A stretch of DNA of 53,166 bases, filler included, from an uncultured virus (IMG/VR IMGVR_UViG_2124908030_000004) (Duplodnaviria; Heunggongvirae; Uroviricota; Caudoviricetes; Thumleimavirales; Hafunaviridae). It is 9 parts of one record of this genome, joined end to end, with 100 filler letters (N's around TTAATTAATTAA, not from the genome) between each part and the next. Parts side by side here need not be neighbours in the genome. Positions count along the whole stretch, not along the records: positions 1 to 3,839 come from IMGVR_UViG_2124908030_000004; positions 3,940 to 10,609 come from IMGVR_UViG_2124908030_000004; positions 10,710 to 15,604 come from IMGVR_UViG_2124908030_000004; positions 15,705 to 19,002 come from IMGVR_UViG_2124908030_000004; positions 19,103 to 30,984 come from IMGVR_UViG_2124908030_000004; positions 31,085 to 37,575 come from IMGVR_UViG_2124908030_000004; positions 37,676 to 47,002 come from IMGVR_UViG_2124908030_000004; positions 47,103 to 51,986 come from IMGVR_UViG_2124908030_000004; 1 more part is not named here. The stretch is one strand, 5' to 3'. Position 1 is the first letter of the stretch. Each line of letters begins with the position of its first letter. Made by a program: the position numbers and the translations under genes. Positions 1 to 53,166 of this stretch are shown here, one piece after another. The notes below the pieces were generated by a model, which made no database searches, was not told where the DNA came from, and saw only the letters and a program-made list of their open reading frames with translations.

Positions 1-144
1 CTAATCGGTGAATCTACCACGGATAACCTGCATGGAGGGGGTTTCAAGAACTGGTTGGACGTTCAAAAAGCAACAGACAGCGAACTGCTTGAGGTATCGG
101 GACTTGGAAAGGGCGGACTTGAGAACCTACGAAACTACACATGA
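1..144 (+). CDS. C-terminal fragment of helix-hairpin-helix domain protein
   Basis: Frame 1 reads ...KATDSELLEVSGLGKGGLENLRNYT*, an HhH-like motif; truncated by the window edge. Confidence 0.55.
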   Translation, partial: LIGESTTDNLHGGGFKNWLDVQKATDSELLEVSGLGKGGLENLRNYT

Positions 145-455
145 CTGACTCAAAGACTCAGAGCGGCGACATTGACTTTGCCTACGGACGAAATCACCTT
201 GATGGGTGTAGCTGTCCGGCTATCACAGCCGGATATACAGAAGCAGATATGGACGATAGTGAGGTATTTGAAACTGCATACAATTTTGACCAGATTGTTG
301 GAGAAATGAAAGATAAACACTACGGAATTGTAAGCGAAGAACGAGCAGAGCGAGCGTGGTTTAAGTCAATCAAACGAATGAAATCTAAAGGAAAAAGCAG
401 GTCGGTTTCGATTGCTCGAGAAATTGCGACAACTCTGGGGTGGTCTGACGAATGA
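141..455 (+). CDS. small CxCPA-motif protein, paralog 1
   Basis: FAYGRNHLDGCSCPAITAGY...AW...EIATTLGW; homologous by eye to three other ORFs here. Confidence 0.8.
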   Translation: MTDSKTQSGDIDFAYGRNHLDGCSCPAITAGYTEADMDDSEVFETAYNFDQIVGEMKDKHYGIVSEERAERAWFKSIKRMKSKGKSRSVSIAREIATTLGWSDE

Positions 456-742
456 GTGACCGCTACTTTGCGTTCGGACGAAATCACTACGATGGGTGTG
501 ACTGTCCGGCTGTTGAAGCGGGGCGAAGCAGTGAAGAAATGGAGGAAATGGGGGCACTGTTTGACATGATTAGCAGTTACGACGACATTGCTCAAACCCG
601 ATATTCACCTCGGAAGGGAACCGTTGTAGAAAAGAAAGCGAAACGCAACTGGTTCCAAGCCATTGAGGAGCTTCGGGACCGACAGAAGCACGACGCTGCT
701 GATGTTGGTGTTGAAATTGCGGAAACTCTGGGGTGGGAGTGA
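452..742 (+). CDS. small CxCPA-motif protein, paralog 2
   Basis: FAFGRNHYDGCDCPAVEAG...EIAETLGW; ATGA overlap with the previous gene. Confidence 0.8.
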   Translation: MSDRYFAFGRNHYDGCDCPAVEAGRSSEEMEEMGALFDMISSYDDIAQTRYSPRKGTVVEKKAKRNWFQAIEELRDRQKHDAADVGVEIAETLGWE

Positions 743-1068
743 TGCCGTATCCGCCCGGAGTCTCTGCCGGCTCTCCCCGAGCGCCGTGGAATGCTCCTGA
801 GCCAGACGAGTGCGAGCTATGTGGTGGTGTCTACACCGAGGGTGGGCACGAAGCAGTAGAGGTTGAAGATATCTGGTTCTGTATTGAGTGCGGCACTGAG
901 TTTCAGGCTCACGAACCAGAGGAGTGCCCGGAGTGTGCGTTCCCTGAGTTTGGGAATCCGCCGTGTCCGAACGGTGGGGTTGGACACGCAGAGCGGCAGG
1001 AGAACAAGCGAATGGCTGAGGGCGACCGAAAGTACGACGCGATGAAAGAGCGAGAGATGTTCGATTGA
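742..1068 (+). CDS. CxxC zinc-finger protein
   Basis: CELC, CIEC, CPEC motifs; ATG at 742 overlaps the upstream stop. Confidence 0.7.
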   Translation: MPYPPGVSAGSPRAPWNAPEPDECELCGGVYTEGGHEAVEVEDIWFCIECGTEFQAHEPEECPECAFPEFGNPPCPNGGVGHAERQENKRMAEGDRKYDAMKEREMFD

Positions 1069-1173
1069 TGCGGCGCTGCATCTATTGTGGAAAGCCCGCA
1101 GAGAAAGCGACTGGCCGCTGTGGAAACAACCCGAGCGGAAACCGATACGGATACCACGACGTTCAAGAAGTCA

Positions 1174-1488
1174 ATGACTGAAGACCTACCATACTCCAAC
1201 CGACTTGATGCACAGAACCCGCAGGATTACGTCAAAGCGTACAACAAGGCTGACGGAGTTGTTGAGGAATCAACTGTCCGTGGCAAGTTGGAAGCGATAG
1301 ACGATAGCCGGTGGTACAACACGCTCGATCACGCTCACACTCATATTGCCAACACCGACCTCGGTGGAATGGAGACAGTCAGTGAGCTGTATAGCGATGA
1401 TTTCCTTGAGTGGGTCGGCGTTTTCGGACTCTGTGAGGATATCACGACGCTTGAAGACCTGACCGGCATTTCCCCGAAGCACGACTAA
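1174..1488 (+). CDS. hypothetical protein
   Basis: Acidic ORF; ATG at 1174 chosen within ORF 1087..1488. Confidence 0.55.
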   Translation: MTEDLPYSNRLDAQNPQDYVKAYNKADGVVEESTVRGKLEAIDDSRWYNTLDHAHTHIANTDLGGMETVSELYSDDFLEWVGVFGLCEDITTLEDLTGISPKHD

Positions 1489-1970
1489 TTGTGTTTTTCA
1501 AACTAACGCAGCACTGGGTAGAAGCATCTATGCTGTTCTCCTCTCGGATGATGTTCGGTGATGAAACGACCGCACATCTGCTTGAGGAAAACTCTGAGGA
1601 TTACAGTATGCAAGAGCGGCGAGACTTCGCGGTTAGACACTCCAATCAAATGAGTTCGTNNNNNNNNNNNNNNNNNNNNCGTCACGGCGAAGCATCACGG
1701 ATTGCCGTTCAACGAGTGGAATTTGATGAGCAAGGTTTGATGGACGGGTTGCAGCACAGTTGGATTGCTCGCGAGAAATTGAAAGAGTGGCTCTGGAAGA
1801 ATGAAGTGTCCTACTTGATTGAGTTCAAAGAAAATGGCTACTAAGATGATGGTCGATGATGGTACCGGGACTCTCAAACGATATGTCAGTGCTAATTCTG
1901 GTGGCCCATATTGGCCGGCAGAAATACGAAGGGAGCCATTCGGTGTAACCGAGTGGGTTGACAAACGGCT

Positions 1971-2016
1971 GCTCTGATTGGTTGACTGGGGTTCGATTCC
2001 CCAGCAGGGCTTGCGG
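1971..2016 (+). ncRNA. tRNA-like mini-element (acceptor-like stem + T-arm)
   Basis: GCTCTG/CAGGGC stem stacked on CTGGGG-TTCGATT-CCCCAG, followed by TTGCGG; intergenic, next ATG at 2032. Confidence 0.65.
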
Positions 2017-2436
2017 TTTTGGAGAGCAACAATGACAGCAATAGCCCCCGGCAACGACGAGCCGTATGACCCCGACCGAAACGACGAACGAGCCTACGAC
2101 GACAGGGCGGGAGACTTCATTGAGGAGGCGTTAGAGCGAGGCGAATTCCTTGTTGACGAAGCACTGAGCAGTACCAACACGGATTACGGTGGCCGTGACC
2201 CTGCCGAGGAGTCTCTGGTATGACAACAGAAGAAGAAGCCGAACAGGAGAGAGAAGACAGCGTGCTGTTCGACATTCGGAGCGACGAAGCATGAAACAGA
2301 TTGAGTTAGAAGATGATGTTGGTAACGTTTACATTGAAAACGACGACGACCTGCTCGTGGCTATTGACAGAGACGCAGAGGAGATTTACGTTTATGAACC
2401 AGACAGATACCAGCCAGTTTACGTGGGTGACTTGCA

Positions 2437-2670
2437 ATGAGTGAATCATTCAAGTACGACGTTCTGTACGAGTTCGAAGCGGTGGCGTTTGAAGACGAAG
2501 CATACCACGCGGCTTTGTCAATGCTGAAAACATCAGTCGGTCCCGACGAGTGTGAGGTCATCATGAAGACGTTTGACAGGGCGGAGAAGTCGGTCATGCT
2601 AACTGTCCTAACCGACACCGACCCCGACGACCTAACACAAGCAGCGGCAGTCTACAGAGTCGGACAATGA
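2437..2670 (+). CDS. hypothetical protein
   Basis: Acidic ORF with overlapping start/stop in a tightly packed cluster. Confidence 0.55.
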   Translation: MSESFKYDVLYEFEAVAFEDEAYHAALSMLKTSVGPDECEVIMKTFDRAEKSVMLTVLTDTDPDDLTQAAAVYRVGQ

Positions 2671-3064
2671 CAACGCAAGAACACGTTCTGATTGACTTGA
2701 TTGGGAAAGCGTGGGACGAGACTGACATTCCTCAATCCAAGTTTGCGGAACTGCTGCGAAACGAGGCTGACCTGTACGAGAACGCGCCGGAATTAGCCAG
2801 CGACCCCAGCCGACCATACTAATGACAACTATCGCGAAAACCCTTGGCCTGACCCTCACCGACGCACCGAGTCAGAAGAACATTGACTACATCCTGATTG
2901 ATACCTACGGGAATGAATTTCCGATATCAGACAGGGCAGAGATGAACGACATTGAGGTGCTGTTCTCAGAGGTGAAGGACAAATGAACGTTCTCGAGCTG
3001 GCAATGAAGAAAGTGCTGGACGAGTCGGACGACGGAATCATTCTGGAAGTTCTGGACGAGGAAG

Positions 3065-3346
3065 ATGATGACTGAACGAGAATTCGCTGTCTGTGCCAAC
3101 ACGTTTGAGGGTTGTGCTTGTCCGGCTGTTGCTGCTGGGTTTGACCCGGACAACGACCACTCAATAGAGATAGCAGAACAGTACGACTACTTTGCCGGAG
3201 GAGACGCCCGGACTATTCCCGAGAAGAACGCCAAATCAGCATGGCTTGAAGCAATCCACGACCTTCGGGAGACGAACCGACCAAAATCAGCAGACCTCGG
3301 TGAAGAAATTGCGATCAAACTCGGATGGATGGAAGACAATGAGTGA
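3065..3346 (+). CDS. small CxCPA-motif protein, paralog 3
   Basis: FAVCANTFEGCACPAVAAGF...AWLEAI...EIAIKLGW. Confidence 0.8.
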   Translation: MMTEREFAVCANTFEGCACPAVAAGFDPDNDHSIEIAEQYDYFAGGDARTIPEKNAKSAWLEAIHDLRETNRPKSADLGEEIAIKLGWMEDNE

Positions 3347-3620
3347 TTCACAAGAGCGACAGTTTGCAGTTGGAAGCGACACAGTTGATAAGTGCGATTG
3401 CCCAGCGGTGGCTGCTGGATACGACACTGCAAAATCAGACGTTGCTGCTATGGCTGGTGGTTACGACTTCTTTGCCTGCCATGATACACCACACGGATAT
3501 GCAGAGTTTACTGTCAGCGAGAAGCGAGCAAAAGAAGCATGGCTTGAAGCGATTGACGATGCTCCTGCTAACGAAGCCAACGTGGGACGTGACATTGCAA
3601 CAGAACTGGGGTGGCTCTGA
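3339..3620 (+). CDS. small CxCPA-motif protein, paralog 4
   Basis: MSDSQERQFAVGSDTVDKCDCPAVAAGY...AWLEAI...DIATELGW; ATG at 3339. Confidence 0.8.
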   Translation: MSDSQERQFAVGSDTVDKCDCPAVAAGYDTAKSDVAAMAGGYDFFACHDTPHGYAEFTVSEKRAKEAWLEAIDDAPANEANVGRDIATELGWL

Positions 3621-3939
3621 TGGCGGGTGGTCAAGAGCGACACCTCGATGAGTTTGGTTTCTGTGAATGTGGGTCCGCTCGGTCTGGAACTGAGTATATG
3701 GAATTTGAATTTCAAGATGAACGAACTGGCCGGTGGAGTTTTGAAAAAGTCCCGGCCTGCTCTGACTGCTTCGGGCTGCTCTAAACAATTAACGTAGCGG
3801 TTTCGTCTTGATTGGACGGCGAGGTTCGATCCTCAGCAANNNNNNNNNNNNNNNNNNNNNNNNNNNNNNNNNNNNNNNNNNNNTTAATTAATTAANNNNN
3901 NNNNNNNNNNNNNNNNNNNNNNNNNNNNNNNNNNNNNNN

Positions 3940-4392
3940 TACGCCGACGCAGTGCTTCATGCAGAGACAGTCCCCGATGTTGACGCCGACGAGGGCGTTG
4001 TCATCATGGACTACAAGACGGGCAAGACGGAAGACGAGAAATACCGCGACGAAGGAATCTTCCTCGAGGGCGAGTTCTACGGTTGGCTCTTTGAGGAAGA
4101 CCCGACGTTCGAACACAAGGTGGCTGCCGTGGGTGGCTACTACCCACAGAATGACGACCTTGTTATCTCTCCGTACCCCGACTACGAGCGGCGAAATCTC
4201 ATTCTTGACTCCGTGGAATCCATGCAGGAACCCCCGGAGGTAGAGAACTATGAGCTTAACGAGAATCCGCTCTGTCACTACGGCCACGGCAAGTGCTTCT
4301 TCTACGATGATTGCCCGACGACGTGGGGCATGAAAGGTGGTGCTGGTTACCACAACAAGGCAGAGCCGGACGGGAGTGTGACTCCGAAGTAA
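3940..4392 (+). CDS. Cas4-like/RecB-family PD-(D/E)XK nuclease, C-terminal part (copy 1)
   Basis: DAV...IMDYKTGK motif and C-terminal cysteine cluster; nearly identical to 18200-18654. Confidence 0.75.
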   Translation, partial: YADAVLHAETVPDVDADEGVVIMDYKTGKTEDEKYRDEGIFLEGEFYGWLFEEDPTFEHKVAAVGGYYPQNDDLVISPYPDYERRNLILDSVESMQEPPEVENYELNENPLCHYGHGKCFFYDDCPTTWGMKGGAGYHNKAEPDGSVTPK

Positions 4393-4726
4393 TGTTTGAT
4401 GAATGTATTTGCATTGAGGAGAGGCGAGAGCCGAAGAAAGTCATAGAGCGAATTCCGTTTGCGGCCCCGGACGAGACGACCATCAAACGAATAGAGTGTA
4501 TGACTTGCGGTGAGGAGATCAAAGACCTATCATGACAGAAGAAGGCAACACGCTACTGACGCTGCATAACGACTCAATTGAAGAACTAACCGGCGGCCTC
4601 ACAATGCTCGCTCAGATGCTTAGAGTGATGCGGAAATACGAGAAGGCTGAGAAGATGGAGACAATTCGAGACACGATAGACGCACAGTATTACTCATAGC
4701 TAAAGCGGTAGACACCAACCCCCTCA

Positions 4727-4831
4727 ATGAATCAAAACCAGAGTCCCAACTGTTGCGATAACCCACGAATCGTTTTCCAATCAGGCTGTCAGTCATGTCG
4801 GAATTGCGGTTGGAGTGCGTGTCATGTCTGA
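4727..4831 (+). CDS. 34-aa zinc-ribbon microprotein
   Basis: MNQNQSPNCCDNPRIVFQSGCQSCRNCGWSACHV*. Confidence 0.5.
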   Translation: MNQNQSPNCCDNPRIVFQSGCQSCRNCGWSACHV

Positions 4832-4934
4832 CTGTCCTGAATGCAACGAGGAAATGGAGTACGTTGACGAGCCGATGATTAGCGGTGTGGTCGGTTACTT
4901 TTGCATGAACCCAGACTGTCCGTATGACTCATAA
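4824..4934 (+). CDS. 36-aa zinc-finger microprotein
   Basis: MSDCPECNEEMEYVDEPMISGVVGYFCMNPDCPYDS*. Confidence 0.5.
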   Translation: MSDCPECNEEMEYVDEPMISGVVGYFCMNPDCPYDS

Positions 4935-5099
4935 AATCTACATTACAAACACAGAATTGGTGATGGAGGGGGAAGACCCCACCATCAAACTCTACGGTCG
5001 CACTGGTGGAGGTAAGCAAAAGCCAATCACCGTCACTGACTTCGACCCACACTTCTACGTTCGACCCGAGGACGCTGAAGGTATCAGCCCTGTTGACCA
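4924..5099 (+). CDS. polB: N-terminal fragment of family B DNA polymerase
   Basis: IKLYGRT...ITVTDFDPHFYV resembles the PolB N-terminal domain; broken by an N gap; the PolB at 19104 lacks its N-terminus. Confidence 0.65.
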
Positions 5100-5254
5100 N
5101 NNNNNNNNNNNNNNNNNNNGGAGAGTCCATGAACATCACGAACCAGAATATTCTCGAGGATAAGGTGAGCGAGCAAGAAGAAACTGAAGATGATGTGTTC
5201 AACGACGAACTTCGTGGTGGTACCGACGACTCACAGGGAACGCTCGGGTGAGCA

Positions 5255-6496
5255 ATGACTAACTATGAACGGCTTATTCTTGAGGCATCAAAGGTGTGGT
5301 GCCCGGACCTTAGCCCGGAGTATCCACGCCGGGTAAGCAATGCTAACACCTTTCAGACAGAGGTGACCAGCCGGTATCGGTTGGTATCAAGTCTCATTGA
5401 CGCGCAGCAGAATGGCAAAGATGGGTTCGTTTCAACCTACTCTTTCCCTCGGGGTCACACCGACGCTGGTGATAACGTTCCTGAGATAAACACCATATTC
5501 GTTGACTTCGATATTCCGGCTGATTCAGAGTATCGGCAATCTGACCACTCCCTCAATGCGTGGAAACGCTCTATGAGTGACTTGCTGATTCGCGTTCAGA
5601 TGGTCGCCAGCACGCTGCTGGAATCAGGCAAAGCAAAGCACTGGCGGGCCTCTCTCAGCGGTCACAAGGGCGTTCACCTGTTCTTCGACTTCGAACCCGT
5701 ACACGAAGCCAACGGCTCGTACAAGCAGTTCAAGACGGGCCTTAAGCAGTACGGCGACAAGATGATTGAGCAGATTGACGAGTTCGCTGGTGGTATCAAC
5801 ATTCAGCCGTGGGTTGACGTTGACTCGTCTGACCTTGCCCGGCTGGTCCGGCACCCCAACACTCGGCATCCCGGTGCCAAGCACCGCGACGAGTCATGGT
5901 GTGTTCCGGTCACCATCCAAGAGCTTGCAGATATGACTGCCGACGACTATCTCAAGCTCACCAACGGCCCGCGAGAGATACCTGACTCTTGCCAACGCAA
6001 TCCGTCAGCAGAAGGCCGTGACGAGATTGGACTCAAGATTCGCAATGTCAATGGTGGCGGTTCCGGCTCTCGGGACTACACCGAGACAAAGATGCGTGAC
6101 CCAAAGGCGTTGCAAGACTACCGAGAGCGGTCTAACGACGATATTAACGTCGGTACCATCCCGCTGCTGGTGCAGAACAAGCCGTGTATCATGGCGTTCG
6201 CTGAGCGTGACGATAGCTACAAGCACGGTGCTGCCAGCCGAACAATGGAGATCAACGTCATGAAAGAGTTGATTCAGAAAGAGGTGCCCGTCGATACTAT
6301 TGTCAACTTCTTCCGTGGCTTTGACGGCTTCAACGAGAGCGATACCCGCACTCTTGTTGAAGACCTGATTGCACGGTATGACGGCCCGTTCACCTGTAAA
6401 AACATCTGGAACGATGGTGGTGAATTCTGTGTTGCAATGAACGACGACTACGACCAGTCGTGTCGTATCTACGACAAAGAACAGATGACTTCATGA
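5255..6496 (+). CDS. archaeo-eukaryotic primase (PriS-like) with C-terminal PriL-like domain
   Basis: FVDFD, SGHKGVH and DLARLVRHP AEP motifs; C-terminal PC...TC...C cysteines. Confidence 0.8.
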   Translation: MTNYERLILEASKVWCPDLSPEYPRRVSNANTFQTEVTSRYRLVSSLIDAQQNGKDGFVSTYSFPRGHTDAGDNVPEINTIFVDFDIPADSEYRQSDHSLNAWKRSMSDLLIRVQMVASTLLESGKAKHWRASLSGHKGVHLFFDFEPVHEANGSYKQFKTGLKQYGDKMIEQIDEFAGGINIQPWVDVDSSDLARLVRHPNTRHPGAKHRDESWCVPVTIQELADMTADDYLKLTNGPREIPDSCQRNPSAEGRDEIGLKIRNVNGGGSGSRDYTETKMRDPKALQDYRERSNDDINVGTIPLLVQNKPCIMAFAERDDSYKHGAASRTMEINVMKELIQKEVPVDTIVNFFRGFDGFNESDTRTLVEDLIARYDGPFTCKNIWNDGGEFCVAMNDDYDQSCRIYDKEQMTS

Positions 6497-6584
6497 CAAA
6501 CAATCTTACTCCGCGAGAAGACGAAATTGTTGACTNNNNNNNNNNNNNNNNNNNNCAAGACAAGTTCGACATGGGGCGATAACA

Positions 6585-7550
6585 ATGGATTACTCACGAC
6601 TCACAAAAGAAGAAGCGACGGACATTCTTGTAAAGCACGACGAAGCAACGTGGACTGACCGCCTTTGGAAAGAGGTGATTGAGCCAGCCAAAGTTCTCTA
6701 CTGGTTGGATGCGTTCGGTGACCAGAGCCTCGCTATCAACTGTCAGGGCTTGCCCAAAACCCTACCCGACGACGTGGTGAAAGGCGTCAATGAGTTCGAT
6801 GTTCTGGGTGAATGGGACGGACGGCACCAAGTCCATGAGTGTCCGACTTGCAGCAGGGAACTCTACGAGTTCGGGCTTGGCAACTGCGAAATCATTGACG
6901 AGTATGGTGACCATCACCAGATGATTGGTTTCCTTTCAGATGAATCGGGCCAGATGTACGATGCACTGGGTGAACATAGGTTCATGTGTCAAGGCTGTAA
7001 GGACCACACTCGGGAGACGTTCGGACGGCACGCAAGTTACGATGGAGTAGCTATCTTCTACGGGACAACGGAGAACAAGCACTACAAATTCCGAGAGACA
7101 GCCGGCATTATCTCTCGGGATTCGTGGGGTTGCTACTCCGGTGATTGCGTTGACCTCCCGGTTCACAATGAGCAGACCAGCGACCACTACGACGTGGCTG
7201 AGATCGAACGAGCATTTGCTCAGGGTGGCCGTGAGAAGATGGAATTCATTGAGGAGGAGTTGAATTTCGTCCAAATCAAGTACGACCAACTTGACGTTCG
7301 ACGGACTGGAGTTGGCAAGGCAGAGTGGGACGTGAAAGAGATTCTTCAAGAGTGGTCCGAAGCACTCTACGATGAAGACTGTGAGAATTGCCACCCCGAC
7401 CTTGACTTCACATACATCATTGAGAACGGCAGAAAAATCTACTGTCCTGAGCAGTGGCAAGACAAACTCGAGTATGAGTTGAAGTTCCGCTTCTATCAGA
7501 AAGACGGACAGCCCGACGTGGCTCAGAGTCTGACTGACCACACGCTCTAA
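6585..7550 (+). CDS. hypothetical protein with CxxC motifs
   Basis: 321-aa acidic ORF; CPTC, CQGC, CENC. Confidence 0.7.
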   Translation: MDYSRLTKEEATDILVKHDEATWTDRLWKEVIEPAKVLYWLDAFGDQSLAINCQGLPKTLPDDVVKGVNEFDVLGEWDGRHQVHECPTCSRELYEFGLGNCEIIDEYGDHHQMIGFLSDESGQMYDALGEHRFMCQGCKDHTRETFGRHASYDGVAIFYGTTENKHYKFRETAGIISRDSWGCYSGDCVDLPVHNEQTSDHYDVAEIERAFAQGGREKMEFIEEELNFVQIKYDQLDVRRTGVGKAEWDVKEILQEWSEALYDEDCENCHPDLDFTYIIENGRKIYCPEQWQDKLEYELKFRFYQKDGQPDVAQSLTDHTL

Positions 7551-7561
7551 ACAATTAGAAA

Positions 7562-7623
7562 CGGTGAAACAGTCTTTATGACTGTCGCCGGAGAGTGGCG
7601 ACTCCGGCCTGATGAACCCGCCT
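7562..7623 (+). ncRNA. type II hammerhead ribozyme
   Basis: GGT-GAAA-CAGTC/GACTG-TC^-GCCGGAG/CTCCGGC-CTGATGA-ACC: full catalytic core, three stems, GUC cleavage triplet; intergenic. Confidence 0.9.
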
Positions 7624-7633
7624 AACCCCCTCA

Positions 7634-7888
7634 ATGCACGTTAAATCAACAGTCTATCCCGTAGCTGAAGCGCGGGAGACAGACGACGAACAGTGGTATG
7701 AATACACGGTTGCTTTGGTTTCTGACAGCAGGCGGGTAATTGACTCGTGGAACAGTCTCTACGAGACGTACAATAGCTGCCCCAAGCAGCGGTTATCAAA
7801 AGAAAAAGCGAAGCAGGCGGTTGCAGAGATTCGGAGCGACGTAGAACAGGGCGATGCAAGCACTTGGTTCGACACCAGCGACGACTAA
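7634..7888 (+). CDS. hypothetical protein
   Basis: ORF starting just after the ribozyme. Confidence 0.6.
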   Translation: MHVKSTVYPVAEARETDDEQWYEYTVALVSDSRRVIDSWNSLYETYNSCPKQRLSKEKAKQAVAEIRSDVEQGDASTWFDTSDD

Positions 7889-7893
7889 CTCAA

Positions 7894-8346
7894 ATGTCCA
7901 CTACTACCACGCAGCAGCAGGATTCCGTTGAAGCACAGCCCGCCGAAGAAGAAGTCACGTACACGTTCAAGCCGACTGAGGAAAACAAGACGCGAGGAAT
8001 CACCGTCAGCCTCGATGCAGGAACGAAAACTGAACTTGACAAGTACGTCTGCAAGTCCAACCACAACCACAAGTGGATGAGCGTCTCACAGTTCGTCAAC
8101 GACGCGCTGATTCACTACATTGACGGGTCTGGCAGCAAGGACAAGAGCGCGGAAGATATTCTCTCAGATGCCTCATGGAGTTGCGAGGCACAGAGTTGCG
8201 TCAACATTACCCCGACGCTGTTCAACGAGATCGACTCGCTTGTCTACCATCCCCACACTCCGTGGGACACGAAGCAGGAGTTCTACATCTGCGCTATTTT
8301 CGATTACGTTGAGTCGGGAATGCCCGCTGTCTACAACCGGCGATAA
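7894..8346 (+). CDS. putative tandem ribbon-helix-helix DNA-binding protein
   Basis: ITVSLD...ELDKYV...SVSQFVNDAL and a second copy VNIT...EIDSLV...TKQEFYICAI. Confidence 0.55.
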   Translation: MSTTTTQQQDSVEAQPAEEEVTYTFKPTEENKTRGITVSLDAGTKTELDKYVCKSNHNHKWMSVSQFVNDALIHYIDGSGSKDKSAEDILSDASWSCEAQSCVNITPTLFNEIDSLVYHPHTPWDTKQEFYICAIFDYVESGMPAVYNRR

Positions 8347-8348
8347 CA

Positions 8349-9134
8349 ATGTCAGGTTCACGCAAACTCCGATTCGAAGTAGTCGTACAGGTTGACGGTG
8401 ACGAGCGAGGTCCAGACCGCCGTTTCATTGAGAACGCTCTGGTTGACACGCTCAATCATGGTTACAACGACTTCGCTGTTGACGTACAACAGTCGTCTAA
8501 CTCAATGGCCGAGGACTACCCGTTCACCAGCCAAGAATACTGGCACAGTGTCATGAGTAGCGCCGAGGAGCATATTAAGAGCAGTTCACGAAAGACGGCA
8601 CGAACGGTTGTCAAGAACAACCGGCTGGTGTCTCACTACCCACGAGCAGTTATCTATCACTGTCGGAATGGGATGGCTGGCGACGGACATCAAGAGTACG
8701 TGTTCGACAGGGCTGCTTACGAGTCGAATGAGATGTTGTATCAGTTGGCGAAAGCAGCACTCTACAACGATGTAGCGGATGTTGCTGAGCGAATCCTTGA
8801 GGCAGAGAAAAATCTTGGTGAGGCTTCTGATGTTCTCTCGGACATGACTTGGAGCAAGAATGTGAAGTTCAACTTCCCGTATCAGAAGGGTGTACGTGAC
8901 CCAGTGACTCGGAACTATACTCTCAATCATCTTGGCTACGGAGAGTATGAATTCATTGACCCTGAGGGTAACTCGTTTGAAGTTATCTCGCCTTCGGTGA
9001 AGTTTGAGGCTCCCTACGATGAGCGAGAGCAGAACTTCGATTACCAGCCGAAAGCAATGACGCTGGAAACGTGGCTGAATAACTTCTGTGCCAAGCAGGA
9101 GCGAGAGCGAGAAATGGCAGCAGATGGAGCTTGA
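8349..9134 (+). CDS. hypothetical protein
   Basis: 261-aa ORF in operon context. Confidence 0.7.
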   Translation: MSGSRKLRFEVVVQVDGDERGPDRRFIENALVDTLNHGYNDFAVDVQQSSNSMAEDYPFTSQEYWHSVMSSAEEHIKSSSRKTARTVVKNNRLVSHYPRAVIYHCRNGMAGDGHQEYVFDRAAYESNEMLYQLAKAALYNDVADVAERILEAEKNLGEASDVLSDMTWSKNVKFNFPYQKGVRDPVTRNYTLNHLGYGEYEFIDPEGNSFEVISPSVKFEAPYDEREQNFDYQPKAMTLETWLNNFCAKQEREREMAADGA

Positions 9135-9690
9135 TCAGAAAACGCTAACTGGTGAATATAGTGGCCGGACGGAAGAAGCTCGATGGGGCATGGACCTTCC
9201 TACTCCACACAGTGTGGATTCGCTTGACTTGACCCGAGAGCGAAAGCAAAAACCTGTCAATATCTTTCTCTCTGAGCTTCATGAGCTTGGCGGGGTTCAC
9301 TTCTGGAAGGCTTGCTTCGGAGCGCGATACTATTCTGAGCTTGTAGCAATCTGTATTCTAAGCCGACCATCTTCCCGGCACGTTGATGATGGAGATACGA
9401 TTGAAATATCCCGGTTCTGTACCCGCCCCGACCGACCAGCAAATACTGGGTCGTGGCTGATTGCGAAAGCCCGAAACTGGGCAGTGCTTGAGGGGTACGA
9501 CGAGATGATTGCCTACGCCGGAGTTGCTGATAACAAAGGCGTCGTCTATTCTGCAACCGGATTTGACTGTCCGAATTACGACAACCCCGGAACCGGCGGT
9601 GGTTCTGGATGGACAAGCCGAGAGAATCGCACGGAAGTTCCTGAGTATGAGAAGCGTAAGTGGATTTACGATCTCACTGAGATGAGGTAG
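9124..9690 (+). CDS. XF1762/Mom-like GNAT-fold protein (putative DNA modification enzyme)
   Basis: ELVAICILSRPSSRHVDDGDTIEISRFCT...SWLIAKA...GYDEMIAY...GVVYSATGF...GW..R...KRKW family pattern. Confidence 0.7.
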   Translation: MELDQKTLTGEYSGRTEEARWGMDLPTPHSVDSLDLTRERKQKPVNIFLSELHELGGVHFWKACFGARYYSELVAICILSRPSSRHVDDGDTIEISRFCTRPDRPANTGSWLIAKARNWAVLEGYDEMIAYAGVADNKGVVYSATGFDCPNYDNPGTGGGSGWTSRENRTEVPEYEKRKWIYDLTEMR

Positions 9691-9696
9691 ACAATC

Positions 9697-10005
9697 ATGA
9701 TTCATTCAACAGAACACGACAACGAACTGTGGGCGTTCTTTGCACGGCAGCTCAAGAAGTCTTGCAGTGCGAGTAAGTCTTCACCTTTGTACGGTGCAGC
9801 AGAGAAGATGGTACTTGAGGCGAACGAGAACGCCCGTCATACCGTTCTGGATAGGCACAACAATGAGGTAGATGTTGAATCTATACCAGAAGACGCGGCG
9901 AAATATCTTGCTGATGAAATGGCTGATGCAGCACATAACCGATTGCGAGAGATAGCACGGGGTGACCGCCGCCTCAACTATTCACGACGAACCAGCAGAC
10001 GTTGA
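9697..10005 (+). CDS. hypothetical protein
   Basis: ORF preceded by GAGGT. Confidence 0.55.
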   Translation: MIHSTEHDNELWAFFARQLKKSCSASKSSPLYGAAEKMVLEANENARHTVLDRHNNEVDVESIPEDAAKYLADEMADAAHNRLREIARGDRRLNYSRRTSRR

Positions 10006-10029
10006 TGTAGACGGCCCTTTCTGACGACA

Positions 10030-10077
10030 CTCTGAGTGGTCTTTTCTGAGGGTTCGATTCCCTTGCAGAGCTTGCGG
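10030..10077 (+). ncRNA. tRNA-like mini-element
   Basis: CTCTG/CAGAG stem + TGAGGG-TTCGATT-CCCTTG arm, then CTTGCGG; next ATG at 10097. Confidence 0.6.
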
Positions 10078-10096
10078 TGCAGAATGGAGAACGACA

Positions 10097-10480
10097 ATGA
10101 GTGATAGCGACCTAACTCTGACGGAAGATGAGAAAGACCTGCTCCGCCGTGCTGGAGCAAGCAATGCACTGCTGCGACTCATTGACGAGTCAACTGACGG
10201 GCTGGTCCGGTACGATGGAAAGAGCATTGTTCGGCACAGTGCGCGTCAGGAGTGTAAAAAGTACGTTCGGGACACTCATTCCCCGGCTTGGATTGACGAG
10301 GACAGCCCAGAGAGTTTCACTCACATGGGCGGCGGCTTCTTCTCAGCAATGTGGGACGGTGACCTCTACGGCGCATACTGTCGTGCTGACCCGAACAACA
10401 AAGTTCTGCTTCAGGAGGTCTTCACTTCGTATGAAGTCAACCGAACGAAGCCTCCGAGTCGAAAGAAGGCAAGTTTCTGA
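10097..10480 (+). CDS. hypothetical protein
   Basis: 127-aa ORF with GGAGA upstream. Confidence 0.65.
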   Translation: MSDSDLTLTEDEKDLLRRAGASNALLRLIDESTDGLVRYDGKSIVRHSARQECKKYVRDTHSPAWIDEDSPESFTHMGGGFFSAMWDGDLYGAYCRADPNNKVLLQEVFTSYEVNRTKPPSRKKASF

Positions 10481-10709
10481 TGCCTGAAATAAATCACCGA
10501 TACGCGATTCAACTCCTCGAGGCGAAGCACGAGCGATTCGAAATAGCAGAGCGCGACCACGAGGAGCGATTGCGAGTAATCAGCGAAGCGATTGAGGCAC
10601 TCAAAGAATNNNNNNNNNNNNNNNNNNNNNNNNNNNNNNNNNNNNNNNNNNNNTTAATTAATTAANNNNNNNNNNNNNNNNNNNNNNNNNNNNNNNNNNN
10701 NNNNNNNNN

Positions 10710-10886
10710 AGACTTTCGTTCAACAGCGAACGGAGCCTCAAGCGTGTCATTATTCCCGTAGTGATCGGGCTGATGAACAGCATAGTCACCAGTCTCAATT
10801 GTATTCTGAAGAACCTCTACTGGTTGTTCTTCAAAAGTGAATGGCTTGTTCTCTCGAGTATCTACCACAATAGTAAACTCAGACAC
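10710..10886 (-). CDS. ERCC4/XPF-family nuclease (partial)
   Basis: IVVDTRE...GDY...VERKS signature; truncated by the linker. Confidence 0.8.
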
Positions 10887-11356
10887 TATGACCGCCTCTC
10901 GTCAACCACACCCATTCCAGCCAAGACGACCTTGTTAGAAAATCCGAGGTCTTCTTGCATTGAGGTGAACAGTGGGTCGTTATCATTACTGGTTGGATAG
11001 AAGCGGTAATCATCAACCTCGTCATTACAAACGAGGATGCAAACAGAGAATGCAATCAAATCTGTCCGCTTGCCAAGGCTTCTGTGGTCAAGACCGTCGA
11101 ACAATCGCCGGGCTTCCTTCTTCTGATAATCAGTCAAGCAGAGGTGCCCACAGAGTGCGTCAAGAATGGCGAGATTATCTTGTCGGTAGCGGACCTCTTT
11201 GTTTTCCTCGCGGCGATCTTTCCAAGTCCCCCTGTGGTAAAATCGGAGCTGCTTGAATCGTTCTGGGTTCGATGCTTCGTCGGGATTGAAGAACGTCGCG
11301 TTCTCAGTATTCGGTGTAATTACTTCAGATGGCTCTTTTTCTTGTGGAGATTCCAT
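10886..11356 (-). CDS. TFB/TFIIB cyclin-repeat-like protein
   Basis: LAILDALCGHLCLTDYQKKEARRLF...GKRTDLIAFSVC resembles the first cyclin fold of TFB. Confidence 0.55.
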   Translation of the reverse strand: MESPQEKEPSEVITPNTENATFFNPDEASNPERFKQLRFYHRGTWKDRREENKEVRYRQDNLAILDALCGHLCLTDYQKKEARRLFDGLDHRSLGKRTDLIAFSVCILVCNDEVDDYRFYPTSNDNDPLFTSMQEDLGFSNKVVLAGMGVVDERRS

Positions 11357-11483
11357 AGAAAATCAATTCTCTTAGATAGAAAGGTACCGCTTAACCCCCT
11401 CAATGAATCTTATCTCAATAGATTATAATATTAAGATAATATACTAACATTCATTGAGGAGTTTGACCGTTCTCAATTCCTTC

Positions 11484-11528
11484 CTACTCTATTACACAAC
11501 GTGTAATAACTTAAAACTACCGATTTAA
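11484..11528 (-). promoter_or_regulatory. conserved viral promoter, class B (palindromic)
   Basis: Minus strand CGGTAG-TTTTAAG-TTATTACACGTTGTGTAATAGAGTAG; near-identical at 29389 and 33662. Confidence 0.8.
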
Positions 11529-11592
11529 TTCCTTGACCCTTATGAGTACCACCACATCAATCTTAACAACGGGCGGCCCGAAGGTGAACAGA

Positions 11593-12081
11593 ATGGAGGA
11601 AAATTGGCTTTGGTATTTAAGTGGGGCTGTTGACAGCCTTGCCACGCTGGTCGTCCGCATCAGGAAAGACGACCGATACGAGTTGGGCTATCAACAGAGT
11701 CCCGAACTGCATATCTCACGAGACGAACAGTATAGTTCTATTTATGGTATGCTTGATGAATATTGTGAAGAACACTTTGTGAAATATCGAATAGATGAGA
11801 ATAAAGGGACTCAGACGTTTGCTATTGGAAATCCAGAAAGCATTGTGAATTTCCTTCAGCCGATAGTAGGTGGGTTCATTCAGCAGCAACAAGCAGCAAT
11901 GTTTCTCGTTGATGAATACCTACCACTGTTTGAAAAATATCGGAGTCCTACTAAGCCACAATTCATTGAGTTGATGGAGAAGCGAGACAAACTTCGGGAG
12001 TATTCTCGTCGCCAGCGCAACTCTAAGTATGACGCAGATTACTTCCGCGACCTCTGGAGTGACGAGCTATCAGGCGAGTAG
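11593..12081 (+). CDS. LAGLIDADG-like endonuclease/DNA-binding protein
   Basis: WYLSGAVDSLATLVVRIRK...GYQQSPELHIS single-motif LAGLIDADG pattern. Confidence 0.6.
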   Translation: MEENWLWYLSGAVDSLATLVVRIRKDDRYELGYQQSPELHISRDEQYSSIYGMLDEYCEEHFVKYRIDENKGTQTFAIGNPESIVNFLQPIVGGFIQQQQAAMFLVDEYLPLFEKYRSPTKPQFIELMEKRDKLREYSRRQRNSKYDADYFRDLWSDELSGE

Positions 12082-12618
12082 TTCTTGCCGCGCTCGATCT
12101 GCAATCTCATTCTCGCCGTCATTCTCAAGCCATTGGATGAACTGCTGAACTTTCTCAATAGGCACAGATTCTTGTCCCGACTGAATGCGGCGCTTGGTAG
12201 ACGGCATGAGAGCGTTCTCCTCAACCACCTCAATGACGTTCATATCTTCATCTACTTTTGCGACAGGGCAGTCTTCAATATCAATATCATCAATCGTATC
12301 AGAAGAATGCACACCCTTGCCTCGCTTTTGACCGAGATGAATTTTGACACCTTGGTATCCTCGGAAGGCTTGTCCACAGTAAGGACACAATCGGGCAGTG
12401 GTATCTACTGACCGGGACTCAGGATAATCAAGTTGTACGTTCTTGGTTCCAACTTCTTCCAAGTTGTCAAGGTCTAATTTCTCAGGAACATCTCCGTGCG
12501 GCCCGTGACCACCACCAGACGACTGACGAATGTGCAAATGCATACCACGAGATAGACCCTCATGCTCGCAACCATCGACCGGACAGCGGACCACTCGTTC
12601 TTCGTTGCTGGACGGCAT
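12070..12618 (-). CDS. C2H2-type zinc-finger protein
   Basis: CPVDGC...HLHI and CPYC...VKIHLG. Confidence 0.7.
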   Translation of the reverse strand: MPSSNEERVVRCPVDGCEHEGLSRGMHLHIRQSSGGGHGPHGDVPEKLDLDNLEEVGTKNVQLDYPESRSVDTTARLCPYCGQAFRGYQGVKIHLGQKRGKGVHSSDTIDDIDIEDCPVAKVDEDMNVIEVVEENALMPSTKRRIQSGQESVPIEKVQQFIQWLENDGENEIADRARQELLA

Positions 12619-12671
12619 ACATCACAAAGATGGGCTCTACCAGCATAATTCTTTGCCAAAGAAGAATCAAG

Positions 12672-12710
12672 TCGGTATCTTTAAGTCCTTGGACGTTGTT
12701 TAATAGAGTA
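12672..12710 (+). promoter_or_regulatory. conserved viral promoter, class A
   Basis: TCGGTATC-TTTAAG-TCCTTGGACGTTGTTTAATAGAGTA; TATA-like box; repeated at 13263 and 21572. Confidence 0.8.
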
Positions 12711-12983
12711 AGGAGGGCGCGGCGTCGGTGGGCCGCCGTCCTTCAGGTGATTTTGCGATGGGCCGCCGCTCGTATGGGAGTCACAACCCACGGCGGCTTT
12801 GCGGTTGTAGTAGAGTGAGTCAAATTACCAATTAGTTCCTACCATGAGTAACAAACACAACGCCCACTTCGAGAAGCAGCAGCAAGGACCGACACCAACC
12901 CACCCCTCGATTGGAAACAACGACGACGACGACCCAAGCCCGCCGGGTATCGGCAGGGTCACGACAAATAACGAGGCAAGTGC

Positions 12984-13244
12984 ATGACTGTAACCATCTA
13001 CGAGGACGATCAGCGAACGTTCGAAACGCACGACCGAGAGGGATACAAGTACATGGACAAAGAGCGTGGCAGTATCTTTTATTTTAACGCTATTAATATT
13101 ACTGACGACGGGTACCTTGAGTTCCGTCGCCTCCGTTCATCTTCAGGTTTTCTTGCTGGTGTAATTCACAAACTGCATGAGCTTCCCCGTTCCCTCCTCA
13201 ATGAATTTGAGCGCATTGAGCGAGGTGATGACGGTAGTAACTGA
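12984..13244 (+). CDS. hypothetical protein
   Basis: ORF downstream of a class A promoter. Confidence 0.5.
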   Translation: MTVTIYEDDQRTFETHDREGYKYMDKERGSIFYFNAINITDDGYLEFRRLRSSSGFLAGVIHKLHELPRSLLNEFERIERGDDGSN

Positions 13245-13262
13245 GTCGGCCAAGGAATTAAA

Positions 13263-13300
13263 TCGGTATCATTAAGTCCTTGGCCGTTGTGTTATAGAGT
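13263..13300 (+). promoter_or_regulatory. conserved viral promoter, class A variant
   Basis: TCGGTATC-ATTAAG-TCCTTGGCCGTTGTGTTATAGAGT. Confidence 0.75.
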
Positions 13301-13335
13301 GGGGGCACACACTCCCTCGCTCCAATTTTCCTTTT

Positions 13336-13385
13336 TGGAGAGCCTACGGGTAGGATAACTGCTGGTTCGATTCCAGCCTCTCCGC
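13336..13385 (+). ncRNA. tRNA-like mini-element
   Basis: GGAGAG/CTCTCC stem, CCTA-CGGG-TAGG hairpin, GCTGG-TTCGATT-CCAGC T-arm. Confidence 0.7.
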
Positions 13386-13466
13386 TTCCCCCACGGCGCA
13401 AAAATAGCCGTGGCAAAGACGAACAGTGCGGTAACCAGAGACACCAATTGCGGCAGCTTAACTCAA

Positions 13467-14387
13467 ATGAGCATTTACGACACCGACTACAACAGTGGCG
13501 GCAACAGCGGGAACAACAGCGGCTCCGACGACTTCGAAGACCGAGCAAACCTGAAGCTCGACAAGAACGCAGCGATTCAGTTCTCTGTCTCTCGTCTCGA
13601 TGAGTACGGTGACTCCTACGGTCAGAAGCTTATCGTTGACATGGACGACGTTGAGGTTCTTGACGGTATCCTCATGGAGCGTAGTCCCGGCTCCGACGAC
13701 GACAACACGGTCAAGATTTTCTCGTGGGGAACGTGGTTCGACACTGACGACAACGGCCAGCTACTCGAGGATGTTAGCAAAGACGACGTTCCGACTCGTC
13801 ACGCTGAGTCGTTCGGTTCTAACGACTACAGTTACGAACTCGTTGACGCGGTTCAAGAGGGCGGTGACACGATTGAGGTTGGCAACCTGACCGGCTGGTT
13901 CCTAAACCAGACCAAGTACCGCACCTTTGCCAAGGTGTTCACGCCACAGGGTCACAACGTCGTTGCCGACAAGGAAGACGACTACAATTGGCTTGCGACT
14001 GACAGCCCAGCCGTTCGTGAAGACCTTCAGGGCCGGCGTGTGACTATGTTCTTCGCCAAGCAGTCCTTCACCCCGGACGACCAAGACGAGCCGGTAGAGT
14101 ACACCGACGCCGTTCTCCTTGACGCCAACTCGGGTGCCGGCATCACCATCGCCAACGGCTCAAGTAGCTCCGGTAGTTCCGGCAGTAGCTCCGGCGGCAG
14201 CGGTTCGGTCGGCGGCAGCGGTGGCCTACCGGACGGCGTTCCCGAAGCAGCCGACGACATGATTGACTTCCTCGCCCGGACGGAGCAGACCGACCCGGAC
14301 GAGATTGAGACTGTCATTGAGAGCGAGGTCGGTGACGCCAGCTACGACCTTGAGGCAGTCGTTGACGAGATTGAGAGCCGGCAGTAA
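13467..14387 (+). CDS. highly acidic replication-region protein (possible ssDNA-binding protein)
   Basis: Gly/Ser linker and acidic C-terminal domain; upstream of a helicase-like ATPase; function is inference. Confidence 0.6.
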   Translation: MSIYDTDYNSGGNSGNNSGSDDFEDRANLKLDKNAAIQFSVSRLDEYGDSYGQKLIVDMDDVEVLDGILMERSPGSDDDNTVKIFSWGTWFDTDDNGQLLEDVSKDDVPTRHAESFGSNDYSYELVDAVQEGGDTIEVGNLTGWFLNQTKYRTFAKVFTPQGHNVVADKEDDYNWLATDSPAVREDLQGRRVTMFFAKQSFTPDDQDEPVEYTDAVLLDANSGAGITIANGSSSSGSSGSSSGGSGSVGGSGGLPDGVPEAADDMIDFLARTEQTDPDEIETVIESEVGDASYDLEAVVDEIESRQ

Positions 14388-14674
14388 TGCCGGTTGATTT
14401 CGAACGTGTTGCAAACGCCATTGAAGAATTCGATCTCACAGCCGACGAGGTTGAGGAGATTGCTGATTCTGTTGGACTGGTGTTTGCCACAGCAGGTGCC
14501 AAGCGGCAGCACAAGGAGTATGAGCCGGACAATGTAGAACGCGGACTGGCGGCTTCGGTGCCGGACGGACAAGCCCACGATTCCGTTGCGGCGGTTCTAC
14601 AAGAACTGTGCTGGACGGCGGTAGAGAAAGAACACGCGAAGCGGGCAGAGCAGTACGTGCGGGAAGACGAGTAA
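14387..14674 (+). CDS. hypothetical protein
   Basis: TAATG-coupled ORF. Confidence 0.65.
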   Translation: MPVDFERVANAIEEFDLTADEVEEIADSVGLVFATAGAKRQHKEYEPDNVERGLAASVPDGQAHDSVAAVLQELCWTAVEKEHAKRAEQYVREDE

Positions 14675-14747
14675 CGTCCGGAGTTTTAGGTCTATGAAAC
14701 AGGTCAATGAAATTTAACTCTGAATTACAACCAGCGGTTCCATTCAA

Positions 14748-15604
14748 ATGGACGACGATTACACACCGTCACTCTATGACATTAGCCAGTTGTCCCGTGA
14801 CTTCGGACTTGTAGGAGAACGCGATACCCACCTTGTCGTTTTCCTCTCGTTCCTCAAGGGCGGCATGGTCGCCATGACGGGTCTTTCTCGCGGCGGAAAG
14901 GACTTCGTGACCGACGCAGCCAACTATTGTATGCCGAACGACGAGGTGTTCAAAGTGCCCACTTCCACCTCCAAGGTCGCGCTATACGAAAAGATGGACC
15001 AGATGAACAATGCTCGGGTCCACCGCTACCCCGACATTGCTACGCTCGAGGACAAGACACACCTTGAGGAGATTATGAAGTCTCACGGCGAGGGTCGAAA
15101 CATTACCCACGAGCGGGCGCTTCCCGGTGGCGGCACCGAGGATTTCACGCTCACTCCGCCAGACTGCTTCGTGCTGTTCGTCGCGTCTGACAACGAGCAG
15201 GTTGACCTCAATGACTACCCCGAACTTCGCAATCGGGCGCTTACCGTGAGCATTGACGCCAGCAAGGAGCTGACTGAGAAGGTCAACAGCAATCAGGCTA
15301 TGCGGATGGCTGGTCTTGAGGAACCCAACTTTACGAAAGACGAGCGCAATCAGCTTCGCAGCTACGTCGGCGGCATTCCGGTCAAGACCTATGCCAGCGA
15401 TAAGGGCATGGACGGCGACACTCTCAATCCTGTCGCCCCAGCACTTGACGAGCAGAACCCACTGCCTCAGCACTTCACCGAAGCGCGGCAGGACTTCCCC
15501 CGGCTGATGAACTTCGTCCGCTCGATCTCCATGTTCCACTATCAAGACCGAATGGAGAAAGCGATTCCAGAGCGAGAAGAAACGACGACGCTGCTAATCA
15601 CGCC
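14748..15604 (+). CDS. AAA+ P-loop ATPase, putative replicative helicase (partial)
   Basis: Walker A-like GLSRGGKD; ELRNR arginine-finger-like motif; truncated by the linker. Confidence 0.65.
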
Positions 15605-15704
15605 NNNNNNNNNNNNNNNNNNNNNNNNNNNNNNNNNNNNNNNNNNNNTTAATTAATTAANNNNNNNNNNNNNNNNNNNNNNNNNNNNNNNNNNNNNNNN
15701 NNNN

Positions 15705-16241
15705 AGCAGATTCGGCGTCTGGCTGAGGAGTTGAAGCCGTCCAAGTGGTGTGTCAGACAGGCAATCACGGAGAGATTCGCATTTCCGGGTCGTCGCAGAA
15801 CGCGAACGGCGATGATATTATCTACCGGATGCTTGACGGTCTGGTCCGTGCGGCTGACATGGAGAACGTGACCTTCATCCGGAACGACCGAACGGGGTAC
15901 ACGAACTTCACAATGCGAGGCCACAAGGGTCACCTTCGGCAGGTCAGAACGCCGGAGAGCATATCGGAACCGCAGCCAAGAAGCGTGATTGGCGTGGTTG
16001 GAAGCTACAGCACAGATTCGACATTGCCTATCTCGGTCACTATCACATCCAAGGGCAGGACAGAGTGATGGAGTCGCCCGTTATCCGTTCGGGCAGCATC
16101 AAGCCGCCGGACGACTTTGAGGAGAGCATCTCCGAGTGGTCCATGCCGGCGTGTACCATTCACGGCGTCAGTGACGAGGAGCCGAAGACGTGGAGTTTCG
16201 ACGTGAACTTCGAACCTAAGGAACCAAAGACTCAGACCTAA
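15705..16241 (+). CDS. calcineurin-like metallophosphoesterase (partial, frameshifted)
   Basis: VVCQTGNHG in one frame and FDIAYLGHYH...SGSIK in another. Confidence 0.6.
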
Positions 16242-16306
16242 CGCTCTGATTCTATGCAAAGAGTTAAGGTACCGACTTCTGTTGACCAACAAGTAAACAC
16301 CAACTA

Positions 16307-16719
16307 ATGTCTGACAATTTCGACCTCGAAAAGCAGCCCAGAGCCGACAAACTCCGCGTTGAGAACGACCACAACGATTACGCGCTTCATTCATTCTGGG
16401 GAGAGTACGCTCACCTCCCGATGCGGTTCCGTGCCTACCACGCCGGTCGCGTGATCAATGATGAAGAACGCCCGGTTACTTTGACGAGTTCATTCCTGTC
16501 ACCAGCGAGGGTGACCGTGGCGCTGTTCTCAAGAAAAACGTAGAAGAACTGACGACGTATTGCGACGAGTGCGACGACGTTGCAGCACGCAAGAACGAGA
16601 GAGGTGAAGCACAGTGCCCTGAGTGTGGGCTTATCTGTGTGACTGCCGGCCCTTCTTGCGAAGTAGTGTACGACCCGAAAGGAGCGGGCCGAGTTGATTC
16701 CAACGGTAACATCAAATGA
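16307..16719 (+). CDS. protein with C-terminal TFIIB-type zinc ribbon (frameshifted)
   Basis: Second frame reads YCDECDD...GEAQCPECGLI; stop at 16717-16719. Confidence 0.5.
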
Positions 16720-17054
16720 AGGAGATTAACATTGACCCCGAGACGGCAGAAGAAGTAATGACAGAGACGACGCTTAATGTTGAAGGGGAGAATCTGACAC
16801 TCGCGGAATTGTTTCAGGATATTGACGCGGCCCACAACGAGATTGACCAGTACAAGTCCGGTGCCCTCACACTGAATCAGGCACTTGACGAGCGGCTTCA
16901 AAAAGCAAAGAAGAACGCAGAAAGCGATGAGAAAATCGCGCTGCTGGAAGACATGAAAGACGCTGCCTTCGGTATCTATCTGAGAATTCACCGTGGCGAC
17001 CTCGAGTTGACCGGCGGACGGGGAGGTGAATACAGCGGCTACTTCGACTCATGA
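16716..17054 (+). CDS. hypothetical coiled-coil protein
   Basis: Acidic ORF with coupled start/stop. Confidence 0.7.
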   Translation: MKEINIDPETAEEVMTETTLNVEGENLTLAELFQDIDAAHNEIDQYKSGALTLNQALDERLQKAKKNAESDEKIALLEDMKDAAFGIYLRIHRGDLELTGGRGGEYSGYFDS

Positions 17055-17407
17055 CAAAACTATCAGAAGGAACCCCCGGCCTATGTCACACCATCACCGT
17101 CGCCCATGAGACAGACGACGGCTACGAGAACTACGAGGAGTTTCCGAACGTCCTTGACGTGATGAACCTGCCCAACAACACGCTCAAGTTCTACGCTGAA
17201 AACGGACTTGAGATGAAGAAAGGCGCTCGGGTTGTTCGATCACAGGTTCGTGGCATTGACGAAGCCTCTCGGAATCGCTGTTCTGAGTGTGAATCGCCAG
17301 AGTCAGATATTATCTCAGCGACGGCCCGACAAGAATCATTTACTCTATACTGTCCTGTCTGTCAAGAAGAAACAGAATATACAGAAAAAGAGTTTGATGA
17401 TATATGA
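17051..17407 (+). CDS. zinc-finger protein
   Basis: CSEC and CPVC motifs. Confidence 0.65.
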   Translation: MTKLSEGTPGLCHTITVAHETDDGYENYEEFPNVLDVMNLPNNTLKFYAENGLEMKKGARVVRSQVRGIDEASRNRCSECESPESDIISATARQESFTLYCPVCQEETEYTEKEFDDI

Positions 17408-17679
17408 TGGACACTAACCTCCTCAATGAAGTAGAACAGACAATCAAAACCCGAACAGAAGTTCACGGTGAAGTTGAAAATAACTTCACTGAGATAGCAA
17501 GATACTGGAATGTGTATCTTGAGAATGAAAACAAGCTATTTGAAAGCATTGAGGCGGAAGACGTAGCAGAGATGATGGCGTTGCTGAAACTTGCTCGTTC
17601 ACAGAGCGGGGAGTATAACGAAGACGACTACCGTGACCGACTTGGTTACGTGCTGTTCGCAAACAACATCAATGACTGA
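17404..17679 (+). CDS. DUF6378-like protein (nucleotide hydrolase-related)
   Basis: R...HG...NF..IA..W..YL...EDVA.MM.LLKLAR...D.Y.D..GY pattern. Confidence 0.7.
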   Translation: MMDTNLLNEVEQTIKTRTEVHGEVENNFTEIARYWNVYLENENKLFESIEAEDVAEMMALLKLARSQSGEYNEDDYRDRLGYVLFANNIND

Positions 17680-17936
17680 AGATTTCGACACCCGAGCTGA
17701 CGAACTGGCCGTGAACATCGAAGCGAAGATTGCAGAGTCTGCGGCTATCATAGCGAATACTGACTTCGACCCTCAGTACCGACGCATGGCAGAGCCGATA
17801 TGCCAAGCGCCAAGGAGCTATTCAGTCATGACTGGGCTTCCCGACGAGACGAAAGAGCGTTGACCAGTGTGCTGCAACACGCAGCANNNNNNNNNNNNNN
17901 NNNNNNNNNNNNNNNNNNNNNNNNNNNNNNNNNNNN

Positions 17937-18654
17937 ATGGCACCTCGCTCTCATTGAGTGGGTTGACGAACATGGCCGACGACCGGAGCGGTTCTCACAC
18001 CTGCTGACCGAGTGGCGCGATCACTTCCAGTGGCACGACCCCCACATCAAGAACTTCTTCATGTTCGAAGAACAGCGGTGGGAACTTGCCCTCAATGCTG
18101 CTGAATCTGAAGAAGAAGCCCTTGAGTTGTGGCTTCCGGTTGCCGTTGAAGCAGAAGGTCGTCTTGAGAAGCCACCAGCCGGCGACATTCCGTGGATGGG
18201 ATACGCCGACGCAGTGCTTCATGCAGAGACAGTCCCCGATGTTGACGCCGACGAGGGCGTTGTCATCATGGACTACAAGACGGGCAAGACGGAGGACAAG
18301 AAATACCGCGACGAAGGAATCTTCCTCGAGGGCGAGTTCTACGGTTGGCTCTTTGAGGAAGACCCGACGTTCGAACACAAGGTGGCTGCCGTGGGTGGCT
18401 ACTACCCACAGAATGACGACCTCGTTATCTCTCCGTACCCTGACTACGAGCGGCGGAACCTCATTCTTGACTCCGTGGAATCCATGCAGGAACCCCCGGA
18501 AGTAGAGAACTACGAACTTGACGAGAATCCGCTCTGTCACTACGGTCACGGCAAGTGCTTCTTCTACGATGATTGCCCGACGACGTGGGGAATGGAAGGT
18601 GGTGCTGGCTACCACAACAAGGCAGAGCCAGACGGCTCAATCAAGCCGAAATAG
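17937..18654 (+). CDS. Cas4-like/RecB-family PD-(D/E)XK nuclease (copy 2, N-terminus in or before the gap)
   Basis: AVEAE...GYADAV...DYKTGK and C-terminal cysteines. Confidence 0.8.
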
Positions 18655-18701
18655 CGACGAGCGGTAACTAACCTCGATTTCCTGCGGGCGGCAATTTACC
18701 A

Positions 18702-19002
18702 ATGATTACCGAATCAGTCAATTCAACGCTTGAGTATCAACTAAAAGATATGACCGAATGGCAGGGCCTCAATGCGGACCTTGTGATTACCGACCCACCA
18801 TTCGGTATAGAATTTGACGGAAAGCAGACCAACTACAATAGAGACGAGGAGAATGTCGTTGACGGTTATGTCGAATGGCCTGAGAACGATTACATGGAGA
18901 AGGTAAGCGAACTAATCAATGCGCTGTCTCGCAATCTGGCTGACGACGGACAGGCGCTCATTTTCTCCGGCTGGCAAAACAGCCCAGCAGTACATCAAGC
19001 CG
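18702..19002 (+). CDS. N6-adenine/N4-cytosine DNA methyltransferase (partial)
   Basis: ADLVITDPPF catalytic motif IV near the N-terminus. Confidence 0.85.
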
Positions 19003-19103
19003 NNNNNNNNNNNNNNNNNNNNNNNNNNNNNNNNNNNNNNNNNNNNTTAATTAATTAANNNNNNNNNNNNNNNNNNNNNNNNNNNNNNNNNNNNNNNNNN
19101 NNA

Positions 19104-21296
19104 AGCATTGAGGCGGTAGAGGCAGAGGCACCACCTCGTGTCCTCACGTTCGACATAGAGACGGACGACCGGGGCGAAGGCTTTCCCGACTACGGCGAAG
19201 CACGAATCCTCTCAGTGGTCGCTCACGACTCCTACACGGAGGAGTATATCGGCTTCATTGACATGGAGAATCAGGGCCTCGGTGCCCGCTTCCCCGACGC
19301 CGACCTCAATGAAGTTGAACACCCGGCTGACCTCGGCCTTGACAAACTGGACAAGTTGAAATGGACTTCCGACGAGAAAGGTATGCTCGAGGAGTTCCGC
19401 GACTACGTGGTTGACAAGGACTTCGATCTGGTCTGTGGTTGGAATTCCAACGGCTTCGACACGCCGTTCATGATTGAGCGGATGGACGCTCGCGGTGTCA
19501 ACAGCGACCGAATGGCCCGTGGCAAGGGTGGTTCCTACCTTGATTGGCGTGGCAACCCCGTGATTCAGGGCCGGTCTTGCTACGACCTGATGAAAGCGTG
19601 GGAAGATACCAAGTTCACCAAGGTCAGTACGGCGCTTGACAACGCAGCGGCGATGGAACTTGACGACGCAAAACTCGAGCATTCTGACCTCGGATTCTAT
19701 GAGCTGTATGAAGCAGATACAGCCCGGTTTCTCAACTACAACACGCAGGACACACACCTCACAGTCGGTGTGAACGAGTCGGCCAATGCACTTGGCTTCA
19801 AGACCGCGCTCCGTGACACGATTGGTCTTGATTACGAGCAGACGACTCAGAATAACGAGTACATCGAGATGATGATTCGTCGGAAACTTCACGCAGAGCA
19901 GATGGTCGGCCCCACTGCTGACCCGCCCGACGACGACCCGATGTACGATGGTGCTTACGTGTTCGACGCTTTCAGTGGTGTCAAGCAGAACGTTGTTGGC
20001 ATTGACCTTGCTTCGCTGTATCCCAACACTCTCTGGATGCTCAATGCGTCTCCCGACACCAAGTTGGGGACGATTGGTGACGACTTCAAGCAGGAGTGGG
20101 TAGAGCGGATTCGCGCCGAAGGCTTCGGTGTCTCGGTGGCGTCAAACGATGTTGTGTTCTGCCTTGAGGAAGACGGCATCATGCGCGAACTGGTTGACGA
20201 CGCGCTCACTCTCAAGGAACACGCCGGAGAGATGAAGCAGGACTCCTCGCTCTCTGCTGACGAACAGGCAGAGTGGGCGGAAGAATACTCCGTCCGGAAG
20301 ACTATTGTTAACTCTATCTACGGAGTTATCGGATGGGTTCGCTTCTTCCTCTACGATATGGATATCGCAGCGGCAGTTACGCTCACTGGGCAGGAGGTTA
20401 TCAAAGAAACAGCCCGCCACGTCAACGAAGACACTGTGGCGGATGTGGCCTACGGGGATACGGATTCAAACTACATTGAGTTTCCTGACGGATACGACCA
20501 GCAGCGGTCGCTTGAGGAGGCTCAAGAGATATGCGAAACCCTCAATGTGTTGGTGTACCCCACCCTGTCCCGCGAGTTGGGAATGGAATACGACCTCGCT
20601 GACCACCACCTTCCGACTCGGTTTGAGATCGAACTCGAGATGTATGCTTCTGATAACTTCTTTATGAGCGGTCAAAAGAAATTTTATAGCTACAACTGTA
20701 CGTGGAAAGAAGGTATGGACTTTGACGCTCAAATCAAGGGCGGTGAGGGCAAGGTCAGTATCTCGGGGTACCCGTGCATCAAGTCCAACACGGCGGGCTT
20801 GACCAAGCAGGTACAGCGGGATACTCTGGAGGCAATCATCCGTGGTGAAGACGACGACGCCATTCGTAACATTGTCTATGAGGGTGCCAAGTCCATCTCT
20901 CCGAGCAATCCGGACTGGGATACCCTCGGCATCCCCGGCGGTCTTGGCAAGTCTCTTGACGAATATGCGTGGACTAACGGCAGCCCACAGGGTGCTTCTC
21001 CCCGTGCTGCATACTACGCCAACAAGCACATTTCCGATTGCAACTTCGGTGAGGGCGAGACAGTCAAGCGGGTCTATCTCAAGCGGACGGTGATTGACGA
21101 GGATTCGCTTGACGTGATTGGGTTCGACCGAGCCGCTCAGTTGGACCCCATTGAGGAGGAGTTGACCATCGACGTTGACCGGATGCAGGGTGCGCTGATT
21201 CGCAGCCCGATGGAGACGATTCTCAGTGCGGTTGACATTGACGTGGATGCAGCTATCAGTTCGCAAGAACAAAGCGGTCTATCAGCCTTCGCATGA
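19104..21296 (+). CDS. polB: family B DNA polymerase (N-terminus missing)
   Basis: ExoI FDIET, GWNSNGFD, DLASLYPN, KTIVNSIYG, YGDTDS. Confidence 0.97.
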   Translation, partial: SIEAVEAEAPPRVLTFDIETDDRGEGFPDYGEARILSVVAHDSYTEEYIGFIDMENQGLGARFPDADLNEVEHPADLGLDKLDKLKWTSDEKGMLEEFRDYVVDKDFDLVCGWNSNGFDTPFMIERMDARGVNSDRMARGKGGSYLDWRGNPVIQGRSCYDLMKAWEDTKFTKVSTALDNAAAMELDDAKLEHSDLGFYELYEADTARFLNYNTQDTHLTVGVNESANALGFKTALRDTIGLDYEQTTQNNEYIEMMIRRKLHAEQMVGPTADPPDDDPMYDGAYVFDAFSGVKQNVVGIDLASLYPNTLWMLNASPDTKLGTIGDDFKQEWVERIRAEGFGVSVASNDVVFCLEEDGIMRELVDDALTLKEHAGEMKQDSSLSADEQAEWAEEYSVRKTIVNSIYGVIGWVRFFLYDMDIAAAVTLTGQEVIKETARHVNEDTVADVAYGDTDSNYIEFPDGYDQQRSLEEAQEICETLNVLVYPTLSRELGMEYDLADHHLPTRFEIELEMYASDNFFMSGQKKFYSYNCTWKEGMDFDAQIKGGEGKVSISGYPCIKSNTAGLTKQVQRDTLEAIIRGEDDDAIRNIVYEGAKSISPSNPDWDTLGIPGGLGKSLDEYAWTNGSPQGASPRAAYYANKHISDCNFGEGETVKRVYLKRTVIDEDSLDVIGFDRAAQLDPIEEELTIDVDRMQGALIRSPMETILSAVDIDVDAAISSQEQSGLSAFA

Positions 21297-21562
21297 ACAT
21301 AGAAGACCTAATCTTTCCGAACCACACGGACGTACAGAGCATCAATGAAGTAACCCTCTCCGATGAAACCCCGCCGGGAGCCACGCAGCCGGTGGTTGGT
21401 GACACTTGGAATGAGAATTACGAGGGCGACAAGTACGGCTGTCCGGAGTGTGACTCTGAGTTTCAGGTATTCTACTCTGCGAAATACTGCCCGGTGTGCA
21501 AACACGAGGTCAAGGGCCGGACAACCAACACCGGACAGTCGGGATTCGGTCAGTTCATGTAA
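21293..21562 (+). CDS. zinc-finger protein
   Basis: CPEC and CPVC motifs. Confidence 0.65.
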   Translation: MNIEDLIFPNHTDVQSINEVTLSDETPPGATQPVVGDTWNENYEGDKYGCPECDSEFQVFYSAKYCPVCKHEVKGRTTNTGQSGFGQFM

Positions 21563-21571
21563 GACTTAATC

Positions 21572-21610
21572 CGGTATCTTTAAGTCCTTGGACGTTGTTT
21601 AATAGAGTAG
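21572..21610 (+). promoter_or_regulatory. conserved viral promoter, class A
   Basis: CGGTATC-TTTAAG-TCCTTGGACGTTGTTTAATAGAGTAG. Confidence 0.8.
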
Positions 21611-21641
21611 GGAGGTTGCGGGGAGATTCTTAGGAGACACC

Positions 21642-21989
21642 ATGACAGAGCCAATGACATTCTACGTTGCTGGACCGCTTTCGGATAACGACCCACAGAT
21701 TATGGAGCAGAATATCAACACTGCAAAAGAAGTTGGGTTGGACTTGTTTCAGTTGGGACACTTCCCGTTCATCCCACATCTGACCCACTACGCTGACCTG
21801 TGGGCAGAAGCACACAACTACGGAATGGGATATGAAGACTACATGGATTGGGACATTCACTTCCTCAAGTTGTGTGAGGGGTTCCTATTCATTGACTCGT
21901 CGCCGGGAGCAGATCGTGAACGAGCAATAGCTGAGGAGCTTGGACTGGAAATCTACGAAGACGTAAACGACGTTCCGGCTGCTCTGTAG
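21642..21989 (+). CDS. nucleoside 2-deoxyribosyltransferase-like protein
   Basis: FYVAGPL...PFIPH...D...L..CE...SPGADRERAIAEELG. Confidence 0.7.
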   Translation: MTEPMTFYVAGPLSDNDPQIMEQNINTAKEVGLDLFQLGHFPFIPHLTHYADLWAEAHNYGMGYEDYMDWDIHFLKLCEGFLFIDSSPGADRERAIAEELGLEIYEDVNDVPAAL

Positions 21990-22010
21990 GTTCGACTCCT
22001 ACCGTCTTTT
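21957..22010 (+). ncRNA. tRNA-like mini-element overlapping a CDS end
   Basis: GAAGACG/CGTCTTT 7-bp stem followed by TA, plus GTAGG-TTCGACT-CCTAC T-arm. Confidence 0.55.
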
Positions 22011-22044
22011 TGTCCCGACTCACGGGGACACCTTGCGGTGCTGT

Positions 22045-22117
22045 GCTGTGGTAGCTCAGTTCGTAGAGCATCTGGCTGTTACCCAGAAAGTCGCAGGTGC
22101 AAGTCCTGCCCACGGCG
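22045..22117 (+). tRNA. tRNA-Asn(GTT)
   Basis: Cloverleaf: GCTGTGG/CCACGGC; GCTC/GAGC; TCTGG-CTGTTAC-CCAGA; GCAGG-TGCAAGT-CCTGC. Confidence 0.9.
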
Positions 22118-22237
22118 TTTGCGGGCACCCTGTCCCGCTGTCACCAATAAGGGATGATTGGTTGTGTGACAAGCGCCAATCGACGCCGAGTGACACGCCT
22201 CGATAGAGGTAGGAAACGGTGGCGTCTCACAAATCTC

Positions 22238-22309
22238 ACGAAGGTAGGGTAGTGGCCTAACCTTGCTCCTGTGATGGAGTAGCCTCGGGTTCAAATCCCG
22301 GCCTTCGTA
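22238..22309 (+). tRNA. tRNA-like gene with non-canonical 6-nt anticodon loop
   Basis: ACGAAGG/CCTTCGT; GGGT/ACCT; GCTCC-TGTGAT-GGAGT; TCGGG-TTCAAAT-CCCGG. Confidence 0.75.
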
Positions 22310-22484
22310 TTCGTGGTAGTAATGGATAGAGTAGACAAACAGCGGTGCATCAGAATGTTGGACCGGCTTGCTAATGAAATTGCTGACGGAGAGGTTGAAG
22401 TTCGCTCAATGGAGCTGAACCGAGAGGTGGATGTAACGCCACTGATTGAACCGACCGGCTGGAAGACGCTCGAGATCACATACA

Positions 22485-23161
22485 ATGAAGATTGAGCTAA
22501 AGCAGAACAAGAGTACCAGCGAGCCAGATGATGCTGCAATCATGGCGGCGCGGGGGGACTACATGAGTGAATCTCTTGTAGAAACAGCATTGAGGAGGCT
22601 ATGCAGGACACCGAAAAGAGCCGGCAGGAACTTATCGCAGGACTGCTCCGGTCGGGTCACTTCGGTCCCTTCGAACATCCCAAGGCGTACTTCGCTGTTG
22701 AAGATATCAGCCGGGTGGCAATGGCTCAGGTGACTCGGCACCGTCACATGAGTTTCGACGTGCAGAGTCAGCGGTACGTGGACTTCTCCGATAAGACTCC
22801 GGTGGTCCCGCCGAAGATGGTGGAAAAGCGAATGAGTCGCCCCAACAGTCCTCGTGACTGGCGGGAGATGTTGGAGCGCCACTGGAAGCGTTCGGTCGAA
22901 CTATACGAAGAAGCAATCGAAGATGGCATCAAGAAAGAGGACGCCCGCTTTTTCCTCCCACAAGCCACTCCGGTCAACCTCACGTTCTCGGCCAACCCCC
23001 GGAGTCTCATGCATTTCTTTGACCTGCGAAAGAACATGAAAGCCCAGTGGGAAGCGCGGGAATTCGCCACTCAAGTCCTCAATGCAGCGGAACAGTGGGC
23101 ACCGCTCACCTTCGAAGCATACGAAGAATTCACGAATAACAACAGCCTGCGAGCGCCATAA
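22485..23161 (+). CDS. thyX: FAD-dependent thymidylate synthase (frameshift near 22588)
   Basis: GHFGPFEH, RHRHMSFDVQSQRY, EDARFFLP, AQWEAR. Confidence 0.95.
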
Positions 23162-23320
23162 TGAAAACACAGAGCAAAAACCTATTTGATAGATTTCTTG
23201 ATTACAGCCCGTTCTTCTTCTTCTGGTTTCTGTTCTCTTTGTCTCTATATTCATGAGTGCATTTTTTCAACTTCTGGCTATCTTCGGAATTTGTTTTGTC
23301 CTTATGTACTTGGTAGTGCA

Positions 23321-23569
23321 ATGACTGACCGGGCCGGGCGGTTTCGGCTTTTCATGGCGACCTACGTGATGTATGTTGGTTCGCTTGGAGTGCTGCTCGC
23401 TTGGGTTGGCATAACGAATGCTTACTTGGCGGGCGACTGGAGGCTGGTTTTCGACTTCAACTACTTCGGAGAAGGTCCGCTTGAGTTGGTGGTGTTGACC
23501 CTTCTGGTGTCAATGCTTCCGTTCGCGTGGATGGCGTTCCATGAGATTCTTAAAACAAACAATGGCTGA
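23321..23569 (+). CDS. small two-TM membrane protein
   Basis: Two hydrophobic segments. Confidence 0.55.
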   Translation: MTDRAGRFRLFMATYVMYVGSLGVLLAWVGITNAYLAGDWRLVFDFNYFGEGPLELVVLTLLVSMLPFAWMAFHEILKTNNG

Positions 23570-23853
23570 AGCAAATCATTACTGTGCAAGCTGCGATACC
23601 CACTTTCGGGCTGACTTAGAGCAGCACGCAGAAATCTATCATGACGGCGGCGTGTTCAGAGGAATTGAACAGGGCAACTATCAAGACTACAAGCGGCTAC
23701 AGCAGCACCGAAAATGAAACTCACTGTTCTCCGAGAGAGTCAGTATTACGATGATGCGTTGTACGTAGAGATTCGAAGCGATACAGGTGAGACAAGGACA
23801 CTCAACATGATGAAAGACGAAGTAGTAAACGGCATTGAGGGAGGTCAGTTCGA

Positions 23854-24078
23854 ATGAATCACAACACGACTGACATTCGGACTGAGCGAGAAAAGAAATG
23901 CATAGAGTGGCTTGAGAGTCAAGAGGATTTCTGGATTGACCCCGGACTGGTCAAGCGAGAATTCCCCGATGTGGTTTTCGATCTCAGTCACATGGATAGC
24001 GGAATGGAGTCTGCTGGATACCCACTTCCGGTAACTTCGTTCAAAGAATCAATCCGTTACGGTCATGCTCGAGATTAA
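23854..24078 (+). CDS. hypothetical protein
   Basis: GGAGG upstream; coupled to dcd. Confidence 0.55.
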   Translation: MNHNTTDIRTEREKKCIEWLESQEDFWIDPGLVKREFPDVVFDLSHMDSGMESAGYPLPVTSFKESIRYGHARD

Positions 24079-24617
24079 TGACAGTTCTTGGCAAATCTGA
24101 ACTTGAAGACATTCCTGTCGGGCGACCTGATGGTGGTGAGACGGCGCTTGAACCCGCCTCAATGGACCTTCACCTCGGGCCGGTGATGAAGTACCCACAG
24201 ACAACGAACAGTGAGACAGTAGCCGTAGACGACCCGGCGACGTATCCCACGTATGGGACTGTGGAAAGTAAGAACCCGCTGGTTCGCTCTGGTAGTTTTG
24301 CCCTCGGAAGTTCCGACGAGAATATTGAGGTACCGAAAGACAAGATAGCCTATCTTCACGGTCGGTCTTCTGTGGGGCGTCTTGGTCTTTTCATTGAGAA
24401 CGCGGGACTCATTGACCCCGGCTTCACCGGAGAGGTCACGCTCGAGTTTACCAACGTGGTTGACTACGATATTGAGTTGGTGGCCGGAATGCGGATTGGA
24501 CAGCTCACGTTCCACGAAGTTTCCGACCCGCCCGACGTGGGCTACTCGGAGCAGAACGGAAACAAGTACGATGAACAGCAGGGGCCAACCCCCTCTCGAC
24601 TACACGAAGACTTCTAA
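24078..24617 (+). CDS. dcd: dCTP deaminase
   Basis: PASMDL, GRSSVGRLG, AGLIDPGFTGEVTLE, RIGQLTF, KYDEQQG. Confidence 0.93.
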   Translation: MTVLGKSELEDIPVGRPDGGETALEPASMDLHLGPVMKYPQTTNSETVAVDDPATYPTYGTVESKNPLVRSGSFALGSSDENIEVPKDKIAYLHGRSSVGRLGLFIENAGLIDPGFTGEVTLEFTNVVDYDIELVAGMRIGQLTFHEVSDPPDVGYSEQNGNKYDEQQGPTPSRLHEDF

Positions 24618-25146
24618 CTAATGTTCGGAATAGATATTCCCAATACCTACGAAACGTTTCAGCACGAGAATCTTCTCCTATTGACTAATCAGACTGCGCC
24701 AGAGGCTCACGCTTACTGGTCGTTTGTTGGACAGGACGTGATGCACTATGTGGCGACGGTCAACCCGTTGACTGATCAGCGACTTCACGTTGAAACGCCG
24801 CACGCTTCGGTTGCTGAAGAACAGATGCACCGACTTCTCCATGGCTAAGTACGACAGAGCATATATTGATTCGTTCTTGATTGGCTTCGGTGCCGGAATG
24901 ATGGACCTGCTCTGGTTTCTCACGACAGGTTCGCCAATTCCGGTGATTGTTGGTATAGTTCTTCTTCTTCTTGTTCTATTTGTTGTACCAGTTGTCTTGG
25001 TAGTTCTTCATATAGACGGTCCACTACCACTTCTCGGTCCCCATCAATAGACTTAATATATACAGTTAAATTACATTGAGGGGGTTTAGTTGTCTTCTTC
25101 TCCTCAATGAAGCAAAACAGATAGAGATAATATCAGGTAAGCCCCA

Positions 25147-25179
25147 CCCCTCGGCCCTAACAGGCCGGGGGGATTTTTT
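25147..25179 (+). terminator. hairpin + T-tract terminator
   Basis: CCCCTCGGCC/GGCCGGGGGG followed by ATTTTTT where the two strands converge. Confidence 0.65.
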
Positions 25180-25196
25180 GTCTTTCAGTCATCGAG

Positions 25197-25210
25197 CATT
25201 TGAACAGGTT
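25197..25210. repeat. 14-bp direct repeat, left copy (CATTTGAACAGGTT)
   Basis: Exact match to 26500-26513; overlaps the integrase stop codon. Confidence 0.85.
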
Positions 25211-26228
25211 ATTCTCGGTCGAAGTAGTCTTTCCGTTGCCCCATTTTGTCCATTGCAGTTCGTTTGTCGTAATGAGTGTCAATCACATCCATCGAAACAT
25301 CGGTTCGCTCACCGACCTGTGGTGCTGGTGTGTCCCGAGAACGCCAGTAGGTGATGCTTCCTTTCCGGATTGAGTGCGGTGGCTCAGATGATGGGCAGCC
25401 AACCGCGTCGTCGTAATTGTTCCATTCACATTCGTCAATAACCTTGTCGTGGGGACACTCGTTGCTGTAGTAGCACGGCTTCGTTATTTGATACAGTTTA
25501 TTCCGAATCGTTGTCCGGGCAATTCGACCGTGCGTAGTTGTGAACATTGGCTTTCGTCCGTTAGAATCTGTCACTGCAAGCCGGGAGTGGTTGATATAGT
25601 CGTCTACCACCTCGCAGGTTTTGTCATTCAGATAGATTGGCCGCTGTCCTTGCGCTTTGTTTTTGAGCGGTGTTTCTGTATCGGGTCGGTGAACCACCTC
25701 AATGAATTGCTCCTCGCTATTGTAATCCTCGAGGTCAAGGGTTCGAATCCCACCCATTCGAAGCCCAGCCCGAAACATGAGTCGGAACATGGCGTGGCGA
25801 CGGGTGGCGTAGTGGTACTTGTCAAGATAATCGAGTACCTTCAGTGCGCGTTCCGGTTTGATTTTGCGATCAGACACGTCCTCGTCTCGTTCCATATCTG
25901 GAACCCGGACTTTTTCATGCAGCCGGGGAACGACGGCGTTGAAATCCTCGGCCCATTTGATGAACACACGGAAGGTCGTCATTTGAGTGTGTAAACTAAC
26001 GTTATTCAGGTTTCCATCTTGCTTTCGCCAGAAGCGGTAGTCCTGCAATGCTCGTCCATTGAGGACGTTGATGTTCTCAATACCCTCCTGCTTGCACCAC
26101 CGGACAAAGTGGTTCAAGCGGTATTCGTGGGACTTGAGTGTGGCCTTGGAAACTTCGCTCTCGCGGTCGGAGAGGTATCGGTCAAGTGCTTCTTGCGGCG
26201 TTGTCTCGTAGAGTTCGTGGTCTGTCAT
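25209..26228 (-). CDS. tyrosine recombinase/integrase (haloarchaeal type)
   Basis: GLRMG (R), LKNK (K), HSIR (HxxR), HYD (Y); N-terminal SAM-like region; start at MTDHEL. Confidence 0.93.
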   Translation of the reverse strand: MTDHELYETTPQEALDRYLSDRESEVSKATLKSHEYRLNHFVRWCKQEGIENINVLNGRALQDYRFWRKQDGNLNNVSLHTQMTTFRVFIKWAEDFNAVVPRLHEKVRVPDMERDEDVSDRKIKPERALKVLDYLDKYHYATRRHAMFRLMFRAGLRMGGIRTLDLEDYNSEEQFIEVVHRPDTETPLKNKAQGQRPIYLNDKTCEVVDDYINHSRLAVTDSNGRKPMFTTTHGRIARTTIRNKLYQITKPCYYSNECPHDKVIDECEWNNYDDAVGCPSSEPPHSIRKGSITYWRSRDTPAPQVGERTDVSMDVIDTHYDKRTAMDKMGQRKDYFDRE

Positions 26229-26499
26229 TGTCGTGCGGTGGGTGCGGTGGGCCGAACGCGAAGCGTTCGGATGTGGGCCACCGGAAATTCCCAAGTGACT
26301 TACACGGACCATCACCGCCGACGCCTGAACGCCAGAGCTACCCGGAGTGAGATGGGCCAGATTGATACAGTGCTGGCGGCGCGAGCGTGCGAGCGCCGAG
26401 TCACCGTTCAAATCCGGTTTGGCCCATCCCTTTTCCTGTTGATACCAAATGACCATACGGGAGTGGCTTCCTTATAAATGATGCCTCCTCGCGGCAGGT

Positions 26500-26513
26500 C
26501 ATTTGAACAGGTT
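26500..26513. repeat. 14-bp direct repeat, right copy (CATTTGAACAGGTT)
   Basis: Exact match to 25197-25210. Confidence 0.85.
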
Positions 26514-26626
26514 TCCGGGCGATTCCAACGCAAACCCGCAGACGGCAGTGGTCCGTGTTCATTTAATTGTCACCCAACGATAATAAACATACGCATTTTA
26601 TCACCCCTCGCCCCGTTGAATAGAGT

Positions 26627-26791
26627 ATGGAGCTTAACCTTCGGCAATATGCATTCTTGAAGAACGAGATGGGTTCTATCAAAGACGACAGTAGCCGCCA
26701 TTCTGAAGACCGCCACCTTGCTGCTGAAATTATGGGGAAAGCCGAAGGAGAGATTGAGTGGGAGGAACAGATAGCTTACAACGGAGAGTAG
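26627..26791 (+). CDS. 54-aa hypothetical protein, probably leaderless
   Basis: ATG directly follows AATAGAGT, the 3' end of the promoter consensus; TTTTAT about 25 nt upstream. Confidence 0.5.
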   Translation: MELNLRQYAFLKNEMGSIKDDSSRHSEDRHLAAEIMGKAEGEIEWEEQIAYNGE

Positions 26792-26830
26792 GAATGCATT
26801 GAGGAGGTTAGAGAGTTGGATACAACGACG

Positions 26831-26863
26831 AAAAAACCCCACCGGGCCGAAGCCCAGTGGGGT
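26831..26863 (-). terminator. hairpin + T-tract terminator after RNR
   Basis: CCCCAC-C-GGGC/GCCC-A-GTGGGG with a TTCG loop and T6 on the minus strand. Confidence 0.7.
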
Positions 26864-26887
26864 AGCTAACAAAGTTCTTTACTTAGA

Positions 26888-29284
26888 TTACGCGCACGGG
26901 GAGTACCAACACTCCGGGCAAATAGCGCAATCGTCAGTATCCTCGAGGATACCATCACCGCAGTCGGGACACAACTCTTGTTCTTCACTCTCCTCCCCCT
27001 CAATGAGTCCAAGTTCGAGGGCTGCTGCATCCGAGATTTCACCCTCGGCGTGTAGCTCTGCAAGCTGCTCGTCGCGCTCCTCGTCGTCCTCATCCAGTTT
27101 GTTGTCCATCCTCGTCGTGAGTACCTGTTCATCACGAGCGCCGTCACGGTACACTGTGAGGCCCTTGATGGAAGCGCCAATTTCAGTGTCGTCAAACGCC
27201 ATCATGTAGGATTCCTTCACGTCTTGACGGGTCGCCTCGTTCGGGAGGTTGACCGTCTTCGAAATGCCAGAGTCAGTAAACTCTTGGAACGCTCGCTGCA
27301 TCCGGGCGTGGTCTTTCGGCGTCACGTCCTGCGTAGTGACAAATATCTCAGAGAACTTCTCAGGGACCGGGAGGTCTTCCACTCCGTCGAACTCTTGGTC
27401 CTCGTCACGCATGATTGCCTCAGCCTCCTCTTTGATTTCATCAACGGGCAGGCCGTTCGCCTCAAGCGTCTGAAGGAAGTAGTCGTCAAACTCAACCAGC
27501 ACGTCGTCGCCCTGAATGTCGTCACCGACGTTCTTGAAATTCGCCACATTGTAGACCGGCTCGCACCCACCGGACGTGTCACCAATCATTGAGGTGGTTC
27601 CGGTCGGCGCGATAGTCGTGATGTTGTGGTTCCGGAGCTTGTACCCGTCCGGGTAATCCTCGGCGGGGAGTCCGGTGTGGTTTTCGAACCACTCGGCGTA
27701 CTCCGTGGGGTCAGCGTACTTGGACTGTTCCCATTCACCGAACACACCGCGCTCTTTGGCAAGCGTGTTGGAGTAGTCAGTACCCTTGTGGTCAATGTAT
27801 CGCATCATGAAGCGGGCCACTTGGAACGACTCGTGAGAGCCGTAGGGAATGCCCATCTGGTAGAGTAGCTGGGCGAACCCCATGATTCCAAGCCCAATCT
27901 TCCGATTCTCTGCTACCGTGTCTTCGATCTCCTGAACCGGGAAGTCACTCTGCGTGACAACGTTATCGAGGAAGCGAACCCCGGCCTGAATGGTCCGGTC
28001 AAGCTCAGAGAAATCAACCACGTCGGAGATATACTCGGCAATCTTGTTCTTGGGCATTTTCCAATCACTCGTCTCATGCTCTTGGAACGTGTTCGCGTCC
28101 TCCTCGAGAATGAGTGAGAGATTGATATGCCCCAAATTGCACGCCTCGTATTCCATGAGCATCTGCTCGGCACAGGGGTTGGTCGCGTTCATCTGCTTGT
28201 CCGGGTACTCGTCAACGTCGAACGAGTGTTCCCGGTTGGAAGCAGAGAAGTTGAACAGCCCCGGCTCTCCGTTCTGCCATGCGCCGTCAATCATAATATC
28301 CCAGATGAACCGGGCGGGCAGCTCCATCGGCTCACCTTCATTGAGGGAGATTTGTTCTGCCCACTTGTCTTCAAGAGCAACGCCCTCAATGCTCTCCATC
28401 TCGTCGGCGTAATCTCGCCAGATGTTAGACTTGACTGGTGCCCCTTCACCGGGGCCGTATGCGTCAACTGGGTTGTCCTTGTACTCTGGGTTGTAGAACT
28501 GAGCGGTCGCCTCACGCACCGTGTACGCCTCCTTATAGTCAGAGTCCGGGTCGTACAGCGTGAACATTTCGTCGTTCTTCACTGCATCCACGAATTCGTC
28601 CGTGGTCCCAACCGAGATGTTGAAGTTCGAGAGGTCGCCCTCGTCTCGCTTGGCGGTAACAAACCGGCCAATGTCCGGGTGGTCCGCTCGGAGAATGCCC
28701 ATCTGAGCGCCCCGACGCTTACCTCCCTGCTTCACCTGATTGCACGTCTCGTCAAAGACACGCATGAATGAAACCGGACCACTTGCCTCACCGCCCGTGC
28801 TGTTGATGTACGCACCCATCGGTCGAAGGTGACTGAAAGCGTACCCAACACCGCCGCCACTCTGGAAAGTTAGAGCGGCCTGCTTTGCCGTCTCAAAGAT
28901 ATCTTCCATGTCGTCCTCCGGCTCAAGGACGAAGCAGGCTGATAGTTGGTTCATGTCCGTTCCAGCGTTCATGAGGGTGGGACTGTTCGGCATGAACCGA
29001 AGTTCGGTCATTTGCTTATGGAATTCATCAGCCCACTTCTCCTGATCTGGCTCACTCTGTTCTGCTCCGGCTACATTATCTGCAACACGCCAGAACATTT
29101 CATCAATACTCTCTGTGGTTTCGCCATCGGAATTCTTCCGTAGATACCGAGAGGGAAGTATTCCAAGCACCGCATTATCTGTTAGCCGGGCTTCAACTTC
29201 TTTTGATTCATCAACAGATTTGATAGGAGTTTCAACTGTGAAATTCGATTCATTGACGAGGTTTGTGTTAACTTTTGAATTCAT
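26888..29284 (-). CDS. nrdJ: class II (B12-dependent) ribonucleotide reductase
   Basis: FMPNSPTLMNAG, QLSACF, QGGKRRGA, TNPCAE, TIAPTGT, C-terminal CxxC ribbon. Confidence 0.95.
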   Translation of the reverse strand: MNSKVNTNLVNESNFTVETPIKSVDESKEVEARLTDNAVLGILPSRYLRKNSDGETTESIDEMFWRVADNVAGAEQSEPDQEKWADEFHKQMTELRFMPNSPTLMNAGTDMNQLSACFVLEPEDDMEDIFETAKQAALTFQSGGGVGYAFSHLRPMGAYINSTGGEASGPVSFMRVFDETCNQVKQGGKRRGAQMGILRADHPDIGRFVTAKRDEGDLSNFNISVGTTDEFVDAVKNDEMFTLYDPDSDYKEAYTVREATAQFYNPEYKDNPVDAYGPGEGAPVKSNIWRDYADEMESIEGVALEDKWAEQISLNEGEPMELPARFIWDIMIDGAWQNGEPGLFNFSASNREHSFDVDEYPDKQMNATNPCAEQMLMEYEACNLGHINLSLILEEDANTFQEHETSDWKMPKNKIAEYISDVVDFSELDRTIQAGVRFLDNVVTQSDFPVQEIEDTVAENRKIGLGIMGFAQLLYQMGIPYGSHESFQVARFMMRYIDHKGTDYSNTLAKERGVFGEWEQSKYADPTEYAEWFENHTGLPAEDYPDGYKLRNHNITTIAPTGTTSMIGDTSGGCEPVYNVANFKNVGDDIQGDDVLVEFDDYFLQTLEANGLPVDEIKEEAEAIMRDEDQEFDGVEDLPVPEKFSEIFVTTQDVTPKDHARMQRAFQEFTDSGISKTVNLPNEATRQDVKESYMMAFDDTEIGASIKGLTVYRDGARDEQVLTTRMDNKLDEDDEERDEQLAELHAEGEISDAAALELGLIEGEESEEQELCPDCGDGILEDTDDCAICPECWYSPCA

Positions 29285-29388
29285 CCGAATAGGCTGCAAA
29301 AAGACCCCACCAACACCTCTCGGTGTGATGGGGTCAATGTATAATTACTCACTGTTACCGCTGTCCGCCGTCCGTCCGCATCGCCTCC

Positions 29389-29433
29389 CTACTCTATTAC
29401 ACAACGTGTAATAACTTAAAGATACCGATATAA
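29389..29433 (-). promoter_or_regulatory. conserved viral promoter, class B (palindromic)
   Basis: Same motif as 11484 and 33662; upstream of nrdJ. Confidence 0.8.
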
Positions 29434-29566
29434 CTCTTAGAGAGTTACGTCAGACTTTTCGCTCGCTGCTTCGCAATCTTCTTAATCGTTTCACCGATCA
29501 ACGCGCCGGTTGTAAGTCCGAGAGCAAACGTCGTCTCGGGTGGCGCTGCGTAGATAATTTCCCACA

Positions 29567-29764
29567 TTACGATAGTTTCTTATACAGGTACAGTACGAAC
29601 GTGTACCTCAGCACGGTACCGGCAAGATAACCGCTACGCCAGTAGTGCTTTTCTTGCTCATACTCATGCTGTCGGCTTCCCCACCGAGCGCCCGAATACA
29701 CCCCGTCAATGAATCCGTGCCACTCGCGGAAAGTGAGGTCTTTGAGTAGCGGAAGATTAGCCAT
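29567..29764 (-). CDS. hypothetical protein
   Basis: MANLPLLKDLTFREWHGFIDG..., downstream of the tail fibre gene. Confidence 0.55.
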   Translation of the reverse strand: MANLPLLKDLTFREWHGFIDGVYSGARWGSRQHEYEQEKHYWRSGYLAGTVLRYTFVLYLYKKLS

Positions 29765-29787
29765 GGTGTCGTCTTCAGAAGTCACAA

Positions 29788-30909
29788 TTAGGTCTGTAGT
29801 TCGCAGTAAACGTGGCTGGAGAAGACTCCATCGAACCCTGAATCGAGTCTGTAGAACGAATCTGCACCGACAACGAAGGAAATATCTGCCTTTTCTTCAT
29901 CACTTGAGGTGTTTGGTTGTTCGTAAATTGTTGTGTTATCTACCGAGACGGAACCACCTCCACCCATCGACACGATGACGAATATCGGGTTCGAGGTCGG
30001 GTTCTGGTAGTCCGTCGGATTGCCGTTGGTATATCTGCTCGTGTAGCTACCGATAGTCAACGTAGAGGCAAATGCACTACTGTCATTTCCATCAAGCGTG
30101 TCAGCGTCACCAGCCGAATCTGCGTAGTCGGCGTTCGGAACGTCTGCGTTGTTATTGACTTCACTTAGCGTGGTGAAATAACTGGAGTCATTTCCGTCCA
30201 ACTGACCTGCATTGTCAGCGTAGTCAGCATTGGGAACATCCGCGTTATTGTTCACTTCACTTAGCGAGGTAAAGGCGCTCGCGTGATTGCCGTCCAGCGT
30301 ATCCGCATCACCGGCATTGTCAGCGTAGTCAGCATTGGGAACGTCCGCGTTGTTGTTCACCTCAGTCAGCGTGGTGAAGTAACTTGAGTCGTTTCCGTCA
30401 AGCGTGTTAGCGTCACCAGCCGAATCTGCGTAGTCGGCATTGGCAACGTCAGCGTTGGAGTTGACCCAACTCTCGGTTGCAACGTTAGACCCACCCTGAC
30501 TCAGAGTTGACGAGACATTGACGTTGCCCGCGAGTGTAAGCGTACCAGTAGAATCCTCAATCTGGTAGCCGCCCATATCGAGGACACCAGCCATTGTGTC
30601 ACCACCACGCCGGAGATGGTTCCGCCATACAGAACTGCTTGCGTCCCAAACGTTTAGCCGCTCAGCGTTCTGGTCGTGATAGAGGTGAGATGCTTCTGGA
30701 GAGGCAGGCTCACCACCGCTACCACCAGAGTCGCTTTCAATTCGGTCATTGGTCACACTAATAAGGTGAGAAATATCGCCAATGAGGTTCGAAGTCAGAA
30801 AGTTATCCCATGCATCAACAGGCTGATCGCCAGCCGTGTAGTTGTAGCCGTCCGGATATTCTGAGCCGTTTGCGCCCCACGTCTTGAGAGCAGAGTTGTA
30901 AGAAGCCAT
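29788..30909 (-). CDS. tail fibre protein with internal repeats
   Basis: GGDTMAGVL fibre-like motif; four NADVxNADYAD...LDG repeats; last gene of the tail module. Confidence 0.75.
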   Translation of the reverse strand: MASYNSALKTWGANGSEYPDGYNYTAGDQPVDAWDNFLTSNLIGDISHLISVTNDRIESDSGGSGGEPASPEASHLYHDQNAERLNVWDASSSVWRNHLRRGGDTMAGVLDMGGYQIEDSTGTLTLAGNVNVSSTLSQGGSNVATESWVNSNADVANADYADSAGDANTLDGNDSSYFTTLTEVNNNADVPNADYADNAGDADTLDGNHASAFTSLSEVNNNADVPNADYADNAGQLDGNDSSYFTTLSEVNNNADVPNADYADSAGDADTLDGNDSSAFASTLTIGSYTSRYTNGNPTDYQNPTSNPIFVIVSMGGGGSVSVDNTTIYEQPNTSSDEEKADISFVVGADSFYRLDSGFDGVFSSHVYCELQT

Positions 30910-31084
30910 GTGTTAGAGTAGTCCCGCATACGTGCCGCCACTGTTCGTCGGGTTTCCGCTTCCGTCAAGTCCGTCGTACCCGAGNNNNNNNNNNNNNNNN
31001 NNNNNNNNNNNNNNNNNNNNNNNNNNNNTTAATTAATTAANNNNNNNNNNNNNNNNNNNNNNNNNNNNNNNNNNNNNNNNNNNN

Positions 31085-32749
31085 AGCAGCAAAACCAATA
31101 GCCAAGAGTGCGGTTGCTGCTGCAATAGCAGTAGCGATAGACTGAGCGAACGAATAGGTCAACTCAGTTGCCAGAAGCATATTGAACGCATACGCCTGAA
31201 TTGAACTAATCGCCGCACCAATCAGCGGAATAGTCGAACCCGCCAACAGAGTGCCAATAGAGACAAGGGCACCAAACGCAGTTGAAACTGCTGTAGAGAG
31301 AATGAAGAATCCTGCAATAATTCCAAACAGCCCAGAGACGAAGGAATTATTAAGCAGGTCCGACATTCCGGCAAGTACCTTGAAGAACGGGACCAGCATT
31401 GCAGTCGCCTTTCCAACAATCATGAAGACGTTGAAAATAGTGACTGCAATCAGACTAAGAGATTTGCCCAACCGCATGAGCATATCCATGTTCTTATAGC
31501 CCGTTTGAAGTAGCCATTCGAAAAGGTCGAGAAGCCCGCCTCCAAGAACCTTAGCGAACGTGGAAGCCATCTCCGAAATGATTCCAGAGTTTCGAACAAT
31601 GATATTGAAGAATTCTTCAATCATGTCCGTACCGCCCTCTAACGCGCTCATTATGTCGTCGTCAAAGACTGTCAGCCCTTCCATAGACTCAGCAATCCCA
31701 TCCATCTCGCCCGGAATTGCGTTGAAGAACTGGTCGGCAATAGGCGCGAACAGTTGAGCGGTCGGCTGGAAGCTCTGGAACAGCTCTCGTTTCAAGTCTT
31801 TCAGACTCTCTTTAGCATTGGCGAACGCTTCGCCCATACTATCACCGTGGCCGATCAGACCAAGCCCAATCAGGGCACCGCCGGCAACAGCAACGGAACC
31901 CATCGCGGCTGCAACGCCCGCCGCTTGAACAGCGAAGGCACCAAGTGCGGGGAGCAGGGCACCGATGATGTTCCACCACATCTGCATATTCGGAATGACT
32001 TTCCGAAGCCTTTTGTTAATCTTCCCACCACTGCCGTCCAATTTTTCTACAATGCTATTGTTATTTGAGTCACGGTCTACATCCCAACTGAATTTATCTT
32101 GGTCAATATTACCGAACATTGAGCCGCTGGGTCGGGAAACATTGAACATGGAATCCCGAAGGCTTCCACGGCGAGCATCATAGCGTTCTTCAGCAGAGTC
32201 AGCGTCAGACCTGTCTGACTTTGTAGCATATCCGCCGGGGACATTCTCACCAATACGAGTGAATACCTCTTTGGGACTGCTACTCGTCTTGTCCTTGTCT
32301 GTTGTCTTACCCTTGGAACTGCTACTCGAGCCGCCTTCTCCTTCTTTCTGCTCTAAAATCTTTTCAAGGTCGCGGGTGGTAAGGAAATTCTCGGTAAGGC
32401 TGTTGAGGTTTATGCCCTCGGTATCAGTATGAGTTTTGCGAAGTCCAAGACCTTCAACATCTAAGTCTCCACTATCACTTCCAGTGTCGCCGCCAGAATC
32501 ACCATCACCTTCACGAATAGTAGGCAGATCAAGATTCTCAAGCCGGTCAATGGACTTGTCAAGGTCTTTGGTTAAATCATCAGTCAGACCTTCAAGCGCG
32601 TCACCGAGGTCGTCAAGTGTCTCACCGAGGTCACCATCGAGGTCAAAATCAATATCAAGGTCGTCGTCAAGAGTTTCAAGCTCAGCCTTGAGTTCCGTAA
32701 TCCGGGCACTGACGCCGCTCGCGTCAAGATTAATGTCAATTGAAACCAT
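31085..32749 (-). CDS. tape measure protein (partial)
   Basis: Long Ala/Gly-rich hydrophobic helical protein directly after the tail chaperones. Confidence 0.8.
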
Positions 32750-32755
32750 AAAAAA

Positions 32756-33058
32756 TTAGTCAATGAACGAGGTGTTCGCCTCGTTACCCTCAGATTCAGA
32801 GCGATACCGAACGGTATCCTCTTTCTTGGTCTGAGAACCACCACCCGCTCCGGGGTGTGAGTTGCGTGTGTGTCCGCTTCCACCGCCGGGTTGGTCAGGC
32901 ATCCTTTCCTGCTGCTCCCGCGCTTTCTTGGCCTCTATTGCCTCGTAGAGTTGCCGCTGGAAGGGAATCATCTCTCGCTGATCGTCAGAGCCAACGAACC
33001 CAGCACCGATATCCTCAGCCAGCCCGAAAATGCTATTCGCTGCCCCCGTCTCTACGAA
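32756..33058 (-). CDS. tail assembly chaperone frameshift extension (gpT-like)
   Basis: ORF in the +1 frame overlapping the chaperone end at TTT-CGT, with no good independent start. Confidence 0.65.
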   Translation of the reverse strand, partial: FVETGAANSIFGLAEDIGAGFVGSDDQREMIPFQRQLYEAIEAKKAREQQERMPDQPGGGSGHTRNSHPGAGGGSQTKKEDTVRYRSESEGNEANTSFID

Positions 33059-33542
33059 ACTTCTCTGCTTTCTCTGCGTTGGACGAGATATCCAGAACTG
33101 CCTCAGCAATCAGAAGCGTCGTGCCACCAATCAGGCCGATGTTGTTCTCCTCGTTGTCGGAGATACCGAAAATCTCCTCAAGGCCCTCTACCGTCTCACC
33201 AGCCACGTCGCCCTGTGTGGTGTCAATACCACGGACAGCGATATCGGCCATAACCTCTACAAACTCTTGGTCGAACTGAGAGGTGTCAACCTCATTGTTA
33301 TCAAGGTCGGCCTCCTCCTCGATTTTCTCCTGTGCTTCCTCAGCATCCATGTCAAGTTTCTCCTCGAGAACAGCAGCAATTGGAAGGAACTTAATCCCGA
33401 CAATAGGCTTGACAAAGATAGTCAGTTCCTCACCGAGATAGGGGAACGTCTGTTCCTCCCGGTACTCTTTACCCCTGACAGCAAGTTCTCGTAGTTTGGA
33501 AATGTTAACGTCAGATTCGTTAGTGTCTTCAGTTTCGCTCAT
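33033..33542 (-). CDS. tail assembly chaperone (gpG-like)
   Basis: Lies between tail tube and tape measure genes; ends ...EKFRRDGGSE. Confidence 0.75.
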   Translation of the reverse strand: MSETEDTNESDVNISKLRELAVRGKEYREEQTFPYLGEELTIFVKPIVGIKFLPIAAVLEEKLDMDAEEAQEKIEEEADLDNNEVDTSQFDQEFVEVMADIAVRGIDTTQGDVAGETVEGLEEIFGISDNEENNIGLIGGTTLLIAEAVLDISSNAEKAEKFRRDGGSE

Positions 33543-33661
33543 AGTAATCAAATTAGAGAGATAAAATACATTGAGGAGGTTTAGAACGTTTCCAAATCCC
33601 TCAATGAAGATTATCTCAGTATTAAAAAGACCGCAAAGGGTTGTTCGTTCTCAACTCCTCC

Positions 33662-33706
33662 CTACTCTATTACACAACGTGTAATAACTTAAAGATACCG
33701 ATTTAA
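33662..33706 (-). promoter_or_regulatory. conserved viral promoter, class B (palindromic)
   Basis: Same motif as 11484 and 29389. Confidence 0.8.
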
Positions 33707-33709
33707 CTC

Positions 33710-34072
33710 TTAGGCGTCCTCGGTATTCCGGTCCATCGCCACCCAATCGTAGGCAGTTTCGGTTTCAGACTCAGACTGAACCTCGTAGGAGTCGGAAGTC
33801 ACCATCACGTCTTCATACGTCTCTACTTTGCCAGAGAGTTCGTGTGTGATGCTCACCGACACGGGGTTGGGGATACCATCATCATCGAACAGCAGCTCGT
33901 CAAGCCGCATCTCCTGCCCATCAGGGCCGGACACGCGCTCGCCCATGAACTGAATGGACCCGGAGAACGAGATCATCGTTACGGAATAGCCGCTCGCCTT
34001 GAGCGACCCCTCGCGGACTTCCGAGATTTCGACCTCCTTCGTGGTGTCAAGCTGAGAAACAGGAACGCGCAT
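33710..34072 (-). CDS. tail tube protein (N-terminus uncertain)
   Basis: Small beta-rich protein upstream of the chaperone; adjacent to a gap. Confidence 0.65.
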   Translation of the reverse strand: MRVPVSQLDTTKEVEISEVREGSLKASGYSVTMISFSGSIQFMGERVSGPDGQEMRLDELLFDDDGIPNPVSVSITHELSGKVETYEDVMVTSDSYEVQSESETETAYDWVAMDRNTEDA

Positions 34073-34117
34073 GATATTTGCATCGCCCCCACCAGCNNNN
34101 NNNNNNNNNNNNNNNNT

Positions 34118-34554
34118 TGAGCCGTCAGTTTGGATTCATTGAGGGCGCGTTGGGGGAAGGAGAGTTGCACAACCCCATTCTCTGAAAGCTCTTTGTAGCC
34201 GATATCGCTTGGGTCAATCTCAAGGATTGTAGAGGAGCTTTCAATCAATTCGTTAACCCCACCCTCGTTTGTGATTGAGCGGAATTCAGCCCGCACTCGA
34301 GCGCGGTATTGTTCTATGTTTTCTCCTTCTTTGATGTTAACAGAGATGAGTTTAGCAATCTCCTCAATCCCCTCAATGCTGTTTGATTCTTGGACTGTCG
34401 TTCTATTGTCCAACTGCTGAATATCAGAATTCAGCTTGTCAAACTCTTTCCCGATAACATCAAGCAGGTTGTAATTACCACCACCCTCCTCGCTTGGCAT
34501 CCACGGGGGAAGATAGTCGAAAATCTCCTCGCCAGAGTTGCTTGGTTCAACCAT
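34118..34554 (-). CDS. baseplate wedge protein (partial)
   Basis: YLPPWMP...GE..EQYRARV; follows the baseplate J gene. Confidence 0.65.
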
Positions 34555-34559
34555 TCAGT

Positions 34560-35796
34560 TTACACCTGATTGGTGGTGACAGAGATGGTCGAATCCGTAG
34601 CGTCTGCAACCGCGAGGTCGCTCTCTGCAATATTGATATTCGATGTGCCGGTCGGTGACGACGAAACTCCAACCTGAAGGTTCGTAACGTCGTACACACC
34701 GGGCGTGTTCCGAACTGCGTACTCTACCTCTCCGTAGATCACATCTTTGCCCACACGGAGCTTGCCTTTCGTCTCAATGCCAGAGGAATAGACGCCGCCA
34801 ATATACTCAATAATCTTGTCTCTCAACTCGCCGTCGCCAGCGTAGTTGCTTTCTACAGACACATCAACATTGATGTAGATTTTAATTGGGGTTGGACGAG
34901 AGAAATCAACTGTGAATTCCTGTCCATTGACGAGGGTAGCCGTGGCTGAAGTCCCGGTCCCGTTAGCACCGCCATACGGGGTGTCGCCAGCCGCTTTTGT
35001 CTCGAGAATTCGCTGGGCAACATCCTCGTCTGTTCCACCCTGTACCACTGCTTCAAAGGAGTGACTGGGCAAGCCGCCGCTTCCGGTATTGTCTTGGCTG
35101 GTATCGTTGACGTAAACTACTGCGTCAGAAACATCTCGAACGTCAAGAACATTATTCAGAATGGCTGGAGTGGAAGCGCGAGAACCTTTTGACAGCTCCT
35201 CTTTCGCCCGCCGTCGAAGTTCGTCGTCTTCTTCTGTTTCTGACCCACCCGTAATTGTAGCCGGATTAGAGACAGAATCAATACCAATTGGCGGGTTTGG
35301 CATTACCGTAACCGTTTCCGCAGCCGTATTAGAATCTACACCAGATTCTACAGCCGTTATCGAAACATTCGAAACAGACAACGAGCCAGAAGCAAGAGTC
35401 ACTTGATTGTCTGTCTCGTACTGTTGTGGCGAATTGGACTGAGTTTGAACAGCCGTTCCCCGAGGAATGATGTAATCCTGTGAAGCGTTGGTGCTGCGGG
35501 AGAAAGTGACCTCACCTTCTGCTTTCATCTGGGGAATTCGGCTTACCCCAATCAATGCAGTAAGCAGATCAAGAGCCTCTCCCTGAGCGTTGTCAATCTG
35601 AGTAGACTCAAGAACCAGCCCAATATCGTTTTGCGTCTTTGCAAATAACTCAGCCACCGGGCGGTAAAGCAAGCGGATTGCCGCAAGTTCGTCTTTCTTA
35701 ATTTCCTCTCCCCCAATACTTCTCCGCATTAGTAATCATTGCACCAAGAAGTTCTTCGACAGAATCCTCCTGATAGTCTCCGTTATTGAATGTCAT
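34560..35796 (-). CDS. baseplate J-like protein (frameshift near 5' end)
   Basis: AQGEALD, IPRGT.V, GGSETEEDDELRRR, VDFSRP motifs. Confidence 0.9.
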
Positions 35797-36119
35797 TCAG
35801 ATATGTTAAGTTCAAAAACTTCGTCAGAAGTGTAAACAATACGTAAATCCAGCGTATTCGGCTTCTCCGGACTCGGAGTAACGTTCACGGATTTCACTTC
35901 ATCAAGGCGGTCGTGGTCCCGAGCAACCCGGTTGACCTGCAACCTTGTTTTCTGGATAGCAGCTTCACGGTCAATCTCTCCGAGCGCCGTGTCGTAGAGA
36001 TAATCAGTCAGTGCAATTGCGATAGACTGTTCAAATTCATCTCGTTTCGAAACAGTTTGAATGTCATTTCGGTCGTCAAGATGTACTGAAAAGTCGCTGT
36101 CAAGAGAGATATCTAACAT
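35793..36119 (-). CDS. baseplate wedge subunit (gp25/gp46-like)
   Basis: Size and position between the spike and J genes. Confidence 0.65.
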   Translation of the reverse strand: MLDISLDSDFSVHLDDRNDIQTVSKRDEFEQSIAIALTDYLYDTALGEIDREAAIQKTRLQVNRVARDHDRLDEVKSVNVTPSPEKPNTLDLRIVYTSDEVFELNISE

Positions 36120-36124
36120 GAGTG

Positions 36125-36604
36125 TTATTCTACCGTAGTAGACGTTCCCGATTCGTTTGGTCCGGTTGTCGTTCCTGTCGAACCGTCAGCCTTGGTGAAG
36201 GTGTGGGTGTGTGCTTGCACCGCTACTTCTACCGCCTTCGATGATTCGCCAATTGTCACGTCGCCGGACGCTTTGACTGTGATATCGTAGTTTCCCGAAC
36301 CATTCTCCTCAGCAATAATCCGAGTGTCCGGGTCGAATTGAAGGACGAATTCCCCTTCATTGAGCGAAGGAGGAGATTCGCTTTTCCCCATTGGCGAGAG
36401 AATGCCTTCAACATATTCAGTTCCAGTATTTGTTTCAGAAATTATTGCCCGCTGGCCTTCTTCTGGAACTTTCATAATCCCTGTGAATTTATTCAGGAGT
36501 GGGATTCCAGTGTAAGTTACATTGACGCGATTAGGAGAATAGCCGTCAATTAGAACCAATCCTTCTTCTACAGAGACGTTAGTAATCAGTGCTTCCTTAG
36601 TCAT
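36125..36604 (-). CDS. baseplate spike protein
   Basis: N-terminal OB-like VPEEGQ region and C-terminal HTH (HxH) metal-binding tip. Confidence 0.7.
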   Translation of the reverse strand: MTKEALITNVSVEEGLVLIDGYSPNRVNVTYTGIPLLNKFTGIMKVPEEGQRAIISETNTGTEYVEGILSPMGKSESPPSLNEGEFVLQFDPDTRIIAEENGSGNYDITVKASGDVTIGESSKAVEVAVQAHTHTFTKADGSTGTTTGPNESGTSTTVE

Positions 36605-37574
36605 AGACCTGATCTTCGTATAGATAGTCTTCGTTTGTGGGGTCGAAATATCGCATCCGTGTATCAATTTTCTCTTGTGGATAGAGATTCACGTCAAGGT
36701 CAATATTCCAAGCCCCAGCATCGAAGTTGTGCTGAACACCGCTTATCGTGTACGTCTTGTCGTTAAGCGTGTCATAGCAATCTTCATCCTGAGTCTGTAC
36801 CAGCCGAATTAAATCGCCAGTTTTGACCTGTTGGAATTCACTAAATCTGGTACTTGACAACTGCGTGTCAATGCTGACTGACCCAGAATATTGCTCTCGC
36901 ATTCTATTTTTCAGCGCGGTGTATGCGATAGAAGTCAGAGAATCGCGTTTCAATCCGTTCGGACTGACTACCAAACTTTTACCGGCATCCACTCCTCGCC
37001 GCTGAGCAACTCCTTGAGGGATTAGATTTGGATTTTCAATCTCGTCAAATTCTTTGGTCACTACCGCCTCAAGGATTTGTTTGTTCTTGTTATTACGAGG
37101 GTCGTCAATCAAGTCACCCTTGACAACAACCTTCTTAATTGGCTGACTTGGTTGGCGAACACTCTGGTTCTTGACCCGCCAAACCCGAGGGTCATGCTTA
37201 CTTCCGAGGTGATCTACTGAGTCGTTCTCAGGCTCACCGATTTGAAGAAACCCGTCTTCTGTCGTCCAACAGGTAAGACCCAACTTTTTGTTCGTTTTCC
37301 AGAGCGCCTCGAGACAACTGATTGAGTCGAAGTCAATAGAAAACTTCCCCCCAAGCTGCCTTTCCAGTTCGGCACCATCACCATCAGAACCAAACGCAAC
37401 TTCTGCGAATTTGCTATCAACAACAGGATTTTTTAGATTCTGAAGGCTGTACTTGATACCTACGAGAAAGTTCTCTGTTTCAGCGACTTCAAAGATTTTC
37501 CCGTACACGTCTTTCGGAGTGCCGGGGTCGAACTTCTGGTCAATGATTGTCTCGCCCAGTATTTTCTGAGGGTC
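36597..37574 (-). CDS. baseplate hub protein (partial)
   Basis: Position, plus YTISGVQHNF...W...L C-terminal pattern. Confidence 0.65.
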   Translation of the reverse strand, partial: DPQKILGETIIDQKFDPGTPKDVYGKIFEVAETENFLVGIKYSLQNLKNPVVDSKFAEVAFGSDGDGAELERQLGGKFSIDFDSISCLEALWKTNKKLGLTCWTTEDGFLQIGEPENDSVDHLGSKHDPRVWRVKNQSVRQPSQPIKKVVVKGDLIDDPRNNKNKQILEAVVTKEFDEIENPNLIPQGVAQRRGVDAGKSLVVSPNGLKRDSLTSIAYTALKNRMREQYSGSVSIDTQLSSTRFSEFQQVKTGDLIRLVQTQDEDCYDTLNDKTYTISGVQHNFDAGAWNIDLDVNLYPQEKIDTRMRYFDPTNEDYLYEDQVYD

Positions 37575-37675
37575 ANNNNNNNNNNNNNNNNNNNNNNNNN
37601 NNNNNNNNNNNNNNNNNNNTTAATTAATTAANNNNNNNNNNNNNNNNNNNNNNNNNNNNNNNNNNNNNNNNNNNN

Positions 37676-38765
37676 TGAGTCGGCCAATGAACGGCTGCTC
37701 GTTCGTTCGAACAGTCGCCAGAACCGTGTCAATGACCATCCGCGAGAAGCCGAAGCGGATGTTCGACTCCTCACTGTTGCTGTCAGAGACAGTGTTTATG
37801 TCGTCTGCAATCCGAGCGCCAGCCGCCTCCTGCGCCAGCGGGACAACCCGCTCGTCAATCAGCGACCCACGCTCTGCAAGGTCCAGCTTCTCGCTGAGCC
37901 CCTTCTGCGTAGCAAGCCGCTGGTTGATCGGCGTAGTCGAAATACCGATGCTCGCACGGAGTCCCATGTAAGAGCCGAGCGTACTTTCACCATCCTCGTT
38001 TCGGCTGGGATAAATGGACTGAACGCGAGAGTCATCATAGCGGCTGGTGTGGCTCAGAGGCTCAAGGTACGGAGCAGCGCCGACGAAGGTACTTGCAAAG
38101 TTGTACTCGTCGGCCATGTTACCGACCGTAAGCTGGGAATAGTCACACGCCTCATCGTCTTCACTCAGCGGGACAACGAAGTCAACTACCTCCCCTGCAT
38201 CTTCCTCAATGGAGTCAATAGCAGAGCTGAAGTCATACACCGTGTAGACAACTTCATCGTTCGAATTCCCGACCGACGTTCCGGAATCAACCTGAAACTC
38301 TCGCGTGGCGGGGTTAACGTAGACTTCGCCAGACCCAACAGAAGCCTGAGCGGGGTCGTCAAGCGTAATCACCGTGTCCATCGTTGTGCCGCCAAAGGTG
38401 AACGTAATATCCGAAGCATCTTCGCTCACAACACCGCTCGTAAGCGTGCCGGCATTCGAACTGAGAGTAGAGATATCCTCAGTAATTGACATGGACGAAG
38501 GTGCTACAGCATAGACCGGGTATGCACCTTCATTGAGTGCGTCATTGATAGCCACCGCCAGCGGGCTACCAGCACCAAACATCCTCCGGGCGGTCGGGCC
38601 GCTCGTAATCTGGTACACGTCGCCCGCATTTGCGTTACCAGAAGAAAGGTCAGCCTGTCCGACCAATGCACCGTCAGAAGGAGCGCCCCCACTGACAGAA
38701 ACAGCATCCTCGCTTGTAACATTCGAAACAACACCGGGTTCAATCCTATTGCCGTATTCAGTCAT
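37676..38765 (-). CDS. contractile tail sheath protein (partial)
   Basis: PGV N-terminus, ARRMFGAGSPL, C-terminal FIGR. Confidence 0.85.
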
Positions 38766-38771
38766 GATAGA

Positions 38772-39278
38772 TCAATTATAGCTTATGTCCTTCTGAATCT
38801 CAGCGATAACATCAGTAACCGCTTCCTCAGATTCGAAGAACGTCTCAAGAACAATACTCTGGTTAATTTCCGTCTCGGTCGGCTCAAAATACTGGTATGA
38901 GACAGGACCAGAATCGCCAACCTTCACTTCGTGAACGTCCTGATGTAGACGCTCAGTTGGCCGCCGCTCAATGCTTGTCAACGCACTAAGTAGCGCCGAG
39001 TGATACTCATACGCCTCTACTTCATCCGCAGCCCGAACTTGCAGGTCTACGCGAAGGGCGTAGTAATAGCGGAATATCTGCTTGTCTTGCACATTGTCAA
39101 CGTCATAAACCGAACCAGAGTAGTTCGAATTATGGTGGTTGTGTTTTACGACAGAAACATTACTCAGCAGTACCGCAGGAACAGGGCGTGATTCTTCAAT
39201 TCCTGACGTGTGAACAGGGGGCGGTATCCGCCCATTGAGGTCACTAATCAGGGTTGAAACTGCTTCTTTAGGGAACAT
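38772..39278 (-). CDS. tail terminator/completion protein
   Basis: Position immediately upstream of the sheath gene. Confidence 0.6.
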   Translation of the reverse strand: MFPKEAVSTLISDLNGRIPPPVHTSGIEESRPVPAVLLSNVSVVKHNHHNSNYSGSVYDVDNVQDKQIFRYYYALRVDLQVRAADEVEAYEYHSALLSALTSIERRPTERLHQDVHEVKVGDSGPVSYQYFEPTETEINQSIVLETFFESEEAVTDVIAEIQKDISYN

Positions 39279-39478
39279 TAGTAAGACTCGTCTAACTCTC
39301 TCTCTATCTTATTTTTCGTATGCATTGGGCCTTCACGGGCAATCTTTGTCTCGGCTTTCCCTGTGAAATCAATGCCATCCAGCCCATTCCGCTCAATGTG
39401 GCCTTGCAACCAGAATGCTTTCCGAACATCCTCCTCTCCCCATGCTTGCACCAGCGCGTCGATCTCTGGGTCACTCAT
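39278..39478 (-). CDS. C-terminal half of HK97 gp10-like neck protein
   Basis: AFWLQGHIERNGLDGIDF resembles a gp10-like C-terminus (A..I..xI...G..G..F). Confidence 0.5.
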   Translation of the reverse strand: MSDPEIDALVQAWGEEDVRKAFWLQGHIERNGLDGIDFTGKAETKIAREGPMHTKNKIERELDESY

Positions 39479-39731
39479 TCACTATTTCCCAACCATGCAG
39501 CCGTCTATCTTTGAGCCTGCTACCAAGCATTTGCAGGTACTCTTTCCCTGTTAACGCTACCTCAGAATGAGCATTTTCGCCGTTTGGACCGTCAACTGCA
39601 ACATATTCTGTAATTTCCGGCTTTGTGCGAAGATAGTTAGCAACTGCATCTAACCGTCCATCGTATTCGTACTCGTAAGGGTCCAGCTTGACGTAACCTA
39701 CCTCTCGTAGTTCGTAGAGTATCAGTTTCAT
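39471..39731 (-). CDS. hypothetical protein
   Basis: 86-aa ORF overlapping both neighbours. Confidence 0.55.
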   Translation of the reverse strand: MKLILYELREVGYVKLDPYEYEYDGRLDAVANYLRTKPEITEYVAVDGPNGENAHSEVALTGKEYLQMLGSRLKDRRLHGWEIVNE

Positions 39732-42700
39732 ACGTCGTACCCAAGTTCTTCAAGAATATCAGCTACTTGGTCGTCCGGTTCGCCCACCTCAAGCCAACCT
39801 TCAATCAGATATGGGAACTTGTTGTCAATCATTACAATCCTGCTGCGGCTGACATTATTTGCATTGTTGGCATCGTCGGGCCGCCCTCGCATTATCTCAG
39901 AGAGCGTTGTCCACAATTCGTTGGGAGCGCGAATCATGTACGGAGCTGTCGGATAGTCTATTTCATGATTAGAAACAGACCCAGTTCTCTGAGCGCGACG
40001 AGTTGCTTCAAGAATCACTTCCATCCACCCGACGTTTATTGCCTCCATTGCACGCTCCTCCGGTGTGTCGGATTCTAAGCTAATCTCAGGCTTTCCGCCA
40101 CCAGCGTTGATCTCATTGACGGCGTAAGAATTAATTTCGGGACGAGTATCACTGAAGTCGTATATTTCTCCCCGATTATCTAATAGAACTTCAAACTCGT
40201 CATTCGTATCTAAGTCTCGGAAAGATACTTTGACATTGTAATCATCGCCGTCAGTGAAGTCTTGGCTTACTTGCCTACGGACATATTTTGCTGTCATAGA
40301 ACCAAGTTCGGGATGGTTCATTTTGACAATATCTCCTTCACCAACTTCCGCACTCGCACNNNNNNNNNNNNNNNNNNNNATGTTCGTCAGCGTCGTCTGC
40401 AAAGTCCATATAGTATGTTCCGTTTCCAGCCTCACCATGCCACCCGTTAGCTGTTTCATCGGGGTCGTCCGGTACTTTTCCAATCGCACTCACTTTTCGG
40501 AACGTCTCCTTCAGCTTTTCTTTGTCTTTAGTAGAGTCAGCAACACGCTCTTTCAGAATATTCCGAATCTGTGTTGCTCTGTTAGAGTTAATTGCTACTC
40601 CGCCACCAGAAGTGAGATCGGTTGCGTCGTTAATCTCATCAATTTGGTCTTTGACTCGATTTACTTTGGCGGATTCTGGAAGTGTGCTGAATTCCCGAGC
40701 GCCAACAATTAAGTAATCATCTTCAATTCCTTGCGCTATGGGGTCGTGAATATCGTTCTTATCTATGTAAGCAGTCGTTTCAGTCCCACCGTAGCTTGGA
40801 CTTTTGATTGTGGCGTCAACGAAAATCTCTTTCTTGAAGTTGAATAGTTCAACCTCCTGCCCAGCGTACAAGTCAGTGGCCGGGGCTGTGAACAATCCGG
40901 GTTCGTAGGTTTGCCACCCTTCGGGGTACGTCCGAGAGTATCCGTCAAACTCGAGAGTTGTGGTGTTTTCAGTGATATCAGCAGCCCACGTTCGCCACTC
41001 TCGCTCGTCTTCAGCAAGCCCTCGGTCAATATATTCTTGTACGAACCCATTGACGCGCTCTTTGGCTTCGTCAGAATCTACTTTAACATCGTCTTTCCCC
41101 ATCCGACGAACGCCCGTTGAAAGAACGTCCATCGTTTCATCACTAAGTGCTGAAAAGTTGCCTTGTTCGAAGTTAGCAAGCGCAACTTCATTGAGGGATT
41201 TTGTAGAGTCCCGAGAGTTGAACTCGAGATCGCTCCTGTCTATCCGGTACTCGTCAGACTCGTCAGCACCTCTCACTAAGACCTGTCCGTATCTGTAGCG
41301 ATAGGTGTCAACAATACCGTCAGAAGCGAGGAGTATTTCATCCTCAATATCCTTGTCGGGACTGTGCCAGAACGACCGGAGTGTATTGTTTTCCGGTATT
41401 CTTTCTGTCCTGTAATTGATTACCGCATCCCCCTCAATGCTCCATGATTCAGCAGTTGGGTCTTCCCAGACACTCTTGACAAGTCCCGCCTCACGGTCAT
41501 TTTTCGGAGCGTAATGAAGCTGGACAGTGCCGTCGCCATTGCCATAGTGCTGCTCGAGGTATCTATCGGTGATTTCTTTCAGCGATTTCAGAACCGGCTC
41601 GACTCCCGGTTGACTTGGGGTACCAGAACGCCCCTCACCAATCGGGGTGCCGTCAAGGTCGAACGTTATCTTAAGGTCACGAGAAAACTGAGCAGCCTCA
41701 GAGTTTCCACCGACATTTCCTCCTTTCCATGCATCTATGAGAGTGAATACGGTACCAGCGTCGTCACCGTACTTCTCGCGGAAATTGTTCTGTAGCTCGC
41801 GTGTATCTTTGAGGTGAGGCTCAGTAGATGTAATCCGTGTGAGGTCAACTTCATTGAGGAGAGTAGAGAGGCCGAGGTTCTTTTTGCTACTTTCTTCAAC
41901 AGCGATTACTTCTTGATCGGTGCTGGCTGTATATTCCCTCAGTTCGCGTGGTTGGAATCTGGTTTGATAACCGTCACTCGTCCGCCTGAGATACACCTCA
42001 TCTTGGTCTACCAGTGTAACCTCATATTCCCCGACAATGCCATCTTTGGAGCGGAAGTAGAAGGTGTCGTCAACTCGGTCTGACCAATCATCAAGTCCGA
42101 AGTAATTGTCTTCCGGAAAATCAGTCGTGTATTTGTCCGGAAGGTCGTCTTCTACAAAGTAGTCAAAGTCGTCGTCTTGGTCAAAACCTTGACGTAATCC
42201 AAGAACGGTTTCATCATCTTCAGGGATGTAGTATTCAACTTCCCCGGTCCACGGTATCGGGTCTTCAGCTTCGTATTCTCCGTTTGGCTTTCGAGCGAAA
42301 TAGAACCATGAATTAGGACCAACATCAGGCCGAATGTGTCCATTCGTACCATTCCATCCGGTGTAGAAACTGTGGTCTTCAATCCCTTGTTTATATCCAC
42401 CGACAAATTTTCCCCGGATAATAGCGCCTTTAGGAATCTGTTTTATTTTGTTTATATCAGACCCCACAAAGCCGGGTTCACCAACTGGAAGCGGGTCGGG
42501 TGGGCTGGGGTCGTTCCCACCACCATCCTCGTCGTAATCAAGCGACCAACCACCCATTTTCCGCTTGACCCACGGGAGTAGAGCTTGAACCGGCGGGCCA
42601 CCATCTGCATACGCAGCGGCGGCAACGCCTTCGTCAACAGCACCAGCATGATCAGAGCTGTTGTAGACCTTACGGCCTTTTTCGAATCTACTATCGCGGG

Positions 42701-42899
42701 TAGTAGCCGTCCGGAAACTTTCGTAAACGTCTCGATTGAAGATTCGGTCGTTGACTTGAACCACGTCTCGGGACTTATCAACGGCCATATCAGCAAGGTC
42801 GTCAGCCGCTTCGTCCATCGCACGGCTAAAGTCTCGAGAGAATTCCCGCTTGAATCTCTCTGTCCCGTCAACCTCAATATTCAATCGTAATTTAGACAT
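39728..42899 (-). CDS. large protein: gp10-like neck N-terminus fused to a long cargo (gap at 40360-40379)
   Basis: N-terminal ...HAGAVDEG...PPVQALLPWVKRK then >700 aa of extra sequence; continuity across the gap is assumed. Confidence 0.6.
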
Positions 42900-42902
42900 T
42901 TA

Positions 42903-43238
42903 CTAACCAGTGACAAGTTCTCCAAAAATCGAAACGTGCGTATCGTAGACTGTCGGAGATTGCAATTCGTAGGTCGTTCCGTCGTACTCTATCCGGGCGT
43001 TTGTCGGCGGCTGTTCTTCAGCAGGGAAAATAAACAGCGGATTGTCAGACTTGAACGGACCCCCACCACTCTCCTGCTGGGTATTCCTATTGGGGTACGT
43101 TCGAACGCACGTTGCAGTGCCAGAAACAGCCCACGAGGTTCCGGGGTTATTGAATTCATTCGTGCCACTACCTTCCGGTTGTAGCACATTGACCTCCTTA
43201 CCCAGTCGGCTGATAGTAGAGTGAATTCGCCGGCCCAT
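42903..43238 (-). CDS. head closure/head-tail joining protein
   Basis: Size, position and RIEYDGTTYEL pattern. Confidence 0.65.
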   Translation of the reverse strand: MGRRIHSTISRLGKEVNVLQPEGSGTNEFNNPGTSWAVSGTATCVRTYPNRNTQQESGGGPFKSDNPLFIFPAEEQPPTNARIEYDGTTYELQSPTVYDTHVSIFGELVTG

Positions 43239-43678
43239 TAGAGGTCGGTGTCAATCCCGCTCGCGGTGCTTTCGAATTCATCGTTGCTGTACGTTCGCCG
43301 CTCTGAAGATGAAATTCCGTATGAGTTCTGTGGTTTGACCCGACCAAGCGCCTGCCTCATGTTCCGGTACCAGATAGTGACCGAATTATCATCTTTAGCA
43401 AGCAGTGAGTCGTGGTCAATCGCGCCGACTTGGACTGTCTGAGAATCAAGTTCACCCGCAGCAACCTTCAAAAACAGTTTGGTTGTCCAATTGAGGGCTT
43501 CTTCCTGAGCCTGATCTCCATACCAGTCAATTTCTTCGTCTACAAGCGACCGTCGAATCTGAATATGACGCTTTGCATCATTAAGAACAGTTTGAAAATC
43601 AGAACTATCAACAACATCATCGTCAATGCCGGTAAAACTCCGGATTTCGGCTTCAAATTCTGTGTCGCTATGTGCCAT
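43238..43678 (-). CDS. head-tail adaptor protein
   Basis: MAHSDTEFEAEIRSFTG...; follows the major capsid gene. Confidence 0.65.
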   Translation of the reverse strand: MAHSDTEFEAEIRSFTGIDDDVVDSSDFQTVLNDAKRHIQIRRSLVDEEIDWYGDQAQEEALNWTTKLFLKVAAGELDSQTVQVGAIDHDSLLAKDDNSVTIWYRNMRQALGRVKPQNSYGISSSERRTYSNDEFESTASGIDTDL

Positions 43679-43684
43679 TGTACT

Positions 43685-43711
43685 AAAAAAGAAAAGTCGG
43701 AAAGCCGACTT
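43685..43711 (-). terminator. terminator after the major capsid gene
   Basis: Minus strand AAGTCGG-CTTT-CCGACTT followed by TTCTTTTTT. Confidence 0.75.
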
Positions 43712-44695
43712 AGAGGAAGTTAACCGAGTGCCAGCGAAGTGAACCGCGCCGAGGGGGTTAACCATCGCCGCACCGAGGTCCATCGTGCCGGTGCCCTGAA
43801 TGAACTGGCCGGGGTCAAGGGCCGGGCCGCCGGTCGGAGCCGTGACCTGCATCGGACGCTCGATGTACTCCTTGACAGGCTTGTCGTCCACGTTGATCAC
43901 GTAGAACTCGTCGCCCGTCAGGTACGGCGTCGTCAGAACGCTAACCCCACGCGGGTTAACGGTCATGTCACGGATATCCTCACTCCGAAGGCCCGTCGCC
44001 ATCGGAATGTGGAAGTCGTGACCCTCAAGCTCGTTACGGAGCCGGCGCTTGAAGTCCAGCGAACCCAGCAGGGCCTTCTGACCGTTCCAGCCGTGGTGGT
44101 ACAGCTCGTCCGCCGCCTCCTCAATGTGGTCCAGCACCGAGTGGGCGCTGGTGTCACCGAACAGCTCCGAGGTGTCCGCGAAGTCGTGGCTGTGGTCCCG
44201 GTTGAACGTGTACGCACCGTGGTCGGGAACGTCGTACCACAGGTCTTCGGTACCATCCGAGATACCCGAGAAGATAACGTCGTGGATTAGCTGCTCCTCA
44301 GTCTCCTTGCCCGCGCGGATAACCGACTGAATACGGTCCATAACGCGGTCGGAGGTGCTTTTCTCGATGAACTTCTGAGTCAGACCCAGAGCCTTGCCGT
44401 ACTCCTCAGTACGAATGGTCATCTGGTAGTAGTCCTCCTCCTCGTGGGTCATCGTGCCGGGGAATTCACCCTCGGAAAGCTGTTCCCACGTCTCTGCGTC
44501 CGCTTCGATATCCTGAAGGAACGTCTGCTGTCCGACCTGTTCTGCAAACAGGTTAACGAACGGCTTGTCAGCATCGTTGAAGTAGTCAACGAGGTTCTGA
44601 GTCTGCTCCGCAATGTCGGTCAGCGGAACGTCGTCCTTCGTGTGAATCTCGCGCGTGTTCGGTCGGGTCGGGTTAAGATTGTCAGGGTGTGCCAT
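43710..44695 (-). CDS. major capsid protein (HK97 fold; probable 1-nt indel near 3' end)
   Basis: About 330 aa, strong codon bias, EGE...EYGKALGLT pattern, position in the head module. Confidence 0.85.
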
Positions 44696-44706
44696 TTAGA
44701 AAAACC

Positions 44707-45210
44707 TCAGAAGGTGCTGTAGTCGAAGTCCACGTCCAGCATAAACGTGGTCTGGTTCACGGCAACGCCGAGAACCTGCTGTAGATCGCCAGCGTTCCCA
44801 CGCGGGGACTGGGTGACGCCGCCACCAACACCGAGGTAGACGGGTTCGCCAGCGGTGAAGGAAACATCATCGTCAACATCCTCACAGTAGATACCGTAAG
44901 AGACGTAGGTTACCTCGTCACCGGGCTGCGTGCGGTTCTTGTCATACGCTTCGTCAAGGGCACGACCCATCGTGCCGTTGTTGTGAAGCTGAGCCGTCCA
45001 GTAGGAGCGGTCACGAACGTTCTCGAGGAGAACGCCAATGGCCGACTGCGGGGCCGCGTTGTCACCGTCAGCGCCAACGACAATCGTGTTGTCGTCAACG
45101 TCGGTCGTCAGACCAATCAGGTCGCCCTCGGTACCAGTGAACGTTTCCTCGCTCGTCTCGCCGTCACGGTTAAGGGGGGTATCCTTAACCTTTGCAAATT
45201 TGAAATTCAT
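44707..45210 (-). CDS. capsid decoration/cement protein
   Basis: FTAGEPVYLG.GG.VT...Q.LGVA motif, upstream of MCP. Confidence 0.65.
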   Translation of the reverse strand: MNFKFAKVKDTPLNRDGETSEETFTGTEGDLIGLTTDVDDNTIVVGADGDNAAPQSAIGVLLENVRDRSYWTAQLHNNGTMGRALDEAYDKNRTQPGDEVTYVSYGIYCEDVDDDVSFTAGEPVYLGVGGGVTQSPRGNAGDLQQVLGVAVNQTTFMLDVDFDYSTF

Positions 45211-45222
45211 TGTAGATTACTC

Positions 45223-45657
45223 TCAGATGTTGAGGCCGTCAATGCCCTCAATCGTATCGGCAGCGAACGAGGAATCCTCGTCGCCGTCCGTGTTTCCGCG
45301 ACTGCCCATGTCACCGAAGTCGCCTTCACCGCCCTCGTCGCCCTCCACAACATCGCCAGTGGCGGGGTCCGAGAACTCGGTGATAAGCTCCCGAATACGG
45401 CTCATGTCATACGACATGGCCTCCTCCTCGGAGAGCGGGGACACCTCACCAAGCTGCTCAGCAAGGTCGGCCTTGAACTCCTTGGCCTCGCCAACGCGAC
45501 CCTCAAGATTATTCAGGGTGTCCTTGGCTTCCTGAAACTCGGAAATATTAGCGTCCTGTGCCTTCTCAAACTCACGGACAATGCCGCGAAGTTCGTCAGC
45601 GTCTTCGATCTCAGCAAGGTCAGCGTCGAAACTGACCTTCGTGAAGTCAAAATCCAT
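45223..45657 (-). CDS. putative scaffold protein
   Basis: Acidic coiled-coil between the protease and capsid genes. Confidence 0.55.
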   Translation of the reverse strand: MDFDFTKVSFDADLAEIEDADELRGIVREFEKAQDANISEFQEAKDTLNNLEGRVGEAKEFKADLAEQLGEVSPLSEEEAMSYDMSRIRELITEFSDPATGDVVEGDEGGEGDFGDMGSRGNTDGDEDSSFAADTIEGIDGLNI

Positions 45658-45665
45658 TGTAGTAG

Positions 45666-47002
45666 TTAAAGTTCTTCAGCAAACACAGCGACCTCAGAAT
45701 TCTCGATACCATCCCCACTCGGGGTTTCCTCTTGTGGTATGTCATCAACCGCATACGTTTCGCGCTTCGCCTTCGGATACCCGTTGTGGGGCCGTCCGTC
45801 CGGCATTCCGTCGAACGGGTTGTATCCACGATTCATCATCTGGATTGCCCACTTTGACGGGCAACTACCCATTGAGCCGGCTTCCGGACGCTCTGGAGCG
45901 CGGTCCATATTCCCCTCAATGAAATCAATCGCTTCGATTGCATACAGCACAAATTCGGCGTCCCATGCCTGCTTCGGGGAGCCAGCCAACATCTGTGCCT
46001 TGACCCGCGACTCGTCCTGATTACTGTTGCCAGCATCAGCGCACGGGTGTCGGTCCCACATACGAAGTTCCTCCTCGGTCATGTTCGTCGCGTTCTGATA
46101 CGCGGCGTAGACCTCGTTGAGCTTCATATTATCACGCTCACTATCCATCTCGCCCTCCTCGCCATGCATACTGTAGACGGTAGTAGTTACGTTCACACTA
46201 TTCTCCCCGTCCGGTTCGGGCGTGCCACTCGGCATCCCATCGAACGGATTGTACGCCCAATTGAGCAGACTAACAGCCCACTCAGACGGACAGGTACCCT
46301 TGCCACCCTCGGCGGGAGAGTCGGGCTTCTGACCTCGCATACGCGAGATGAAACTGATTGTCCGTTTCGCATCGTCAATGTCGTCGCTTGTCCAATCAGA
46401 CTTATTCTTCTCGAGCAGCCCCATATTCCGTTTCCGAACCTTTGAGGGGTTTTGCGAGGCGGTATCAGCGCAGTCGTGATCTGCCCAACTCTCAAGCTGA
46501 GAGGCGGACATATTCACGGCGTCCGACCAGTCGGAATACACCTCGTCAAGCTCGTCTGAATCAGACTCAAACGTTAGGGCAAGGTACGCATCCGACTCGG
46601 AGCTGTCCTGCGGACCCTGCCAAGTGCTTACAGACGCCTGCTTTGCAGCAATCATCTGTCCGGTGAAGTCACCGTCCTTGTATTCCTCCATCTTATACAC
46701 GGGCTTGTCGTCGTCTTCGCTCCCGACCGTGTTGCCGTCAACAGTGTACGACCCACGCGAGCGTGCGCGAACCTTACCCTTCACAGAGCCACCAGAGTAG
46801 CTACGGGAAACCCAATCACCCACCTCATGCTGGTAACTGTGTTCGGCGTAACTCGTCGCCTCAACAGCCGACTCAGCAAACGCAGCCCGAAGTCCACCGT
46901 CGTCGTACCCACCGGGGAACGGTGTGGTTGAAAACTCCTGCAACTTCGCGTCAATGAGTTCCGGCTCTCCGTCGTCATTCTCAATCGCTTCATACGAATC
47001 CC
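45666..47002 (-). CDS. probable prohead protease (partial) with TUDOR-like and two DUF3140-like C-terminal domains
   Basis: LQEFSTTPFPG protease-like end; VGDWVS...KGKV; twice NM...L..W...W....NP. Confidence 0.6.
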
Positions 47003-47102
47003 NNNNNNNNNNNNNNNNNNNNNNNNNNNNNNNNNNNNNNNNNNNNTTAATTAATTAANNNNNNNNNNNNNNNNNNNNNNNNNNNNNNNNNNNNNNNNNN
47101 NN

Positions 47103-47794
47103 CGGGCGTAGTCGAATTCCATATCCCGAAGCATATTCGCCTGCTCTCGGATTGGCTCTACAAATGAGCGCCCGAAGTCGTCAACCGGGTCTTTGGTAAA
47201 GTACAACTCAGCAACCTCATGCGGGTCGTACTGAGTCGCTTCTTGATCGTCGGGGCCACCACCGCCCGGTGGCTCAAGGGCGTATTTCTCAACGAATCCA
47301 TATCGGTCAGTCTTGATATGCATTCGCTCAGTCGGGAGTAGCCGTGGTCGAAACTGTTCATCCTCCACGACAAGTTCCATGAAAGCGTGACCGTCCTGTA
47401 CGGCGTATTCAACCCAGTTGTTGAACACCCGCCCGAAGTTAGACGTAGCGAACAGTTTCCGGAGTTGGGGAATGTTCTGTTGCTCCTCAAGTTCCGCTTC
47501 ATTGAGGGTGGCGGACGCTCCAGTTTCTCCTCCGCCCTCGTTGACACCAGCAATGTGTCGGGGAGAAATGTTGTGGCCGTCACCACAGATGTAGTCAATG
47601 ATAGTGAATATCGCTTCGTGAACGTGGGGGTCAGTCCGCGCTACGTCACGATTCGCAAGAATCTCGTCAGATGGTGCCTCAGTAGACCGTTCACCATCAA
47701 AGCGATTTCCGGCCTGTTCCTCTTTGATTAGCCCCTTGGGGGAATCGGCGGAGAATTCACCGCCATCGTTGTTATCTATGAATTGGTCAGCCAT
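47103..47794 (-). CDS. portal protein (partial)
   Basis: GHAFMELV...PRLLP...EVAEL...FGRS; follows terminase. Confidence 0.85.
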
Positions 47795-47796
47795 TA

Positions 47797-49197
47797 CTAA
47801 ATATTACTTCGCCGCCGGTCTGTCTTCTGCCGTGAATATCGAGAACCGTTTCCACGGTCCCGCGAGTGCTTCAATGTGTAGTCGTTCGATGAAGAACTTC
47901 CAGAGATTTTCAGGCCCGCCCACCCGTCGTCGTCTTTCAACTTGTCTGTTGAAGTATAACCCGTCGCGTCGGCGTTCTCTTTATTCTGCAACTCCTTCGT
48001 TTTCTGCCCGCTGAAATTAGGCGGGAACGCCGCCATGATGGTTGCAATAGCCAAGTCGTCTTTCCCATCCGGGGCCTGTTTCTTGCCGGAGAACCGTGGC
48101 TTGGTATCCTCATACGTCTGCTCTTTGACTATCGCTCCGAGCTGATCTCGCAGAAGTTCGTCGTGGGGAAGCGAGATTAGGTCATTATGAAGGGCGTAGT
48201 TCATGTCGCCCATCATTTCCTCTACTGAGTCCTTGTCAGAGAAGTTGAACCCAGTGTAACCTCGCCCCACCTTTCGTCGTATGTCGTCCTGAAAACCCTG
48301 CCCTACGCCCGTCATATCCATCACAACAGAGTCCACGCCCATCGCACCGTGAATCTGTGAGATTCGCTCAGCGACCGCTGCTGGGTTCTGACGGGAAGCG
48401 GGAGTAATGCCCGACCGGGCGAGAACTTCGTCAGTCAGAATCTCATGGTACCGACACTTTCGCGTCGGGCCGTCGTGTTCAAACACACTGATTGCGGTGT
48501 CGTCGGAACTGAATCCAATGTCAACACCCATCGCCAGTGGATTGCTCGTGTGGTATTGCTTGAGTCCGTAGTCGTACCCATCAGTGGTTGACCGCCCCAT
48601 CGCCTCCTCAATGCAGTCCATCGAGAAGAAGCGATACTCGTCAGATACCGGCTGGCACAGGTACTCTTGTGCAAATCCCTGCGGGTCTTGTGCCCGCTCT
48701 GTCTCTACCGTAGAGATGTTCATGTCCGGTCNNNNNNNNNNNNNNNNNNNNTAGGCTTTTAGCCGTGAGCCGTTGCTGAAAACAAGTTCGTCCTTATTCT
48801 CGGTCGGAAGGTCAAACTCAACCTTCGCGTCCTGAATAAGTTTCTTAGCGTCAGCAATTCTCGCTTTCGACTGACTCTTAGTTTTTGAGACAATCGGGTA
48901 GAAGGTATCCTCCTTGAACAGCGCCTCAAGAAGAATACAGACAACGAAGGTAAACGACACACCAATTCGCCGCCCCTTGTAGACGTTAATAATCTCCTCG
49001 TCGCCGTAAAAATACGCATGGACGAGGCGGGGTTGGTACGGACGGAAGAACGTCAAATCTTCCATCTCACCCGTCTCCATATTCCGAGCCTGAAAAATAT
49101 CCTCAGCGACGAGATCAGGACGGCCCTCCCATCGTTCCAGAAGGGCGTCGGTAGACTCGTCAGTATCCTCGGATACCTTTTCGGCTAAATCGTGCAT
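47797..49197 (-). CDS. terL: terminase large subunit (internal gap)
   Basis: PYQ, KGRRIGVS Walker A, FAQEYLC, GVDIG...D, DDLAIA nuclease motifs. Confidence 0.92.
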   Translation of the reverse strand: MHDLAEKVSEDTDESTDALLERWEGRPDLVAEDIFQARNMETGEMEDLTFFRPYQPRLVHAYFYGDEEIINVYKGRRIGVSFTFVVCILLEALFKEDTFYPIVSKTKSQSKARIADAKKLIQDAKVEFDLPTENKDELVFSNGSRLKAXXXXXXXXPDMNISTVETERAQDPQGFAQEYLCQPVSDEYRFFSMDCIEEAMGRSTTDGYDYGLKQYHTSNPLAMGVDIGFSSDDTAISVFEHDGPTRKCRYHEILTDEVLARSGITPASRQNPAAVAERISQIHGAMGVDSVVMDMTGVGQGFQDDIRRKVGRGYTGFNFSDKDSVEEMMGDMNYALHNDLISLPHDELLRDQLGAIVKEQTYEDTKPRFSGKKQAPDGKDDLAIATIMAAFPPNFSGQKTKELQNKENADATGYTSTDKLKDDDGWAGLKISGSSSSNDYTLKHSRDRGNGSRYSRQKTDRRRSNI

Positions 49198-49212
49198 TGA
49201 AAGAAGAAACCG

Positions 49213-49536
49213 CTATGAAAGGTCGTGTTTGAATTCGATAGTCAGATAACCGTCGTTCGGGAACGTGTGAAGCGTGCTATCCGCATACTCTACTTCCCAT
49301 TCCGCGAGAAAGTAACCGGACTCGTCAACTTCATCGGCGCTAAATTCATATCGGACTTTACCATTTTCCGCGTCAACAATGGTCGCCATTCCACCTGCTT
49401 TGAGTTCACTATCAGCATCCTGCTTCATGTAGAACGAAACGGAGGACGCTTGCGTGAGGTCAGCGGGAGAATCGTTCTCTTTGAGAACGCCCGTCATTGG
49501 AGTCGTGTCGTTTCGCTTTCGTTCAATTTCAGTCAT
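49213..49536 (-). CDS. BppU-like Ig-fold structural protein
   Basis: KRNDT...DLT...IVDAENGKVRYEF...GYFLAEWEV...TFP. Confidence 0.7.
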   Translation of the reverse strand: MTEIERKRNDTTPMTGVLKENDSPADLTQASSVSFYMKQDADSELKAGGMATIVDAENGKVRYEFSADEVDESGYFLAEWEVEYADSTLHTFPNDGYLTIEFKHDLS

Positions 49537-51986
49537 AGTGGCTCAAAGTCAGTGGTAACGTCGTCAATGAATATTGTCAGTCGCGTGTCAGAGATAATCG
49601 AGTCTGTCTTCTGTTCTTCAATGGTTGCCGCGTACTCCTCAGCATTCATATCCACGTCCGTTTGGACGTAGGGCAGAACGCCGGGAGTCCGAATCAGCGG
49701 CCCCTCACCCTCAAGAACACTCGAGAGTAGTTTGAGAGGCAAACCACCGAAAGAGCGAGCTGTCCCAATGCCCTGATAGGTTTCCGACTCTATCAACTGA
49801 GTCTCACCAGCACTCAGCGAAGCCGAGGTTGCTGGGGCTTTCAGCGTCCACGTAATAGCGGACGTGAATCCTCGAGCAGATACCTTGGTAAAGGCTGGTG
49901 ATTCTACTCCATTGAGCGAAGGAGTGGTCGTGGAACCACCGACCGCCTCTGAGAACACCGTGGAAGAAATCACAAACGTATTGACAGTCTGTGGCTCTAC
50001 CTCGGGATTCGCAGCCGTCAGCGGGTCAATGAACTTTCCGAGTGAAACCATTGAAGACGGCTCTGCATTCGCCGTCGTTGCCGTCTCCGGCGTTGATACA
50101 CTCGGAGTGCTCAGCATTGAGTCGGTCGCGGATACACTTACACTCGCCGTCATTGCATCTGCTCCGAACCCGGAAGTTGTCGCAACTGTTTCACTCTCAA
50201 GTGAAGTCGCCGTTGCGTTAACCGAACCGGGAGTCGTCGGGGAAACCGTCGCCGTCACGCCCCCACCAATCGAAGCGGAGGCTCCCGACGACGGTGCGGG
50301 GGTTGTCGAAGCAACCACCGAACCACCGTCAGTTGCAAATGCCTGTCCGTCGCCCACACCAGAAGTGGCAGCCGTTGCGGTCGGCGGTGAGACACTAACC
50401 GAATCGGTCGTTGAATCATCGCTGGTCTGTGAACTTGAGGAGCTTACCACAGAGCCGCCCGCCCCCGTTGCCACGCCGGTCGCCTGTCGGCTTGTGACCG
50501 CCGCTTGGGGATTCGTACATCCCACCGTAATCTCCGTTCTAACGGGAACCTCATTCGTCTGAACGGATGCCTTCTCCCCACCAATCGAATCAGCCTGTGG
50601 GGAAGCTTCTACTGTGGTTGAAGCTGCATTGACCGGGGCGGGCTGGTCAACTGAAGTAGATATGACCGCCCCATCACTCGGGGTGCCAGAAGCAACCTGA
50701 GAAATACTCAGAACATCAGAAGTCGTGTAAGCCGAAGCATCCTGAGTAACCTCCTCAATGGATTCTAACGCTCCGTTCTTACCTACCGCCGTCACGCTCG
50801 CTTGCTTCGTGTTGGTCGAACAGTTAACGGTCTGGCCGCTCAGTAGCTTTGCTGTAACATCCGGAGTTATGACAGAGCTACCAACAGTCGGGTTCGCAAC
50901 CCCCGGCTTTGCTTCCGAGGTTCCCGAACCAAAGACTGTGGTATCTGCGGACGCGATTGTCCCTCCAGAACCAGTTGCAGCCTGTGAATTCGAAGCGCGG
51001 GTCGGGAACGCAACCATCCCGTCCGAGATTGTCACCGCGCCGGCAGCCGCCTCGGGACTGATCGAGAGTGACTGTGCCGAAGCACCGGCCACAGTACCAG
51101 CGGACGTGCTGGTAGTCGCCGTCGCCGTTTCCATCCCCATGCTCGAGGTCGTCGGGACTCCAACCACCTCAATGAGTGAGGAACCTTCAATTGTATCTAA
51201 GTTCGCTCCTGCGGCTGCGGAAACTGAGGTAGTTGTCGCATACTCAGAACTCAGTTTCGGAATTCCGACTGATGAACTAACAGAGCCGATAGTAGTCGTG
51301 TCAGTCGTTCCAAAGGAATCAACCCCCGTTGCTGTTCGGAAGGGAATGAGATTTTCAGGAGGGATAATCTCAGTCGGCTCGCTGCCAACTGTATCTCCCG
51401 GCTTGTCCCAACCGACGCGGATGTGATCGCCGCCACTACCCTCGGAGTAAATTCCTCGGATGTAGTATGGCTTGCCCCCCTCAAGAGTCACCGGAGAGGA
51501 TTGCTGCCCAGAGTATTTCGTCCACTCATTCGGTCCCGCATAATTGGACAGACTCGCAATGAGATTGCTGTTAGAAGGCAACTCGTCAGACGAGAGGTGT
51601 AATTCGCCCTTATTATCAGTCGTCAGCCAGAACGTGTAATCTCCATCCTTCGGTGGGATAAGAAACGCCTCAATTTCAGACTGATAATATTCTCCATGAC
51701 CCCCACCGTCAAAGCCTGAGAGTTGATAGACAGAATCCGGGTCAGTATTAAACGTTGGCCTATCAAAACTGTTACCACTCCCATTTTGCCAGACTTTTTG
51801 AACGATATTCTGGCTACGCCCATTCAAAGTCGTTTCAGAGGGTGCAAGAGTCGATACCTGCGCTCCGACTCCACCGACTGAAGAACCACTCATCGAGTTA
51901 ACAGTCGCCCCACCACCCACCGTTTGAGCAGTCGCGTTCTTAGAAGTAGTAGATACAACTCAGAAGATGCAACTGCCGTGAGCGAC
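49533..51986 (-). CDS. Ser/Thr/Ala-rich fibre/adhesin with PA14 domain (partial)
   Basis: AFLIPPKDGDYTFWLTTDN...VTLEGGKPYYI...EGSGGDHIRVGW = PA14 pattern. Confidence 0.8.
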
Positions 51987-52547
51987 NNNNNNNNNNNNNN
52001 NNNNNNNNNNNNNNNNNNNNNNNNNNNNNNTTAATTAATTAANNNNNNNNNNNNNNNNNNNNNNNNNNNNNNNNNNNNNNNNNNNNGAACTGACTGGGCT
52101 GGACCCCGAGATACACGACTTTTATCTCAACAACGTTTGCGATTTAACACACATTGACGAACTTGGTCACCTCGAGCGCCATTTTAGATTTTCATTCGCG
52201 TGGGGCGGCTACACGATCACGCTCTCCAATAAGGGCGACATTCTCGTCTTTGGCCCGCAGGAGATACACAGCTCCGACCCATTTTCCCTGCTACCCTCCT
52301 CAATGCAGTCCGATTTACGAAAAAATACCAGAGAGTGTCCATTCTGCCGGTCGGCGCGAACCGACGACTGATCGGCAAGCAAAATCGGAAAATCGGAGTT
52401 GAAAATGAGATATTTTGCAATGGAGTAACTAAATATCGCGCACACGCAATATACTAAATGTTCCAACTGGCGGGACGTACTGCCGGTGTGTCGTACACAG
52501 TGGCCTGCTGTGTCGTGGACTGCTGTATGCGCCCTCGCACGGGGTCA

Positions 52548-52712
52548 CTGTGGGGGGCCTGCCGGGGCCTGCCTCGGGGCCTGCCTCCGGCCTGCCGGCC
52601 TGCCTCGGGGCTCGGGGGGCCTGCCGGGGCTCGGGGCTCGGGGCTCGGGGCTGCCGGCCTGCCGGCCTGCCTGGCCGCCTGCTGGGGCCTGCCGGCCTGC
52701 TGCCGGGGGGTC
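52548..52712. repeat. GC-rich, adenine-free short-repeat tract (GGCCTGCC / GGGGCTC units)
   Basis: Directly visible; lies in a ~1.1 kb non-coding segment. Confidence 0.85.
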
Positions 52713-53166
52713 ACACGCGCGTTACTACCTGCGGTTCGCGGGCGGGCCTGCGCACCGTACCCTCCGTCAGTGGCCCACAGTGGCCCGCTCCGCCCAAATT
52801 TCGATCTATTTGACGTTAATCGTAGGTGTGTATGGGGGTACTAATGCCCTATTATGCCCTCACTGCCGGCGCACGGCGCTGTACCTCCCGGTCTTGCCTT
52901 ATTACGTCCATGCAGTCGGTTGTAGCGAAGTGTGTGTACCGTGAAAATTGGCTTGTTGGGCTTCCTACCCTCCGCCCGCAGCCTTTCCGCCGATTTTCAG
53001 GGCAATCCCGCGAAAACGCCATTACGCATAGTAATAACGGTTAATTACAGGGGTTAGACTCCCCACCATGTGAACGGTGTGCATACCGGAGGTTTCCATG
53101 CTTTTGCTGTATCGCCGTTTCTATCCTTGCAGCAGTCTTGTGTGTACGTAATCCGCTTAGAAAGCC

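Follow-up and report, generated by a model that had tools for sequence, protein, structure and literature searches.

A non-palindromic octamer enriched at about one copy per kilobase in the DNA of a Hafunaviridae-like haloarchaeal virus

We have found that the octamer CCTCAATG/CATTGAGG recurs about once per kilobase, on both strands, in the window, which is the whole stretch of 53,166 nucleotides analysed here and consists of contigs from a Hafunaviridae-like haloarchaeal myovirus, joined by linkers. There are 51 exact matches (27 on the + strand and 24 on the - strand), as counted and placed by eye in a first-pass annotation, against 1.82 +/- 1.37 expected from 100 dinucleotide-preserving shuffles, none of which reached 51 (largest, 6). 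Enrichment of the word in the window is thus confirmed. It is the top-ranked 8-mer of the window by count, and unrelated runners-up have at most 22 copies, the linker word TTAATTAA excepted. All nine contig pieces carry it, at 0.6-1.4 per kb, and its density is similar in core and accessory genes (0.85 and 0.73 per kb). We found no published account of the octamer in the literature. The copies, apart from those in inverted pairs, are as follows (coordinates, strand, context).

661..668, -, ORF 452-742, C-ATT-GAG-G on the coding strand, Ile-Glu
2118..2125, -, ORF 1978-2223, Ile-Glu
2950..2957, -, ORF 2822-2986, Ile-Glu
4412..4419, -, intergenic, 19 nt past ORF 3952-4392
4722..4729, +, intergenic, AACCC extension
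5551..5558, +, ORF 5255-6496, Leu-Asn; aligned HF2 position CCTCGATG, Leu-Asp
7247..7254, -, ORF 6585-7550, Ile-Glu
7629..7636, +, TAACCC extension, 2 nt past type II hammerhead ribozyme (7562-7626); its own ATG is the start codon of ORF 7634-7888
10958..10965, -, ORF 10886-11356, CC-TCA-ATG, Ser-Met
12228..12235, +, ORF 12070-12618 (-), Ile-Glu-Val-Val, AACCA extension
13196..13203, +, ORF 12984-13244, Leu-Asn
15206..15213, +, ORF 14748-15656, Leu-Asn
17421..17428, +, ORF 17404-17679, TAACCT extension, Leu-Asn; relatives Met/Leu-Glu
17547..17554, -, ORF 17404-17679, Ile-Glu
18090..18097, +, PD-(D/E)XK nuclease gene 17800-18654, Leu-Asn; HF2 Leu-Asp
18767..18774, +, N6_N4 DNA methylase fragment 18702-19001
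19106..19113, -, start of contig piece, upstream of modelled PolB start
19304..19311, +, PolB, Leu-Asn; aligned HF2 and VOLN27B position CCTCGATG, Leu-Asp
20540..20547, +, PolB, Leu-Asn
21149..21156, -, PolB, Ile-Glu
22588..22595, -, intergenic, CATTGAGGAGGCT immediately 5' of the ThyX ATG (22601)
23077..23084, +, ThyX, Leu-Asn; relatives Leu-Asp/Glu
23833..23840, -, ORF 23714-23857, Ile-Glu
24157..24164, +, dCTP deaminase gene, Ser-Met; aligned VOLN27B position CCTCGATG, synonymous TCA/TCG
25697..25704, +, integrase gene, Ile-Glu-Val-Val, AACCA extension
26057..26064, -, integrase gene, Leu-Asn
26797..26804, -, intergenic, TAACCT extension, 83 nt beyond RNR stop
26998..27005, +, RNR, Ile-Glu
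27587..27594, -, RNR, Ser-Met; aligned HF2 and VOLN27B position CCTCGATG
34137..34144, -, ORF 33979-34554, Leu-Asn
34371..34378, +, ORF 33979-34554, Ile-Glu
38204..38211, +, tail sheath homologue 37620-38765, Ile-Glu
39233..39240, -, ORF 38772-39278, Leu-Asn
41189..41196, -, ORF 40338-42899, Leu-Asn
41432..41439, +, ORF 40338-42899, Ile-Glu
41852..41859, -, ORF 40338-42899, Leu-Asn
44119..44126, +, major capsid gene; aligned position CCTCAATG in L016, CCTCGATG in L017 and L019, ACTCGATG in L021, L001 and L002
45914..45921, +, ORF 45666-46943; aligned L019 and L021 position GCTCGATG
47500..47507, -, portal homologue 47051-47794, Leu-Asn
48606..48613, +, large terminase gene, Ile-Glu
50753..50760, +, ORF 49533-51920, TAACCT extension, Ile-Glu-Glu-Val
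51167..51174, +, ORF 49533-51920, AACCA extension, Ile-Glu-Val-Val
52298..52305, +, intergenic

Under a gene model of 83 ORFs, the coding contexts proposed earlier were recovered, with 19 copies read as C-ATT-GAG-G (Ile-Glu) and 16 as C-CTC-AAT-G (Leu-Asn); a further 3 are read as CC-TCA-ATG (Ser-Met), and the remaining 13 lie between genes or reach into a start codon. The 38 genic copies compare with 6.6 +/- 2.4 (maximum 14 in 300 runs) when synonymous codons are shuffled within genes, and with 3.3 +/- 1.7 under codon permutation. Given the observed codon pairs, 35 copies are present against 9.0 expected (CTC-AAT, 16 against 3.4, p = 7e-9; ATT-GAG, 19 against 5.6, p = 9e-7), with the flanking bases enriched given the codon pair (16/25 and 19/53). 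Thus, the enrichment persists under the nulls preserving amino acids and codon pairs that the first-pass annotation had named as its decisive check, and under the Markov nulls it had also suggested: non-coding DNA holds 12 copies in 5,831 nt against 0.19-0.41 (Markov orders 1-3 of non-coding DNA). Density is highest there, at 2.1 per kb against 0.8 per kb in genes. The word is in excess in either orientation relative to genes (sense, 19 against 1.3 expected; antisense, 19 against 5.0), and the even split makes the genic copies, about three quarters of the total, neutral with respect to transcription. Every null run leaves the enrichment standing. It acts at the DNA level, and the earlier proposal of a selected, non-palindromic DNA site is supported.

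The octamer forms the invariant core of an extended, asymmetric site resembling (T)AACCY-CCTCAATG-AAGTTGAAC. The long form TAA(A)CCY-CCTCAATG, previously noticed on several copies, is present at 7 of the 51, 5 of these outside the ORFs of the model, and the looser AACCN-CCTCAATG at 12 of the 51. An upstream AAC at -5 occurs in 14/49 sites (p = 1e-13) and a downstream AAC at +14 in 11/49 (p = 8e-10). The same layout, with an ACC/C-rich flank upstream and a KTGA word ~9 nt downstream of the 7-mer, is found in the relative G002; HF2 and VOLN27B show it less strongly. Together, the (T)AACCY upstream and the AAGTTGAAC-like element downstream suggest that the whole site spans ~14-24 bp.

Some copies form inverted pairs, listed here with the promoter repeats beside them.

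11398..11459, + at 11398 and - at 11452, inverted pair, 46-nt spacer, 85% AT
25074..25109, - at 25074 and + at 25102, inverted pair, 20-nt spacer, adjoining the integrase, between convergent genes
28339..28391, - at 28339 and + at 28384, two inverted copies within RNR, no significant fold (z -0.5)
33569..33606, - at 33569 and + at 33599, inverted pair, 22-nt spacer
11468..11535 (limits approximate), -, homologue of the HF2 class I intergenic promoter repeat, just upstream, in the direction of transcription, of pair 11398-11459
33648..33712 (limits approximate), -, second class I promoter repeat homologue, upstream of pair 33569-33606

The three intergenic pairs (11398/11452, 25074/25102 and 33569/33599) exist as described earlier, but a genuinely AT-rich spacer is found in the first alone; those of the other two are 60-64% AT, with AT-rich outer flanks. 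Two pairs sit in leaders: 11398..11459, with ORF 10886-11356 on one side and an HF2-type class I promoter repeat on the other, forms a hairpin with a 13-bp stem (z -5.1), and 33569..33606, between a class I repeat homologue and the tail-chaperone gene 33033-33551, forms one that reaches past the word (z -6.9). The hairpin of pair 25074..25109 has z -3.1 on the + strand. Class I intergenic repeats of HF2 have promoter activity, as described in sections of PMC8707807. The HF2 leaders after IR1c and IR5c (two) contain C(C)TCGATGTAGTGAATC.

A related word is present in other viruses, and CCTCAATG represents the A-form in a CTCRATG word family whose G-form is carried by the HF1/HF2 group. In that group the one-letter variant CCTCGATG occurs at ~1 per kb (78 copies in HF2, 74 in VOLN27B and 77 in Hardygib1), and Serpecor1 and HRTV-8 have 154 and 155 copies of CTCGATG. 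The comparison with related haloviruses and hosts that had been suggested earlier shows the enrichment in the HF1/HF2 group but not in HRTV-25, a sister genus of the same family and GC content with 5 copies of CCTCGATG in 62 kb, nor in the Haloferax mediterranei megaplasmid pHM500, a host replicon with 91 copies of CCTCGATG in 505 kb (0.18 per kb) and CTCAATG at 0.06 per kb. HRTV-27, like HRTV-25, is without enrichment, and Haloquadratum PL47 has 5 CTCAATG in 47 kb. Sequence alignment shows A/G exchange at matching positions, with six window sites (5551, 19304, 24157, 27587, 44119 and 45914) facing the G-form in relatives, and one contig (G003) holds both forms, 23 A and 22 G in 19.7 kb. The A-form is no decay relic, since the window shows neither a shortage of CpG (O/E 1.11) nor an excess of CTTGATG (14 vs 71). 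The contig concatenation, the longer site around the word and the one-base variant in the cultured HF1/HF2 group had all been missed by the first-pass annotation, whose interpretation is, as a whole, partly supported: the selected site is borne out, and the functions it proposed (a packaging or genome-organising site, a Chi-like signal, a nick site or a modification target) stay candidates.

HF2 sites are retained at 32/38 aligned positions in Hardygib1 and at 42/50 (84%) in VOLN27B; same-frame control windows 12-30 nt from HF2 sites are retained at 42%, and favoured-codon control words show 53-90% conservation when HF2 is compared with its relatives. Given codon pairs, the 8-mer is in modest excess in HF2 (13 against 7.5 and 23 against 12.6) and VOLN27B (25 against 8.8 and 18 against 10.1), and the HF2 control pairs CTC-GAA and TTC-GAG show an excess of similar size. 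Most of the signal in the HF1 group is at the codon-pair (hexamer) level. As CTCGAT/ATCGAG are gained there where CTCGAG is absent and CTCGAC depleted, the family signal may in part reflect compensation for word avoidance. Only four proteins, small and without assigned function, are common to the word-bearing genomes and absent from HRTV-25 and HRTV-27.

Our best reading, a tentative one, is that the copies are scattered docking sites of a sequence-specific DNA-binding protein encoded by the virus. We infer the binding of a protein, its encoding by the virus and the effects that follow. Selection on double-stranded DNA keeps the site at ~1 copy per kb on both strands, and protein and sites would have changed together between lineages. 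Inverted pairs in 5' leaders, just downstream of class I promoter repeats, could be operators, acting either through hairpins in the leader or through palindromes bound by protein, and single genic sites may allow the same protein to mark or block the viral chromosome over its whole length. Genic sites sit in the one register giving tolerable dipeptides (Ile-Glu or Leu-Asn), and in places they have forced Asp/Glu-to-Asn replacements. The scattered single sites can be likened to the repressor 'stoperators' of some mycobacteriophages; known stoperators are intergenic and oriented, whereas roughly three quarters of the sites here are genic, with a 19:19 orientation. No clear DNA-binding candidate emerged from Pfam and PHROGs scans of the window ORFs.

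A Chi-like or DUS/USS-like 'self' signal, read by a viral or host recombination or nuclease machine, would protect word-bearing DNA or favour its recombination, and the word would have spread by recombination among co-infecting relatives. Properties of the kind shown by Chi and DUS/USS signals are seen here: a density of ~1 per kb, equal orientations, genic copies in permissive frames, inverted pairs between genes and one-base 'dialects', swapped at aligned positions and coexisting in G003; the spread over core and accessory genes is even, and the virus encodes PD-(D/E)XK and ERCC4-type nucleases, an exonuclease fragment and an HNH endonuclease. We nevertheless consider this explanation unlikely. 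The orientation bias that defines Chi, which the first-pass annotation had entertained, is absent (27:24 by strand, 19:19 sense to antisense), we saw no enzyme of the RecBCD/AddAB type, the word-free HRTV-25 and HRTV-27 have the same nuclease genes, the tested host-like replicons (pHM500 and PL47) are unenriched, and uptake specificity has no obvious viral counterpart. A target of DNA modification (methylation or a bulkier adduct), frequent through a genome-wide role of the modification, seems quite improbable. Adenines lie on both strands of the word, and the virus has, at 9088-9690, a gene for a Mom-like DNA modification protein (PHROGs E 3e-14) as well as the N6_N4 methylase fragment 18702-19001 (Pfam E 2e-5, under the curated cut-off). 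CTCGAG (35 copies) and TTCGAA, both entirely excluded by the HF1 group, are tolerated in this lineage, which therefore probably modifies something. Yet viral genomes usually show methylase targets at neutral or reduced frequency, not in 30-fold excess, the word does not match the Mom context S-A-S-N-Y, and the HF1 group has the related word but homologues of neither gene. The large N6-methylase of the HF1 group likewise appears dispensable for the related word, as Serpecor1 and HRTV-8 keep it while, in the parts of PMC7230728 that treat them, the methylase is missing from its usual position.

Programmed single-strand nicks in packaged DNA, of the kind carried by T5 and certain other phages, are a very improbable function. 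T5-type nick consensus words exist, the word is suitably asymmetric, short and scattered, and one inverted pair lies next to an HNH endonuclease gene (11533-12081); that gene is also in HRTV-25, which is without the word, and nicks on both strands, at inverted pairs sometimes 28-54 nt apart, would risk double-strand breaks. Improbable too is a by-product without any reader, in which avoided defence-target words and codon or dipeptide preferences leave few 'safe' encodings, or biased repair or gene conversion drives near-matches to the word. Avoidance is evident in the window (CTAG, 0 copies; GATC, O/E 0.30; ATCGAT, 0; GTCGAC, 0), the non-palindromic CTCGAA, CTCGAC and ATCGAC are 4-8 fold depleted in the virus, and in HF2 the excess of the 8-mer over codon pairs is small and gains of CTCGAT and CTCGAA mirror losses of CTCGAG and CTCGAC. 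Avoidance does not account for the non-coding count (12, with 0.2-0.4 expected), for the flanking bases enriched at a given codon pair, for the conserved AAC 5 nt upstream and 14 nt downstream, or for the site-creating Asp/Glu-to-Asn replacements. Transition neighbours of CTCAATG are mildly depleted (summed, 39 against 55 expected), but no single neighbour word is depleted as strongly as expected after a patch-repair drive. Other genomes have top words of their own with similar z-scores (CCGATGAG in HSTV-2, 33 against 6.9; CCTCATCG in G004, 28 against 6.2; CTTCTCGA in G005, 32 against 6.7), so that some enrichment of this sort may be general among these genomes, although top z-scores in motif-less genomes reach only 5-7, against 10-12 here.

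The octamer CCTCAATG is the commonest 8-mer of the window, and the 51 copies counted by eye in the first-pass annotation were recovered exactly, 27 on the plus strand and 24 on the minus strand, against an expectation of 1.8 ± 1.4 and a largest value of 6 in 100 dinucleotide shuffles. It is found in all nine contig pieces at 0.6–1.4 copies per kb, and is denser in non-coding DNA (2.1 per kb) than in genes (0.8 per kb). The 5,831 nt of non-coding DNA hold 12 complete copies where Markov models of orders 1–3 expect 0.19–0.41, and genes with and without an HF2 homologue carry 0.85 and 0.73 copies per kb, respectively. Regular spacing was rejected, as gaps of at most 5.2 kb and four close pairs fit random placement.

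With ORFs scored on codon usage, the gene model comprises 83 genes, and 38 of the 51 copies are genic. A single register, on both strands, accounts for 35 of these, with 19 read as C-ATT-GAG-G (Ile-Glu) and 16 as C-CTC-AAT-G (Leu-Asn); the remaining three are read as CC-TCA-ATG (Ser-Met). The other frames meet a stop (CAT TGA GG, or CCT CAA TGA if A follows the octamer), and stop-free alternatives need codons or residues that are uncommon in haloarchaea. The first-pass annotation had named a null preserving amino-acid sequence and codon-pair usage as the one under which the enrichment might be lost, and the enrichment persisted in every null run. Synonymous-codon shuffling within each gene gave 6.6 ± 2.4 copies (maximum 14 in 300 shuffles) and codon permutation gave 3.3 ± 1.7, both against the 38 observed. 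With codon pairs held fixed, both the flanking C and the flanking G were present on 16 of 25 CTC-AAT pairs (3.4 expected, p = 7e-9) and on 19 of 53 ATT-GAG pairs (5.6 expected, p = 9e-7). Relative to the genes, both orientations are in excess (sense 19 against 1.3 expected, antisense 19 against 5.0).

The case for selection at the DNA level is strong for the window itself. At octamers in conserved genes, the window often carries Asn where relatives carry Asp or Glu (LALNAA against LALDAA, ISLNEG against LRLEVG and NLLNEV against RLLEEA). Thus, the DNA word has altered protein sequence, and the signal is strong, acts on DNA and reshapes proteins.

We found that a longer asymmetric site surrounds the octamer, which is its core. 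Of 49 sites, 14 have AAC at -5 (p = 1e-13) and 11 have it at +14 (p = 8e-10), and AACCN-CCTCAATG occurs 12 times in the window. The TAA(A)CCY extension previously seen on several octamers is borne out by seven occurrences of TAA(A)CCY-CCTCAATG. The 7-mer core CTCAATG is present 71 times, and GTCAATG is also enriched. A mobile mini-element of the MITE or REP type was rejected as the source of the copies, as the common part is only 8–16 nt and in-frame copies show no insertions relative to orthologues.

The inverted octamer pairs proposed for three intergenic spacers (11398/11452, 25074/25102 and 33569/33599) are all present. Two of them sit in a 5' leader with the order promoter-repeat homologue, pair, next start codon, where the repeat is clearly homologous to HF2 class I (AATCGGTATCTTTAAGTTATTACACGTTGTGTAATAGAGTAGG...). 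The window has three such homologues:

~11468-11535, minus strand: class I promoter-repeat homologue
~29380-29450, minus strand: class I promoter-repeat homologue ahead of the ribonucleotide reductase (RNR) gene, with a leader that lacks the octamer
~33648-33712, minus strand: class I promoter-repeat homologue

At the leader pairs, the transcribed strand has predicted hairpins that reach past the octamer (z = -5.1 and -6.9, all z-scores being from mononucleotide shuffles). The third intergenic pair lies between convergent genes, adjoining the integrase (z = -3.1), and a fourth pair, inside the RNR gene (28339/28384), gave no significant fold. Additionally, C(C)TCGATGTAGTGAATC is found in two HF2 leaders, downstream of IR1c and IR5c. 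In the part of the source consulted, the HF2 class I and class II repeats are described as 58- and 29-bp, AT-rich, few and strictly intergenic promoter elements with TATA and BRE motifs (PMC8707807). The octamer shares its virus group with the class I repeats and its pairs lie immediately 3' of two window homologues, but it is mostly genic. That it is part of the HF2 promoter repeats was rejected, as the repeat sequences lack it and the window homologues are separate elements. A further feature separates the 25074/25102 pair from the end of the integrase gene:

25135-25185: GC-rich hairpin followed by a T run, which could be a terminator, or an attP or tRNA-like remnant as at the matching place in HF2

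Extending the count to related haloviruses, as the first-pass annotation had proposed, showed that the cultured relatives have a one-base variant, CCTCGATG/CATCGAGG (the G-form, 7-mer CTCGATG, as opposed to the window's A-form). This is the top 8-mer in the three Haloferacalesvirus genomes that were ranked by 8-mer.

Copies of the G-form octamer or 7-mer in cultured relatives and one host-like plasmid (word counted, copies, record length)
HF2: CCTCGATG, 78 copies, 77.7 kb
VOLN27B: CCTCGATG, 74 copies, 76.9 kb
Hardygib1: CCTCGATG, 77 copies, 73.2 kb
HSTV-2 (Mincapvirus): CCTCGATG, 39 copies, 68.5 kb
HRTV-25 (Laminvirus, GC equal to HF2): CCTCGATG, 5 copies, 61.9 kb
Haloferax mediterranei pHM500: CCTCGATG, 91 copies (0.18 per kb), 505 kb
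Serpecor1: CTCGATG, 154 copies, 74.2 kb
HRTV-8: CTCGATG, 155 copies, 74.5 kb
HCTV-6: CTCGATG, 107 copies, 71.7 kb
HRTV-27: CTCGATG, 31 copies, 56.6 kb
HVTV-1: CTCGATG, 86 copies, 102 kb

Among the records counted for CTCAATG, the A-form is scarce or missing outside the window's lineage, with 10 copies in Serpecor1 and none in HCTV-6 (72 kb) or HVTV-1 (102 kb). The two host-like plasmids counted, pHM500 (32 copies, 0.06 per kb) and Haloquadratum PL47 (5 in 47 kb), show no enrichment. HF2 genes hold 2 CTCAATG where the codon null expects 9.5, and CTCAATG may be an avoided word in HVTV-1, HCTV-6 and HF2. Uncultured IMG/VR relatives of similar GC fall into three states. One contig, G002, is A-mostly (39 CTCAATG and 11 CTCGATG in 28.9 kb, with 17 octamers in its genes against 1.8 under the codon null); two, L017 and L019, are G-mostly (11 G to 4 A and 14 G to 5 A); and another, G003, carries both forms (23 A and 22 G in 19.7 kb).

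At six window sites, relatives have the G-form at the aligned position, HF2 or VOLN27B at four (5551, 19304, 24157 and 27587) and the uncultured contigs L017, L019 or L021 at two (44119 and 45914); for most window sites, neither HF2 nor VOLN27B offers a G-form counterpart. The idea that the A-form is a CpG-decayed G-form was rejected, given a CpG observed/expected ratio of 1.11 and 14 CTTGATG against 71 CTCAATG. The window and G002 share a flank layout, ACC/C-rich upstream with KTGA about 9 nt 3' of the 7-mer, which is weaker in HF2 and VOLN27B, and 13 of 78 HF2 sites have AAC at -5 (p = 1e-9). Of the HF2 sites that could be aligned, Hardygib1 retains 32 of 38 and VOLN27B 42 of 50, while same-frame windows 12–30 nt away are retained at 42%.

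Several observations temper the family-wide claim. Most of the excess in the HF1 group is at the hexamer level (CTCGAT/ATCGAG 139 against 64 expected, CTCGAA/TTCGAG 138 against 71), and these gains accompany a complete lack of CTCGAG and a shortage of CTCGAC (19 against 62). Given codon pairs, the 8-mer excess in this group is modest, and in HF2 it is similar to that of control pairs; control words are themselves 53–90% conserved, and other genomes have top words of their own at z of about 9. Thus, the family-level statement, which we make with moderate confidence, rests mainly on the shared flanks, the leader copies, the aligned exchange of A and G, and the contrast with HRTV-25.

The interpretation that fits best, and that we favour tentatively, is that the octamers are docking sites of a putative virus-encoded, sequence-specific DNA-binding protein acting across the whole chromosome. 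This reading draws on a core with weaker flanks, the leader pairs, the single copies elsewhere, the restriction to the virus and the lineage dialects. Core and flanks span about two helical turns, and the inverted pairs in promoter-proximal leaders are operator-like; the docked protein could be a regulator or roadblock, or an organizing or marking protein. The stoperators of Cluster A mycobacteriophages (L5, Bxb1) are dispersed asymmetric repressor sites, intergenic and oriented with transcription. The window's 51 dispersed, virus-specific asymmetric sites resemble them in being short, in numbering tens of copies per viral genome of about 50–75 kb, in their lineage consensus variants, in having promoter-adjoining copies (the pairs lie 3' of class I promoter-repeat homologues) and in belonging to an integrase-bearing virus. 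Unlike stoperators, about 75% of the octamers are genic and neither orientation is preferred with respect to transcription, and the host is an archaeon with a transcription machinery other than that of stoperator phage hosts. No repressor candidate was found among the window ORFs, and the winged-helix gene next to the HF2 integrase is not matched by any gene at the corresponding position of the window. By presence and absence, no candidate reader emerged beyond four small unannotated proteins, the only ones common to word-bearing genomes and missing in HRTV-25 and HRTV-27.

A recombination or nuclease-control signal, akin to Chi or to DNA uptake sequences, is unlikely in our view, although density, orientation neutrality and dialects would suit it. 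Chi (for example GCTGGTGG in E. coli) is strongly oriented with replication and read by RecBCD or AddAB, and the octamer is likewise a non-palindromic word (Chi words being 5–8 nt), over-represented, conserved and lineage-specific. However, it is several-fold denser than Chi, no RecBCD- or AddAB-type enzyme is evident in the window, and the polarity that the Chi-like signal of the first-pass annotation would imply is lacking, with strands at 27:24 and genic copies divided into 19 sense and 19 antisense. In HF2, the strands hold 29 and 49 copies, and the listed positions show no clear polarity along the genome. The window encodes predicted PD-(D/E)XK and ERCC4-type nucleases, an exonuclease fragment and an HNH endonuclease, which also occur in relatives without the octamer. 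No candidate machine stands behind this alternative. The DUS of Neisseria and USS of Pasteurellaceae occur at about 1 per kb in competent bacteria, where an uptake receptor reads them. The octamer matches them in its density of about 1 per kb, equal orientations, core with weaker flanks, one-base lineage dialects, genic copies in certain frames and intergenic inverted pairs. It differs in being carried by a tailed virus, in showing no enrichment in the host-like replicons tested, and in having its pairs within 5' leaders instead of at the ends of genes.

That word avoidance or biased repair produced the octamer as a by-product seems improbable; such processes may add to the family signal, but they leave the window's non-coding copies and flanks unexplained, and no single neighbour of the octamer is strongly depleted in the window, as a patch-repair signature would have it. 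A role as a modification target we rate as quite improbable. The cyanobacterial HIP1 is an iterated word linked to a methylase, and HIP1-like co-occurrence with a cognate methyltransferase was not seen, either at the usual N6-methylase position in Serpecor1 and HRTV-8 or for the window's methylase and Mom-like genes across the HF1 group. A link with the HF1 group's large N6-methylase was rejected, as Serpecor1 and HRTV-8 have CTCGATG at full density (154 and 155) and, within the part of the source consulted, lack the gene at its usual position (PMC7230728). Programmed nick sites are very improbable, and the remaining weight falls on mechanisms outside those listed here. The HF2 'putative nick site' GTAAGT is unrelated to the octamer.

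The window has two predicted modification genes of its own, neither with a counterpart in the HF1 group:

9088-9690, plus strand: Mom-like DNA modification protein (PHROGs phrog_1384, E 3e-14; Pfam Mom, E 8e-4, below cut-off), within a 3.3-kb stretch free of octamers
18702-19001, plus strand: N-terminal fragment of an N6_N4 DNA methylase with a DPPF motif, ended by the contig end

Among haloviruses of the phage collection, only HHTV-1 has a Mom-like homologue, and tblastn of the methylase fragment against that collection gave no match.

Beyond the docking-site reading, it is possible, though doubtful, that Hafunaviridae-type archaeal viruses share a 'self' word spread over the whole genome, CTCRATG plus its conserved flanks, which a putative viral reader recognizes; it would come in dialects (G-only, A-mostly or both), and sites and reader would have evolved together. 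If true, archaeal viruses would have their own equivalent of Chi, DUS or stoperators, strong enough in conserved genes to prevail over the encoded protein (Asp/Glu to Asn). Each of the genome-wide iterated words Chi, uptake sequences and stoperators has pointed to a specific machine that reads DNA. Within the reach of our searches, no such word is on record for an archaeal virus. The main-text portions of the halovirus literature consulted, including PMC7230728, PMC8707807 and PMC8651126, describe no over-represented octamer; a term search of the same three sources, as far as they were accessible, gave no occurrence of CATCGAGG or CCTCGATG, and the matches listed for the bare octamers were all unrelated. 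Non-palindromic motifs lay outside the analysis of one of those studies, according to the portion of its discussion consulted (PMC7230728). The one-base variant occurs in cultured HF1, HF2, Hardygib1 and VOLN27B, whose hosts are growable and partly manipulable. Thus, both reader and function are open to direct search at the bench.

The predicted gene set is that of an HF1/HF2-like haloarchaeal myovirus, with family B DNA polymerase, class II RNR, ThyX, dCTP deaminase, integrase, baseplate J, capsid and large terminase genes. At the nucleotide level the window is about 70% identical to Haloferacalesvirus genomes, capsid protein identity is about 62%, and GC is 52% against 56% in the cultured group. 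A search of genome contigs with the RNR protein, seeking host chromosomes, returned only a Blastopirellula contig, and the DNA polymerase query found no relatives among viral contigs. Searching viral contigs with the 15-nt extended site gave 109 single matches in unrelated contigs and none with several, which we take as about chance level. Eight N44-TTAATTAATTAA-N44 linkers and several N20 or N50 gaps interrupt the window:

Linkers: 3840-3939, 10610-10709, 15605-15704, 19003-19102, 30985-31084, 37576-37675, 47003-47102, 51987-52086
Seven shorter N20/N50 runs: at 1660, 5100, 6536, 17887, 34097, 40360, 48732

The window is thus an artificial joining of nine contig pieces, with nothing biological to be read from their order or orientation; the octamer, used as a signature, joins the pieces to one virus. 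The linker word also makes TTAATTAA a frequent 8-mer of the window. Three RNA features were found:

7562-7626, plus strand: type II hammerhead ribozyme (Rfam RF02276, 42.3 bits, gathering score 37)
22044-22118, plus strand: tRNA-Asn(GTT)
22238-22309, plus strand: second tRNA-like gene, with a four-base anticodon (gtga) according to ARAGORN and an Rfam score of 42.6 bits

The hammerhead stops 2 nt 5' of the octamer at 7629, whose ATG is the start of the ORF at 7634-7888, and a hammerhead is annotated ahead of the Rad3 helicase gene in the HF2 and Hardygib1 records.

Word avoidance is evident in the window, with CTAG absent, GATC at an observed/expected ratio of 0.30, ATCGAT and GTCGAC at 0, and many 6-mer palindromes missing. 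The non-palindromic CTCGAA, CTCGAC and ATCGAC are down 4–8 fold, and CTCGAG (35) and TTCGAA (35) are tolerated, unlike in the HF1 group; G002 has 25 CTCGAG in its first 15 kb. Under the codon null, the top in-frame words are CCGATGAG in HSTV-2 (records L005 and L042; 33 against 6.9) and, in the IMG/VR contigs G004, G005 and G002, CCTCATCG (28 against 6.2), CTTCTCGA (32 against 6.7) and CTCGAGAG (14 against 2.1), respectively. Finally, the word may flag transferred genes. In HRTV-25 (27208-28097), four of the five CCTCGATG copies fall within about 0.9 kb of one tail gene, gp34, which hints that gp34 derives from a word-bearing lineage.

Follow-up and report, generated by a model that had tools for sequence, protein, structure and literature searches.

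A rather divergent type II hammerhead ribozyme predicted in an intergenic gap of a Hafunaviridae-like halovirus

A type II hammerhead ribozyme of 65 bases was found in an intergenic gap of an uncultured halovirus, at positions 7562–7626 on the plus strand of the window (the whole stretch of DNA that was analysed, 53,166 nucleotides with filler included). It is a new and rather divergent example of a class of ribozyme that was already on record for this halovirus family. We estimate with a probability of roughly 0.78 that it is a functional ribozyme with a consensus core, lying in sense orientation inside a long early or replication transcription unit of a Hafunaviridae-like virus. Judged from the sequence, its most likely role would be to cleave a presumed long early transcript between C7586 and G7587, with a predicted effect on the expression of the genes on either side.

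Architecture, fold and significance against chance

The Rfam model Hammerhead_II (RF02276) matched the sequence with 42.3 bits, above its curated gathering cut-off of 37, and aligned over its full length (model positions 1–66 of 66). The E-value of 2.4e-5 refers to the whole window searched against all 4227 Rfam families. The initial annotation had described a complete type II hammerhead at 7562–7623 and had proposed a comparison with the Rfam hammerhead models; the match confirms that description, and each element it named was found in its place (Table 1).

Table 1. Elements of the ribozyme and flanking genes, in window coordinates.
Feature	Position	Strand	Basis
Primase gene, 413 aa	5255–6496	+	53 phage records match, best 67.3% identity, annotated DNA primase
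Upstream gene, 321 aa	6585–7550	+	Sole homologue HRTV-25 gp88, 26% identity
Whole type II hammerhead	7562–7626	+	Extent of RF02276 match; 63.6 bits with in-house model R1, whose training alignment includes the window itself
Stem II 5' strand, GGU (11.3–11.1)	7563–7565	+	Sequence; partner ACC 7616–7618
Core G12 A13 A14	7566–7568	+	Sequence and RF02276 alignment; GAA/A spans 7566–7569
Stem III hairpin, ACAGUC 7569–7574 / loop UUUAU / GACUGU 7580–7585	7569–7585	+	Sequence, MFE fold, compensatory changes in orthologues
C17, predicted scissile bond C7586/G7587	7586	+	Position in Rfam alignment; triplet GUC 7584–7586
Stem I hairpin, GCCGGAG 7587–7593 / 8-nt loop AGUGGCGA / CUCCGGC 7602–7608	7587–7608	+	Sequence and MFE fold
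Core C3 U4 G5 A6 U7 G8 A9 (CUGAUGA)	7609–7615	+	Sequence and RF02276 alignment
Stem II 3' strand, ACC (10.1–10.3)	7616–7618	+	Sequence
3' tail CGCC, predicted 4-bp pseudoknot with loop I GGCG 7597–7600	7619–7622	+	Sequence complementarity and covariation
First downstream gene, 84 aa	7634–7888	+	Sole homologue HRTV-25 gp93, 44% identity
Second downstream gene, 150 aa, from ATG 7894	7894–8346	+	HRTV-8 gp107 homologue, 45% over 132 aa, E 2e-41
Third downstream gene, 261 aa	8349–9134	+	HRTV-8 gp106 homologue, 37% over 167 aa; phrog_21760, function unknown

Stem III comprises 6 bp and stem I 7 bp, with loops of 5 and 8 nt respectively, and stem II 3 bp. Loops close stems I and III, and stem II is open, formed by the two ends of the molecule, which is the arrangement of the type II permutation. 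All invariant positions of the core are present, namely C3 U4 G5 A6 N7 G8 A9, G12 A13 A14, the pair A15.1–U16.1 (A7569–U7585), which closes stem III, and H17. These positions carry what we take to be the standard hammerhead numbering, which agrees with the Rfam alignment. The pseudoknot predicted between loop I and the 3' tail consists of four G–C pairs; such a pseudoknot is described as a majority, non-obligatory feature of type II hammerheads (Perreault et al., 2011; PMC3088659). In an alternative register offered by Rfam, A7616 counts as inserted and only the two pairs CC/GG remain of stem II. Both registers would be compatible with an active ribozyme by the account of PMC3088659, which reports that active natural hammerheads often have a 2-bp stem II and that even a U–U at 10.1–11.1 supports activity.

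The bare core pattern GAAAC..GTC..CTGATGA occurs once in the window against an expected 0.04, and was matched in 4 of 100 shuffles. The MFE fold has an energy of -24.7 kcal/mol (z = -3.12), a value reached by none of 200 shuffled sequences, and recovers stems I and III. Computed without the pseudoknot, it pairs GGUG 7563–7566 with CGCC 7619–7622; because this pairing takes in G12, it would sequester that base and compete with the pseudoknot. The CGCC tail thus has two possible partners, loop I in the active form or the 5' end in an inactive form, and the same ambiguity seems inherent to the type II consensus, with GGC at the 5' end and GCC in the tail. No further hammerhead was found in the window, either at E ≤ 1 in a permissive Rfam scan or in an unfiltered scan with the in-house model, where the next best hit scored 12 bits.

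Genomic context and counterparts in related viruses

The identity of its primase places the window in a tailed halovirus related to Hafunaviridae, the best relatives including HSTV-4 and HRTV-8 of that family at ~67% identity. The window also encodes PolB, ThyX, dCTP deaminase, an integrase, ribonucleotide reductase, baseplate J, a capsid protein and terminase. Two tRNA genes lie on the plus strand between PolB and ThyX, at 22045–22117 (66.6 bits) and 22238–22309 (42.6 bits); the anticodon stem of the second aligns less well. Sizeable ORFs that have homologues or domains lie on the plus strand from 1 to ~24.6 kb and on the minus strand beyond, and the plus-strand block around the ribozyme puts the motif in sense orientation within the early or replication genes. 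The upstream ORF stops with TAA at 7548–7550, and the next could start at ATG 7634 at the earliest. The ribozyme fills this gap, as the initial annotation had it, and a cut after C7586 would leave a leader of 47 nt (7587–7633).

HRTV-25 (genus Laminvirus) was the only source of homologues for the 321-aa and 84-aa genes. Neither the 321-aa nor the 150-aa protein matched a Pfam or PHROG family, and the AlphaFold model of the 150-aa protein, built from 3 sequences, has a mean pLDDT of 39.6. By eye only, this protein contains two repeats resembling ribbon-helix-helix segments (ITVSLD..SVSQFVNDALIHYI and ITPTLF..KQEFYICAIFDYV). Further downstream, a 200-aa ORF (9088–9690, plus strand) weakly resembles the Mom protein family PF25680, scoring 19.6 bits where the threshold is 27.1. 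An antisense ORF at 6936–7634, for which no family was found, was taken as spurious. The window contains 23 stretches of N (e.g. 6536–6555 and 10610–10709), which break several ORFs, and one of which falls in the intergenic gap that separates the primase from the 321-aa gene; the ribozyme is untouched. DNA of the region 6600–8600 is partly present in four DNA runs from one metagenome study of a hypersaline lake, and the sequencing-run search listed no RNA run containing it. Among the contigs from those runs, compared over 7000–8400, a single one spans the ribozyme and is identical, so no microdiversity could be read from them.

The initial annotation had implied that hammerheads are a rarity in archaeal viruses, and this does not hold. 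Type II hammerheads with a pseudoknot between loop I and the tail were described by Perreault et al. (2011; PMC3088659), including those of the haloviruses HF1 and HF2 (HHphage), which were published in that paper as lying 13 nt upstream of the helicase start codon and having an atypical core insertion. Among the non-coding features conserved in the HF1 group, Dyall-Smith et al. (2020; PMC7230728) list the hammerhead, and the GenBank record of Serpecor1 (MN901521.1) annotates it as an RF02276 ncRNA. A search of 12 records of relatives with RF02276 gave 11 positives; one record duplicates Serpecor1 (equal length and hit coordinates), which leaves 10 of 11 distinct records above the cut-off, all complete relatives among them. 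The only negative is a 7.7-kb fragment. The Hafunaviridae genomes searched here carry one to three hammerheads each, most with variant and few with consensus cores, and their several distinct sites extend beyond the published one at the helicase.

Some of these further sites can be named. Downstream of the helicase is a site where cores like CUUUGAUGA or CUAUGAUGA are seen (relatives L109, L017, L107 and L014 were searched). In HRTV-25, a hammerhead with a consensus core and a different loop I is located near the right end, at 60522–60595. CDS annotation in GenBank can also run across a hammerhead: in HJTV-1 (MZ334509.1), a 25-aa CDS annotated as 'gp98' overlies the helicase-proximal hammerhead at 67568–67645 (4170–4247 of locus L013).

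HHphage and the window ribozyme share the type II architecture with its pseudoknot between loop I and the tail, the virus family, the sense orientation in an early operon and a position a few nucleotides before a start codon. They occupy different sites, HHphage being directly upstream of the Rad3-like helicase, and they differ in their cores, which in HHphage are atypical and contain inserted bases (e.g. CUGUUGACGA), whereas the window has the consensus CUGAUGA. In the relatives, HHphage scores 39–45 bits with RF02276. The type II hammerheads of bacterial phages and prophages (RF02276) have the same consensus as the window, and 28 distinct pattern matches in viral contigs and phage loci align with it; they are described as intergenic, with their flanking genes in polycistronic RNAs (PMC3088659). 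The window ribozyme is set apart from this group, as far as hosts are known, by the archaeal domain of its host and by the A–U pair at 10.1–11.1.

The closest counterpart by position is found in the genus Haloferacalesvirus. HRTV-8 carries a hammerhead with a consensus core (51.2 bits, 65505–65572) 30 nt before gp107, which is followed by gp106; we refer to this site as HH-B, a label coined in this analysis. The predicted window ribozyme corresponds by position to HH-B: the 150-aa and 261-aa genes, homologous to gp107 and gp106, identify the site, the ribozyme lying upstream of both and on the same strand with the 84-aa gene interposed. A blastn search with the HRTV-8 copy as query found HH-B in 13 Haloferacalesvirus phage records, representing 11 viruses (HRTV-8, -14, -17, -10, -18, -19, -20, -22, -23, -26 and Hardygib1) and two RefSeq duplicates. 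In all 13, GenBank leaves the site unannotated or covers it with the start of an over-extended CDS. The latter is seen in HRTV-10, -18, -19, -20, -22, -23 and -26, where the gp107-like CDS was begun 45 nt too early, within HH-B (MZ334496.1, MZ334494.1, MZ334497.1 and relatives; loci L112 and L113). The literature searched, with subscription journals outside it, contained no paper on the HH-B site, and none on the function of halovirus hammerheads beyond PMC3088659 and PMC7230728; one supplementary text of PMC7230728 is silent on the subject.

HH-B and the window ribozyme are alike in their consensus core, in GUGG within loop I, in a GCC tail and in the gp107 and gp106 homologues downstream. 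Stem I and part of stem III are wholly different in sequence, with compensated changes. The window has U–A at 11.1–10.1 and no extra U after A9, whereas HH-B has C–G and the extra U; the pseudoknot comprises 4 bp in the window versus up to 6 in HH-B; and only the window has an additional gene, of 84 aa, separating the ribozyme from the gp107 homologue. The module itself has moved, following the primase and the 321-aa gene in the window and preceding the primase by ~15 kb in the HH-B genomes. In HSTV-4 and HRTV-8, a stretch of 5 kb to each side of the primase was found to contain no hammerhead, so the position of the window site with respect to the primase is not conserved.

It is possible, though on balance doubtful, that the hammerhead makes up a portable unit with the 150-aa gene, in which the ribozyme travels with the gene and would supply it with a fixed, self-made 5' end, insulating its expression from upstream. 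Three observations point in this direction. A tblastn search with the 150-aa protein found homologues in 13 records, whose accessions are identical to those of the 13 carrying HH-B, as against 41 records with a homologue of gp106. HJTV-1 lacks both the ribozyme and gp107 at this place, and the two genes that flank them elsewhere lie directly next to each other. In the much more distant virus of the window, a ribozyme again lies upstream of a gp107 homologue, despite the displacement of the module. The 13 records come from closely related viruses, and one insertion or deletion may account for all of them, so together with the window they amount to roughly two independent observations, and in the window the 84-aa gene stands between the two elements. 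The tree of gp106 homologues has none of its six inner branches supported. The exact co-occurrence of HH-B and the gp107-like gene, in about two independent lineages, is the one finding here that goes beyond routine annotation; the window copy as such adds one example and leaves the knowledge of hammerheads unchanged. A ribozyme and one small gene kept together across deep divergence and rearrangement would offer a testable handle on the purpose of hammerheads in phages and viruses.

Covariation and the conserved pair in stem II

Two alignments were used to evaluate the helices. The first (A3) holds seven HH-B orthologues, six of them distinct, and was fitted to the structure of the in-house model, so that its pair counts lean toward that structure: 94.9% of its cells are paired, compared with 80.4% after shuffling and 32–52% with partner columns slid, and 11 of 23 pairs, including 7 of the 8 in stem I, show changes on both sides. 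Stem I occurs in the HH-B set as three wholly different sequences, each complementary to itself. The second alignment came from a strict pattern, in which stem I and the inner part of stem III were set to N; it matched 38 stretches in viral contigs, of which 28 were distinct, giving 29 sequences with the window. Aligned with MAFFT, these pair in 95.0% of cells versus 72.9% after shuffling, with both-sided changes in 14 of 21 pairs; the invariant pairs are uninformative, because the search pattern fixed them. The sequences within each set are related to one another. Both sets exceed their shuffled or slid controls, and the compensatory changes support the helices.

These data bear on two further points of the initial annotation. 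It had proposed covariation across related haloviruses as a check, and the stems of those relatives indeed differ and yet stay paired. It had also suggested that GGCG in loop I can pair with CGCC in the tail, and the two are complementary; over the 29 sequences, 87.9% of cells in the columns of this pseudoknot show pairing, and one of the pairs covaries (UA/AU/GC). The fourth pseudoknot pair is G–C in the window alone among the 29.

The most unusual pair of the window ribozyme is 11.1–10.1. It is U–A in the window alone and C–G in the other 28 of the 29 aligned type II hammerheads. PMC3088659 ranks it second only to 15.1–16.1 in conservation, which makes it one of the two most conserved pairs. 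This A–U at 10.1–11.1, combined with the shortness of the 3-bp stem II, could slow the ribozyme. Could the sequence then be a hammerhead by descent that has become catalytically weak or dead, a decaying copy that serves at most as a pair of intergenic hairpins? Besides the singular A10.1–U11.1 and the short stem II, such decay would accord with the competing GGUG/CGCC pairing in the MFE fold and with the absence of HH-B from most Haloferacalesvirus genomes. This absence indicates that loss is tolerated, and HH-B is dispensable in most relatives as judged from these genomes. However, the invariant core bases are intact, the three stems are perfect and the pseudoknot is made of four G–C pairs. 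The change at 10.1–11.1 affects both sides (C–G to U–A) and keeps the pair, which is the expectation under functional selection and not under decay; and the short stems and the U–U mismatch reported as tolerated in active natural hammerheads (PMC3088659) make the window's stem II less suspect. Because core and stems are intact and the change in stem II is compensated, we consider a dead relic unlikely. Its compensated natural A–U pair would make the window ribozyme well suited, as a natural variant, to kinetic work at high salt.

A closer relative that might show conservation over a short range was not found by protein searches of viral, genome and metagenome contigs or by a DNA pattern in viral and metagenome sequence. 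No homologues of the 321-aa and 261-aa proteins were found in the viral contigs, and none of the 261-aa protein in the metagenome contigs. The primase gave only relatives of 64–67% identity in the viral contigs and only an unrelated 40% fragment in the genome contigs. A pattern in the U11.1/A10.1 form matched 1 viral and 36 metagenome stretches, none of which has the stems and all of which score at most 19.4 bits with the in-house model; these were rejected as chance matches.

Predicted role in the early transcript

The preferred reading, which follows the initial annotation, is that of an active ribozyme that divides a polycistronic early message. Transcripts in HF2 are long and polycistronic, up to ~35 kb (PMC8707807). 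As such an RNA is synthesised, stems III and I would form hairpins and the 3-bp stem II would close; the pseudoknot between loop I and the tail would dock stems I and II side by side, and the 2'-OH of C7586 would attack the neighbouring phosphate. The upstream message, with the primase and the 321-aa gene, would then end in the stem III hairpin and a 2',3'-cyclic phosphate. The downstream message, from the 84-, 150- and 261-aa genes onward, would begin with a 5'-OH and the 7-bp, GC-rich stem I hairpin within its 47-nt leader. Terminal hairpins and the unusual chemistry of the ends may alter decay and uncouple the two halves of the transcript, so that stability and translation of the downstream module would become independent of the upstream genes.

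Published work on related ribozymes is consistent with this scheme. In HF2, the 5' end of a transcript was mapped to within 3 nt of the hammerhead cleavage site, and prophage type II hammerheads cut native polycistronic RNAs of ~2 kb in vitro (PMC3088659). Viruses of the HF1 group encode an RtcB ligase, an enzyme that joins just those ends that hammerheads produce. A tblastn search with Serpecor1 RtcB against the 53-kb window gave nothing meaningful (best E 6.3); an RtcB gene of this virus may lie beyond the 53 kb. A scan for promoters and terminators of the bacterial type was blank on the plus strand near the ribozyme, archaeal promoters being outside the scope of the model.

An active ribozyme could also have a main role other than cutting the operon, as a conditional switch tuned by Mg2+ or K+, or as a 5' structure that aids translation of the gene starting 11 nt past the pseudoknot. 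We rate the chances of this as slim. Control by salt or Mg2+ has been proposed for halovirus variants (PMC3088659), and start codons lie close to halovirus hammerheads, at 7–11 nt here, 12 nt in Serpecor1 and 30 nt in HRTV-8; no Shine-Dalgarno-like sequence was found between the ribozyme and ATG 7634, and the title of a 2026 paper (PMC13725137) speaks of RNA viruses that use self-cleaving ribozymes for translation initiation. However, the core of the window ribozyme is the consensus, unlike the insertion-bearing core that makes HHmeta require high Mg2+ (PMC3088659). The sequence gives no sign of an element sensing a ligand or an ion, and the idea of a role in translation found no archaeal support in the literature covered.

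That the sequence is no ribozyme at all, being either a fortuitous match or else a promoter or an intergenic repeat like the promoter-bearing ones of HF2, is very improbable: 7547–7560 agrees with 12 of 14 bases of a promoter-associated motif of HF2 and 7573–7582 with 8 of 10 bases of its 'beta' motif, but such matches occur at chance level (3 found versus 3.23 expected; 47 versus 44.3), the true copies of the repeat (12678, 13269, 21577, 29413 and 33686) align with one another and not with the ribozyme region, and the Rfam score above the curated cut-off, together with the covariation, excludes a chance match. Assignment of the ribozyme region to the HF2 class I intergenic repeats, with their alpha, beta and gamma motifs, was rejected on the same chance-level matches and the lack of alignment with the five copies.

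The repeat itself is ~55 nt long and occurs in five intergenic copies in the window, at 12640–12725, 13231–13316 and 21539–21624 on the plus strand and at 29375–29460 and 33648–33733 on the minus strand. Its consensus is ..TAAGA.TTAAATCGGTATCTTTAAGTCCTTGGACGTTGTGTAATAGAGTAGGGAG, and each copy contains an exact or near-exact 'beta' motif of HF2 class I (TCTTTAAGTC). Since promoters have been demonstrated in the class I intergenic repeats of HF2 (PMC8707807), the five copies probably mark promoters of the window's virus.
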